Positions 1 to 64,000 of a stretch of 64,000 bases of DNA are shown here, piece after piece. The position numbers and the translations under genes are program-made. The stretch covers positions 186,001 through 250,000 of the forward strand of contig LVLI01000229.1 of the NCBI GenBank assembly GCA_001687465.1. Reading direction: 5' to 3'. Source of the DNA: Halocafeteria seosinensis. Taxonomy: Eukaryota. Below the pieces are notes generated by a model, which did no database searches, was not told the origin of the DNA, and worked only from the letters and a program-made list of their open reading frames with translations. Position 1 is the stretch's first letter; each line of letters opens with the position of its first letter.

Positions 1-3000
1 TTCTGGAGCAGCCAGTTCCAAGTTAAAGTTGAAGAACGACAAAATCTGTAAAGCACGTTCCATCGAGCTTGGCCATTGCACACGTGTCCTTGCAAAGATC
101 GCCACCACTTGGAAATAATCTAAACCAATTGTAAATGCCGCAAGTTGGATCTGCTTAGCATTGATCAAGTATCCACCAACGGTAGCACCAATAGCAACGA
201 CTGCGAACATAACACCAAGTAGCCAAGCATGGTTTGGGCACGGTTCGCATTCACCATTGATCCGGAAATGAGTTCCATCTGCACACATGCTGCAGCGTGT
301 GGACGTATAGCCGTCTGCACACGTATTGTTGCCAATGCAGGCAAACTTAGGCTCGCATGCGAGGAATACGGGACACTCGTCGCGTCCTTGACGCTTTTTG
401 TGACATCTACTGGAGGGAGTCGTATCATTCACTCTCCAGAATCCTTCCTCCGAGTAGACAAGGTCGATCCTACGCTCCCCTCCAGGGCAGATTGCTCCTA
501 CTTCCTCTTTCGGACAATATAAACACGACTCGCCTTCTAACCCGTACCAGTCGGGTTCGCACCGGCTCACTATGAATTCTCGCCATTTAGGAAAATTCAC
601 TTGTCTCTCCGCTACCGTAAGGTTTATACTCTTTGGACCTACGCCATCGCGTTGCATTCGACACTCAATAAATGAATCACTTTGCACGAAGGCGTTCTCG
701 CAGGGAATACCACCCAGTACCACAGAAACGGATTTCGTTGCTGGTCCAAAGTTTTGGCCTTCTATCATGATCACTTCGCCTTCAGCATCCGGGGTATTAG
801 GCTTTACAGCTACGATCCGGGGAGGATCGTATGACATCATGGCAGTTTCAACCGAGCCAACCCCACCAACCGTCACTTTCGTAACCAACTGAGTACCAAT
901 TCCAGGAGCTAGTACGCAATATACTTCGTCGTGCTTCATCGCACTGAGTAAAGCAGCCGTGATTGCGCATGGCTCTTCTCCCACGCGCACCCCAACAACC
1001 CCAGCAGAGGGGCCAAATTTTTACCAATTATGCGAAGCGGTACGTTACCAGATGCAGGAAAGCAATTTGGGTATTCCTTCATGCAGTCTTCGTTTCCGTT
1101 TAGAGTCGTGCATCTGTCGAAGGGGACGCAGGTTCGACTGGTTTGAAAGTCGTCGTTTGACCGGTCAACTTGGAAAACCTCAGGAGGATCGTATGTGAAC
1201 GCCAAAGGCGCCAGTAAGCCAGCAATGGGACTGCTCCACCCGTCAACGAGTACGCTAACTTGGTTCTCACCGTATCCTTCCGGGAGTGTGAATGCAGCCA
1301 TGGTATGGTTGAGCGATGCACCGAGAACTTCTTTGCCCCCGAAAACCACTCTTCCACTAACGCCGAAGTTCTCCCCTGTCACCACCACAGTAATCGGGTT
1401 GTTTGTATCATCCAGACCCGAAGTCGGATTCTCTCCGGTCAGGGTAAATATAGTATCCATACGGGCAGGTCTATACGAAAGCAACTTGTCGTCGACTACC
1501 GTCTGACCATCAACAGTGACTCGTATTTCCACATTATCGCCTTGGCCATTAGGCGGAATACATTCGATTTCTTGGTGATCGGAGCGAACAATTGTACACG
1601 TTTCTCCTCCAACAAGTACCGTTACATCGGGTGAATTAACTGCTACGGGAAGTCCAGGTCCTGTGGGAGGCCCAAAGTTATCTCCCTGAATTATTATCCT
1701 GTCCTCATCAGGGTTGACAAAAGTAGGAATAGATTGCGGTTCCACATCGCTTAAGACAGGCTTGTCAAAACTTATCGTGAAACTATCTTGGTTACTAGTC
1801 TGCCACGTATAGAATGTAGCAGGTAAGTCGGCGCCGGAGCCCTCAGGCAACATCACCCGGAGGGTGTCATGGTGATGATAGGTAATGTTGACAGGCCCCA
1901 ATCCGAACACATCTAGGTCCGTGTCCTCACCAAGGGCACTAGAGCCGAAATTGCGCCCTTGAATGAGTATTTCGCCTCCTTGCGTAGGTATCTTCTGCGA
2001 TGATACTTGTATTTGCCGACCCGCGAATGTAGTGGCACAGTCACTGTCCTGTCTGACGTATACCACTCGTTCCAGATTGTCGGGAGCGAGTTGGACCAAA
2101 CAAACAGTAGGTGAAGCATAATCTATAGTGAACTCATTGTCTGGAGAGGACACTCCATTGACTTCTATATTCACCGAAAGTTCTTTCCCGACGTTTTCCG
2201 ACGTTATACACGTGATGTTAGCTCGCCATATTCCGTCATTGCTTTGGATAGGATTCAGCGACCCCTTGACAGCACAGTTCCTTCCTCCGATATCTATCTT
2301 GACGTCTGCAATATCCGTTTGAGGATCAATTCCTTGGATGTCGAACAAAATGAGTTCCTCGTTCCCACTAGTGTTAAAATCGGGCCAAGTAATGTAGGCG
2401 TTCTGACCGGCGATTGTAGGTGCAAGCTGACCAAACTCTCTTGTTTCCGATTCTGCCGGCTGATCCAAAACCTTGATGCGCAGAGCATAAGATGACTTCA
2501 TTAGATTCGGTATAACCATACGAATCTGATTGTGACCGTACTTTTCAGGCGGAATGAGTACCACGACATCATCGACATAAACGGAAGCACAGCAGAGGCT
2601 GCTCTCACATGATTCACCCCCACAAAAGTTCTCCCCATCAATAACAACTTCAAACTCGCCCCCAATAGCTACTCTCGGAGCAATATTGGACAGTTTAGGA
2701 GCACCATAATTAAACCATACTGGACTAGATATTGTGTCTCCTAATTTTACCATTACTGCTCGGTTGGCACCAAATCCTTCGGGCAGAATGAAACTGACCT
2801 CTTGCAGCCCCGACTCCAAGTCAACCCATTGAAGATCTGCAGATGAAATGCCTATTTCGTGAATACTTTCTAACCATGCTTGAAGAGCATCTCCATTAAG
2901 TCCTTCCGCGTTAGCTTTGGAAACGTACTCAGTAGGATGACCTTGCTGGATGGGGAAGAAACGCCCCAGTGTACTCCCGATCTCGTCAACGAATGAGTTT

Positions 3001-6000
3001 TGTTCAACCAATCGGGCTAGCTTGCCGCTACTGTCCATTAAAACTGATACGTCAAATTGTTTCAATAAGTTAACCCCAAAGTTATATCCCCGAAGATACA
3101 CTCGAGGCATACTCCCGTGGATTGTTTGGAAGCCAGTGGGACCATTGTCCGGTTCGATGGATACAATCATCGGAGGAGCGTAGTTTGTGCTCGCTGTGCT
3201 CCGGGCACTTCTCTGACCAGCAACACCCACAATCCATCTGTGGTTACTCCCAGATCCTTTATCTAGCCGGCACCGGATACGAGTGTGGTTCAAGACACGA
3301 CAAGAACTGGCCATGTGCTCTGATCCGCGATTTCCAAAGGATACTCCATCCAATAAACCGCCATGCACCGTCGGGATACCGAAGTTTTCTCCGATAATGT
3401 CGACTTGCTCACCGCCGAGTGTGCTGAGAGCGTTAGGGTCAGATTCGTCTACTCCTTCAAACCCTGTAACCACTGGTGGAGCGTATCCTGTGGTGGATAT
3501 TTCTGAGCTCTGTTGACCTATCGTTACTGTCCAAAAATGGTCGGTGCCGGCCCCAGCGGCTGTTAGGCAACGCAGATTAGCATCATCGATGGACTCACAA
3601 GTATCAACAGCAAACGTCTCATTTCCTTCGCCATATGATACACTATCCGGGATGGTCCCAGGGGGACCAAAATAGCTTCCACCCACAATAACTTCCTCCT
3701 CTCCCCGTGTGTCGAAATCATGGGTTCCCTGGCCAATAGGTTCAAACCTACCGCGTCGGTAACTGGCAATGATGGGAGGGTGGTAGTTACTAGCATTTTT
3801 CAAGACGCCAGACTCTTGGCTACTAACCACGACTCTCCACTGATGATCTTTACCTATTCCTGCAACAGTGGTACATTCCAAAAGAATATGATCGACATCT
3901 AGCACACAATCAACTGCCTCGTATTCCAAATGTCTTCCATAGAATACACGGACTGGCAGTGGATCAAGCCACCGAGGCCCAAAATTTAGTCCCCTCAGCA
4001 GCACGATCGTTTTGCCTTTAGTGTCAAGGTTAGTGGGGGGACTACCGAGGATATCCGTTACAGTGGTCAACACAGGAGGGTCATACGCGAGCGAATCTTC
4101 ATAGTCACTTTTTTCTGACTGCAGTCCAGACACCTCCAGCCTCCAAACGTATCCCAAACCGACTCCTGTGGGAATGTCGCACACCGCTAGCGTATGGTTG
4201 TGGAAAGTCGCGGGACATATAGCTGTGAGAGTGTACTCGTCATTCTCCATGTAAGCTCTTAGGGGATGGCCGCTCGGTCCAAAATTAGTTCCTGTCAGCA
4301 TTACTCCTTCGGAAACTCCCTCAGTCCGGATTCCTTCTGTTAAGCGGGTCACTCTATCCACCATCGGTGACGCGTATGCAGGAGGAGAGCCTGAAGTAAA
4401 CCATCCTGTTTGCTGCGCCCAAGTACTTCCCTGATTGCCCACTATTGCCATGAACTCTATTCCTTTACCAGCTCCTTCGACTGTTGTACACGTAAGTCTC
4501 TCGTCGGATATTATTTGGCACGATGCAGCAGTGTATTGCAGTCTTTCCCTGTTTCTGTACACCACCGTTACAGGAGAAATGCGCTCAAACCCTTGATTGT
4601 CGTGGATAATTTTGGGGCCAAACCCGGTACCTTCAAGAGTGAAGGGCTGTCCGCCCTGTGTTGATGCCGTTGCAGGCCAGCTTTGGACACTTGCAATGCT
4701 CGGAGCTGCGTAGGAGGATACCAATTCTGGAGCTTCGTAAAAGTCCTCATCGATGTGAAGCGTCCATAGAAGATTCCTGCCGACCCCAGCTGGCACAACA
4801 CAAGTGACACGAGTGTTATCCCATGTGCGTGTTTCCAGGGTATACTCTCGAGTACAAGTAGAATTGATGCGCAGTTTCCCATCGTTGCTCTGCAACACAG
4901 CCGACACCCTAGCATTTCGCCAAGCGGGACCTAAATCAGACCCCACAAATTCAACCGTATCACCTCCTAATGTGGAGTGTGCGTAGACACTGAATTCCGC
5001 TATAGTCATATCATTTACGTTATTGACATAAATTGTCACGTTGGCGTCAGACGTCAGTCCTTCTTCATCTTCTATTTGAACGACTGCTTGATGAAGGCTC
5101 TTGGTCTCATAATTGAGCCCCTTTCCCGAAGCAAGCCGCAATTCTTTGCCGACGAACGTTAAGAGATCAGGTACGTCACTCCATAGCACTCTGTAGGAAT
5201 AGCTCATTTCCCTATCTACAGGCGTTCGATGCCTGAATGCCAAGTCTGCCAAGACCGCGTCCGAATCACGAAGATCTTCATCAATGATGGCTTCGAATGG
5301 CTCGGCTTCAAACTCTGGCCCCGTGTTAACGAACTCCACTAACAATGTCAATTGGACTTCATCGTTATGAGACTTTTCATCTTCTACAACCACTGACAAC
5401 GAATAGTCCTTCTTTACGTTGTAATCTAGCTTGGAGCTTAGTACAAGGTTAGTCGAAGCCGTGTGCACCTGGTCAGAAAGCGCGATTTGTGTAGTGCTGA
5501 CGGGAGCTAAACTGTCCCCAGCTAACACCTTAAACGAGAGTCTGCCCGCGCTGCCTATATCGGGGTCAAACGCTTCAACTGCTTGAAGAATTGAACCAAT
5601 CTGAGCATCTTCCCGCAGCTGCACAACCGTCCCTGGTGGAATATTTCGAATGATAGGCCTCTGGGGAATGTCAATCACTGAGAGATGGATCTCACCAATT
5701 TCGCTTTCTCGGTTGGTTTGGTCAATACATACAACCTGAAGTACTCCTTGCCGGTGCGTCATAGAAAAATAGTCAATCTCCGCCGAATCTACAGCGGAAA
5801 TCTCTCCGGTTGACGGCTTGACGCGGAATAGATTTGAGAACTCCAAAGGAACTCCCCCACGGATACTGTATTGTAGAACAGAGTCTTCATTCCCGTCAGA
5901 GCACACTAATTTAAGCATCAGTATGGGACCTTGATGGTGCTCATTAACTGTGCCATCGTACCTATAGATGTCATGTGAGTTTTTCTTCACAGGGCCCACC

Positions 6001-9000
6001 CATTTTGGTGCCACTTGGCTCTCCACGACAGTTATGTCAAAGGATGTTCGAGCCGTCCGATTGGTCGAGTCTTGCACCTCGACAGTAAATTGAAATCTGT
6101 CACCTACCTCTACTCCAAAGTCAATCTTTGCTGTGTCGTTTCCATCGGCACCTTCTGAAGGATTAGCAATTGAGGCATTTGTGTTCATACCAAGCTCCAA
6201 AATGGGTTGAATGAGACCATCCTCTCGAATAGAGAGAAAAAATGGACCTATCACCAACCTATACGAAAGCTCCTCTGAATCAGGATCTCTCGCTCTGACA
6301 CTACCTAAGTCGCGCTCCTGATATACTATATCCATAGTAAACGTTTGGACTGGGGGATCGAAGATGGGTGGCTCCTCAACGTCTAAAATGTCTACGCGAA
6401 CCAAGGCTTCCGTTGAAACTTCGTTAACGGTATCTTCAACTCTTATGCGCATTTGGTAAAACGCATCTGGTTTCATGGAATCATAATCAAGATGAGCTCC
6501 AGCGGCAACCTGCAGTTCTCCTGTTACCGTATTCAATGTAAAGACATCCTCATGCGACAGCTGAATAAAGCGGAACACAGAGGGGACAGACGAGTAAGGT
6601 CGGGAAGTGCCTGCGTAAACGTCTGGATCTTTAACGTCAATGGTAGCGAAAACAACGCTGGCCGGTGTCGATAATTCATATACTGATACGGTTTCTGTCG
6701 TGATCTGAGGCGGTTCAGGCACGTCCACAACGAAAATTGTAAAAGTTGCTTCCGCAGTTAGCTCTGCAGATGCTGCGTCGGTAACTCTCACTAGAATCGC
6801 ATACTCATTCTGGGATTCATAGTCTAAACCATTGCCAAGATTTACCGTCAACCGTCCAGAGGTTTGCTCCAGACTAAAGATACAGTCACTAGCGGATCCA
6901 TCCATTTCGACTATCTCAAATAAGAGTAGATTTTTTTCAAGATCGCAGAAATGCTCCAATAAGTCGACGTACGCATTTGGGTCCAATTCATTCATCGCCA
7001 AATCACTAGATGGCTGCAAGTAGCGAGGTGCCTGGTTTTGCTTCACGATATTCAACGTAATTTGAGTTTCCGCAGACATCGTGGGACCAGGCTTGGTATC
7101 AATATTGTTTGTTACCTCTGCTGTTACACGAAGTGTAACAGTTTTATCGTACGACTCACAAGTACTGCAATCAGGCGTTTGACATCGTAGGGCAATAAAG
7201 CCGGTAGTCCCAGTGATTGTAACGGAGCCGTCACTTGATAGTTCCACGCGCTCTTCTGTCTGACCTCGATTATTAATCGCACTTAGCAGTGTAAACGTAA
7301 ATTCATCGCCGTGGTCGTCGCTAGCTTCAAGGGTGGCAAGTATCCCAAACTTGCGTTCACCAATATCGATACGCGTGATCAAAATTTTGGGAGCATTTCG
7401 GAGTTCCTGTACATACACTTCTAAAGCAGTATCAATATGTCCCGAGACCCTATCAGCGTATCGTATTGGAAGGTAATTGGGTAGGTTACCTCGGTTACTG
7501 TAGTCCAAGTATTTCGGGTCCTTTACGGTTACAATTCCATTCTCGGAGACAGCGAAGACTTCGCAAGCAGTATCAAGACCGCACCCACCCTTCGCAGCGA
7601 AGATCTGATCACCATCAGGGTCGGTTACAAAGTCTTCGTGCAAAATTGTTTGTCTAAAATTGCGCTGTATGTCGTCAGTTGTTGCAACAATGGTCCCCTT
7701 TTCTGCCGCCTCCACAACATAGAGTACAGGCATTGTGTCCTTAATCCTAGGAGGTCTATTTCTTTCACTGACAGTAATCTCAAGCCTCTGTATTATTTGG
7801 CCACCGTTTTCGGGTCTATTATCACTTATTAGAATGAAGAGCGTCATGGCAGCAGGTCCGTCCTGTAGAACCAACGGATCGGCCACACGAAGTTGCCCGG
7901 TGCAACTGTCTAAGAAAAAAGGATGCACTGCGTCTTCAAGAGAACGTCTAAGCCTTCCTCCAGCGTCGGTGAACGTATAAGTTAGCTCATCGCCGTCGGG
8001 ATCGGAAAAGATACCGTTCAAGGGCTGCCCCACCGTCTCGTTGAATGGTTGCCCCCTTCTGGCGATGACTGCAATGGAACCTGACTCGCCATCGATTCTC
8101 CGTGGAACGGAGTTGACAAACTCCACTCCGATCGAGATAGTACATTCCTTATCGAGTTGGATACTATTATCTTCCTGTAGCACCCCTTTTATTTTCACTT
8201 TGTATTTGTCACATTGGACGAATTGAAGAGTCTCCCCGGCTCCCACAGCAAGTTCTCCTTTTGTCTGAATTATTGGAGTGCTCGATGTGTCTCCATTAGG
8301 ATAATACAGAGAACTTTCATCTACCATAGACTTGATGCGAAATGGCGAATTTCCGCTAATATCATCATTGCACAATCTACCGTCCTTTCGTCGACCGTCT
8401 TCCAACACTTGCGTAATTTGGTAGATCAGTGATTGATAGGAGGTTCGTACCTCCAAAAGGAATCTTTCCCCAATTTTTGTATCACTGTCTCTTGCCACGG
8501 CTATTTCAGGAGCGAAAATATCTCTGGGATTGGAAGCGCAATGAAGATCCTTCCACATCAGCTTCTCAGCTCGTAAACCTTTATGACATACATAGTCAAC
8601 AGAACATTCGGAGCAGCCAGTCCTTCGAGATTTATCGGGCCCTTCTGGAGTTGTATAATGCCCCACTCCACAGTGGTTCTGAAATCCTTCAACACAGTAT
8701 TTCCGTGGATCATTAGACGAACAGGGTAATTCACGTGCAGAAGTACTCCCCGGAGGGCACTGAAAGCCATCATCGCATTTTCCGTTGCATTCACTGGACG
8801 TTAAGCCCTTGTCTTTGCCATACATTCCCTCTCGACATTTGAACCTCTCCCCCTTGTCACAGTAATATCCTGCATCACAGAGTTGCTGATACCATCGGTA
8901 GTTCCCGTTAGCATTAAGAGGTGCACTATAATAGCGAGGGCTCACGGACAGCGGACTTAAACTGCCAGGAGGACAGTATTTCGTCTGGCCGCCACAAGGC

Positions 9001-10132
9001 TTTTCATTACCCTCCGCGGTTCCAGCAGGACAGTATCTTCCAGCTGGGCAAATACCAGTACAAGACGGTGAGGCCTCCCCGACTCTTCCGTAGCGCCCTC
9101 CGGGACACACACCTCCATCCGTTGCTGAAGTGCTACCAGCATTGTTACAATATCTTCCTGCCGGACAGTTACGACATTGATTCACACTTCCTAAGCCTGT
9201 AGAACCCCCGTATCTACCAGCTGGGCAAGCCCCCGTGCTTACTGAACTTATTGTGTACCTTCCCTGAGGGGCAATAGGGCAATAAGACTGCCTGCTGCTA
9301 GTTTGGTAGTATCCAGATGGACTGCCAGTACATGCGCTCTTTCGACTTCCAGAAGAGTAGTAGCCTGGTGAACATGACGAGCAACCATTACTACCTGTAT
9401 TGCTAAACTGTCCCGCTCCGCAGTTTCGGCAACTGGAAGTGGTATATCGATACCGTCCTGCAGGACACGAGTTACAAGCATTGGACCCGGAAGAACTGGT
9501 TTGTCCAGCTGCAATTTTTCCCAATATAATAAATTCAATTTCAACAATCATCTCCGCAAGCTTGGCACTAATGCTTACATGAGCACGTGGTGTCCTGTTG
9601 ACTCTACAGGCTGGTCAGTATCAACCAAGCTACCACACGAGTTGGAGCTGTCGGAATTGCCCTTCAGGACAATACGCACCGTCTTCAGGGTATACGGAAT
9701 GTGTCTCCTGTCCCAGTGGCCGATATGCTTCTTCAACGCGAAGCACGTCGTGCAGCTACTGCCCGGCGGGATACTACCAGCCCTCAACCAGCCAATCCAG
9801 TTGTAGAACCTGCCCCTCCGGTCAAATATCCGGGACACAGGCCAGGGGCTGCAGTACCTGTCCAGCGGGACAATACGAACACTCTAAGCGCTGGTGTTAT
9901 AATTGCCATCGTTGCACATCAAGAAGCGAATTCGAACATGGATTGGGACGGCACTTACGCTGCAGTAACAGCAGTACAGATAACTCCTGTAATAATAGCT
10001 GTAGTAACGGTTAATGTATCTCCCAGGATGACAGTTGGACCACCTCCAGCTACATTGTGCGGAAACAACATCTAAACATCCACTCCAGATCAGCAAAAGA
10101 AGGACAAAAAGTTCGAAAGATCTCGAGAGCAT
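1..10132 (-). CDS. Giant Cys-rich repeat / cadherin / IPT-TIG / multi-TM surface protein, copy A; runs off the left edge; as assembled it is disrupted by an inverted exon 2 and a 1-nt frameshift at ~1015-1022
   Basis: Exon 1 is 10132-9959 (signal peptide MLSRSFELFVLLLLIWSGCLDVVSA, GTAAGT donor). Exon 2 is on the opposite strand at 9610-9903. Exon 3 starts at 9508 after TTGCAG. Cadherin motifs include DPDGDELTY, LDYE, DVPEPP and DPDSEELSY, and there are many IPT-like GxNFG motifs. It is colinear with copy B. Downstream of ~1014 the shifted frame again matches copy B (GPSAGVV...DYFQVVAIFARTRVQWP...LELAAPE). Confidence 0.88.
9586..9903 (+). other. Inverted segment carrying the intron-1 acceptor and nearly all of exon 2 of copy A
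   Basis: The + strand reads ...gttgactctacag|GCT GGT CAG TAT CAA CCA (AGQYQPSYHTSWSCRNCPSGQYAP...KRWCYN), homologous to minus-strand exon 2 of copies B and D. It is flanked by GCA (9583-9585) and TGC (9904-9906). The last exonic bases and GTAAG donor remain on the minus strand at 9582-9574. Confidence 0.93.
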
Positions 10133-11324
10133 GTTAACCCCCAGCGCGATGTGACGATTTCCTGTAAGTTAGGAGCAACTCCATAGTGTGAACAGTCACG
10201 TATTGTCACAATGCAAGGGTTTGACAGGGCTTTCCAGATTCCACGGAAGTATCCGTTACTCCGCAGCAAGGGAAACATTAGAAGTCGCGTAGCCCATCCC
10301 TCATAAAAGTGCCGTCACCCGCTCCTTCCATTTGGTTTAGGACGCTTAAGCCAGGAACCCAAGCATCTAATACAGAAAAGAGCTCAAACCCTTAAAAACA
10401 GGACACTAAGCCATTCTCAAGTCCTTGGAATTCTCCGTTCAATTCCGTTTACGGTCAAGGAATCAATGACAGCGGAAGCGCAAGAAATGCCATAGGAACA
10501 GTACATATACACCTATCTACCGATCTTATGTCGTGAGGGACTTACTGCTTAATGAAAATTTTCCAACAATTTGCTCTTTTAAAATTTTCCGATTTCTACT
10601 TTTGAACGAAAAAATGACGAAAACGGTTGTTACTTCTCAATATTTGTCCCCGGGGTGCTCCCCAGTGATCGGATAAATCGAAGGCTTGAGGTCGAGAGAC
10701 TTTTGCGGGTATGAAGAACCAACAAACACAGACATATCGTATGTTCTAGTTTACCTTCTAAAAGGATAGATTCCTCCAATACTTTCCAGCCTTGTTCTTC
10801 ATACTTTTTGTTGTTATTTTTGGCTCTATGCTGTCCCTGAGGCGGAAACCCGCCGACCTCACTGCTACTTCCGCCCCTTTTCGCTGCGGGATATTCCACC
10901 TGTAATCCATGATTTCACTGGCAAGCACTGCTCCTATGGGACTGTCGTGGACATGTTAGATATACAGAATGTACATTTATCGAAAAAGGGTTTGAGCTGA
11001 CCTAAACATCTTGCGACAAAGGAGTATAGACTCTATAGAGCCTGCGAGAATCTTGAGGGGACTCCGCCTCCAAACTCCGACAAGTTCAACATGGGTGTGA
11101 CATGGCCTAAAATCACTTTTAAATGCCTTTATCGAAGTACTGGCACTGGTTAGGAGGAGGATGTAGATCCTGAGCATCCCATGCAGAAGAGTGCTCAGAG
11201 GAAAATGTCGTCCTTCAAGGGCGCTATGTCGCGCAGTTCATTGGTCGCAAGTGCGATCCACCCTCCCTGAGACTAAATTAAGACTTGTCTATACTGCTCG
11301 GTTAGGAATCAAATTTTGCTTGGT

Positions 11325-14300
11325 TCACTGCTCTTCTTTTTCTGGAAAGAAAGATTGCGAACCCACGTTTGAGGGAGAGTCTCGAGCTGAAGGCGAAGTA
11401 GGAGACTCGGTGCCTCTGGAAGATGCGCTACGTTTCCTGTTGCTTCGGAAAGAACTTGATCTTCTGAGGTTTTTCAACGAATTATTTTGGTTCTTGAATG
11501 CTAAAGATCGCTCTGTCGTTTCATCCTTCTTCGGGGCTGCTTTCTGATCGGTTACAACAGAGGGCGTGTAAGCACGTTTGAAGAATTGCCTCTGGCTGTT
11601 GGAGATCATGTGCTGACGAAAATCATTCTTCTTCTCTTGAATATTTTCTTCGCGGGCTGTATGAAGTGTTTCAATTTTACGCAAACGTCGGATCTCAGCT
11701 AAAGCCTCCTCCAACTGTGCTTTGTACTCGCGACCCTCTTCCACCACTCCGGCTGAAGTGCTTCGGCCCTTATTTCTATTGGGCTGTGGCATTGCAAGAG
11801 GGTTGACTTGTGTATCATAGCTATCATCCACAGATAAAGAAGTTGTAGATGATCCACATCGCAACAGCTTTTCAGATCTGGTGGAGCCAATATCTTCAAT
11901 TTTCCGGGCCTTCACTTTCTTCCCGCACGAGAACCACGCAGTAATCATCAGCGCTGTGTAAGGACGGAACGTACTCAGAAGTTCAAACGCGAGTACCAAG
12001 ACGAAGTATACGCAGCTCAGCGTTATCAATACTACGGTGAGTATACCTAACGTCTCGAATTCGGCCTCATGCCGCTCCCTACGCTCCCCTTGGAATCTTC
12101 CTGATAAGAACATAATACCTGATAGATTCACCAGTAGGGCGCTTCCAAGTAAAACTGATTCAACCACATTGTAGTCAGCAAGGGCCCGCACAATTGGCTC
12201 CGACACCGGGATACCGTCCCTAGCTTCTTCAAGAAGTTTGTGTTGAGCATTCATCGTGTTCGCCTTTTTACTAGCCCTTTCTTTCGACGCGCAGGCATCA
12301 AGCACTGACTGTATCTTCATATGCATTTCATCGCCTTCATGAACCTTTCGTTGGTGCTCCTCCAGCACTTCCTGATATTGACGTTTGCTCATATAGGGGA
12401 TATGCCGAATGTGCATCGCGAACGAAGCAAACACCACCAAGAGTGACATGCCCAGTTGATACGTTGGAGACGTCCTGAACATCAATGCTGTAAACGCAAT
12501 CAACAGTTTTCTCATGAGAATCAGCGTGATCCAGTACCATTTTCCAGGCTTGAATAAGTAATAGAGACGTTGGTACCTTCGGCGGAACACATAGTGTGGA
12601 TTGGTAATTGGGCTCTTCCCCTTGCCATGTGCTCGGAGGATCTGGTCGTGCTTCGCTTTCTCTTTATTCCGACGAAGGAAGACGAAGGAACCGATAGGAA
12701 ATGACAGGACGTACAAGAATGCTGTTATCAACGCCAACGGCAACAACAGCTTCACGTGAACATCAGACTCTCCGCAAATAATGTTGGTGTTTCCGGCCAT
12801 GTACAAGTTTCCGTCAGGTGGATCAGTTGGGCTACAGTTGAACACGTCCAACGTCATCCGAGCGAGAAAGAGGTACAGAACATACATTATAATAATCATT
12901 GTTGCTATCAACGCGTTCAAGTGGGTATGCCGCTTACTCGCAGGACGTTTTAGTACCCATAACTTGTAGAGGTAGTGTACACAGTACAACAGCCCTAGCA
13001 GTACAGCCGCTGCCAGTGGAACTGCCATGGTGGCCATCCATCGAACCTCGTAAGGTGGCGCCGGCTGGACATAACATTCCGGAGCAGCCAATTCCAGGTT
13101 AAAATTGAAGAACGACAATATCTGTAAAGCACGCTCCATCGAGCTTGGCCATTGTACCCGGGTCCTCGCAAAGATCGCCACCACTTGGAAATAGTCTAAA
13201 CCAATTGTAAACGCTGCAAGCTGAATCTGTTTAGCATTGATTAAGTAGCCACCAACTGTAGCACCTATTGCCGCCACTGCAAACATAACGCCGAGCAACC
13301 AAGCATGTTTTGGACAGGGCTGACATTCACCATTGATCCGAAAATGAGTTCCATCGGAACACATGCTGCAGCGCGTGGAAGTGTAGCCGTCGGCACACGT
13401 ATTGTTGCCAGTGCACGCAAACTTTGGCTCGCAGGCCAGGAAAACAGGACATTCATCGCGCCCTTGACGCTTTTTGTGGCATCTACCCGAGGGGGTTGTA
13501 TCATTCACTCTCCAGAATCCTTCTTCCGAGTACACCAGGTCGAACTTACGCTCACCGCCGGGACATACTGCTCCGACCTCCTCATCCGGACAATACAAGC
13601 AAGACTCGCCTTCCAGCCCATACCAACTGGGCTCGCATCGACTCACAATGAACTCGCGCCACTCGGGGAAGTTTACCTGTCGTTCTGCAACCGTAAGGTT
13701 GATACTTTTGGGGCCCACTTTATCACGTTGCATGCGACACTCAATTAGCGAATCACTTTCTACGAAGGCGTTTTTACACGGAATACCACTCAAGAGTACA
13801 GAGACCGACTTCGTTGCCGGTCCAAAGTTTTGACCCTCGATAATGATCGGTTCGCCTTCCGCATCAGGGGTATTTGGTTTAACAGCTATTATTCGAGGCG
13901 GATCGTATGACATTGTGGCAGTCTTCACTGAATCCACGTTTCCAACCACCACCTTCGTGGTTAGTTGAGTACCAATTCCTGCAGGCAAGCTACAATATAC
14001 TTGATCATGTTTCATAGCACTGACTAACGCTTCCGAGATGATGCACTCGGCATTTCCAACAAGTACCTCAACAACTCCTGCGGACGGTCCGAAGTTCTTA
14101 CCCAGAATACGAAGTGGAACATTACCCGAGGCAGGGAAACAATTTGGGTACTCGGTCATGCAGTTTTCTTGGCCGTTTACAGCTGTAATACATCTTTCAA
14201 AAGGAAGACAAGTTCGGCTTGTTTGATAGTCATCGTTGGCCCGGTCAACTTGGTAAACTTCAGGAGGATCATATACAAATGTTAGCGGTGCCAACAATCC

Positions 14301-17300
14301 CGCACTTGGGCTGCTCCAACCATCAACAAGAATGCTCACTTGGTTTTCTCCATACCCTTGAGGGAGCTCGAAGGTGACCATAGTATGGTTAAAGGATGCT
14401 CCGGCAACCTCCTCATCGTCAAAAATTACTTTGCCGCTAACTCCAAAATTTTCACCTGTGACGACCACAACAATGGGAGTATCGGAGTCATCCAGACCCG
14501 AGGTGGGATTCTCGCCTGTGAGGGTAAAGATGCTATCCATGTTTGCCGGTTTGTACGAGAGGAGTGTGTTGTCCGATACAGTCTGTCCGTCGACGGTGAC
14601 GACTACGTCAATTTGATCCCCTTGTCCATTGGGCGGAATACATTCGATTTCGTGGTGATCCGAGCGAACTACTGTGCATGTTTCTCCGCCAACAAGTACT
14701 GATATGTCTGGTGTATTAACAGAATGTGGGATATCTGGCCCCGTTGCTGGTCCGAAGTTACCCCCGCGAATGAATATTCTGTCTTCATCAGGGTCAATCA
14801 GTGTAGGAATAGATTGCGGTTCTATATCACTCAAAACGGGCTTATCGAAACTTATTGTGAAGCTGTCTTGGTTACTAGTCTGCCATGTGTAGAAGGTGGC
14901 CGGAAGGTCGGTACCCGAACCCTCTGGCAGGATGACACGTAACATTCCATGACCGTGGTATGTGATGTTGACAGTGCCTAAACCGAATACGTCCAAGTTC
15001 GTATCCTCCTCTAGGGTGCTTGATCCCAAATTGAGCCCTTGAATAAGTAGTTCACCACCCTCGGTGGGAATCTTCTCAGCAGACACCTGAATTTGTCGGC
15101 CCGCTAAGACAGCGGCACATTCCCTCCCCTGTCTGACATACACGACTCGTTCCAGGTTATCAGGTGCTAGCTGGACTAAGCAAACTGTAGGAGATGCATA
15201 ATCAATTGTGAACTCATTGTCTGGGGAGGAGACTTCGTTCACCTCTATGTTAACTGAAAGCTCTTTCCCAACATTCTCGGGAGTGAGACACGTGATGTTT
15301 GCGCGCCACACACCGTCATCTCCCTGAACTGGATTGAGCGGTGCCTTAACTACGCAGTCTCTCCCGCCGATATCAATCTTGATATCCGCAATATCTGTCT
15401 GAGGGTCGATTCCTTGAATGTCGAACAAAGTAAGTTCCTCATTCCCACTGGTGTTAAAATCGGGCCAAGTGACGTAAGCCTCCTGACCAGCAATCCTCGG
15501 TGCAACTTTTCCAAACTCCTGTATTTCTGTGGCTTGGGGCTGATCCAAAACTTTGAGTTGGAGGCTATACGACTGTTTAAGTTGATTGGGAATCGTCATG
15601 CGTATCTGATTATGACCGTAGTTTTCCGGCGCGACGTCCACTACCTCCCCGTCTACATAAATTGATGCGCAGCAAACGCTACTGCCACAGGATTGCCCTC
15701 CGCAAAAGTTCTCTCCATCAATAACTACTTCAAACTCCCCTCCCATGGGCACCCTGGGAGCGATGTTCGAGATTTTAGGACTGCTATACTCGAACCAAAC
15801 AGGACGAGATATTTTGTCTCCCAACTTTACCATAACTGCTCGACTAGCGCCAAATCCTTCGGGAAGGATGAAACTGATCTCCTGCAGCTCTGACCCGGAG
15901 TCAACCCACTGAATATCCGCAGATGCAATCTGTGTTTCGTGAATGCTCTCCAACCATTCCTTTAGAGCATCCCCATTAATTCCTTGCTCACTAGCCATGG
16001 AAGCGTACTCGGTTGGGTAAGCGTGCTGGATGAGGAAGAAAGCGTCGAGAGTATTCCCGATTTCGTCAGTGAAAGAGTTCTCTTCAACTAAACGAGCGAG
16101 TTTGCCCTCATTGTCCATAAGAATAGATATGTCAAATTGCTTTAATAGATTCACTCCGAAGTTGTACCCTCGTACGAAGATCCGTGGCATACTCCCATGT
16201 ATTGTCTCGAAGCCTGTGGGACCGCTCTCGGGTGTCATTGATTCAATGGTCGGAGGAGCGTAGTTCGTGCTCGCTGTACTCCGCTCACTTCGCTGCCCGG
16301 CAACACCGACAATCCATCTATGGTTACTACCAGACCCTTTGTCTACGCGGCATCGTATCCGCGTATGATTTAAAACACGGCAAGAACTGGCAACGTGCTC
16401 GGAACCCCGATGTCCGAATGACACTTTGTCCAATAGATCCCCATGAACGCTGGGAATACCAAAGTTTTCCCCAATGATGTCAATTTCGTCTCCACCGAGG
16501 GTATTGAGGGCATTTGGGTCGGATCCATCAACTCCTTCAAAACCTGTCACCATTGGAGGAGAATAGCCAGTGGTAGAAATCTCCGAGCTTTGTTGACCTA
16601 CAGTTACTGTCCAGAAATGGTCGGCACCGGCTCCGGGGGCAGTTAGGCAACGCAAATTAGCATCGTCGATCGATACGCAAGTTCGGACTACGAATGTTTC
16701 ATTTCCTTCGCCATACGATACCCGGTCCGGTATGGTCCCGGGTGGGCCAAAGTAGCTTCCGCCAACGATAACTTCCTCATCACCGCGCGTGTCGAAGTCG
16801 TGAGTTCTTTGTCCTATAGGCTCGAAGCGTCCTCGTCGATAGGTAGCAATGATGGGTGGGTGATAATTGCTAACATTTTCCAATGTTCCGGAAGTTTGGT
16901 TGCTAACAACGACTTTCCACTGGTGGTCCTTTCCAACTCCTTCAACCGTAGTACATTCCATCAGGGTGTGCGCGACGTCGAGGTCACAGTCTGTCGCCTC
17001 ATATTCCAAGTTTCTTCCATAGAAGACACGTATCGGCAGCGCGTAATGCCACCGAGGCCCAAAGTTGATTCCCCTCAGCAGCACAATTTCGTTGCCTTTA
17101 GTATCAAGGTTAGTTGGTACACTGCCCAGGATATCCGTTACGGCAGCCAGTACAGGAGGATCATATGAAAGAGCGTACTTCGCGTCACTGCTTTCCGACT
17201 CCAACCCAGATACTTCTATTCTCCAAACATACCCCGTCCCCACTCCCGCAGGAATGTCGCACAAGGCCACGGTATGGTTGTGGGAGTCTGCTGCACATGT

Positions 17301-20300
17301 GCTGAACAGACTATACTGATCATTCTCCATGTAGGCCCGGATAGGATGCCCCTTGGGTCCAAAGTTCGTTCCAACTAGCAGAACTGCTTCAGCTACTCCT
17401 TCGGTAGAAACAACATCGACTAACTTCACCACGCCCTCTATATTGGGGAGGGCATATGACGGAAGATCACTAGGCTCAAACCATGCAGTCTCCTGTGCCC
17501 AATCAGCGCTTTCGTCTCCCAAGATTACCTTAAAACGGATTCCTTCTCCAGTCCCTTCAACCGTTTTACAGGTTACTTGACCGTCTGATACAACTTCGCA
17601 TAAAACTGCACTGTGCGTGTCTCCTTCGTCATTATTATATAGTACAGAAACTGGTGTAGGGACTTGGCCACCGGTACCACCGTGGATTGTCGTTGTGCCA
17701 AGCCCCTCGCAGGCTAGACTGAATGCCTGACCACCCTGGGTAGAAGCCATACCCGGCCACGAGTGAACATCAACGATTTTCGGTGCTATATAGGAGGATG
17801 TCAGCTCCGGTGCTGTGTAAGTATCTTCGTCGACCTGAAGCGTCCAAAGAAGATTTCGTCCAATCCCAGCGGGCACCGTGCATCTTATCCCAGTATTATT
17901 CCAGACATGGTTCTCTTCGCTATACTCGCGATTGCACGAGGCATTTGTACGGATTTTCCCGTCGCTACTCCGCATTGAAGCTGACACTCTAGCCTCCCTC
18001 CAAACCGGACCTAGGTCAATTCCCACAAACTCAGCTGTATCGCCACCAAGTGTAGAGTGCAGGTCAACGTTGAATTCGTTGACCACCAAATCGTTCACAT
18101 TCTTCACATAGATTGTAACATTGGCATCAGAAGTCAGTTCGTCCTCATCTTCGATTTGGACGACGGCGCGGTGCAATCTAGTTTCCTCATAATTAACGCT
18201 CATACCCGGTGCAAGTCGCAGCTCCTTACCGGAAAACGTTAGCAGATCCGGGACGTCACTCCATAGCACTCGGTATGTATAGCTTACTTCTCCGTCTACA
18301 GGCGTGCGGTGAGTGAACGAAAGATCGGACAAAATTGCCTCCGAGTCGCGAATATCCTCCTGGATCGTAACCTCATACACTTCAAAGTCAAAAACTGGAG
18401 CACTATGCACAAATTCCACGAAGAGCTCGTATTCGAATTCATCTCTCAGTGAACCCTCATCTGTCACTGTAACTTTCACCACGTAATGCTTCTTTATATT
18501 GTAGTCCAAATCTACAACCAGGGTTAAATTGCAACGGGCCATGTGACCATTTTGGGAAAATACCAATGGTGCGACGCCCACCGGAGCGACGGTATCTGTG
18601 TCGTCAACCAATGAGACACTGAATTCCAGGTTACCGCTGCTTGACTCATCCGGATCGAATGCTTCAATCTCCGCGAGTATTACTCCTGTCTGGGAGTCCT
18701 CTGGTAGCCGTATCACAGGATCTAGAGGTACGTTACGGAATTCAGGTGACTGCTGGACATTTGCGACAGTAATGTTGAGTCTTCCAGGTTCACTTTCTCT
18801 GTTCGTCTCGTCAATACAAACAACTTCTAGGATTCCTTCTCTATGCTGCATGCTGAAATAGTCAAGTTCCGACGGAACTGCCGCTTCTACTTCTCCAGTG
18901 GAGGGATTAACTCTAAAAAGACTAGAGAACTCGAGAGGAGAGCCGCCACGACTGCTATATCGCACGGTACCACCATTGGGATCATTGCACTCCAGCTTAA
19001 AACCCGGAATTGGGCCTTTGTGGTGTTCTTCTATGCGAACGGGGTATGGTCTGCTCCCTGTCTCCGTGAAGTAGTCTGCAAAATCATTGATCCACCTTGG
19101 ATCAGCTTGAGCCTCTATAACACGTATGGAAAATGTGGCTTCCGTCGTTAAATTTGTCGAGTCCTTAACTTCTACAGTGATGTGTAAAATTTCACCAACT
19201 TGGATCCCAAAATCAACGCCCCCATTGTCTCCGTCCGAGCTATTGACTGGTCCTGCTCCCGCTGAGTCAACCAAAGGAAGAATAGTCCCATCGTCTCTGA
19301 TTGAGAGGAACGAGGGTCCATCCACGAGATGATATGAAACTGTGTCGTGAACGTCGGGATCTTCCCCTTTCACTGTTCCCAACTCTTCGTCCTGGCGGAC
19401 TACATCCATAGTGAAGTTCTGTACGGGTGGATAAAAGAGCGGGGGCTCGTCCACGTCTAAGATCGTAACTTTTAGCGAGGTAGTAGATGACACATCGTTT
19501 ACAGTATCTTCTACCTTGATGCTCAAGAGATAAAAGGGTTCAGGGTAGAGATCCTCGTAGTCAAGAGAATACCCCACCGCAACTAAAATTTCTCCATTGT
19601 TGCGGTCTACCGCAAATATATCTGAATGAGACAATTGCGTAAACCGAAATTCAGACGGCGCCGACGAATACGGTTTAGAAGTTCCCGCGAAGACATCGGG
19701 GTCATCAACATCAATGATGGCAAACGCTCCATCTCCGTTTGTTGTCAGCTCATTCACGAAAACTTCTTCGGTAGTAACTGCGGGAGGTTCGGGGATATCA
19801 ACAACAAAAATGGTAAAGGTTGCTTCAGTGGCCTGATCCGGAGAGGCTGCATCTACCGCACGCACGACAACAACGTATTTGTTGTGGTCTTCATAGTCTA
19901 ATCCGTTGGCACTAATTGTTAGTTCCCCAGACGTTTGCCCCAACGTAAACAAATTGTTATTGGAAGAACCATCGATCTCAACGACTTCAAAGAGCAATAG
20001 GTTATTCTCAATGTCACAGAAGTAAGGAAAGAAATTGATGTGGGCGTTCGGATCTAACTCGTCCAGGGTCAAATCCTCTGCAGGTTGAAGGTACCGAGGC
20101 GCCTGGTTTTGTTTCACTATATTTAAAGTGATTTCTGTCTCTTTGGAAACTGTCGGACCTGGTTTGTCGTCCACGTTGTTAGTTACCTCAGCTTTTACCC
20201 GCAGAGTGACCATCTCATCGTAAGTGTCACAGCTGCTGCAATCAGAGGATGCGCACTGAATTGAGATAAAACCAGTTTCGCCGGTCACTGATATTTTTCC

Positions 20301-23167
20301 GTCACTTGCGAGGGCGATCCTTTCTTCTGCCATACCTCGATTATTCACAGCGCTCACTAGCGTGAATGTAAATTCATCCCCATGCTCGTCAATTGCTTCA
20401 ATATTTCCCACGTCCCCGACCTCGCGCTCGTTAACATCAAACGCCAAAGTTGAAACTTGAGGCGCCTTACGAAGTGCCTGGACATAAACTTGTAGCGCGG
20501 TGTCGATATGTCCCGAGAGTCTATCCGCGTACCGAATTGGAAGAAAACCAGGCAAGGTGCCTGGATTACTGTAATCAAGATACCTGGGATCATTGACCTT
20601 AACGATTCCATCTTCTGAAACAGAGAACACTTCACAGGCAGTGTCGAGCCCGCAACCCCGTTTTGACGAGAAAATTTGGTCTCCGTCAGGATCCGTTACA
20701 AAGTCTTGGTGAAGGATTGTTTGTCGAACATTCCGGTTTTTGTCATCTTTTGTCGCAACAATAGTCCCCTTTTCTGTTCCTTCCACGACATAGAGGATAG
20801 GAAGTGTGTCCTTAACCCTTGGAGGACGATTCCTTTCCTTGACAGTAATGTGTATTTCCTGAATTAATGTTCCTACATCCTCAATTCTGCGGTCGCTGAC
20901 CAACACAGTGAGACTCATGGTGGATGGACCATCCTGCAGCTCCAAGGGGTCCGCTACTCGCAGCTGGCCAGAGCAACTATCTAGGTAGAACGGATGTCCG
21001 GCCTCACCAAGGGACCTACGGAACCTAGCGCTAGAATCAGTAAACGTAAAAGTCAGTTCATCGCCATCAGGATCTTCAAATATGTCACTGAGTGCATTCC
21101 CAACGGACTCATTGAAAGGTTGACCACGTCTAGCAGTGATTTCCAATGGCCCCGATTTTCCGTCAGTGCGTTTCGGGGCGGAATTGACAAATTCAACACC
21201 TACTGCCACGGAACATTCCTTTTCCAAGCGGATATTGTTATCTTCTTGAAGTACCCCTTTGAGCTGCACTTTGTACTTGTCACAGGTGGCAAACTGCAAA
21301 GTCTCTCCAGCACCTATCTGCAGCTGACCCTTCGTCTGAGTAATTGGACTGTTGGAGCTGTCCCCGTTAGGATAGTAAACTGAATTTTCGTCAACGGATG
21401 ATCTTATCCGAAATGGCGCATTCCCTGTAACGTCAGCTGTGCACAAAGTCCCATCCTTCCGTCGGCCATCCTCGAAAACAGAGGTTATCTCATACGTCAA
21501 ACTCTGATAAAGGGTTCTTACTTCCAAGTGCAGCATACTGCCAATGTCAAGGTCATTCTCTTTCGCTTCAGAAACTTCGGGGGCAAAGATATCTCTTGGA
21601 TTGTTGGAGCAATGCAAATCTTTCCATTTCAGTTTCACTGTCCGCAATCCCTCATGGCAGACGTAGTCGACAGAGCATTCCTGACATCCAGTTCGACGCG
21701 ATTTATCAGGTCCCTCCGGGGTTGTGTAGTGTCCTGCACCACAATGGTTTTGAAAGCCTTCAACGCAGTATTTGCGAGGATCGCCGTTAGAACAAGCAAG
21801 CTGTCTTGGTGAAGTGCTTCCTGGAGGGCAACGGAAACCATCGTCGCACTTTCCATTACATTCACTCGACGTCTGACCCTTGTCTTTTCCATATATGCCT
21901 TCACGGCATTTAAATCGTTCACCATTGTCACAATAATATCCAGCATCACAAATCTTTTGACTTGACCGATGCTTTTCATGCGCACTTAAGGGAGTGCTAT
22001 AATACCGCTGGCCAACTGATAGAGGGCCGTCACTTCCAGCAGGACAGTATTTTGTTTTGCTCCCACATGGTCGTTCATTTCCTTTAGCGGTGCCCGTAGG
22101 ACAGTACCAGCCGGCTGGGCACTGACCACTACAACTTCGGGAAGCCTCTCCAGCTTTACCGTAGCGTCCGCCAGGGCATTTTCCGCCATCTGTTCCTGAC
22201 GTGCTTCCGGCATCGTCACAATATCTACCCGCGGGACAGTTACGGCATTGATTTACGCTCCTCAGTGCCGTAGAAGCTCCGTAACGTCCAGCAGGGCATG
22301 CTGCAGTGCTTGTTCGACTTGTTCCATAGCGCCCCCTCGGGGCGGCGTCACAATGAGACTGGCGTGAGCTTGTTTGATAGTACCCCGAGGGGCACCCTGA
22401 GCATGCTGTGTTCCGACTTCCCGTTGAAAAGTATCCCCGCGGACACGATATGCAGCTATTTCTTCCAGAGTTGCTGTAGGTGCCTGGTCCACAATTCCGG
22501 CAGCTGGTTCTGCTGTACCGATACTGGCCAGCAGGACAGGAACGGCAGCTGTTCCACCGAGCTGAGCTAGTTTGTCCGGCTGCAAGATCCGAACCAGTAG
22601 AAATCAGTGTTTCACTTCTACTACCTCAACACTTGCATCACTTACAAGGGCAATTCCGACACCACCGACGACTGGCTTCGTACTTTCCCGCCGGACACGA
22701 ACTACAGCTTCGCGCTCTTGTTCCTGAAATTTGCCCCGCTGGACAGCTTCTACACCCTGACTGGCGGGAAGAAGGCTGATATTGTCCAGCCGGACAATTT
22801 CGGCACCCACGATTGCCTGATCCAGACGCGTATTGTCCACTTGGACAGTTTCGGCAGGAGGTGTAACCAATACTTGGGGCATACTGGCCAGACGGACATA
22901 AGCGGCAACTCCGACTGCTGTGGTACGAGGGTTGGTATCGACCTGTCTGCATTGACGGAGAACAGCAAAGTTTTCCGCGTCGAGCACCAATACTGCTTCA
23001 AATAGCTGACTTACTTGGCAGTGACAGCACTTATGCCAGTAATTGCTCCAATTGCTTTGATATCTTCCTGGGTGGCAATTCCACCTTCTCCAGGAACATC
23101 CCGCAGACACCACATCCAATAGGGTGAGGAAACTCAGAAGCAACAGAATAGACGAGCTTCCCGACAT
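11325..23167 (-). CDS. Giant Cys-rich repeat / cadherin / IPT-TIG / ~9-TM surface protein, copy B (intact, 3902 aa; nonagonal-cadherin-like)
   Basis: Three exons: 23167-23015, 22946-22646 and 22579-11325, totalling 11709 nt (divisible by 3), with GT-AG introns. By eye, exon 3 stays open from 22579 into the 3440-aa ORF. Order of features: signal peptide, CxxCPxG repeats, cadherin repeats, IPT/TIG repeats, juxtamembrane Cys-rich region, about nine hydrophobic helices, Ser/basic cytoplasmic tail. Confidence 0.93.
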
Positions 23168-24694
23168 CGTTCCTGCAATTCGTTTTGGCGCACGGTATAC
23201 CCTGTGGAAAGACGAATCAAGTCGATGGGAATCTTGAAATCAGCTGGCGTAAGTTGTCGGAAATGGACAAAGGATTTCCGCCGAAGAACAAGCAGTATGA
23301 GGGTGCGTCTTCCTTCTTCAGAACATTCAACCTCTCTTTCTAACGTCGGCGCCCTTTCATTCCCATATACGGGCATACACTCTCCCATGAGGAACAACAT
23401 GCTCTTCTTGTAGGGTGAATAGACGTGTATGGAACAATGAGACTTTCCATCCCCTGGCGGAAAACTACCCTTCCAATTCCTTTGTCATGCTACAGAGCTA
23501 ACAACTCTTGATTCAAGCGGACCAGCTCAATGAATCATCTTCATGGATTTAGAACTGGCATATAGATGCGCTTCTTACCTCTTATGGAAGCTTCCAAATG
23601 CTTTAAGGCGCCGAATTCCGACTGCTTCTACGAGCCAGCAACAGCCAGAGATTCTCAACGAGGCTTTTCTAACACAAAGACAGGTTCAAAAGTAAAAGGA
23701 AAAAGAAAAAGGCTTCGTTCTCGTTCTTTCCTTAACGTTAGACGAATTGGGTGTGAACACCGACAAACGTAGACAAATAACTTTGACTGCAATATATGCT
23801 TGTTGAACCGACAGGGCAGAATTCCGTTGACAAAACCTGTATTTCCCTCGTCTCTTTTGTTGTTTCCAAAATGCCTTTGCTCCCCCCAAGACAGAACCCC
23901 TTCATCCTTTTTGTAGTTTCCGAAGGGCTGGATCCGCGCTGCTCGCTAGTCAAGTGCAGTACCTCTCCATCTCGGAGAGGTGGAGAGCCAAACGGTCCTT
24001 CATTGAGCTTATCATGGTGCACAGTAAATACATATAGTAAACCAAATGAATGCTTCTCCCACAATGGTGTGTCTTAGAGTTTGCCAGATGTTGCGACGGA
24101 CGAGCACAAGCTCGCAGCTCGCTATGCGAACTCCGCTGTCCGAGCCTCAAATTCCGACAGGTTCAACATGGGTGTGTCTGTGTAATTTAGCAAGTATAAT
24201 TCAAAATTCAGATGTCGGGAGTTGCCATATACCTAAATATACGTGCATCCCAACAAGTTATAGTGCCATGCATGCCTTCCAACGAGGAAAGTGAATCCGT
24301 CCTCCGCAAGGTGAGTCAGTGGAGTCAACAGCCAATCCGGCGGAGTCAGAGGTATGTATAGGTAAAGGAACATGCTATAGGTATGCATTTTTCCAGTAGC
24401 CATCGTTCATTTTGTCTGGGGAGAGTAAGTTCTGTCCCACACATGGAGGCTCTCCCGATAGTGCATAGCCTTACCAGAGTCATCAACTCCTCGCAAGGGT
24501 GGCGTTGTCGGCAGTGTTGGGCAGTCCACAACTTAGACCACAAATGCTTCAAATATTTGCAGTTTTCAGTAAGTATAGAGAAAACCAACGTCACTATTTA
24601 GTGGGTTCCCATTATAAACTTCCTAAGTTCTTCTTGCAATAGGCACTTAGCTGCTGTGGCAATCGCTGAATAGCCTACCAAAGAGTGATCAGTA

Positions 24695-25310
24695 TGGTTC
24701 CCGAGATTTGCCCAGCTGGGCAATTTCTACATCCTGACTGGCGGTTAGAAGGCTGATATTGTCCTGCGGAGCAATTTCTGCATCAACTATTGCCTGATCC
24801 CGATGCGTATTGTCCGCTTGGACAGTTACGGCAAGACCTGCAGCCAGTACTTGGGAGGTGCATAAGGGGAAGTTTCGCCAGTACAGTAGTAGAGTGTATA
24901 ATTAATGGCCTGCCGGCTGGATATTCAAATGAACCAAGACTACATCCATGCACCGTGAAGACAGACAAGGCTACAGTACCATCTATCCCTATTGGATAAC
25001 AGCTCTCCACAAAAGGGGTGCGTCACAACCATCAAGTTTCGGCAACTCCGACTCCTACTTGTATGATAGCGAGCTAAGCGAGTTTGGTATCGGCCTGACT
25101 GCCGTGAAGTGGATTTACTTACTTGGCAGTGCCAACAGTAAACGTCTCTCGCCCCCTCGCCCCCGTTTGACATATTTTCCAGGATAACAGTCCGACCAAC
25201 TCCATCTCACACACACATATGTGACAGATAGCACTCTGCGGACACGACACCCGATAGAGTGAGGAGGCTCCACGGAAAATAAAGAGTATCATAGATGGCC
25301 TCCAGGTCAT
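24695..25310 (-). pseudogene. Decayed 5' part (exons 1-2) of a third family member, copy C
   Basis: Frameshifted signal peptide (MTWRPSMILFIF / SLLTLSGVVSAEC), RWSWSDCYPGKY, YCWHCQ|GTAAGT, and a shrunken 24-nt intron. Exon-2 homology SCRNCPSGQYASGSGNS*CRNCSAGQYQPSNRQSGCRNCPAGQISGT contains an in-frame stop and an insertion. Confidence 0.85.
25208..25230 (-). mobile_element. 23-nt insertion: 3' tip of a (TG)n-tailed element
   Basis: TATCTGTCACATATGTGTGTGTG splits VVSAEC|RWSWSDC in copy C exon 1. Positions 25208-25232 match 33312-33336 at 24/25. Confidence 0.7.
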
Positions 25311-26139
25311 TGTTATCCGCCTTCGGGTTCGTCTGCACCAGGAACTGTGATCGAGTGCATGCGAATAACGAGCATCATAATTGTCCCTTGTGAGAATAGG
25401 ATCTGGTCGTTTGTAGCATCGCTCACATCAGAGGGGATGGTACTACCCCTCGAGAGCAAGTGACCTACTCTTGTGCAGTTTGCCCACAGGGCACATTTGT
25501 GTTTGTGGAGATGGGTGTAATGCTTTCTTGGGACCTGGAGACTACTTGCGAATTGGCTAGGGACCGGGTGGTGGTCGCTAACCTACCTCATAACAATTTA
25601 TATGGTATCACTGTTTTTCCTTTGCATACAAAGCAAACATCGTTCACAACAAACGTAGATACTTAATGATGAATGCCATATGTGCTTATTGAACACAGGG
25701 ATGAGGTAGAAGATGTGTTGGGGTGACACGGTGACGGACAACCTCGCCAACAAACTCTCGGGGTCGCCTACTGGAACCCGAACCTCCCGTGGCTCGTCGT
25801 CGTGGCAAGTGGCTGAGCTGGTTTCAGATACTGCTTCTGAAGGAAGAAAAACAACTTCGACATGGATATTGTTTTTCGTTCACTTTTCCTGAACAGATCG
25901 TCAACGAATTCGAAGTTCAACTTGGGAAAAGTGCCACTAATCACTACGAAACAAGTCAACCCTGGGCAAAGGAAGGAAATAAAACTAGAGTACAAAAACA
26001 CAAAAACTGCTTAGGTCTGCAAGAGTATACTACATGGGCAGGGGCCAAAACAGTTCACATGTTGGAGGGGAAACGCTCGGTACTACTAAGAGACTCCCAT
26101 GAGCGATGTTACTGAAACAGACCCCTGTGTCAATTCCGA

Positions 26140-27731
26140 TCAAGAATTCTGTTCCCTACTTGGTCGCTGAGCCTTTAACGGAATCCGGCGATAGCGAGGA
26201 ATGGGGAGAAGCTGGCATTTAACATTGCTCTCCCCGTCTGCATAGTGTCCCCACGGGCAGAGGCGACACGCCTCAAGACCTTTCGTTTCTGAGTAATAAC
26301 CAGAAGGACAACTGTCGCATGAACTCGAAGAGTTGACATAGGTCCCCTCGGCACATGGTTTGCACCTCACAGACCCTTCCATACTGACTTTCCCACTACG
26401 GCAAAGCCGACATGTCTGGGCTCCTTCAGCTTCTGAATAATACCCAGACGGACAATTGGCGCATGTTTTTGAAGAGTTTGCGAACCTTCCTTCTGGGCAT
26501 GCTTCGCATCTCCCCGACCCTGCCATGCTTACTTTTCCGGTACGACAGAGACGGCACCTCAGCGATCCTTCAGTTTCTGAGAAATAACCAGAAGGACAAT
26601 TATCGCATGTCTTTGAAGAGTTCGCAAACCTCCCTACCGGACATGCATCGCATTTCTCAGATCCTTCTGTGCTCACTCGTCCGGCTGTGCGAATGGACAA
26701 TCATAGGCAATCTAACATACTCTAATTTGCTAGGATATGAGACCAACTTACGTAAGCAAGGTTCACATTCTTCCTGAGACGTCAACTCAACCGCTGGTCC
26801 AAACATTCCACGAGGGCAGGGCTTGGGATGGATTCGGTTGTCAGCGTATCTGCCACGAGGAGCCGGCTCACACTCGTCCATTCCTTCTGTGTCTTGGTAG
26901 AATCCAGGGGCACATCCAGTACACTCGTGATTGTGGCTTTCAGTTGCAAACTTTCCCCGCTCACAAAGAACACACTGCTCTACTTTTGATGAGCTATATT
27001 GACCCGGTCCGCATTGTTCACAGTTACTATCGTTAGTGGATCTTTGCTCTGAAAAACAAGAGTGGCAAAATCTCGACCCGCGGAGACTACTCTGGCCAAC
27101 TGCACACGCACACATAAAACCCATAAAGTCACTGTCATTGTTCAAATCAAACATCTGGCTTACATGGACAATCCTCACATGAATGTTTATCGTTTTCAAA
27201 CTTCCCCGCTTCGCAGGAACTGCACTCTTGGGCCCCAGCTCCGGATATCTGTCCCGGTGCACAACTCTTACACCGTGATTGTCCAGATGAAGGCTGATAT
27301 CGACCTGCAGCACAGTTTTCGCAATCGCTATTTCCCTCGTTGGAAGAGTACTGTCCAGTCGGACAGCTTTGGCAGCCGGTATTGCCTGTCCCTTTTGCGT
27401 ACTCCCCTGGCGGGCAGTTTCTGCAGCTCCGATCCCTGCCAGAGTCAGGTTGGTATTGGCCTGACTGCATTTTACAGACACGGACTTCGATATGCTACAT
27501 GCATCACACCTGGTTTTGAATGGAAAATTTTTCCTACGAATAACGTACCTTGCAATAACAACAGCTAAAATAATATCCTCTCCAGTAGTACCAATAGCGT
27601 ACATAGTCTACATATCTCCCCGCAGCACAGTAGTTCCATTGGATACTGCATCCTGCAAATACAACTCTCGATAAAAGAATGAGTTGGAGCAAAGAAGACA
27701 GTGCCAGTGTCATTGCGGGCCTTCGTGACAT
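26140..27731 (-). CDS. Short secreted Cys-rich (CxxCPxG repeat) paralog, copy D, ~450-460 aa; C-terminus possibly truncated
   Basis: Exons 27731 (or 27713)-27549, 27464-27164 (301 nt), 27099-26752 and 26684-26140. All introns are GT-AG with compatible phases. It has a signal peptide and no cadherin or TM part. The Cys pattern breaks down after KCQL. Confidence 0.8.
26250..26684 (-). repeat. Three tandem 48-aa (144-nt) Cys-rich units in copy D exon 4
   Basis: GRVSTEGSEKCDACPVGRFANSSKTCDNCPSGYFSETEGSLRCRLCRT / GKVSMAGSGRCEACPEGRFANSSKTCANCPSGYYSEAEGAQTCRLCRS / GKVSMEGSVRCKPCAEGTYVNSSSSCDSCPSGYYSETKGLEACRLCPW. Confidence 0.85.
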
Positions 27732-28477
27732 GCTTCGATACACTGTTGGTGCACGATAAGTACCAAATAATAGCCGTCGTGACTGGAAGAGCAACAGTTG
27801 AAGCTTCCAGAAATATTCTTTCAGTTATCTACCTAGAAACCGACACTTCCTATCTTATCCTCCACGGGATACACACAGTGTTCACCGCTCTTGATACCAC
27901 GATTTGTGTGGATTTTGCCATGTTCCAATGGTGGTGTTAACTAGCCACCCTCAAGAGCTGCTGTATGTACTGTGCTGCTGAGGTAGTTTTTCACTCGCGC
28001 TAGATAATGTCACCACGACCGTAAAACAGCATAATAGGACAGTTTTTTCGGTCGACAAACTCTCAATAGTATTCCGACCATCCTATAGCGTGCAAACTGC
28101 AATGCCTCACCCGAATACCGTGAGGTACCAAGGGTGTGAGTCACGAGATGAGAAGCTCAGAACAGACCAACAAGAACAATTGAATTTACTGCAGACACGA
28201 CGTCGTATTGCCAAAGAAAGGATTCATGATGGACCAAATTACTTGACATGCATGTGAAAGTTTTGCAAAGTTAGGTTTAGCTAATACAAAAGATGCTTGG
28301 GGATGGACAGAGGTCCAAGTGGTGTGCGAACAGCTGTCAGCGGTTATCCTTCCGCCCGAATACCATGGCTTGCACACGTCGTCGCAAGAATTACACGTTA
28401 ACTGCCAGTTCGAGGGTCGCTACATCCAAATTTACTCTACTTTTCTTCTCTTGGAGGATAGCCAGTGGGAGCTCTGC

Positions 28478-31400
28478 CTATGAAGTGGGGCTAATTTCCT
28501 CAAGTTCGTCCTTGACTGCCTGGAGAGTCTGCCTAGCGGGTGCATCCACGGAGTTCTGAGCATTAGCTATATCTGCGGCGAGTTGAGAGTAAAGCGACTT
28601 CGGTGCCCTTGCCTCTTCGACAGAAGACAAGCAATACAAAAGTGAGACTACTGGCTCGAAGAACTCATTCTGCGATTCTGTGGTAAACATCCTCGAAGAA
28701 ATCGAGCTAACAGTAGCTGATTCGGGGTTCCCTATCTCAGCGACTTGAGTCACCACACTAGAAGTCAGACGAGATACAATTTCATCTATGTCTTCCTCCG
28801 GACACTCACTTCTTAAGGATATTATGCGAAGGACTAAGGCATGAGTCCATATGTCGCTTTGTCCAACCGTGTATTCAACTCCTTTTTCCGTGCTGTCTAC
28901 AGCGTCATCCCAAAACGAATACGTTGCCATTCTTGCGGCATCGCGTACTTCATCGTCCTCATCATGCGCGCATCGATAAACTTCAAGTAGCATTGTGCTG
29001 ATTAAAGAATACTTTGCTAGAATGCTTTTATTCATAGAAGCAATGGTCTTCATGGCATGGAGACGGCGTCGATAAGAGTAGCTGTCACGACATCCATCGA
29101 CCACCATTCTTGATAGAGCTTTTCGATGAGACACGTTATATTCCTGCGCAGTCAGCATTTGCGAAAGCAGGAACAGGGTGTCCATTCGAATCTTTTCATG
29201 ATTGACGGAATCGTGAAGAAGGATAAGTACAGAGACCAACCGCTTCGCTTGCCCCTCCCCTGTCTCAAGTGCTCCACGTTCCCGGAGTAGACGGAGTGAT
29301 CGAACAAGGTACCGAAGTGTGTGGGCATCGCTTGTTGATAAACGATTAGATATCTTCTGGTCTATCTCCGAATCAAAATGGTCGATCAATATCTTCACAA
29401 GCAGTTCTCCCATAGGCTGTCGCACTTCATGTGCCACAGGTTGTTTGAGGCGCCGTTTCGTCACTTTCGATGCTCTCCAGCGAACTTCTGGTAACGGGTG
29501 TTGAAGGACAAATGCAAGGTGATCACTTACTCCAGTCTCACTGAGTCGGTAGGAGAATATGCACTCGCAATATACCTCCGTCGCCGTAGAGAGAAGTTGA
29601 TCTCTCCCTAGCATAGGAATGCTGGAAGTACCCATATGCAGTACATACTGACAGACGTCTGTTAGCTGCTGCAGCACGTCAGAGTGCAGCGGATCCCCGG
29701 TAATAGTGCAAGAACTTTCCGCTTGCACGCATAAATAGAGGAACTGCATGCATATTTCGCTGATCCATGGACACTGTTGGATCAAGTCGTGAGACAATTC
29801 TACGAGATTCGGCAAGTAAAATCGGAGATATCCGATAGTTTCTTTCAAAACCATTCCCGATGTAATCCTAGCATCGTCGTAGCCACTGACTTCTAAGCTC
29901 CCTTTCTTCCTTACCCTGGAGTATGCAGCCTGACGCCGCGGTAGATGACTATCGTTTGCGCTTGTAGAGTTTGTGGTAATCGTGCTTTTGTAGGCTTCTA
30001 CTAGGGCCGAAAGTAACTTGAAAGCACCTAGTAAGTATCCATGTATTTCGTTGCTCCTGAGAGCAGTACAATCCCTATGAGCAACAGCTGACACCAGCGA
30101 TGTGATCATTAGGGACTTCTCTTCGTAATTTAAAAGATTGTTTAAGACGTGCCCACCCAATTGTCGAATCCAGTATTCCTTCAGAGTGAGGGCACTAAGT
30201 ACCAGCGGAATAAACGCGTGCACCGTGGACTGTTCCTCGTCTACGTCGACTGATCCAGAAGAGCCATCTGCGGTAGGTTGATCCAATCGCGAGAGAACTA
30301 GTAATACTGGATACAAAGACGAAGCCGTTGAGGATTCTCCCATTTCCGGTCTCTGGTCCAGTTCCGACAAAGAGTGTTCCAAGGAGTCCAAAAGCAAACC
30401 TCGCAGAGTTGGATACCTGTTGAAGAATACATCCGACGCAACTCTGTTTATCTCGCTATTTTCGTTGGATGCCCTTTTAGTCCCAACCATTTTATCTACT
30501 ACCGAAGCAAACACCATCATTGACGAGTTTCGGACAGCCCACTGGACGCTCTGAAAACCTAGCATACCGGCGCGTAAAATCCGAGGTAGATATGGTTGCA
30601 TCTCGCTCATAAGAGATGATTCGCGGACCAACATTCGCAAAGTGTTAAGTGAATGTACTTTCATTCTCCATGATGGTTTCTGCACTTTAAGCACACACGC
30701 GGGTGCATCAACTAATTCCAGTTTTACTTCCCATGAAGATTCGGTGGGTTGATCATACTCATCCCTAGCAGACTCGCTATCTGCCAAATATAGTAGTGCC
30801 ACAACCAGACGATGCAAAAGATGCGAAGAAGAAAACGTTGGTTCGGCACACGCGAGGGCCCGAATGCCAAGCGGAAGACCTGCTGAGCGCCGTAAAATGA
30901 ATTGGTGGCCACCATCGGTCACCTTTTGGAACAACCGATCGACCCATCTAATTGGTATAGAGCGCATATCTTCAGAAGAGTGTACGAACAGTTCTTTGCA
31001 CGTCTTCTGAAAATTGACAGTAGCGTAAGTCACGCCGCCCATATGTTTTAATGAAAGTAGAGCTTCGAGTAGAGTATCGCCGATCAATTGTATAATGTCT
31101 TTTGATACCAAAACAATCTCATTCGCATCAGGCTGACTCATACTAAGGCATGTAGAGACCAACTCGTAGAGACATGCAGAGCCTTCTCGAATAACCATCC
31201 ATGCTGCAACCGCTAGTGTTTGTTGCGGCGATTCGTCTTCTTCTTCAGAGACTGTATGTGCCATGGGATCATTAGAATTCGAATCGAATATAAGGTGCCC
31301 CCGACAGTCCACTCGGCCTTTTGTAGCACCTTGAGCTGTTTCGTCTGCCATTAGATTGCCATCTCCTTCATCGGTTTCGGCAACAATTTTCAACGCAGTC

Positions 31401-33542
31401 TTGTAAGCGTCGAGTACACTCTCTGCTGTCTTCGCAAACAGCGGACGATATCGTTCGAGGGCTGCTCCATTGATGCTCTTCCACGGTGTCGCTTGGAACA
31501 AGTAACGAAGACCAAGAAGGACTCCATGGATCAGTGGCGAGTGGTAAATGGGATTTTCATCCGGAACATTCAGCAGCATCAATCCGAAATCATCTCTTTG
31601 TTGTTTGTCTTGCTGGACGACAGAAGTAACGTACTTGTCTAATATCTTCGTGCGGCGTGATAGCAAGTCTAGCAAAACATCAATAAACTGGAATCGCCGC
31701 TCATCTAAGGATTCTTCGGGTTTCATGCATAATCTGGTAGAGCCTATGTCCTCTAACGACCAGTTGGACTTCTGGATGTACTGAACGTATAACACTCGCA
31801 ATATGCAACCACCGATGTCACAATCTCGAGGTTTAGGATTGCAAAGACACTGTAGTGCGTACTGGTAAAGGTTATTGACTTCCTTCTCTGTCTCAATGCC
31901 TCTTAATGGCGACGGTAGAGTGGTCAAGAAGGACAGTAAGTCCAACCGTATTTGGTCCCAGTTCCCTCTAAGGCTACTTAAGAATGTTTCGGTAGACATT
32001 CGGTTACATAACACTGGAAGCAACGGATTTCTAAGGGGGTTATCCAAAAGCCTGAACCCTTTAAATTCGATGTGCAACATTTTCGAATAGTTCCGAGCTT
32101 CTGGTCGCGTTCCACTCGTAGATGAAAAAGAAACGGGGAAGAACCGCATCAATTCTTTCATTAAAGCCATTGTTACTCCAATCTTATCAAAAGGTGCCGA
32201 TGTGTACATCCCGCTAAGAAGCAAATGTCCAAGGGTCTGTACAAGAGCGGCAGAGAAGGCCGCTTCTCTCCATTGAGTGTTTCGGTCGGCGCTGTTGCCT
32301 ATTCCCTCAGCCAGTTCCTTCGTCATGTCTATTTCCTCTCCGTCTACGTTGACAGCGAGATCCTGTTTCTTGTTTCCCAACAGCTCGGGCAGGGCTTCTT
32401 CTCCTGACGTTCCCCTGCCGTACCGCTCTAAATAGGATTCCTGAACTTTCTCAAGAAACTCTAGTCGTTTTTGCGCTTCGCGATGGGAATGAACAATGCG
32501 ATCCATAAATGAATTCACTATTGGCGTCATTTGATGTTTAACCTCTTGCTGGGGTGTTTTAGTGCTGGTTAAAAACCACACCAACATCAAGGCAATCTCT
32601 GATTTAGTGACCTTAGCATTCTGTTTGCCACAGCAGGATATAGTTTTGAAAGCAAGCATCCGCAACTCAATATCGTGATGAACGAGTCCTTGGAACACTA
32701 TTTCACCGTATCCAAGCCTATTGGTTTCTGTTTGGTGGTCCAGGCATGCCTCCAGCAAACTGGAGACACTCGATAGCTTTAGTACATCAATGGAGTTGAA
32801 CAATTTGGTGATATCCGTCGGTATTGCACAGGCAGCAGCGTCAAGAATAGCTTGCGATGTTTCGAAAGAGAACAAGCTATTCTGTCGAGCTACTTGAATG
32901 AGATACAGCTGTGCCCAGAGGACGCGATCATCCAGATTATTACCATCATCCCCTTTGGAATCTCTTTCCTCACGGACTGCTTTACTTTTCTCTACCCCTC
33001 TTCGTGCCACCAGATGCTCCATTAGCTCATCAAAGCACGTAGAATCAAGTTTTAAGACTCTAGGTATAATATACTCAGCGCATCCTATGCGAAGTTTTCT
33101 CACGGGACTCGTTAGGGTAGTTCGAAATGGGCTTATCCAAAACTGTCTCCACTTGGACAAAGCCTCTTGATAGAGGCGATTGTATTCGGAATCTGGTAGA
33201 GATTTTGGCCGTTTACCTGGTTGCCATCGACTTCCCGTGCCTAAGTATGAGCCTGGCTTTAGACCCAAAGATTGCTCACATTCCTGTCGGGCTTTAATGA
33301 GCAGTTCAAACCACACACACAAATGTGACAGATAGCCCACCGGCCGGGAAGTTGACCGCATCCTGTTCAAACCAACAAGAAGATACAGGTCCAGCAACGT
33401 TTGCAGAATTTCCCAGCGCCTCTAAGACATCGGCTAGCAGGTTTGGATAAACATTCAAACACTCCAACACACCCCATTCCGAGCACAGTGTTTCAAGGGC
33501 AGCGAATTTGCTTTTGCGGGAGCTTCTTCGAGATACAAGCAA
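28478..33542 (-). CDS. THADA: THADA/Trm732-like armadillo-fold protein (DUF2428); 5' end incomplete and interrupted
   Basis: The 1639-aa ORF has the hallmark RRSAGLP, VHSLNTLRMLVRESSL, WAVRNSSMMVF and FFNRYPTL motifs. The upstream frame (KSKFAALETLCSEWGV...VLEALGN) resembles the THADA KGKY region and joins in frame if 61 nt at ~33314-33374 are removed. No ATG start was found. Confidence 0.85.
33304..33374 (-). mobile_element. 51-nt (TG)n-tailed insertion between 10-bp direct repeats (TSD-like)
   Basis: gttcaaacca occurs at both 33304-33313 and 33365-33374. The insert (minus strand) is AGGATGCGGTCAACTTCCCGGCCGGTGGGCTATCTGTCACATTTGTGTGTG. The same terminus is found at 25208-25232. Confidence 0.75.
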
Positions 33543-33806
33543 TTAAGGAGCGACGAGCGGTATGTTTGTGAAGCGCAGAATGTTAGTGAAGCTCAGAAGT
33601 TGGCCTGGAAATGCTGTAATTGACGACGATGCCTCCTTACCCGCCAGGCGTCGCTGTGGGACTGGAAGTGGTCAAAATTAAAATTGACGTCATTAGATAC
33701 CAGTTTTATCGGTATATACTTAAGAGTTCAGCTAAACAGGCTCACCAAATTGTGGAGTAAAGGATTGTCGATACATGTGTATACGAAAAACAAATATGTA
33801 ATGTAG

Positions 33807-36648
33807 GATACAGTATCTTCCAGCAGAAGTTGTTCGTTAGAGCAGAAAGTTCAAGAAGTTTTATGCGAAGAAAGTCATAGGGTTGTAAAAGCATTGGAGA
33901 ACAGTGAATGTACAAATTCAGCATTGTTGCCAAGGCGAAATTTGTTCGTCAAGTCATTGGTTTTTAGGTTTAGTAAACGAGTTCTCAGTTTGCTTTCAAA
34001 TTCCAGAATGCAGAAACGGAATGACGCAAGGGCCGTACATAAAATGTACCTGGATTGGTTCACCACTCATGTAACGAAAACACGGTGGTGGGATGACAAG
34101 ACAAATGAGATTTACTCTGGATTCAGCATAGTTATTCAAGAAGATAGAGTAGCATTTGAGAGTGAAACTGTAGCTGGACTGAATGTTCTCCTCCGGGGCA
34201 TGCCTCCCGGGATTTGTAACTACGTCCGAGCATCTAAAAGCAATGGACGCTCCCTTCTACATGCTGCAGTCTATCGTCGGCTCAATTTTGAACTACTCTC
34301 AGGAGTACTCTGCGACACCTTTTTCGTGTCCCCTGACGTGAAAGATAAAGTAAGAACCAATCTTGCTTGTGGAAACATTTGTTTCGATATACTGCGCGTA
34401 TACACTGTTTCAGGAAGGGAACACACCACTCCACATAGTATGGACCTGGAATAAACATGTTTCAAGGGAAGCACTCTCCGCGTACTTCGCGACATCCATT
34501 AATCAAGCAAATAAAGTAAGAGAATCTATGCTGGTTTGTTGATCGATATCCAAAAGAAGACCCTAGCGTGATCCAAAGCTTAAGCACATATTGCATACTG
34601 GATTTTATAATGCAGAACGGAGACACACCTCTGCATATACTCTGCGCCCGTAGGGACTACAACTATGATGAATATCAAGTAGTTGGTAGTTTCCTACGTA
34701 CCAGACCTGAATTGGAATTTAACCAACAGGATAAAGTAGGGTTTTTGTTATGTTCCTCATCTTATGTAAGCCACCTGTTTCTGGTAGAACGATTTGACGT
34801 TGATTGTCGTTTTACAGAAAGGAAAAACACCTATGCATCTACTGCTCGAGTCGGACTGCGGCAAATATTCAGGTAAAATCAACCTCATAAAGGAAATGCT
34901 CGCGACTAAGCAAGTTAATATTTGTGCCCAGGATAAGGTAAGCCACGTAGATGTAGAATTCACTGCTGGACTAAAAATTGTACTGGATGGGCCTCTTTTG
35001 GTTTTGTCTTAACACACATGTTAACAGGAAGGCACGACTCCTCTCCATTTACTCACACTGAGCAAATTCCCGTGTAGCGATCGGTTCCTATTTGAGAGAC
35101 TACTGAGCCTCTGTCTTGAGACTAATGCAAGTCATGACCAATTCGATATAAACATAAAAAACCATGCAAGTTACAGGAAGGCTATTCAGCTGTTGACACG
35201 AATGTGCTCATGTGTTTCTACTCTGATGTACTTTCTTGCTTTCAGAAGGGAGAAACACCCTTGCACACGGCGGTGCTAACTGGTGATCGAGGAGTCCTGG
35301 AACTCCTTGCGCGTGCTCCGGGGATAGATCTAAACGCCCAAGATGAGGTAGGTATTTATTCATGCTGGATGCGTTTCTTCCGGAAAGGACAGTGTTCCTG
35401 TATCGACATACGGTATGACGAAACACATGAATTGATCTGAATCTGTAACAGAACGGACGAACTCCACTGCATGTAGCTACCGGTATAACGCATGAAGCGA
35501 GTGTGGCTATTGATGTGCTTACGAAAGGCTTGAATTTTAATATCAAGGACAAAGTCGGTACATAAACTGCAAAGGCACCTTTTTGATGCATGAACGGGGG
35601 CCCTTATTGATACTGTCTGCTTAATGCAGAACGGGAATGCCAACAAACCCTCCCTGGATACAAGTATTAAAAATAACGCAAGTTGAAACTCAGTAGTAGA
35701 GTTGGCTAATGTGCCTGGTTAAACTTGTTTGACGATAACGCAGAGCAGATGGGAGAGACTGCTCTGCATATAGCAACGAGGAGAAACAATTTAAAAGCAG
35801 TTGAGGCCATACTCAGACATGAGCAAACTGACGCCAACATCCAAGACAATGTGAGTAGGTCCCGAAGACCGTTATATTTATGAAACTGCCATTGCGTACT
35901 TAACCCACATGATGGGCAGCTGGGGGAGACTGCCTTGCATATAGCAGCCAGAGGGGGCAATTTGGTAATAATTGAGAAGCTACTCGAGGGTCAAAACGCG
36001 GATGTTAACATTCAAGACAATGTACGTACGATCGAGTGAACGAGCACTAGATTGGCATTGTATAATCCGTGAGGAACCACAGTAACTACTGTATCGTACG
36101 TGCAGAATGGGAACACACCTTTGCATGTAGCATGCATGGCCCCAAATAGCTGGAGCAGCACCAACTTACACAGCGTACTGCAGGAAGTTATTTTCCCAAA
36201 GAGGCTACGCTCAAAGCTAAATGCGCAACGACTACGGGTGATTCCCGCCGATGTAAACATCAAAAACAAAGTTAGTGCCACTCCATAGTTCCATGTGAAT
36301 CAATGTGTCGGGAAAGTATTCGAATTTCCTCCAGAATGGAGAAACACCGTTGCACTTAGCTGTAAAAAGTGAAGATCTGGAGCAAATCCGAATCCTGCTG
36401 GGAACAGGCGGGGCCGATTTCTACTCTAGAAACCATGTAAGACGATGTCATATTCCCAAAAATCTTAGACTTCACGCTTCCAGGCTTTTTTGTCTGTTCC
36501 CCTTTTGCAGGATGGTCATTCTCCTAATGACTTGGTTAGAGCACGAGAATTCACTCCTTCGGAAATTGAGATTTACATGGCTAAGTGGGAGAAAAAACTC
36601 GAGCGGAGTCGAAATCGTGGTTCAAGGAAACGAATCAGAAAAAAGTAA
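33807..36648 (+). CDS. Multi-exon ankyrin-repeat protein, one repeat per exon; true start unresolved
   Basis: Phase-0 exons 34414-34515, 34616-34735, 34818-34937, 35028-35165, 35246-35347, 35452-35553, 35749-35850, 35920-36021, 36106-36270 and 36335-36436 each begin with xGxT(P/A)(L/M)H. The last exon is 36511-36648 (TAA). Confidence 0.85.
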
Positions 36649-37419
36649 ACCCAAAGGATTTTAGCCGCACACTTATCCAAACGCTAACCTTACACGTACT
36701 ATAATGTTGCTACCATCTACGTTTTAGAGATACTTATAACGGATACCAGTGGCGTAGTAAGAAGACTACGGTAGGCTAGTGAACATTCCGTTCCATCATG
36801 AAGATCTACGCATAAATCAGATGAGACACACGTTGCTCGTAAAGATCACACAGTGTGAAATACCTATTTTAGCACGGCCCCTCGTTCTGCGAGTTCTGCT
36901 GCAGTACGCTCAGCATCATCCTCCCACTTAGGCATGTAAGTTTCAAGATTCGAAGGCAAAAATTCCCGTATTGCAACTGAGCCCTGAAGAGAATGATCGT
37001 CCTGCATGGAACAGCGACAAACCTTGAAACTTGGCGTCCAAAACCCCGTATCAGACTCCCTGCTTACAGCGTTCCTGGAGATAAGTCGGCACCCCCTGTT
37101 CTCAAAGCATTCGGCGTTCCGGGGATTTCTAGAGGCTTTCACTTTTCCCAGCTAAGCTCTACTGTAATTAAAATTATGAAATTGCACTGGCGTTATTTGT
37201 TGCAGTTGTAGAGAAATATTTCTTTGGGCCGCTTGTGGCTTTACGTATAGTCTTTCGGTGTCGATGGAGCTGCACAAACTCTCTGGATACATGCATGCTA
37301 CATGTAAGTGTCTGCAGACATGGGGATTACCTTACACTACATGTATTCAATGAAGGCCACACTCTTAGGGCTCACGTTATCCTGTCGCGTAGTAGCACTA
37401 CTAATACATACGGTTACAG

Positions 37420-37650
37420 ACATCCGAGAGACCACCACACGGAAATTGTCCCGTTGGTGATAGAGGCGATGGGCGACTTCGAGGAAGCCGCGATCCAGTT
37501 TCTCAAGAAGATTGCCAGGAAAGCACCGGAAACAAGGGAGATGCGGAACTAACGTTACGGAACTTGCGAAGCTGATGGCGGCCAACTGTCAGTCACGTTG
37601 ATGCGCCACAACGTGAAGATGTCGGTGAGGGTTCACCCCTCACACGGCGT
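37420..37650 (+). mobile_element. Degenerate C-terminal restriction-like endonuclease region of a CRE/R2-type non-LTR retrotransposon
   Basis: IVPLVIEAMGDFEEAAIQFLKKIARK...*...QLSVTLMRHNVKM fits the remembered RLE-clade C-terminal pattern FxPLxxExxGxxxxxAxxFLxxLA...LSVxLQRxNA. It has an internal stop. Confidence 0.6.
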
Positions 37651-37872
37651 TGCAAAACCTGTAACCTACACGCCTTCCGGTAGAAGCAGTACGACTACAT
37701 GCTCTGAAATGCTACCACTGTGAAAGTGACCAACTGTGGTAATATTGCGTAGTTGACCAAATTCAATTGTATTGATCCGCCAGAAAGAGTCAAGAGTAAT
37801 CCTGGGTATACCGAAAATTGGGAAACTTTTGACAATTTGATTTGCGGATTGACTCTGTAAGCAACCGACACA

Positions 37873-39193
37873 ATGTTTAAGAAACTTACCAAACGTGGTA
37901 AGAAGAAGAGTAAAGCTCTTGGGAAGTCTGGTGTTAAAGCGGGGAAGGCCATCGGTAAGCGCCTGCACGGGTTATTCGGCGGCAAACGCAAGAAGGACAA
38001 GAAGGAGAAGAAGCAGCACGCTGCCGCTGAGGAGGAGAATGAGCAGAACTTGATCACCGACTCGGATCTTCGCCGCTTGAGAGGTGGAAAACATGAGGAC
38101 GTGGTCGAGATCCTGCGGACGAAACATGTGTCTTCTGAAGAGGAAGGTGGGGATCCCAAGCCGATCGACGTTGATGAACTCGCTCTGGATGAGGTACGCC
38201 TCCTTGGGTCTCTTGTTATGACTTGTTATGCTGTGTGTATGCACCTGTATGTGGCTCCAGAATGGGAAGACGATCTTGATCAGCGCTGCCGCCCACGGAC
38301 AACTCGACACTGTGAGAGCCCTGTGCCAGGAATTCAAGGCCGACGTCGATGAGGCCGATGATAATGGCAATACGGCCTTGCATGCCGCAGCTGAAAAGGG
38401 TGAATTGGAGGTGGTAAAAGCACTAATCGAGGAGTTTGAAGCTGAAGTTGACGTCGAAAACGAGGTGCGTATCCAGGTTTTCATGCCTTGTAAGAGCAAT
38501 GCCAGGCACCATAGCTAGACATAATACAGAAAGGAGAAACACCGCTCCACCATGCAGCTCGTAGAGCGCGCATGGAGGTAGTGAAAGCCTTGGTGGAGGA
38601 GCATGGAGCTCTCGTCAACGCCATTACGACGGTAAGTCAGGGAGGAGGATGTATATTGCCATTAGCACCAAAGTTTCATGCCCGAAAGCTTGAGAGTCAC
38701 CACCATTGTATTTGTACAGGAGAATGAGACGCCGTACGATCTGGCCCCGAAATCCGGGAAAACGGATGTGGCGGAATATCTTCAGGAGAAGCAAGAAAGC
38801 AGCGGTGGTGGTGGTGAAGGAGCTGCCGCCGGTGGGGGCGAGGATGATGATGAAGAAGAAGAAGAGGAAGAAGATGAAGAGTATCAGCCTGTAATTCTGC
38901 ATCAGATTGTGGGGACTACCTTCAAAGCGACTCTTGAGCGACTGTTTGAGTTCAGCGACGATACCATCTACTGCAGAGAAATAGATGAAGATAAAGAGGA
39001 CGAAGAAGAGGGAGAACTCGTGACGGAAATTCCTGTGAACGAGGTTGTAGAGGTGACGGAGAGAGACGATAGTGGTCAATTTCAGCTAATAGCGAAGGGG
39101 CAAACGCTGGACCTGCAAACGAGCGACGACGAAGCATACGAATACTTTGTATCTCTGACTACCCAACTGCGCGACGAGAATCCAGTCGAATAG
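37873..39193 (+). CDS. Ankyrin-repeat protein with basic N-terminus, acidic linker and C-terminal PH-like domain
   Basis: Four exons, approximately 37873-38193, 38261-38464, 38530-38631 and 38720-39193. Ankyrin motifs GNTALHAAA, GETPLHHAA and ETPYDLA. The C-terminal beta-rich segment followed by a helix resembles a PH fold (inference). Confidence 0.8.
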
Positions 39194-40026
39194 AGATGTC
39201 ATAAACATTGGAATTACCTGTTTATTGTAACATGCAACCTCCTTCTGAGACGCAAACTTGAGCCATACGACGTGGCATAGAGGAGTTATGGATTTTCGTT
39301 ATATGGAATATACAACTTGAATACAGCTTTGCATAGCGTTAACCGCACTACTCATCGTGACGACAATTTAGCGACGACGCATCGTGATTCCAAGTGTTGC
39401 CCGTTGTCACTGCAGACTCTGTAGAGACGTTCACCATAGCGTTACTAATCCAGGAGCCCAACTGCTTCTTTCAAGTGGCAACAACTTGTTTCTTCATCTT
39501 CAGGCGACCTCGACTCTCAGCGCACATTGTGGAATCGTCTCACTGTGAGAAGTGGAGTTGTACCCTAGCTCCGAACTCCGGAGTTTCACTGTCGTTGGCT
39601 TAGAAGTCCATACAAGCACGTTTATCTGTTTACTCCAGCGCTCGACAGTAAATTCATTCACTATTTCGATGAGGTACGAGCATACTGATTTTGGCACCTA
39701 CAGTGCAGTACGTGTGAAAATTCCCTGACGAAGGGAGAGAGGTTGAAGTTGCGACGAAACTTCAACTTGGGATCTTGTTTCCAACGTTATTCACACGCGT
39801 TTTATCCCCTTCATACACACCGTATGGTGAAAGTTTGTTGTTCTTGACACGACGAACCTATGTGTCCAATTTCAAGAAGAAACAGAATTTGTCTTTTTCG
39901 TTTTCTTGGAAAGTGTTTTTTTTTTGGTGTTGGTTTTGGCCCCTAACGGCACCGGGATCCATTCCTTTTTTCTGGTTTTTGCTTGTTTTTCGGCTCGCCC
40001 GAGCTGCGATAGCTGTCGGACCCACA

Positions 40027-41480
40027 ATGTCCTCGGCCACTGCATCCCCTGCTGCCGCTGGAGGCGGCGCAGCCTCGGATGGGAAGTCCAAACGACATTC
40101 TCTTCAACGTCAAGGCTCTGGGTTACCGTCGGCGGCTGAAATGCGAGATCTCGTGAAAGTCATGGGAACGGGATCTGGTGGTGTGGATGAGATGCAAGGC
40201 TATGTGAACGATTCCACCGTTCAATTCGCTCTGTTACGGTTCAATTTCGGATCGGGATCCTTTCGGCGAAATAAACTCATCTTTGTGCATGTCAATGGAG
40301 GTAGGTGCGAGATAAGATGGCGGGTTAACCTTTTGCCGTCCACAGCACAGCTGTCATTGACGCCACATCATCGTCAGCAAGTTCCCCACTTCTTCGTGGA
40401 TAAGCGAATCGTGCGGTTTTGTATTCACCTTTCTCTCGTGTTAACTTGTGCGCAGAAAACTGTGGCGCCGTCACGAAGGGACGAATGAACACGAAGAAAT
40501 CCAACGTTAAGGACATTTGCGGTTCTTCCCACGCTGAAATACAGTTTGAATCAAAAGATGACTGCACGGTGGATAATGTAATGAATAAACTTTCAAAAGG
40601 TTAGGAAGCCACCGGTGCATGTGTGGAGTACTACTCGGGCTCACTCCTCTTAACGTGATGCAGTTATTACTGTGGACGAGGGTGGCAATTTCAGTATTTC
40701 TCAAATGAAGAAAGATTACGAAGCAATGATAGAGCGCAGCAAGGCGAATGCTGCGGGTGCATCGGCTCTGCCTATCGGTAAGCGTAAGACGGCGGCAGAT
40801 TTGGGAACGATTGAAGCCAAGAAGGCTCTGGAGGAAGTCCGTAAACCGCTCGGAGTAAGTTGTTTCAATTGTCCGATATACTTTGTTTTCGTTTTCATAA
40901 ACTTTTGTTGTGTGTTTCACTTATGCAGCATTTTAATTGGGCTCTATTTCGAGCAGATAAGGAGCTACAGCTGTATAATGCGGGCAGTTTAAGTATAAAC
41001 GAAATGCGAGAGTGGCTAAAAGATGACGAAGTTCTGTTTGGCCTGGTAAGGATGGGTTTTGGCAGTGGAAAGTTTCGTCGAATTAAATGGATTCATATCC
41101 GATGGAAAGGACCGAACGTGTCGGCGGTGACTCGTGGAAAAGCCCAATCAAAAGCGGGGGAAATGCATGATCGTCTTTCGCCATTTAGCGTCACCATCGA
41201 AGCGAACAGTGAAGACGACTGCACTCTGGAATCCATTCTAGAACGTGTACAAAAGACAGCCATTGTGGACGGAGCAGGAGGAGACAGTGATCAACGTGAT
41301 AAATTCAGCATGAAGCACTTTGTGGAGGCACTTGAAGAGGAGAAAAAAGCCAGCGCTGAGTTCTTCGGGGATGATCTCTCTCATGTTCAGCCACTTGAGC
41401 CCCAAGTACGAGAAGTGGTTGAAACTGTTCGAAAAGAAGGGGGCGCAAAGAATTGGGTCCTTTTCGAGCTGAAGCACTAA
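40027..41480 (+). CDS. Coactosin-like tandem ADF-H (actin-binding) domain protein
   Basis: Repeated motifs VQFALLRFNFGSGSFRRNKLIFVH and VLFGLVRMGFGSGKFRRIKWIHIRWKGPNV, plus NWALF/NWVLF. Four exons with GT-AG introns. Confidence 0.8.
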
Positions 41481-41671
41481 GCCTTGTACAATGGGAAGGA
41501 AGAGCCTTGTACAGTGCGTAATCTTATAGCCACCTTCCAAGAACCAAATAGCATTCAGTTACCAGCTTGGGTATAAAACCTTTCATTTAATTACGATCGT
41601 TGTATTTATCTGCCATCTAAACAAATGTTTTACCAGCCCTAAATGCTGTCCAAAAGATAATCTAAACCATT

Positions 41672-42994
41672 CTAGTTCTTATTCTCCTTGGCGAACGAGG
41701 TTCCACGCTCAATCGACTTTTGGAGTTCCGGTACCGCCTTGCTCTCGATCATATCCTTCTCATATGCAGAGATATCTCCAAGAGGATGGATCTTCTCCAC
41801 TCCTTTCCTCCCGAAATCGACGCGAGACGCAAAGAAGTCAGTGTATCCGATATTACTTTCAACAAAAGCACATTCCGTGCAGGTGGTATCTCCGTCCAGA
41901 GCTCTCAGCAAGCTACCTGTGAAGCGAGCGCCTGCATAAGCCATGGACAAGGTGGCCGAACCAGTACCCTCCTTAGCTTGGACAACTTCATCTCCACCAA
42001 ATTGAATACGATGCGTTAACGCCTCGATTTGCTCTGAGCTAAGTGATGATGCTTCCTTAACCTGGCTGATAAGGGGAACAATCGTATGCCCCGCGTGTCC
42101 TCCTACAACTGGCGTACTGGCGCTTAAGGCTTCTGGTGACGTATTTACGCTCTCAGAAATGAAGCGATTAGCACGAACAACATCAAGAGTAGTTACCCCG
42201 AAGAGGCGATTCTTATCATACACACCTTGCTGCCTCAGTGTTTCTGCAGCAATAGGTACTGTGGAATTCACAGGGTTGCTGATTATGGCTATAAGTGCTT
42301 CTGGACAATGTTGCCCACATGCACGAATCAATTTCTGGACGATGCTTGCATTCGTGTTGAATAGGTCATCCCTTGTCATGCCTGGCTTCCGTGGTACACC
42401 GGCCGGAATCACGACTACATCGCACCCGGTAAGGGTATCTTTGATTTGATCATCTCCGAGATAACCTTTCACTTCTCCGTGAGTGTCCACGTGGGAGACA
42501 TCGGCAGCGACACCCGGAGAGCCGACAACGTCATAAAGCCTCAGGGAATTGATTTTCTGCCCCGATTGGGTTTTGAGAAGTAAGGACAGCGGTTGCCCGA
42601 TTCCACCCGCAGCTCCCAGAACAGCAACGTTGTGTCCATTAGCAGCGGCCTGTAACGCAAAGCAGAATTCAAGACGGTGTGCATAATTCAAGCAAGCGAA
42701 ATCCAGTCGCGCTATTGCCATGCCATGAAAATAACCTCATGGGTCCCAAATAGCATCGGGACAATCAACGGGGGACCCTGAAGGACAACAAAAAAGGTCC
42801 GGTCGACACCCACAATCTTATTCGATCTCATCGTCTACACTTTCCTACCCGATGTGCCACTTGGACATTTGGAAATTCTGTGTCTACAACATGGCATAAT
42901 GCCCGAAAAACGCATAATATACACGTACAGCGCTGGAGAAGGAGCGACGAAGAGCAGCCGAGGAAGCTTTTTGGAACACCCGCGATGCAAGCAT
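41672..42994 (-). CDS. MDH2: Mitochondrial malate dehydrogenase
   Basis: Exon 1 (42994-42929) encodes the transit peptide MLASRVFQKASSAALRRSFSSA followed by GTACGT. Exon 2 (42649-41672) has VAVLGAAGGIGQPLSLLLK, PAGVPRKPGMTRDDLF, ISNPVNSTVP and GSATLSMAYAG. Confidence 0.95.
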
Positions 42995-43262
42995 TGTGTA
43001 CGCTCGAATAAAAGGAGTTTTCAAGTTCAATAAGAAATCCACTCCGGGACCTTGCCTTGTATGGCTCGAGATATCGTATCAAATTTACCTAAAACACCGA
43101 TATCTTGGATCCTCCTTCTCGAGGAATCAATCTTTTCTTTCATTTTTGCTGGGGTTCGGGGATGGGGACGGGGATGGTCCGGTGCAGCCACCGTGCCATC
43201 AGTCGTGGTGCGGGTGGAATCGGGATCTGCAAGACCTTGATGCCTCGAAATAAATATCATAG

Positions 43263-45391
<2,129 letters not shown>

Positions 45392-45498
45392 GGGTACCTC
45401 GATGTTTTTCAACGAGCAACTCCAAATCTTCCTCAAGACCCCCAAATCACAATCTAGTGCATCGACGCTCGAACGGCTACGTACGACTTATGATGACC

Positions 45499-48441
45499 CT
45501 ATTGCAACCCCTCGGTGTACATGAACTTGAATGTCTCTGACTCCTGGGACTCCCATTCCACACTAGTATATAGCTGACACTCCACCAAGCTTCCCCGATA
45601 AATATGAAAGATTTCTGGTAGTGCTGCCTCTACCAAACGGGCAGTAACCCTCTGACCTTCAGAGAGTCGGGTTGAGACAATCTGTCCAGACGAGTTGGCA
45701 ACCACAGGTTGGGGCAGGGTTTCAGGAATTGGTTGTAATTCCGACGAGTTCGATCCAAACCATACCCACAGTCGGAGAATCGGAGGGGATTCGAAAATCT
45801 TGGCGCTGTTGCATAAAATCCTACAAGAGTCACTCTCAAAATCTTCGGGGTCGTAGTCTTCTAACAATTCGGGTTCTCCTACACCACCTGAGGAACGCCC
45901 ACTAGCACAGTCTACATTCTCCTTAGCAGTTCCACTGAGGGAAAATACTCCTATGGCTGGTTTTTCGATTGAAGGTGCAGTGATATCGGCGCTTCTTTCT
46001 GTTTCGGGATCCCTTCGCGTAAGTGGAGAGGGTGGCGGCCGATTGCTTTCCTCGAAGCTTAAAGCATGTTGCTGGACCTGTTGTGCAGCTGTAATATTGC
46101 CGAGTTTCAAGGAGTGCCCAGAAGCCGCACGGCTTCCCGGGTCAGTTTGGCTACAGGACTCTCCAGCTGCGGCCCCCGAAGATTCTTCTGCTGCGTCATC
46201 GAGGCCTACAGCATCTGGGACGTCATCCGTAGCTTGTTGCTGAGTTAAATCTTTGACTTTTTGCATTAAAGTAACGAGCTCACCGTGTAAATTAGAACCT
46301 TCCTCGATTTCCACGGGGTCTTCGTCAACGGATGAGTATTGTCGCGCCATTGCTGACGTCTCTGCATCTACACTTTGGGAACGCATATAGGTGCGCCACC
46401 TTCTCACCTCTGCCCGTGCACATTGTATCATCGATTCTCTACAGTCCTCTTGAACTTGACTACCAATCCATATCACAGGGTGACTTTCAAGAGGCTCGTT
46501 GATTTCATCCTCTGTTTCCGCTTCTGAGGAAGTCAAAGATACCAACTGTTGAGCCTCCGAGGGATCGATAAGACTATAAGGGAGAACCACCACGTATACC
46601 CCCGATGATAACAATTTTTCTTGGACAGGAAGGATACGGTGCCTATCTTTGTCGGATCGACATTGCTGAAGCATGTATCCTATCTCGACTCTGGTATGAA
46701 AGTCTGGTGTCTTGTTACTTTCCATGCCCTCCAATATACGTTGCATAGCGGTAAGTAGAGCATGTCCGCTCGAGGCCGTTCCATGATAATCAGGAACGGA
46801 TATAAACATTGGACGACGAATAGGAGTAACAGCAAACAAAGACGGGGTGGGTGCAATGCACGGTAACTCTTCAAACCCGTAGAGGCTTCCTGGTGAGAGC
46901 ATTTCATCAAATGAGCCCGATTCCTTTTGTTCCCACAAGTGAGCAGGACTTAATGCATGTTTGTTGGATGAGGTTTGTTGCGCTACCACGACATCGTCGT
47001 AGAGTCCTGAATTCGCCCTTTCGCCTCCATCGTCATTTGCATCCCTCTCCAAAGGCTTTTCCTGAGTGAATGTACTAGGCACCATATGCGGCCATCGCAG
47101 TCGCATCCACGCTTCCCATTCCATTAGTTGACACAAAAATCCAGTATTGGGACTAAGAATTTCTCTATTTACACGCGCAGTTTCGAGTGCCTGTTTCCAG
47201 CCTAGACCACGTGCCCACATCAAGTATGCAAGAGCAAATGTTCCACTTCTCGAAACACCCTGATGGCAATGTATTAAGACGTTGACCCGTGCTTTGGCTG
47301 CTGCTTCGATCGCTTCAATAGCTGAGAAAAAGTACGGTGTTATTTCCTCTTGCATTGTGTCACGGACGGAAAGGGAAATGTAGATAATACTTTTGGGTTC
47401 CGCTTTCGTCGGGGCATCTTCCGTACAGGGTTCCTCCGTTCTTTCCTGTGACGGCAACGAATCCCAAATTGTCTTAATGTTGGGCGATTCGAAGGAGTTC
47501 TTGCAAACATCCCGACAAGTATTGACCACCAAGCCAATGTTGTTTTGACGGAGCATTTCATAGTCTCGGGATACCTCTTCTCCCGAGACAAAGACGTACT
47601 GGGTCAACTGCGAGCACTGCCTTGTAAACTCTCTTAGTTTCTTCTGCTTCATATGTTCTTCCGACATGGTGTCAAAACTAGTCAAAGGGTGCTGCACATT
47701 TCCTATTGTAGCCGCCTCACCACTTCGTCCCCATGAGGCACGTCGGTCGTTTGAAGGTACACTAATGGTCAGCTCAGATCCGTTATTCGTCCCACTTCCA
47801 CTTGCATTTCCTCCTTCTCTGTCTCGCGACGATTGTGTCGTTTTGCTCTTTTTATCACCACTCGGCGACTTCCCGACGGACGCACTGCGTCGTGTCGTGT
47901 ATGGACCCTCCGAAGAGGTCGCTTCCTCCCCTTCGGACTGGAACTGAAAACTCGCTATCCGTCTCTTGGAAGCAGCATTGGGGCTGCTGGACGCAGCCTT
48001 GTACGGCGGTACTACTTGTTTCGGCAGCAAGCTCCCACCACCACCACCACCAGTACCAGTACTTTTCGCCGATGATCTATCGTCAGTATCCGGCTGTGGT
48101 TGCTGCCGTTGATTGCTGCGTCTTTCAGGCTCGATTTCCAGGTTTTCGTCGTGGGAAGCTTCCTTGTCACTTTTCATTCTTGTCCCGTTCGCACGGACGG
48201 CCATCAGCGTCGTCGTCGTGCTCGATGAAGACGACGATGACGATGACGAGCCCTTGAGACGCAAAGGCGAAGGCGGCTTCCTCGAGGGTACTTGAGCCAA
48301 CGACGGCGACGGTGGATTCCCAGCGGCTGTCCGTGGCGTCGCCGGGGCTACGCTGGCGAATTCCCCTGCCTCTCTATCAAACTCGCCATGACCACGATTT
48401 CGCCCCTTGTGTGCCGCTAATTTACTGTCGGAGCAACCCAT
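45499..48441 (-). CDS. Dual-specificity phosphatase, plant MKP1-like (DSP plus probable gelsolin-like repeats), N-acylation motif MGC
   Basis: Active site VLIHCHQGVSRSGTFALAYLMW and ILSPNTGFLCQL. C-terminal VIWIGSQV and LWVWFGSNS...EWESQESETF resemble gelsolin-like repeats. ATG of MGCSDSK is at 48441. Confidence 0.85.
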   Translation of the reverse strand: MGCSDSKLAAHKGRNRGHGEFDREAGEFASVAPATPRTAAGNPPSPSLAQVPSRKPPSPLRLKGSSSSSSSSSSTTTTLMAVRANGTRMKSDKEASHDENLEIEPERRSNQRQQPQPDTDDRSSAKSTGTGGGGGGSLLPKQVVPPYKAASSSPNAASKRRIASFQFQSEGEEATSSEGPYTTRRSASVGKSPSGDKKSKTTQSSRDREGGNASGSGTNNGSELTISVPSNDRRASWGRSGEAATIGNVQHPLTSFDTMSEEHMKQKKLREFTRQCSQLTQYVFVSGEEVSRDYEMLRQNNIGLVVNTCRDVCKNSFESPNIKTIWDSLPSQERTEEPCTEDAPTKAEPKSIIYISLSVRDTMQEEITPYFFSAIEAIEAAAKARVNVLIHCHQGVSRSGTFALAYLMWARGLGWKQALETARVNREILSPNTGFLCQLMEWEAWMRLRWPHMVPSTFTQEKPLERDANDDGGERANSGLYDDVVVAQQTSSNKHALSPAHLWEQKESGSFDEMLSPGSLYGFEELPCIAPTPSLFAVTPIRRPMFISVPDYHGTASSGHALLTAMQRILEGMESNKTPDFHTRVEIGYMLQQCRSDKDRHRILPVQEKLLSSGVYVVVLPYSLIDPSEAQQLVSLTSSEAETEDEINEPLESHPVIWIGSQVQEDCRESMIQCARAEVRRWRTYMRSQSVDAETSAMARQYSSVDEDPVEIEEGSNLHGELVTLMQKVKDLTQQQATDDVPDAVGLDDAAEESSGAAAGESCSQTDPGSRAASGHSLKLGNITAAQQVQQHALSFEESNRPPPSPLTRRDPETERSADITAPSIEKPAIGVFSLSGTAKENVDCASGRSSGGVGEPELLEDYDPEDFESDSCRILCNSAKIFESPPILRLWVWFGSNSSELQPIPETLPQPVVANSSGQIVSTRLSEGQRVTARLVEAALPEIFHIYRGSLVECQLYTSVEWESQESETFKFMYTEGLQ

Positions 48442-49148
48442 GTTGATCACTCCACACTGGTTGATTTATCGTTTCAAAAAGACAGCTGGAAGTCCCACAC
48501 GCGCTCTTGCCCCCTCCAGACAGAGAGAGAGATACCAAGAGTCATGCGCCACGGCCCCACCTTGTCCCTTCTACACAGACCCTTTACTGGAGGACACAGA
48601 GAGACTCCCCGGACAAAATATGACTCCCCCCTTGGCTCGGAAAGAGTCAAATACAAGGAAAAGGAATGGATCCCGCCGACCGCGCGAGACTGTGCCGTCG
48701 GCAAACAATGACACAGAGGAACAGACAGACGCACAATGCACTCGTTTTTTTTTTATCTTTTTCTGCCTCTGCACTATGGTAGGGGACCAGAAAATATCAA
48801 AACCTGCCCGAAAGCGAACACATTTTATACGCGGTACAACCTACTAACGTTACTGGAGACTTGGGGCGTGGGCTTCAACTGTTCCTCCTTCTGCCATGGC
48901 CCATGGGATGGGAGTCCAAACAACCTCCCTTGGCTCTGCCCAGGAGTCAAAAATACTCGAGTCGTGTGTGGTGAGTCTCCTTTCGACATTTGATGAGAAA
49001 CAAGCAAGCGGCTAGTGGGTGTTGGTCACTTGTGTCAGTGCGGCCAATAAAAGATATGCACAAGAATGCATGACTCAGCACGGATATGATACACATTGCT
49101 GTTCAGAGAAAGAAAGCAGTACAGCTTTTCACTGCTTCGCTGCATCTT

Positions 49149-49388
49149 GTACACATGATTCAATTCGCGTGTCGGGTCTAAAAGCAGCGTGATCTCTCGA
49201 ACCGCGTCGGGTTTGCTCAGACAACTACCGGTATGCCACCACCTGTACACATACGGCTTCAATAATACGAAGCACAAGTTGCCCACAACAATAGGTACAC
49301 ATAATTCAATTTGCGTGTCGGGTCTAAAAGCAGTATATTCTCTCGAACCGCGTCAGGTTTGTTCAGACAACTATGCTACCACCTACAC
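49149..49388. repeat. Imperfect ~95-100 bp direct repeat, two copies
   Basis: 49149-49250 and 49295-49388 share gtacacat.attcaatt.gcgtgtcgggtctaaaagcag...ctctcgaaccgcgtc.ggtttg.tcagacaacta. Confidence 0.85.
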
Positions 49389-49398
49389 GAGAGCAAGC

Positions 49399-50736
49399 CT
49401 AGTGGGTACCTTCTTCCTGCGCTCTAGCTTCCTGTGCTGCTTGAATAAGTTCCTGAATTTCGTCGACACCAAGCTTTCGATAATGCCCAAAGTTCTCGTC
49501 GTTTGTCGGCGTAATGATAGCGACGTCCACATTATCCTTGGATATTTTATCCTCCATGGTATCACCAAGGATCCGTAATGTTAGCGTTTCCGCATCTTTA
49601 AGACTGAGACTTGTATGATATTTCTCCTTTAATGCATTGCGAGCAGTTTCTGACCCATTGCCAATAGCTTGGGCTTGATACTGCACGTAAGTACCACTAG
49701 GATCTGTGTGAAATATTTGAGGGCCATCTCGATCGATTCCGGCCAGTAGCATCGATACTCCAAAAGGCCTGCTCATTTTTGTTTTGTTGTCATCTTCATC
49801 TTCATCCTCATCATCATCGCCTTCACCAAATTTCATCTTCAAATCACAAACGTTCTGGGTTAAGGATTCAATCTGTATCGCAACAATAGCGAAAGGGGGT
49901 TAGTCAACATTCGTCACCCTTTGCAGAGAATATCAAGAAGCACATACTCGCATTGGTTCGCCGTATGTGAAGGCATGGTTTAATGCTTCTAATCGAGCAT
50001 GCTCCACTAGAGTTCGAGCATCTGCCGATAATCCAGAAATGGCAGTTCCTACGTGCTTCTCCAACTCAAAGATCTTTTCAATACTGCAAACGACACCAGC
50101 AATAAGTGTTATCTTGAATGAATTTAGCACACCACAAAAGCACGTGTATCATGGCCATACCTGCTATTAACCAATAATGGTGAACTAATTCGCTTTTCAA
50201 CACCAAGGACAACTCCTTCGGAAGTTTTGATTCCAATCGCACAGCTTCCCAACTGCAACCGCCGAGCAACAAATTCAAAATGTAAAGCACATAAAAATAC
50301 TCACAAATGAGTGATAAATTCGTACCTCAATGGATGTAATCGCGTACTCCACTTGGAAGAGTCGTCCCTCAGGGGAGAAAGTATTCACGCCCCGGTCGTA
50401 TCCCGATCTGCAAGACAAAGTCATACACAATTGAAAACCCCGAATCATGCTTTCTATTCACTAAAGAGGATATATAATAGTGAATGCAAGCTTGGCATAA
50501 GCCTCCCCGCTGATACTCCCCTGAAATGTCTTTTTGTCATTTCAGCAAGGTTGTATCGATTTCACTCCATATCACACCCTTTCTTATCCGCATTTCGACA
50601 CAATTCCCACTGGTGCATGTACAAATAGTCCTATCGAGACAGTAGCCATAGTTATGCGAGGCATACGACAGCCAGAATGTGGCAAGAAAGCTTCCCAGGG
50701 GGGATAGGGTCTCTTGTCTTACCTTGTTTGATACAT
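49399..50736 (-). CDS. PSMA5: 20S proteasome subunit alpha type 5
   Basis: A 14-nt first exon ATGTATCAAACAAG|GTAAGA, then [53 protein letters not shown] and [13 protein letters not shown]...HTDPSGTY. Confidence 0.93.
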
Positions 50737-51061
50737 TGTGTTCTCTCGCTCTATCCAAATACTTCAACTCTTCAGCAGCACCACTTGCCACTATCATAGC
50801 CACAAACGAAGTCATTCATTCATCGTCGTCTAAAATCCACCTTGGATATCAACCCGACGAAAAGATTGCTGCATATGGCAGAAGTGTGTTAAAAGATTGT
50901 CGCCTTCTGGAAGGAGGTCATACGCTTGATAAGCGCCACATACAGAGGATACTGTGCCTTGTATGTTGCAGGAGTGTCTTTGATGAACTCTTAAGAGTAC
51001 CTGGAGTGATTCCCCGCGCTTGTTGAAGGAGTGGAAAACCCCGAATTCGTGCTGGAACACC

Positions 51062-51834
51062 ATGGCCCATGCCGGTGCTGCTCGCCGTAATAAGCGTATA
51101 CAGCGTGAATTAGAGGTATTAGAGAGCAATCCGGACCCTGACGCGCGAGTATGGATTGTGCCAAAGGACAGCGGAGATGATACAAAGCTTCGGGGGTTCT
51201 TAATAGGCCCGAAAGACACCCCTTACGAGGATGGAGAGTTCACGGTGGACATCCAAATACCCGAAGATTATCCATTTAAGCCCCCCAAGATGAAATTTGA
51301 GACTTATGTATGGCACCCGAACGTCTCTAGTCAAACAGGAGCCATTTGCCTGGACATCCTCAAGGACCAGTGGAGTCCGGCGTTGACACTCAAGACGGCC
51401 CTCATGTCGTTGGCAGCGCTTTTATCGGCGCCTGTCCCCGATGATCCACAAGATGCTCAAGTAGCCTCCCAATACAAGAATGATTATAAAAAATGGGAAC
51501 GGAAAGCCAAAATGTGGACGCAAGTAAGTGCGTACTCCATAGCTTTCCTTTCGCAATGGGCCTTCCTGCCTTTACCCCCCTTAAGGTTGCAATGGATTTC
51601 AAATGACATACCGTGTCTTTCTGTATTGCACAGAAATATGCAAAAAAGGAAGATAGAAGTAGCGGACTATCTGGAGGTGTAGACGTAGACTTCGATTTGT
51701 CAGAGGACGAACCTATCTCAGACGAAGCGAAAAGGTTGATGGAAATGGGATTTTCAAGACAACAATCAGAGGCTGCCCTCGAGAGGACAGGAGGTGATGT
51801 TGAACGGGCTGCGGAGAATTTGCTACAAGGATGA
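51062..51834 (+). CDS. UBE2K: Ubiquitin-conjugating enzyme E2 with C-terminal UBA domain (UBE2K/Ubc1 type)
   Basis: HPNVSSQTGAICLDILKDQWSPALTLKT and PDDPQDAQVA. Exon 2 (51634-51834) encodes the UBA-like LMEMGFSRQQSEAALERTGGDVERAAENLL. Confidence 0.93.
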
Positions 51835-52011
51835 ATGGAAGTGAATGATATATGATTTAATGTTTTTAGCAACACAACCTATATCAGAAATAGAGGAAAG
51901 CGGTGAACGAGCTGTAGCAGGCACACAATGGCTCTGTGATGCCTTCATGTTTCGTACCGACGGACAGGGGACATTTTTAAGGGTATATTGAGGGTACTCT
52001 ACTACATACAG

Positions 52012-53076
52012 TTAGGATTGACGCTGCTTCTTCGAACTCGTTTGGGCTGGTTCGTCTGTCTGTCGCTTGGATCCGGATGCTTGCGTGTTTTCTTCGCCAT
52101 CGTCTCCGTCCTCTTGTTCATCGTTCTCGTCGTCGTCGCCGTCTCCTTCACCACTTTGCTCGGACATTTGGTTCAAAGAAGACAAAATGTCCTTGAGCTG
52201 CATAGACGATACCGCAATGGGTAAAAGCTAGGTATATGCACCAATACATACGACTCCACGAAACTTACCTCATCCTCTGAAGGCTCTCTACCATGCTGTT
52301 CTTTAAATTGTTCCATGACCTTGTTGAGGATAACCATATGGATCATTTCTTCATCGTTGGCGTCCTCCTCATCGTCGTCGTCTTCCTCCTCATCGTCGTC
52401 GCCTTCCTCCTCATCGTCATCTTCTTCCTCCTCCTCATCATCATCATCGTCTTCGTCATATTCATCTTCTTCCTCGTCCTCTTGATTTTCTTGCAATGGT
52501 TCACCGGATGGACCCACGGGTTGATCCGAGATTTCAAATGGTTCAATATCTTTTTTCAGATACTCCAAGTACTCTTGCTGCCAAGTAAGCAAATCCAACC
52601 CAAGCAACTGTAAAACCAGGAGTTCCACATTTTAATCCCACTTGGACACTTACTTTAGTAAAGTCTTGAGGATTTGCATCAGCATCCATACGGACCATTA
52701 ATAAAGGTCCATACACAACTTGGTTGTGCAGCGGCGGTTGGAGTTTATGAGGGTTTTTCACGGCGTTTTCCCCCGGATTCCGTAGTTTCAAGACGACTGT
52801 GTCGATATCATTGTACTGTCCCAAAATCGTTACACTGCCTCCCATGGCCTCGACTATCTTGTTTTCGGAAGGGGTCATATCCAATTCCAATTGAGATATC
52901 GTGGACTCCTTTTGGCCCTCCTGAGGCTGGATTATGACCGTCTGGACGCGCGGTCCACTCTCATCCATGATTTTTTGGATATCCTCCATATTGAGCATTT
53001 CTCCGAGGCTCTCTTCTTTACTACTGGAAGCTTGTACAGCTTGTGTAGAGGATGAAGCAGCTGCTGAAGAGGACAT
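52012..53076 (-). CDS. Hypothetical protein with globular N-terminal domain and long Asp/Glu tract
   Basis: Three exons joined by GT-AG introns: ...NPHKLQPPLHNQVVYGPLLMVRMDADANPQDFTK | QEYLEYLKK...poly-D/E...GREPSEDE | MQLKDILSSL. Confidence 0.75.
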
Positions 53077-54276
53077 TTTGAAGGCTTTTTCTCACTTTAT
53101 CTCGTTTTTTCACTGTATTCTCTTGCTAGATCCACTCCTACTGGATACCGCGCTTAAATTACAGTCTCCGGCAAATCTTATGAAATTTCCAGAATGAGCA
53201 AAGAACGTGTATGAAGCGAATGCGACCTCATTGAAAATCAGTGACAAATTTGAAAATTTCCTGCATTTGAATTCCAAGCAGCCAGCCCAAAGGCCGAGGC
53301 CGGAGCTCAACTCAACGGATATGTTCAACTCCCTTGGCCTCTATTTCGCTTGTCGGTTCTTACTTAAACTGAAGGTACTGGAAGCGCTCTTGCATCTACG
53401 GCGCGTACAGTGGAAGGTGAAATGGTGGAAAAGTAAAGCTCACAATGGCTACCATACTGTGGTCTTAGTTCCTGCGCAGCTGCTCCCGCTTCCCGGGGAT
53501 ACCAACCGTGTATTAGCGGGTGTATAGGCGAATCGGGTCTCATGCTGGAGCTTTAACAAGTTTAGGTGAACTGCATGCGAATTTATTTAGCCCTGATAAC
53601 CCACGAACACAAGCACTTGAACGCGCATAAGCGGCAGCGCAGAACAAGTCCATGAGCGGGAAAAGAAACTGAAAACACCGCCCTCTGCCATATGAGATAC
53701 AGTGACCTACGCTTACAAGCACGCCGTGATGTATCTCGTACAGGCAGTTTGTATCACACAGAAAATAGTCGAGAGCTTCGTGTCTCCTACAGATAACCTT
53801 CGTGCTGCTAGCTACCTGGTAATCCCTGCATTTACCGGTAGGGACGACACTTGTTGCCGGTTCAATTGCCATTGGTAGAACAACATTACATGGGTCATCT
53901 GACCAACGACAGCTGAGATAGTAACTGAATAAGCACTACACCAGCACCCCGGTGGTGCCACATTATATGTACGGCACCCACCTGAACCTGTTTAATTAAT
54001 ACCATGGATACTGGAGGAAGCCTGAACTGTACCCTCGGAGTTTGAACACTCGCCTCCTCCTCAACAACATGCAGACATATATATCTATCTCACTATCTCT
54101 CTTGACTATCCCGATGAAGATTAAAGCAGTCGTGGAAGGAGACCCATTATCGACAGCCGTTGACGGTCCTCTATAGTCAGCTGAACAGAACAAACATGCA
54201 CATCACATTAGCAGATTCCTTCATTCAGGCCCTGATAGACAACCGTGGCAGGTGGGTCGCGGGGTCTCCTGTAAAA

Positions 54277-54960
54277 TCAAAACATAAAGCAGGTGAATAT
54301 ACCGAACGTACCAGCACCTGGTTTCTTCCAACCAACGTACTTCATACCGGCGCCAGCACCTCTGGCATTGGCTGCATTGGCCAAAGCAATCAGGTTCGCG
54401 TCGGAGCTGGTTGCGTGTGGCGATTCTAGGGCAGGTGCTCCGAATTTCGACTGAAACGAGCCTGAACTGTAATGCTTCACGTCGATTGCTGTTTCTGGTT
54501 CTGTCGAGAGCCTGCCGCTGGAGGCCGACGACGGTTCTCGTGTGAGACTCTCATACTCGTCAGGTTTTTCAACAGGAGGATTGCTCCATTCGTCTCTGTG
54601 CAGAGATTGCTTGTCCATCTCACAGTATTCAGCCATTTCAGTTTTCGCAGGTGTCGAGCGTCCAGCCGGCAGCGTATCTTTCTTGAGCCGGAACTGGCCC
54701 GTGCTCGCCACTACTGCAGAATCAATATTTCGCGTGCTTTTCGGTGGTGGCGGTTCTCCCAGACGAATGGGGGCGGTCAATAAACGGGGTCTTGAAGCTT
54801 TCGGATCGGCATGGAGATTGAGAGACGCTCCCCTTGTTGAAGGTCTTCTCCCAGAAGACTGTCTTGGTTGAACCTGCTGCTTGGCAGCAGGTTCCATGCC
54901 TGTTATTTGTTGCACTTTCGTGAACACTCCTTCCATGGTCTTCACGTATCGAATTGGCAA
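54277..54960 (-). CDS. Hypothetical low-complexity (Ser/Pro-rich) protein; ends uncertain
   Basis: 227-aa ORF with a possible GTACGT donor after GWKKPGA. No recognisable domain. Confidence 0.4.
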   Translation of the reverse strand: MPIRYVKTMEGVFTKVQQITGMEPAAKQQVQPRQSSGRRPSTRGASLNLHADPKASRPRLLTAPIRLGEPPPPKSTRNIDSAVVASTGQFRLKKDTLPAGRSTPAKTEMAEYCEMDKQSLHRDEWSNPPVEKPDEYESLTREPSSASSGRLSTEPETAIDVKHYSSGSFQSKFGAPALESPHATSSDANLIALANAANARGAGAGMKYVGWKKPGAGTFGIFTCFMF

Positions 54961-56524
54961 TTATCATAAAGCTGTGAGCATCCTAGGTGCTCCCTTTCTT
55001 CGGAGAAGGGTTCAAGCTCGACGTCTTCTCCGGTGTGCGAGCTGTCAACAGACACGAAAAAAGAGCGACCTTGAACGAACTTCCAAAGAAACGTTAATGC
55101 ACACGTTCGTGTTTTCGTGTAGACTGCAGGCTCCGACAACGAACACGAAGGGGACCAATGGACTGGCGAACCAAAACCACGTCAGACTTTAAAATGTAGC
55201 TGTCGGCCCTTCTCCCCCTTATTTCCCCCTCTTGTTGCGGAAATGCACACCGCTGCTGCTAGGAACAAGGGCCAGCTAGAGGTTCGCACAGCTCCGCGTC
55301 TGCCCCCCGTGGTACAGGAAACCGCTATACAGAACTACAATCCAAGCAGAGGTACAACCATAGGGTCCTATTTACCCCCTTTGATGGATTAAAATTCGCT
55401 GAACAATTTTCCGGACTAGGTTTTCCGTACTTTGGACCCGGAACCCCCTGCAGCACCACCTAGAAGGAGGGAGGACGGCGAACATAAAAGAAAAGGAAAC
55501 CCCTACAAAAAAAATAAATAAAAAATCAGGCAACAACTTTCGGACTTACACTTGCGGAAAAATGGTATGTGTCAAACCAGCTTCTCAACACGTTCTCATG
55601 TATCTCCTACGGTGCGTCGAGTGAGGTTCCACCGTGGAGCCTTGGAAGCTTGGTCGCAAGGTTCAACCAGCAGCTGGTTTCAGTCACTTCAGCCGACTGA
55701 CTACAAGGATCGGAGTTTCTTGCTTCGCTTCAAGTGAGTGAGAACAGAAAGTGACCACATGCTATTGCCGGACATCGTCCACGTATTTTTGTTCCTGCGT
55801 TACTGGAAGGATTTTGAAGCGGATGTTTGTGTGCCAGAGCATTAGCGTATGCCATGGTATGTACATCAAAATTATACCACCAGCTACTCCGGATTCCCCA
55901 AGAAGTAATCTCCCGTAGAATAATTACAAAACATTGTGTCCTTCTGATCAATTGCTTCATTGGCTAGACGGTCAGCCTCCGTGTCTTGCTCGCGAGGACC
56001 TGCGGCTTTTCGCGTAGTCGTTCCAGCGTCTCCATTATCCTCTGAAGCACCCGCTGTAGGTGGTGTGAATTACAGGCGAATGTCCCCTGAGCCCAGTTGA
56101 TGGCGTTATTGGAGTCCCCATATATAGTAACGCGCATCGTGAAGCTGGCATGGTATGCGTTCGTAAGTGCACCCGGCAGTTGTTTGGATTACCAGTACAA
56201 CCAGTGCGGGACACTTAGACACGCATGTTTAGACGGGGTACAAGGAACTCGTTTCCAACGGGAATAATTTTTAGTTTTTAGCTTCTTCATAACCCAGCCT
56301 GCGAAGGAAGCGGTGCTCGGGTGAGTACCGTATGAAGCCTGTCCGAGGCACCCAGTGGTGTGCAGGCTGTTGCCAACTACAATTATCGCGGCGGATGGAC
56401 AAACGCCTCTGTACAGGTAAAAAACACGTCAAGGACTACAGTACGCGATGTGGTGAGTGTATGGTACATGGTTCCCGGGTTAAAATGAGCTGCCACTTCC
56501 CACTTCCAGCCATCTGGTCGGTGA

Positions 56525-56640
56525 GGCAGGGTGGGGATTCCATCTGGTTTGACGCATGAACACATTCCATGGCTACTTGCGGATGTCTCCACAGGACAGG
56601 AAACCGCCATCAGATCGCTTAACCTTTCGCCACTTCCTAA
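56525..56640 (+). mobile_element. Possible decayed fragment of a non-LTR reverse transcriptase N-terminal motif
   Basis: GIPSGLTHEHIPWLL resembles the GPSGxxxEHL motif of CRE/R2-type RTs. No further RT motifs were recognised. Confidence 0.25.
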
Positions 56641-57035
56641 ACTTTTGGTATTCTGTCTTCCAAGCAATACAGTTCCAGGTACAATAATAATGCGGAATTG
56701 GAACCGAAAGCGCAAATTAAGATGTCCGACTGGTTTGCAATCACACGATTTATTTTTTGCATATCCTCAATTATTTCAATGTGCGCGAATAATGAGCAAT
56801 ACACAATAAGAACTGATACGCATAGCCTGTCTTCTCCATCAATGGCAGTGCATGCTGCAGATGCGTACGGTTTCCAGTCCAGCTGTTTGGATTCCTTTGG
56901 AACTCAAATTAAGTAGACGAAAAGATTGCCTTGTTGAAACTTCAACAAGATCAGCCTATTTTGAACGCACTGTAGACGGTATTATAGGGTGTATAGTTCA
57001 AGTTGGCCTAGTTTATATTGCTCTACAGACACAAA

Positions 57036-60000
57036 ATGAACATGCAGTTGGAGCTTTTTCGCCGGGAGCTGTTCAGCAGCGCTCCCATAAGCAGCCGAAA
57101 GACGCTGCTTCTACTTGGCAAACCCAGCAAGAAGAAGAAGGTGCGTGGAGGCCATTTTCCCATGATTCTAGCGTATCTATGACTATTTGACTTTGCTAGG
57201 ATGTTTGATTCTTGTACCTATTCCAGCATGCGCAGCAACGTGTGGTCGTGGGAGATGACTCCGGTGCAATAACGTGCTTTGAAATCAAAAAAGGAGGCAC
57301 TCCAGAAGTACGTTTATGCTATTTTATGGCCCATAAAGGACCGATTTTAGGTGCATTTCTGCTAAATATGACGAGGATTGTCTCGTTTATCGTACCATCT
57401 GTTGTTTTCTGTGACTTCAGACTGTATTTCGTCTGGAAGCCTCACCCCAAAAGATTTCACGGTTGGCGTTAGGCGGCAATACAGGGGAGAAAGATAAGGT
57501 TAGTCCGATATAAGATGAAATTTGATTGGGATACTGGCAACGATTCTCTTCCAAGGAGCATTCATCGTCATCGGGCTAATGGTTGTCTTCAGATTTTTCT
57601 GTCAACGGGGGAGAAAATCAAAGGAATCTCACGGAAAGGAAAGGAGTTCTTCACATTTGACACTAATTTAACCGAAACTATAAAGGGCCTCTTTGTGGAG
57701 AATACCCACATATGGTCCACAGGCGAATACTCGTACAATGTGTTCGAAAATGCTCAGGAACAGCATGCGTACATGTGTCCTGACAAGATCAACGACATGC
57801 TCTGTGCCACTATCACCAAGGAGAAGAGCTATGATGGTGTGATTGGATGCCAGGATAGGAAGATCAGAGTGCTACAGTCAGATTTTCCAGTAATGGAATG
57901 TGCTGTGGATCAGCCGGTTACCACACTAGCGACATATCAAAGCACAGAAGCTTCAGATGCTCTCTTCCGAAGCGCGCCACACTCACAGGTATTATTATAT
58001 GGGACACAGGGTGGTCAAGTGGGACAACTCTTCGTACGTGGCTCTGTTTGACATATATGCTATCGACATTTTACCCTGTGCCGCTTTGTGCCTTTGAGTG
58101 GCTGCAGGCGGATACTCATCGAATAAGTAGAGGTTGGCAGGACGACAATTTCGGGAGATTTAAATACAGTGGTGTCACAGCATTAGCATCTGTAGATATG
58201 ATGGAAGATGGAATTCCTCAAGTTGTTGTTGGCCGTGAAGATGGAATGATTCAAGTTTACTCCCTCGAGGAAGAAAGGGAGGCCTCGTTATTATATTCGC
58301 GATCCTTGAATGAATCTATTCGTTCGTTAGAGGCAGGCACCGTGTCGAACTCTGCATATAATGAAATAGTCGCATGTACGTATGGTGGCCGTGTCGTCGG
58401 CATTACTTCCGAGGAACTGGACGAACCCGATGAGGATGACTCTTATGGGCGATCGAAGGTAAGGCTCATGTTGCTCTCCTTCTGGCTGTCACTGCTTCGT
58501 GATTGTTTGTGATAGAGTGGTGCGCAGGCTGTGATTCATAAGGAGCATCAGATTATGCATCTACAGCAAGAGGTTGATGAGCTCTCGGATAAAGTAAGTC
58601 GGCAATCAAAGCACCGAACTGTGTAGTTTGACCTAAGCTCCGACACCTGTGACGTTTTTTCAGCTCTCTAAGGAAAAAGCAAAACTGACTAAGGCAGCTG
58701 GAGGTCGCGCCGGCTCCACCAAGGACTCTTCGTCTCTTGGCACTGCTGCTTCTGCCCCAAACGAGAAACAAGATAATTCGGACCATGAAACAATCGCTGG
58801 CATACCGCTTGCCAACGTTAGCCGCAGTGGTCAACTGAGTGGTAAGCACTCTCTGGTTCCTCTTTCTGTCGCTTGATAATTTCATGGGAAGTATTCAATA
58901 AAACAGATGCCGGGGTGATTGAAGCTGGTCTATTGGCCGCCTCACAACCTCTGGAGGTCAGTTCGAGTTATTATCTGGATACCCAGTTGGTCGCATACCG
59001 GCTAACACTTGAGCTTCCGGTACCTATAGAAACAGTACGTGGCAATGGGGTGATTGCATCGTTTATTCCCTGCGTACAAGGTGGGGCTCGCTTTACAGGT
59101 AGCACTACGTTCATCTTTACCTGTCGACTTGGTCGATGTTGATCGAACGGAAGCTGTCGTTTCTAGATCACCCCCTCAACCAGGCAGCGAGCTGCTTGCC
59201 ACTTACAGATGCCAAGGACAGACCAATCGAATGGAGTTGCAATACAGAACTGCGGAAGGACAAGCAGGTGATATCGAAGTCTTTATAGTGGCCTCTGTGA
59301 AACCGAAAACTGCAAAGTCCATCAAAATTCCCGTAAAACCCTTGAATTTGCATCACCTAGTGCACCCCCTCGACACAGGAGAGCATGTTCCGGCAATGAG
59401 CACAGTTCGAATTTCTGGAGATTTCAGTCTTCAACAAGCGCACGACTGGATCTCTTCTATCGCACCCGATGTATCGTCCAGACCAACACTCGTCAGCGTG
59501 GATTCGATGGAAGTGGCAGGGCCAACGATGAAGGAGCAGGGAGTAGGTGGTGAGCAGTGTGCGCGGTTGTGGCTCCGTAATGCGCTTCTGAGCACGCTAA
59601 TGATTATTGCTTACAAACAAGGAGTGATAGTCCTTCAGTCGGAATCCGCCAGTGCCATTTTGATTGCGAAAGAGAGCATTAATAACCGGGCAACACAGCT
59701 GGGTGTGAGAATTGATACGAAAGATTCGTTCAACTCGGACACCGTTCGGTCTGTCTTCGACAAAATTCATCCAATGTTGTCTCATACACTGTCCTTGTCG
59801 CGGAAAATTGAGTTAATGGATGCTCTAAAAGTATGGGGAATTACTTCGTGTACTGCGAAATAATGAACCTTAATTCACTGTAGTGCTTTTTACAGGAACT
59901 CGAGCAATCAGAGGACAATTTGAACTACTTGTCCAACGAATATAAAGAAATATTGGAGAACGGAGAAAAGTAAGGAAACCCACGCTTATGCTACTCCGAA

Positions 60001-60301
60001 AAACCATGCCTCTAATGGTGTGGGTGCGGTACGCCTACAGATACCGAAGACAATTGAAAGATCGACCCCGAAGACTGGAAGTATTGATTGGCGTTTTGAC
60101 GGATTTATTTGTTGACGCAAACAAGCTGAATGGCAGAGATGTAAGCTCCACTGCTCCAACTCATGGCAATACCGACGTACATTATCGTTCGTTTTGTTCT
60201 ACACGAACCAGGTCACAAAAGAAATTGACAACTTACAGCGAATGGTGATCGATAATTATGAATATGAGCAAGTTGTTAAGTTCCTCGAAAGCTTCTTATA
60301 A
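57036..60301 (+). CDS. BBS7: Bardet-Biedl syndrome 7 protein (BBSome subunit)
   Basis: Multi-exon gene with QRVVVGDDSGAITCFEIKKG, IKGISRKGKEFFTFDTNLTE, EIVACTYGGRVVG, LLATYRCQGQTNRMELQYRTAEGQAG and LIGVLTDLFVD. Stop TAA at 60299-60301. Confidence 0.93.
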
Positions 60302-60357
60302 CGTTGCTGGGGCTCAACTCAACCATTCCCACTATTGGTTAAGTGTTGGCACTCATG

Positions 60358-61411
60358 TCACGACGGCTGCTGAAGAAATGTGAGGAACCTATGCGATAGT
60401 TCGCATCCTAAAAACAAAGCCGCATTGGCTGGAAAGGCTCGTAAGACAGCAGGCGACCATCCTCTGTAGAATTTACGAATTCCGCCTTCTTTGTATATTT
60501 CCAACGCGACGTCTCGGGCGGAACTCTCTGTATTGCTGGGGATAAGGTTGCCCGCGGCATCCATTGACAGCCCAGCTTGCATCCTAGACTTCACAATATC
60601 GAACGGAAAGACGATGCTCCATGCTGTCATCCCCGCCAGTCCTCCAGAAAGGAACACTTCTGCGGCTGACAGTTCTGATTGCTCCTTTCGTCCATTCATA
60701 TATTTGAAGGCGGCACAGTATGTTCTGTACGTTCCAAAAAACAATGTATTGAAAGGTACATCTCGCATCAGCAAAGGCGATAACCCGGCAAAAAGCCCCT
60801 TAAATCCTTTATCTTTAAGTATTGACGTCAAACAATGAATAGGTCCAGAGTAGTGTTTCACTCCCTTGGAAGACGAGCGCTGGTACTGCAACTTCACCTT
60901 GATGACTTCTGCGGGACAGATGGAGGTTGCGCTAATGATTCCGCTTAATCCACCAATGAGAGCGTGTTCCAAAAGATGCAATTCTTCTTCCGATCGACCG
61001 TTGGCGAAGAGTCGTCGCAAGGCGCCATTTGATGTGAATACGACCGAGTTTTCAATTAGGGCACTCGATAACGCCGGTGTCGCTCCTGCAAACAAACGAA
61101 AAAGAAATCTAAATCTCACCTGCCCTGTCTTTGCGGTAAAATTCTTCCTTACCCTTCCAGAAACTGCGTAGACCTTCATGTTTGAACATATGCTTAACGC
61201 AATCCACAATTCCACGGTATTGCGAGCCTCTGACACTTCCACCTCGCGCACGGGATCCCGATGTTTCCCGAGTCTCTTCTTGCACAGCACTTTGCGCATG
61301 GCTGTGGGTATCCGTCTGGAGCCTTAACTTGACCGTATCGAAAGGTAAACCTGTATACACCATCCATACGGCGCCAACCATCCCGGAAATGGTATCACGA
61401 ATATCCATCAT
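60358..61411 (-). CDS. Mitochondrial carrier (SLC25), ornithine/carnitine-carrier-like
   Basis: Three Px[DE]xxK motifs (PFDTVKLRLQ, PAEVIKVKLQ, PFDIVKSRMQ), plus RDVPF and RAFPANAA. Exons 61411-61153 and 61085-60358. Confidence 0.9.
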
Positions 61412-64000
61412 GATGCCCCTCCTTCACTCTCTCGCTTGCAGCGCCAGCTATCGCCGTGCCCACACGCACAGACGTTAGCGAGAGATCCCCCCACCCACTC
61501 AAAACGTTTCAGGAAACGACAAACTATCCAGTATAGCCTCGAAACGCCAATTCACCCATCCGCCCTTCCCAGCTTGAAGTTGAAGTTTGAACTTTGACAA
61601 AGTCTTAAACTTCCAATAAAGGAGCTTGGTGGAGTTCCCTAAAGCTTTCGAGCATAACTCCTTTGGTTTCACCCAATTTTTTGTGCCCTACCACGGAGAA
61701 TCTATTGCAAGGATCCTTGACTCTTCGTTTCTAGGTCAAACTTAAGCTTTACAATGAAGTACTTTGGTACTTTGGTTACTGGAACTTCCTCAGTCTGGAA
61801 GCTCTTACTGAAGCTTTGTGAAACTCGTGTTGATCCCCATACGGTAGTCTATAAAAATACCGAAAGCATATTGCAGAAGTCAAATATAAAGCGTACATAA
61901 GTATACAGTAGGTATCAGACGATACGGACTCCAATGCGGGAGTGTTCGTACACATTCTACACTACAATTCGTTTAGCAAATCCAAACCTGTAGCAATTCA
62001 ATAACGAGCTACACGTCCCTGAAGCTTTTGTAATGCTTCTCAAGTCTCGCAGTAACATCCTATCGGGACTCATGAGCCACTGTAACCACGATGTCTTACC
62101 CCGTTGGCAACTCTCTTACCAGGGTGTGTGCTGGGATGCTACTGAGTAAAGTGAAATAAAAAGCAGACATGTCATCGCTAAACCATTTTCGATAACATTC
62201 ATAATCCAATCACCAGAAGAACGCAATTACAGGCTTTTTGTACTCGTCGATCGGATGCACCATACCTCATGATATTGACTGTACAGGAAGTACCATTTTG
62301 GAAATGTCCCCAGAATCTGGAACCAGACCCGCACTACTGTGTCAAAGTTATTCATGTTAATCAGTATCAATTTTGCAGAAGATGACCTCGCACAACTTTC
62401 ACTGAACTACATTCGCCTTATAAATGGACTCGATTTAAATCTTTACACTGTACTTAAAAAGCTACAGCAGTTTGATTTGTATTGCTGCTGTGCATATACA
62501 TCATGGAGATGCTTAAAGCATCATACGCGGGCGTGATGCGTCGTTCAGGCCATTTACAGGTTAGTAACCTGAGGTTACCGGGTGACCCGGACAACGAATA
62601 AGCTGTTTATCGTGACAGTAGCGAGGAAATTATGGTGATCTGTTGATGGGTTTTCAACAACAGTATCATCCACGTGAAATTGTGGCCATCCGAAAAACTG
62701 GGCAAGTTTGTTCTGCTGTTCTTGTTCTTCGGGTCCGTCCTCCGATGCCGACTGCAGTCCACTGGAGCCCATTCGTGTGTACAACCCTTGCCGCAGATGC
62801 ACATTGTGAGTGTAGCATTCGAATAATTCCGACTAAAATTTCCCGTACGCTTCGTATGTTCGTATCGAACTGCATAGAACCACTCTCCCTCTTCATGATT
62901 CTTCGATCACTCTGCACAAACTTTAAGGGCAGGCGCGTGTAGAGTGCTTCAAGGCGTCCTATAATGAACCAACGACACACGTTCCCGTACCGGTAATTGG
63001 CAACATACAAGTACTGAGATGGCGCTCAATAGTACTCTGTACTGCGTTGTACGGCCTCTTTGGCCACTACTACGTTGCATCCTGTAGCTAGAGACGCGGG
63101 AATGCTGAGAGAGTTGGAGGAGCATGTGCCACATAAGAGTGACCGTCTCACTCTAAAAGTGCAGAAGGCCGGCATCCTAAGGCCCGCGGGCAGCCGCGGG
63201 CCTGATTCAAGTTGCAACTTGAAGTGGCGGCACTCCGCATGCGGCGGCCCGCTGGCGGGACTTCTCAGGACATTTCCTAAGGCGGCAGTCGAAGCCCTCA
63301 CCATGTTAACACGCGCAACCGTGGATACTAGAAATAGGTCCCTATTTAAAAAAGCGCATCAGTGCTAGTGTATTCGGATCAAATGAATACAACGGGCCAC
63401 ATTGTCTGTATGCATTCAGGCGTCTCAACAACAAGAAGAACCGCGTGCGCCTTGGACAAGGGACCGAAACGGCTCATGGGCTACCTTGACCAATCTTCTA
63501 ATTGGCCTCATTCTTTCCCCTCGTAGTAGCCCCCTCGTGCTTTTCGTCGTTTTCCCGGGGATAGGTTACTCCGAAGTTTCTATGTGTGTTCTTCCGTACA
63601 TAGAAGCATGATTGTCGGCAGAATTGTCGTGTCTACGGATAGTCCGCCCACCTCCACAAGTAAAAAAAGGAGCCACGAATTACCTTAGTCCTACCCAGAG
63701 CGGAAAAATGCTGAAAACAAGAACGAAGCAAAAGATCCCCTCCAAAACGAAGTACATCTTTCTCTTCGCGTTGGCGGCTCTTTTCTTGCACAGTCTTCCT
63801 GATACGGAGGCCAAAAGATGCGGCTGTGGGAAAGAGGAAAGGACAAAAAAAATTCGGAAATGCCGTAGGGTCTTGTTTTGGCTCCACTGTTGGGACAAAA
63901 AGGTTCCATACTGTCGTCGTTGCAAGGCCGGCGAGTATAGTGGTTGGCGGAGCAACACTTGCAAAAACTGTGGCCCCGGTCGATACTCTTCAAGAAACGG

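Follow-up and report, generated by a model that had tools for sequence, protein, structure and literature searches.

Probable separate fates of four tandem copies in a cluster of giant, likely cell-surface protein genes of Halocafeteria seosinensis

The stretch of Halocafeteria seosinensis DNA analysed here (64,000 nucleotides, hereafter the window) most probably contains a tandem cluster of giant, likely cell-surface protein genes in which each copy works or dies separately: an intact B with spliced introns stands beside a short D, an A that appears to have been disabled recently and a gutted C (Table 1). Birth-and-death clusters are common among surface proteins. The cluster is of this already known kind, and the locus is a new member of it.

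All four paralogs are encoded by the minus strand, with the places and the common orientation that the original prediction gave them. They also share the predicted signal-peptide exon ending in CC/CWxCx before GT (YCCYCS in A, KCCHCQ in B, YCWHCQ in C and SCCYCK in D, each followed by gt). Exon 2 is 301 nt long in B and D, where it is entered in phase 0 and left in phase 1 and has spliced joints at both sides in contigs of runs X2 and X3; its amino acid identity between copies is 50–69%. The claim of 301 nt thus stands for these two genes, and for a restored A it is a best fit that is not unique. Across the 64 kb of the window, Rfam gives 0 matches.

Table 1. Coordinates of the cluster features in the window.
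Feature	Position	Strand	Details
Gene A, disrupted B paralog	1..10132	-	exon 1 10132-9959, exon 3 from 9508; 3' end beyond window position 1
Inverted segment in A	9582..9907	+	end of intron 1 with its acceptor, exon 2 almost complete; breakpoints +/- a few bases
One-base frameshift in A	1010..1020	-	5' of the membrane module; one base missing from a short run of T around 1015
B 3' UTR	10797..11324	-	X2 contig 10797-22280, 0 differences
Gene B, intact, 3,902 aa	11325..23167	-	exons 23167-23015, 22946-22646, 22579-11325; open frame and spliced introns
B nine-helix membrane module, aa 3244-3689	11967..13304	-	structure model, hydropathy, weak PF06011 match
B non-coding first exon	23578..23764	-	joint 23200/23578, CT..AC ends, X2 contig; upper end inferred from contig extent
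C downstream remnant, similar to B 3' UTR (11099-10951)	24030..24176	-	score 56 vs shuffle mean 28.3, 0/200 shuffles
Copy C, pseudogene	24697..25310	-	exon 1 with frameshift, 24 nt of intron left, incomplete exon 2 with stop, exon-2 donor gone
Insertion in C exon 2, 156 bp	24878..25033	.	8-bp direct repeats 24870-24877 and 25034-25041
C upstream stretch, similar to B transcript start region (23816-23763)	25649..25700	-	score 58 vs shuffle mean 27.6, 0/200 shuffles
Gene D, 458 aa	26140..27731	-	exons 27731-27549, 27464-27164, 27099-26752, 26684-26140; open frame and spliced introns

Gene B is a single open frame, intact as had been claimed. Its product consists of a signal peptide, Cys-rich (Ephrin_rec_like) repeats, cadherin repeats, an IPT/TIG array, a DUF7630-like Cys module, nine predicted membrane helices and a cytoplasmic tail. 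The TIG, Cadherin and Ephrin_rec_like matches exceed the Pfam cut-off, and the cadherin repeats (PF00028, 91 bits) match 30 cadherin chains in the PDB by sequence. Judged by this domain content, the protein would be displayed at the cell surface in an adhesive role. The transcript evidence comes from contigs of one study, with at most two samples, in which runs X2–X4 are taken as RNA because of the spliced joints in their contigs. Both coding introns of B are spliced within an X2 contig, and the joints 22946/23015 and 22579/22646 occur together with that of the 377-nt 5'-UTR intron (23577-23201) in a single contig.

Gene D contains only a signal peptide and Cys-rich repeats. The lack of cadherin, IPT and membrane parts that was noted earlier holds, since a membrane-domain profile has no match in the D region (23200-28400) and exon 3 corresponds to aa 153-267 of B, with which it is in register (ungapped score 249, next offset 7). 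All three introns are spliced in X2–X4 contigs (joints 27464/27549, 27099/27164 and 26684/26752), and an X2 contig (25843-26435) passes the stop codon unspliced. Exon 4 is out of register with B and has its own 48-aa internal repeat; 25 candidate relatives of exon 3 yielded 0 at E up to 1e-6. Having an exon without a B counterpart, D is not a simple truncation. It is a short spliced copy whose product is predicted to be secreted.

The near-intact state claimed for A is borne out, its lesions being the exon 2 inversion and the one-base loss. The inversion measures about 326 bp and puts exon 2 on the plus strand, where it can be read from 9610 in a frame with 69% amino acid identity to B exon 2. 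Several breakpoint pairs restore an open exon of 292–316 nt; the pair 9582-9907 gives the 301-nt version, whose end resembles that of D exon 2. The coding part of A has 0 stops in 9,975 nt, which corresponds to neutral decay of less than about 0.007 substitutions per site. That two such lesions coexist with an otherwise stop-free frame points to a recent loss, and A was likely disabled recently by the inversion together with the frameshift. The lesions could belong to one allele or be a culture mutation.

Two further readings of A are both quite improbable. In the first, A lives on as a soluble ectodomain: once inverted, the acceptor would offer the sense strand a new acceptor, a 25- or 16-nt in-frame micro-exon would replace exon 2, and the frameshift would stop translation after about 2,920 aa, short of the membrane module. 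Combined with the old donor, the acceptors at 9604 and 9595 do give open frames of 2,923 and 2,920 aa, but one in three acceptors is in frame by chance, the two are only 9 nt apart, both lesions appear very recent, and selection on the altered form has left no sign. Contigs of X2–X4 cover almost none of the gene, namely a 287-nt X3 contig (55-341, 0 differences) and a 173-nt X4 contig (10636-10808); the former agrees with a soluble A, but it is unspliced and may be DNA carry-over. In the second reading, A is an intact gene like B, and its lesions are artefacts of assembly or amplification. The frameshift does fall in a short homopolymer and inversions can be chimeras; against this, a 12,720-nt contig of the DNA-like run X1, from a separate assembly and with different contig ends, spans both lesions with 0 differences over 1-11000, although X1 and the window are possibly the same data, X1 being perhaps the window's own source, and this agreement may not be independent. 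The opposite orientation of A exon 2 is absent among the contigs listed, which show presence and not absence.

Recent disabling of A remains the preferred reading. Amino acid identity between A and B is 69% across 2,817 codons and 88% across 340 codons; synonymous sites are close to saturation, and a dN/dS of about 0.05–0.06 indicates purifying selection. They are sisters with support of 100/99 in a tree of 23 rows. Gene conversion between them is not supported inside the window, where the longest exact matches are only 26 nt.

The decay claimed for C is evident from its frameshift, stop and insertion; what is left of the coding region is exon 1 together with roughly three quarters of exon 2. 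The latter is 83% identical to B in nucleotides, with differences of 5, 5 and 17 by codon position (52 codons). No terminal inverted repeat of the insertion was found, and up to 8 X1 contigs with differing flanks match it; it is likely a dispersed mobile element. The B-like stretches upstream of C and at the position of a 3' UTR (Table 1) suggest a whole-gene copy that suffered a deletion of about 11 kb. Comparable B-like upstream sequence was not found for A or D (32/200 and 110/200 shuffles reached the score). Judged by these remnants, C probably represents an older copy of the whole gene, hollowed out by deletion and insertion.

Birth-and-death evolution of a cell-surface family, as originally proposed, is thus supported by the purifying selection between A and B, their sister position, the recent lesions of A and the older decay of C. 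Duplication within the lineage is borne out by the tree and by the C–B identity, and mixed fates by selection on one side and the lesions in A and C on the other. The cluster itself may have originated by unequal crossing-over.

The proposal that the large exon 3 of a downstream copy receives exons 1-2 of D or B by splicing or recombination, giving variable tips in the manner of clustered protocadherins or sDscam, fared differently and is very unlikely. All six spliced joints in X2–X4 (three in B, three in D) fall exactly at the modelled sites, each within its own gene. No D-to-B or B-to-A joint occurs among the 15 joints listed, which carries no weight, since contigs show presence and not absence and rare hybrids may have escaped them. 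B exon 2 is spliced onto B exon 3. D, being spliced onto exons 3-4 and a stop of its own, is no 5' cassette waiting for a constant exon. Intron phase is compatible with swapping, as had been pointed out, and so is co-orientation: phase 1 follows exon 2 in B and D, and exon 3 of A and B begins in phase 1. Shared phase is, however, expected from duplication and is not diagnostic of cassette use; phase 1 recurs at D intron 3. The strong divergence of the tips, seen in the exon 2 identities, and the almost intact body of A beside a broken exon 2 also suit the proposal. Yet skips of 4.6 kb (D to B) or 13.1 kb (B to A) would be needed, compared with spliced introns of 64–84 nt in five cases and 377 nt in one; a B-to-A splice would have to cross the B 3' end; the body of A is itself frameshifted ahead of the membrane part; and C has a stop and has lost its donor. 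As the joints recorded for B and D all connect exons of one and the same gene, ordinary birth and death is likely, and not exon swapping. Least credible of all is phase variation, in which A exon 2 would be flipped back and forth by a programmed switch. The flipped piece is indeed almost exactly one exon plus its acceptor and free of stops, but inverted recombination sites at both ends were not found (among the 22 pairs listed, no inverted repeat of at least 8 nt pairs the two ends, which match over only 2–3 nt) and the independent frameshift would ruin the gene even after a flip back.

Clustered protocadherins and chelicerate sDscam (PMC4835542) resemble the locus in their tandem co-oriented 5' ends, matching phases and large downstream exon, and protocadherins share with B the cadherin repeats. 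The locus differs in that its live copies have, and are spliced to, their own 3' exons and stop, and in that the cadherin repeats sit in the "constant" exon. The tgr genes of Dictyostelium likewise encode TIG-domain surface proteins and undergo duplications, inversions and gene loss (bioRxiv 10.1101/2025.08.01.668227); the architecture and lineage are others, and there is no sign here of allelic polymorphism or self-recognition.

The family to which B belongs includes 69 homologs in the full-length range, with several paralogs in Cafeteria roenbergensis, one in Phytophthora sojae, and Cantina represented too. Among the relatives, the isoform pairs P0005/P0220 and P0045/P0221 are not distinguished by alternative N-termini. 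A scan for related loci with the A/B N-terminal alignment gave 487 pattern matches, 0 of them confirmed. Nonagonal cadherins reportedly combine extracellular cadherin repeats with nine membrane passes and are said to be distributed among stramenopiles. The cadherin repeats, nine predicted membrane helices and stramenopile relatives of the B family, Phytophthora sojae included, make a match with them likely. The N-terminal Cys-rich repeat block and the long IPT/TIG array of B are not known from the description of that family; the likely match is with the family as described, of which PPTG_11709 is a named member. The nonagonal cadherins of stramenopiles are those of Fletcher, van West and Gachon (2016, Gene 593:64), as cited in PMC7409359, PMC11603286 and PMC8164589. 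The resemblance of the B IPT array to a TLP-IPT glycofibril model is weak and no more than a lead (E 1.4e-07, no single stretch passing; bioRxiv 10.1101/2025.09.30.679562).

The model of the membrane module (pLDDT 81, pTM 0.81) has nine helices, each with a hydropathy of at least 1.6. PF06011, the domain of fungal FLC and fission-yeast Pkd2 proteins, scores 18.1 bits against B, below the cut-off of 28.5; at E up to 0.1 it matches 12 of 23 family members, two of them above the cut-off (P0082, 30.6; P0087, 29.1). Nine predicted membrane helices are likewise a feature of FLC/Pkd2 proteins (bioRxiv 10.1101/2022.08.11.503631; PMC9727806; PMC9600462). B, known from sequence, differs in this sub-threshold score, in an ectodomain of about 3,200 aa and in the ML/TRP_N domain (PF14558/PF02221), which has no match in B or 22 relatives and whose place is taken by the DUF7630-like Cys module. 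When the PDB was searched for folds like that of the module model, nothing matched at E up to 0.001. The best Z, 7.7 to Hrd1 (rmsd 8.6 over 195 residues), lies in the chance range of helical bundles. A link between cadherin/IPT stramenopile proteins and PF06011 was not found in the literature on cadherin-TIG proteins, oomycete cadherins and PF06011, a search that lay outside the 2016 nonagonal cadherin paper. That nonagonal-type cadherins act as adhesion-gated Pkd2-like sensors, with no exon swapping, is a doubtful but conceivable reading of these matches. A version with low-frequency D-to-B and B-to-A tip swapping on an FLC/Pkd2-type calcium-gating cadherin/IPT stalk, and with D shed as a soluble tip, would have only a very slight chance of being right.

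On the cell, B would form a long stalk of cadherin and IPT repeats. The tip of this stalk (exon 1, 51-61 aa), which is variable, rich in aromatic residues and bounded by Cys, would bind prey, substrate or other cells. Still more tentatively, the nine-helix module might relay such contact as an FLC/Pkd2-like calcium-handling unit.

With each copy probably working or dying separately, the locus is a snapshot of three modes of loss side by side: inversion of one exon with a frameshift, large deletion with a mobile insertion, and reduction to a soluble, shorter version. As a lead, more is to be gained from the 3,900-aa cadherin/IPT protein, the nine-helix end of which weakly resembles fungal FLC/Pkd2. 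If that link is true, contact-gated calcium entry would be a testable mechanism for the little-studied stramenopile cadherins, and these would offer a non-animal parallel to polycystins.

The four paralogs are co-oriented, as the original prediction had it; all belong to the minus strand, along which D comes first, followed by C, B and A. In each of them the phase-0 donor of exon 1 is preceded by a CC/CWxCx motif, in keeping with the shared signal-peptide ending that the prediction described. B is intact, its open frame encoding 3,902 aa. The 301-nt length claimed for exon 2 holds in B and D, and restored A reaches it with the pair 9582-9907, one of many breakpoint pairs that give an open exon. 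Exon 2 of D aligns with that of B ungapped (score 331; next offset 96) and exon 3 of D is in register with B aa 153-267 (score 249; next offset 7); no in-register counterpart of D exon 4 was found in B by ungapped alignment. This fourth exon holds a 48-aa internal repeat (67/132 positions) that gives way abruptly to a basic tail outside the repeat. The mature N-terminal 25-35 aa of A, B and D (10132-9959, 23167-23015 and 27731-27549) are Trp/Tyr-rich, Cys-bounded and of a length that differs by copy, and are a candidate ligand-binding tip. On its upstream side D adjoins a THADA/Trm732-like gene (28478-33421, minus strand), a contig from which extends to 28185, about 450 nt short of D's start. 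Elsewhere in the window, frames at 41672-61323 were read by eye as what we take to be housekeeping-type genes: malate dehydrogenase, glutathione reductase, dual-specificity phosphatase, proteasome alpha subunit, ubiquitin-conjugating enzyme, a mitochondrial carrier and a BBS7-like gene, the last of which would suggest that the organism bears flagella. A 79-nt direct repeat (90%) lies at 49149-49373 and an 86-nt inverted repeat (73%) at 36506-37006.

Coordinates of the annotated features of the tandem cluster
Feature	Coordinates	Strand	Description
Gene B	exons 23167-23015, 22946-22646 (301 nt), 22579-11325	-	single open frame
Gene D	exons 27731-27549, 27464-27164 (301 nt), 27099-26752, 26684-26140	-	product 458 aa
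Insertion in C exon 2	24878-25033		156 bp; flanked by 8-bp direct repeats (target-site duplication); no terminal inverted repeat

Exon 2 of A is inverted: read on the plus strand from 9610, about 100 codons are open, with 69% aa identity to exon 2 of B. Many breakpoint pairs yield this open exon, 9582-9907 also giving an end as in D, and a repeat search found no inverted repeat of at least 8 nt that pairs the inversion ends. A second lesion, one base missing near 1015, shifts the frame ahead of the membrane module (the nine-helix C-terminal part of B). Both lesions are spanned with 0 differences by one contig of sequencing run X1, which may be the window's own source. A and B are sisters (100/99) in a tree of a 355-aa region (23 rows, none dropped). 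Synonymous sites between them are near saturation and dN/dS is about 0.05-0.06; the 9,975 coding nt of A contain 0 stops, so that its neutral decay can amount to no more than about 0.007 substitutions per site. We infer from this that A was long a working gene and that its breakage is recent. On the sense strand, too, the inverted acceptor reads as a valid one (9604-9579), and together with the old donor it could define an in-frame micro-exon of 25 nt; even then, the frameshift would leave a product without the membrane part.

C is decayed, as had been claimed: what is left of it is exon 1 with a frameshift, 24 nt of the intron and a partial exon 2 with one stop. This partial exon is 83% identical to that of B (differences 5/5/17 by codon position, 52 codons) and is divided by the insertion. 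Since several contigs with different flanks, from DNA-like and RNA-like runs, lie on the inserted stretch, this is probably a SINE-like element with dispersed copies. Non-coding and exon-1 similarity between copies was scored against 200 pair-shuffles in five comparisons, and three beat all 200, namely the upstream regions of C and B, their exons 1, and the stretch downstream of C compared with the 3' UTR of B; the upstream regions of A and D did not. To judge from sequence, C was probably once a whole B-like gene that then lost about 11 kb internally. The proposal of birth-and-death evolution is supported by the constraint on A and B, their sister relationship, the breakage of A and the decay of C.

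Four sequencing runs (X1-X4; one study, two samples, RNA status on record for none) were found by querying 7000-16900, and their contigs were compared with 8500-28400 for joints. X1 behaves as DNA over this interval. In X2-X4 six stretches are left out, each with CT..AC ends, which read GT..AG on the minus strand; five coincide exactly with modelled introns, and the sixth is a new 377-nt intron in the 5' UTR of B. A single X2 contig links the non-coding exon of B to exons 1, 2 and 3. All three D introns are missing from X2 contigs, as intron 2 is from X3 and intron 3 from X4; across the stop of D, an X2 contig runs on with no joint. B and D are therefore each spliced to their own exons. X2-X4 are contigs of one sample, with thin cover at 5' ends, and record presence, not absence. 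At 13097-13118, in the membrane region of B, contigs of all four runs match briefly and then continue unlike B, hinting at additional paralogs elsewhere in the genome.

It had also been proposed that exons 1-2 of D could in principle be spliced or recombined onto the large exon 3 of B or A, as in clustered protocadherins, and that D-to-B or B-to-A hybrid transcripts would reveal this. Intron phases do match between copies, but this is expected from duplication. In the contigs both live genes, B and D, are joined to their own exons (one sample, presence only); D is independent of any shared exon, and hybrids would skip 4.6 or 13.1 kb, against 64-377 nt for the introns seen. Such splicing is thus highly improbable. 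In sDscam loci every 5' cassette has a promoter and splices to shared constant exons (PMC4835542), whereas D splices to exons of its own.

Above the Pfam cut-offs, B matches TIG (161 bits), Cadherin (91) and Ephrin_rec_like (29); by sequence it also matches 30 solved cadherin chains and, weakly, the MET IPT domains. With its C-terminal part as query, 69 proteins of similar length were found among 3,308 candidates, the named relatives belonging to Cafeteria roenbergensis (several paralogs), Phytophthora sojae and, by accession label, Cantina. Six relatives were scanned for Pfam (E up to 0.01): five contain cadherin, TIG and DUF7630-like parts, the sixth (P0045) has no DUF7630 match, and three have Cys-rich repeats. 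Two family members, P0004 and P0011, are 66% identical, and the longest contig given for each measures 46,677 nt, a hint that a relative may have a tandem pair as well. Among named families the nonagonal cadherins (Fletcher et al., 2016) come closest, and B is likely a member.

A search among 50% clusters found 2,683 relatives of the membrane module (E up to 0.001), and its model (pLDDT 81, pTM 0.81) contains nine hydrophobic helices. B matches PF06011 weakly, scoring 18.1 bits where the cut-off is 28.5. The domain is matched by 12 of 23 aligned family members (E up to 0.1), exceeds the cut-off in two of 12 scanned relatives, four of which were chosen for carrying that label, and is found on 25% of members of one Atlas cluster (rank 6). 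PF06011 is the domain that characterises FLC proteins of fungi (PMC9600462). For Pkd2 of fission yeast, nine membrane helices are predicted (bioRxiv 10.1101/2022.08.11.503631), and the reconstituted protein let calcium through on membrane stretch (PMC9727806); nine is also the number modelled in B.

Unequal crossing-over probably built the cluster, the copies afterwards diverging or dying one at a time. Its domains suggest that B would stand on the cell as a long stalk whose variable aromatic tip may bind prey, substrate or other cells; that the nine-helix part relays contact as calcium entry is conceivable, if rather unlikely. D begins with a signal peptide but lacks a hydrophobic tail, and would therefore be secreted; it may be a useful soluble binder or else an early stage of decay. 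In locus dynamics, as read from this one sequence, the cluster resembles the tgr loci of Dictyostelium, where duplications and inversions occur (bioRxiv 10.1101/2025.08.01.668227). The main value of the locus lies in a possible link between these cadherins and membrane modules of the FLC/Pkd2 type.

What the first reader, a model, noticed from the sequence alone, without database searches (positions are those of the whole stretch)
9574..9960. A cleanly inverted exon in a giant surface-receptor gene: candidate DNA-inversion on/off switch
Seen in the sequence: copy A is on the minus strand, but its exon 2 and upstream acceptor (ctctacag) lie on the plus strand, 9586-9903. The segment is bounded by inverted microhomology GCA/TGC, extendable to ATGAGCA versus TGCCAT with one gap. 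Re-inverting it gives a 79-nt GT-AG intron 1, an exon 2 of 294+3+4 = 301 nt (the same length as in copies B and D) and a 70-nt intron 2. The protein then reads CCYCS-AGQYQP...WCYNCS-SGQTSS, with no base lost or gained. The inverted exon has no stops and keeps its cysteines. As assembled, exon 1 (phase 0) cannot splice in frame to exon 3 (phase 1), so the gene is off. Inference: this is a very recent microhomology-mediated inversion, an assembly artefact, or a reversible switch like bacterial phase variation or ciliate unscrambling, which I do not know of in such genes. No recombinase is visible in this window.
Basis: partly seen in the sequence, partly recalled or inferred. Interest (0 to 1): 0.9.

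Follow-up and report, generated by a model that had tools for sequence, protein, structure and literature searches.

The report
Flipped exon in a dying gene
A 318-base piece of a giant cell-surface receptor gene is flipped, but it has only 3-base matching ends and the same gene copy also carries a frameshift, so it is likely an ordinary one-off mutation in a recently broken duplicate gene, not an on/off switch.

Summary
The inversion is real. Exon 2 of copy A lies on the opposite strand (9610-9903, 69% identical to copy B exon 2, E 2e-50). Re-inverting 9586-9903 restores the 174/79/301/70 structure. One contig of run X1 spans both junctions with no differences, so mis-scaffolding is excluded; X1 may be the window's source. 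The switch reading is not supported. The flanking inverted repeat is 3 bp, which chance gives 8-16% of the time, and the breakpoints are not unique. No sense-orientation joint was listed. No recombinase family was found in 107 ORF translations. Re-inversion therefore would not restore the receptor. Neighbouring copy C is broken too. Zero stops in 9,969 coding nt date the loss as very recent. Best reading: a one-off repair or template-switch inversion in a young pseudogene of a tandem array (0.8). Raw reads and other isolates were not available, so a rare sense allele is not excluded.

The parts
9959..10132 (-). Copy A exon 1 (174 nt; hydrophobic signal-peptide-like start, phase 0 donor at 9958)
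9907..9958 (-). Copy A intron 1, 5' part left in place
9904..9906 (+). Right arm of the 3-bp inverted repeat (TGC; also the conserved last Cys codon of exon 2)
9586..9903 (+). Inverted segment, 318 nt: 24 nt of intron 1 with the acceptor (9586-9609) and 294 nt of exon 2 (9610-9903; Ephrin_rec_like Cys-rich repeats)
   Evidence: spanned by X1 contig
9583..9585 (+). Left arm of the 3-bp inverted repeat (GCA)
9579..9582 (-). Last 4 nt of exon 2, left in place before the native donor at 9578
9509..9578 (-). Copy A intron 2 (70 nt, GT-AG)
936..9508 (-). Copy A exon 3 as read in frame (Cys-rich repeats, cadherin, IPT/TIG); ends at a premature TGA after the frameshift
1015..1022 (-). Second lesion in copy A: 1-nt deletion in a short A5/T3 run, frameshift relative to copy B
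   Evidence: present in X1 contig (0 gaps over 1-12564)
1..1017 (-). Copy A coding sequence beyond the frameshift, 88% identical to B, dN/dS about 0.05; runs off the window
11325..23167 (-). Copy B, intact: exons 23015-23167, 22646-22946, 11325-22579; about 3,900 aa with 7 hydrophobic segments near the C-terminus
24696..25295 (-). Copy C, broken remnant: exon 1, short intron, exon 2 with a 164-nt insertion (24870-25041, 8-bp direct repeats), an in-frame stop, and no similarity beyond about 24696
26140..27713 (-). Copy D: four exons, about 450 aa of Cys-rich repeats only; no cadherin, TIG or membrane part (truncated or short secreted paralogue)

Best explanation
A 318-base stretch covering most of exon 2 is reversed in place in copy A, likely by a single error of DNA repair or replication, and together with a frameshift further down it likely makes copy A a very young pseudogene beside the intact copy B. 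Shown: the reversed orientation, its presence in the read-derived contig, the 3-bp flanks, the frameshift, the intact copy B and the broken copy C. Inferred: two breaks or two template switches about 320 nt apart were rejoined in reverse, possibly using the 3-bp match; the event happened once and is not programmed to reverse; it was tolerated because the array is redundant or because the copy was already dead. Which lesion came first, and whether either arose in culture or in the wild, is not known.
For: Only the inverted path is listed in X1: one 12,720-nt contig, mean depth 118.5, 0 other letters and 0 gaps over 1-12564; none of the 8 joints listed touches 9583-9906. The flanks are chance-level: a run of 3 or more matches on a fixed diagonal occurs in 7.5%, 12.0% and 16.4% of 100,000 random pairs for spans of 8, 12 and 16; the gapped flank score is reached by 38% of 5,000 random pairs; the longest exact repeat within 60 nt of both junctions is 5 nt, equalled or beaten by 1,998 of 2,000 random pairs. 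A second lesion removes all 7 membrane segments from a part that was under purifying selection (88% identity, dN/dS 0.05). The array shows turnover: homologous spacers A-B and B-C (score 59 against a maximum of 36 in 100 shuffles), broken C, short D. Recency: 0 stops in 9,969 nt holding 417 nonsense-site equivalents gives under about 0.007 substitutions per site since loss. A changed somewhat faster than B (115 against 76 changes where two outgroups agree). Intragenic inversions by MMEJ and repeat-free template-switch inversions are known mutation classes (PMC13484493, PMC5453318; passages).
Against: All support for orientation comes from one run, which may be the window's own source, and from contigs, which drop rare variants. 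No second isolate and no un-inverted allele were found. Two lesions with no nonsense mutation in 10 kb is a somewhat lucky draw. The 3-bp match is at chance level, so the microhomology step itself is not demonstrated. The published short template-switch inversions that I read about are much shorter than 318 nt (17-33 nt in the abstract of PMC8755829). One of three single-outgroup rate tests was flat (128 against 116).
Confidence: 0.8

Rival explanations
1. The inversion is an amplification or library chimera (two template switches, as in MDA) that became the dominant path in the one data set; the organism's gene has exon 2 in sense orientation.
For: MDA chimeras are 85% inverted and over 70% prime on 2-21 nt matches (PMC1855051, abstract and first quarter of the text). 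Only one run holds the stretch and its library is not on record.
Against: MDA chimeras are inversions with an intervening deletion, whereas this needs two reciprocal switches with no loss on the exon side. It is the sole listed path. X1 depth is even: 7 of the 8 listed records lie at 95.8-123.5, one at 56.9 (19 records were laid). Two window proteins are identical to EukProt entries (P0002, P0313), which suggests a cultured organism (inference). No other antisense exon of this family was found in the window.
Confidence: 0.07
2. Copy A is not dead but converted: a cryptic acceptor skips the inverted exon in frame and the frameshift releases the ectodomain, giving a secreted cadherin/TIG protein of about 2,900 aa.
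For: Six AG sites keep the frame open from exon 1: four single-intron routes (9561, 9552, 9408, 9339) and two micro-exon routes that reuse the native donor (9604, 9595). Exon 3 is open for 2,856 codons with 69 of 72 aligned B cysteines kept.
Against: These routes need introns of 355-620 nt against 64-84 nt for the six canonical introns measured. The native exon 3 acceptor is intact and gives a frameshift. An open frame is expected anyway if the lesions are recent.
Confidence: 0.07
3. A programmed, reversible inversion switch (recombinase-driven or RNA-guided) toggles exon 2 and so turns a surface protein on and off.
For: The inversion is balanced on the exon side and hits a surface protein, the class that bacterial invertons often control (listing of PMC11892184). 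Ciliate pointers can be 2 bp (PMC9797194 passages). Contigs would hide a rare ON state.
Against: 3-bp flanks at chance level; 0 inverted pairs of 60 nt or more in the window; no recombinase, integrase or transposase family in 107 ORF translations; B and D lack such an inversion; the ON product would lack all membrane segments; TAG and TGA are used as stops and long genes are uninterrupted, unlike a scrambled ciliate germline.
Confidence: 0.03

Closest known systems
Intragenic inversions as ordinary structural mutations (MMEJ, NAHR; PMC13484493 passages) and four-point template-switch inversions (PMC5453318 passages; type 1-3-2-4 inverts a fragment and creates no repeat)
   Same: In-place reversal inside a gene, little or no flanking repeat, one orientation, splicing disrupted.
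   Different: 318 nt is longer than the microinversions described (17-33 nt, PMC8755829 abstract); here it is in a microbial eukaryote's tandem array and no ancestral allele is in hand.
Bacterial intragenic invertons (PhaVa, PMC10028968 passages)
   Same: An inversion inside a gene that would toggle a coding product.
   Different: Invertons have paired repeats recognised by a site-specific recombinase (11 bp for the thiC example) and both orientations in one clone; here 3 bp, one orientation listed, no recombinase seen, and a second lesion in the ON form.
Inverted MDSs of scrambled ciliate genes (PMC9797194 passages)
   Same: An inverted coding piece bounded by a very short repeat (pointers of 2-20 bp).
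   Different: Needs germline and somatic nuclei, eliminated sequences and template RNAs; this window has uninterrupted long genes, uses TAG and TGA as stops, and its paralogues are not scrambled.
Yeast flip/flop mating-type switching (Ogataea; PMC5720833 and 10.1101/2025.09.09.675088, search listings only)
   Same: The known eukaryotic case of reversible, regulated DNA inversion.
   Different: Inverts 19 kb by recombination between inverted repeats (about 2 kb, recalled) and acts by position silencing; no long repeat exists here.
Cys-rich/cadherin/IPT-TIG/7-membrane-segment giant proteins of microbial eukaryotes (P0163, P0165, P0167)
   Same: Same domain order over the first 1,200 residues of exon 3, 33-38% identity.
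   Different: Unnamed proteins of unknown function; nothing ties them to DNA inversion.

Membership tests
Recombinase-driven inverton (bacterial-type phase variation) | Paired inverted recombination sites flanking the segment | tested here: not met
   3-bp repeat, chance 8-16%; longest exact repeat within 60 nt is 5 nt, reached by 1,998 of 2,000 random pairs
Recombinase-driven inverton (bacterial-type phase variation) | Both orientations present in one clonal sample | tested here: inconclusive
   Only the inverted path is listed in X1, but contigs drop rare variants and no raw reads were served
Recombinase-driven inverton (bacterial-type phase variation) | A site-specific recombinase gene | tested here: inconclusive
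   None in 36 + 71 ORF translations against Pfam (170 ORFs of 90 aa or more were listed, those left out mostly overlap long genes off-frame); no whole genome is held, so a gene elsewhere is untested
Recombinase-driven inverton (bacterial-type phase variation) | The ON orientation gives the full product | tested here: not met
   Frameshift at 1015-1022 cuts off all 7 membrane segments found in B
Scrambled ciliate gene (inverted MDS) | Short pointer repeats, 2-20 bp | tested here: inconclusive
   3 bp fits the range but is at chance level
Scrambled ciliate gene (inverted MDS) | Germline-type DNA with eliminated sequences and a spirotrich genetic code | tested here: not met
   Open frames of 3,750, 1,647 and 988 codons under the standard code; 4 TAG and 3 TGA stops in 7 long ORFs. 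TGA = Cys in Euplotes is; TAR = Gln in Oxytricha is recalled
Scrambled ciliate gene (inverted MDS) | Template RNAs and a corrected somatic copy | not testable with these tools
   No RNA holder listed and no genome
Yeast flip/flop inversion switch | Long inverted repeats flanking the invertible region | tested here: not met
   0 inverted pairs of 60 nt or more in the window
MDA chimera | Inverted join with an intervening deletion | tested here: not met
   Two reciprocal junctions and a full 301-nt exon on re-inversion; the intron side cannot be checked for loss
MDA chimera | Amplified library with uneven cover | tested here: inconclusive
   Library not on record; 7 of 8 listed X1 records at depth 96-124, but contig depth is a coarse measure and most of these records lie near one locus
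One-off intragenic inversion (repair or template-switch mutation) | In-place reversal with 0 to a few bases of junction homology | tested here: met
One-off intragenic inversion (repair or template-switch mutation) | Derived state relative to relatives | tested here: met
   Paralogues B, C and D carry exon 2 in sense orientation
One-off intragenic inversion (repair or template-switch mutation) | Stable single orientation over generations | not testable with these tools
   Needs raw reads or PCR from clones

The most novel reading that the evidence does not exclude
A non-ciliate microbial eukaryote reversibly flips one exon of a giant adhesion-type surface protein at 3-bp pointers, without classical recombination sites, so that a rare sub-population makes a secreted ectodomain while the rest make none.
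Probability: 0.03. Interest if true: 0.85.

Novelty: new member of a known kind. Interest (0 to 1): 0.14.

Why it matters
As it stands it is a tidy snapshot of gene death in a tandem array of giant receptor genes: one intact copy, one copy with two very recent lesions, one decayed remnant and one short copy. It shows that a balanced inversion of a few hundred bases can knock out an exon while leaving a 2,850-codon frame that gene callers would take as intact. Only if both orientations were shown in clones would it matter widely, as a new type of eukaryotic phase variation.

Tried and rejected
No whole genome is held, so the genome-wide scan for antisense exons and recombinases could not be run. 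Run search: no RNA holder listed; this is not evidence on expression. X3 and X4 (same study as X1) gave no listed piece over copy A's exons 1-2 or junctions, and X2 covers only 9011-9262; parts without cover prove nothing and are not counted. Intact copy B was not found either, so these blanks say nothing about copy A. The protein atlas was not available for this sequence. Earlier findings: nothing returned. DNA folding at both junctions was no stronger than shuffles (44% and 50.5% of 200 shuffles as stable), so a hairpin trigger was rejected. The frameshift as a hidden intron was rejected: the alignment to B shows a single 1-nt gap. A suspected 3' remnant of copy C or D was not found. One literature search for reversible inversion in protist surface genes listed 10 of 936 papers, none holding that phrase; this is too thin to claim absence from print.

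Full report
What was checked. I read the region on both strands and compared the window with itself. It holds a tandem array on the minus strand: copy A (running off the left end to 10132), copy B (11325-23167), remnant C (about 24696-25295) and short copy D (26140-27713). Copy B encodes about 3,900 residues: Cys-rich Ephrin_rec_like repeats, cadherin and IPT/TIG domains and seven hydrophobic segments near the end. The rest of the window is ordinary eukaryotic genes, among them THADA, a dual-specificity phosphatase, malate dehydrogenase and BBS7. BBS7 suggests a flagellated cell (established knowledge of the BBSome). The organism was not identified. Two window proteins are identical to EukProt entries (P0002; P0313).

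The plus-strand stretch 9610-9903 is 69% identical in protein to copy B exon 2 (E 1.8e-50) and has no stop. Re-inverting 9586-9903 gives 174/79/301/70 nt for exon 1, intron 1, exon 2 and intron 2, against 153/68/301/66 in B and 165/84/301/64 in D. B, C and D carry the exon in sense orientation, so the inverted state is derived. No other antisense exon of the family was found in the window; the only other plus-strand hits were weak (E 5.7e-7 or worse), near 63800-63990, 22732-22854 and 33219-33347.

The boundaries are less special than claimed. The segment takes 24 nt of intron 1 and 294 of 301 exon bases, so one break is inside the exon. Any pair with start+end = 19489 gives a 301-nt exon; all 17 pairs tried stayed in frame, and 9579-9910 has its own 2-bp flanking repeat. 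A run of three or more matches on such a diagonal occurs in 7.5-16.4% of 100,000 random pairs, by the span allowed. The gapped flank alignment score is reached by 38% of 5,000 random pairs. The longest exact repeat within 60 nt of both junctions is 5 nt, equalled or beaten by 1,998 of 2,000 random pairs. No inverted pair of 60 nt or more exists in the window. Loss or gain on the intron side cannot be judged.

It is in the reads, as far as contigs show. Run X1 holds all sampled words of 8800-10400. One contig of 12,720 nt at mean depth 118.5 covers 1-12564 with no other letters and no gaps, and none of the 8 joints listed for the four runs touches the junctions. This excludes a scaffolding error. 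It is not independent support, because X1 may be the window's source, and contigs drop rare variants. Seven of the eight X1 records listed lie at depth 95.8-123.5 and one at 56.9 (19 laid); I infer an unamplified library, with the caveat that most of these records lie near one locus. MDA chimeras are mostly inversions with an intervening deletion primed on 2-21 nt (PMC1855051, abstract and first of four parts); a balanced double switch that becomes the only path is a poor fit.

Copy A lacks one base at 1015-1022 relative to B, and X1 carries the same state. The frame then stops at 936. The lost part is still 88% identical to B with dN/dS about 0.05 over 339 codons, so it was needed until recently. 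It contains all seven membrane segments of B; the in-frame exon 3 product of A has none. A re-inverted copy A would give about 3,015 residues with no anchor (arithmetic), so flipping back cannot restore the receptor.

The damage is recent and the array turns over. Exon 2 and exon 3 of A against B show near-saturated synonymous sites (pS 0.85 and 0.78) and low amino-acid change (pN 0.24 and 0.19). There are 0 stops in 9,969 coding nt holding 417 nonsense-site equivalents, which bounds neutral change since loss at about 0.007 per site, if mutation types are equally likely. Cysteines: 69 shared, 3 only in B, 1 only in A. A changed more than B against three distant outgroups (163/134, 159/114, 128/116; 115/76 where two agree), a sign of weaker constraint, though one of the three tests is flat. 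Copy C has a 164-nt insertion between 8-bp direct repeats, a stop and a truncation; D ends after about 450 residues. The A-B and B-C spacers are homologous (score 59 against at most 36 in 100 shuffles).

Mechanism. Most likely (0.8) a single repair or replication error rejoined a 318-nt piece in reverse. The use of the 3-bp match is plausible but not shown. With the native exon 3 acceptor the message goes out of frame and stops early. Rivals: a library chimera (0.07); conversion into a secreted ectodomain through one of six cryptic acceptors that keep the frame, which need introns of 355-620 nt (0.07); a programmed reversible switch (0.03). No recombinase, integrase or transposase family appeared in 36 + 71 ORF translations, but no genome was available.

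Comparison with known systems. It works like an ordinary intragenic inversion: MMEJ and NAHR are named causes (PMC13484493, passages), and template switching makes inversions with or without flanking repeats (PMC5453318, passages; PMC8604942, abstract; PMC8755829, abstract, 17-33 nt events). It fails the tests for bacterial invertons, which use paired repeats and a recombinase and show both orientations (PMC10028968, passages). It fails those for scrambled ciliate genes (PMC9797194, passages): long genes here are uninterrupted and TAG and TGA are stops. It fails those for yeast flip/flop switching (search listings only; repeat length recalled). No supplements were read.

Verdict. A real, derived, very recent inversion; a new instance of a known kind of mutation in a young pseudogene. 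Interest 0.14. A rare sense allele is not excluded, because only contigs of one run could be examined. The searches that found nothing are listed under Tried and rejected.

Noticed in passing
window 10797-20000 and 11502-12873 (runs X3, X4): An 11,484-nt X3 contig identical to the window begins at 10797, about 530 nt past the stop of copy B, and X4 pieces lie in the 3' end of B's coding sequence; both runs have longest records near 15 kb. They look like transcript contigs of copy B (inference; the runs are not on record as RNA).
   Followed up: partly
window 24870-25041: 164-nt insertion in copy C exon 2 between 8-bp direct repeats, with no second copy in the window; possibly a small mobile element with a target-site duplication.
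   Followed up: partly
window 9011-9262 (run X2): A 252-nt contig from a 2024 metagenome labelled soil is identical to copy A exon 3 at depth 2.7; it does not reach the junctions.
   Followed up: partly
window 79-453, 12279-13220: Diverged contigs in X1, X3 and X4 match the 3' part of the gene, so further paralogues lie elsewhere in the genome; one is at about half depth (56.9) in X1.
   Followed up: no
window 36506-36591 and 36921-37006: An 86-nt, 73% identical inverted pair about 330 nt apart in a region with ankyrin-repeat hits; not explained.
   Followed up: partly
window 63792-63992 (+): Weak match to the Cys-rich repeats at the right window edge, perhaps the start of another family member; no Pfam hit at E 0.001.
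   Followed up: no
window 49149-49373: A 79-nt direct repeat, 90% identical, 146 nt apart, just past a proteasome-subunit ORF.
   Followed up: no
window 25060-25122 (-): Copy C intron 1 appears much shorter than in A, B and D (about 29 nt to the aligned acceptor), another sign of decay.
   Followed up: no
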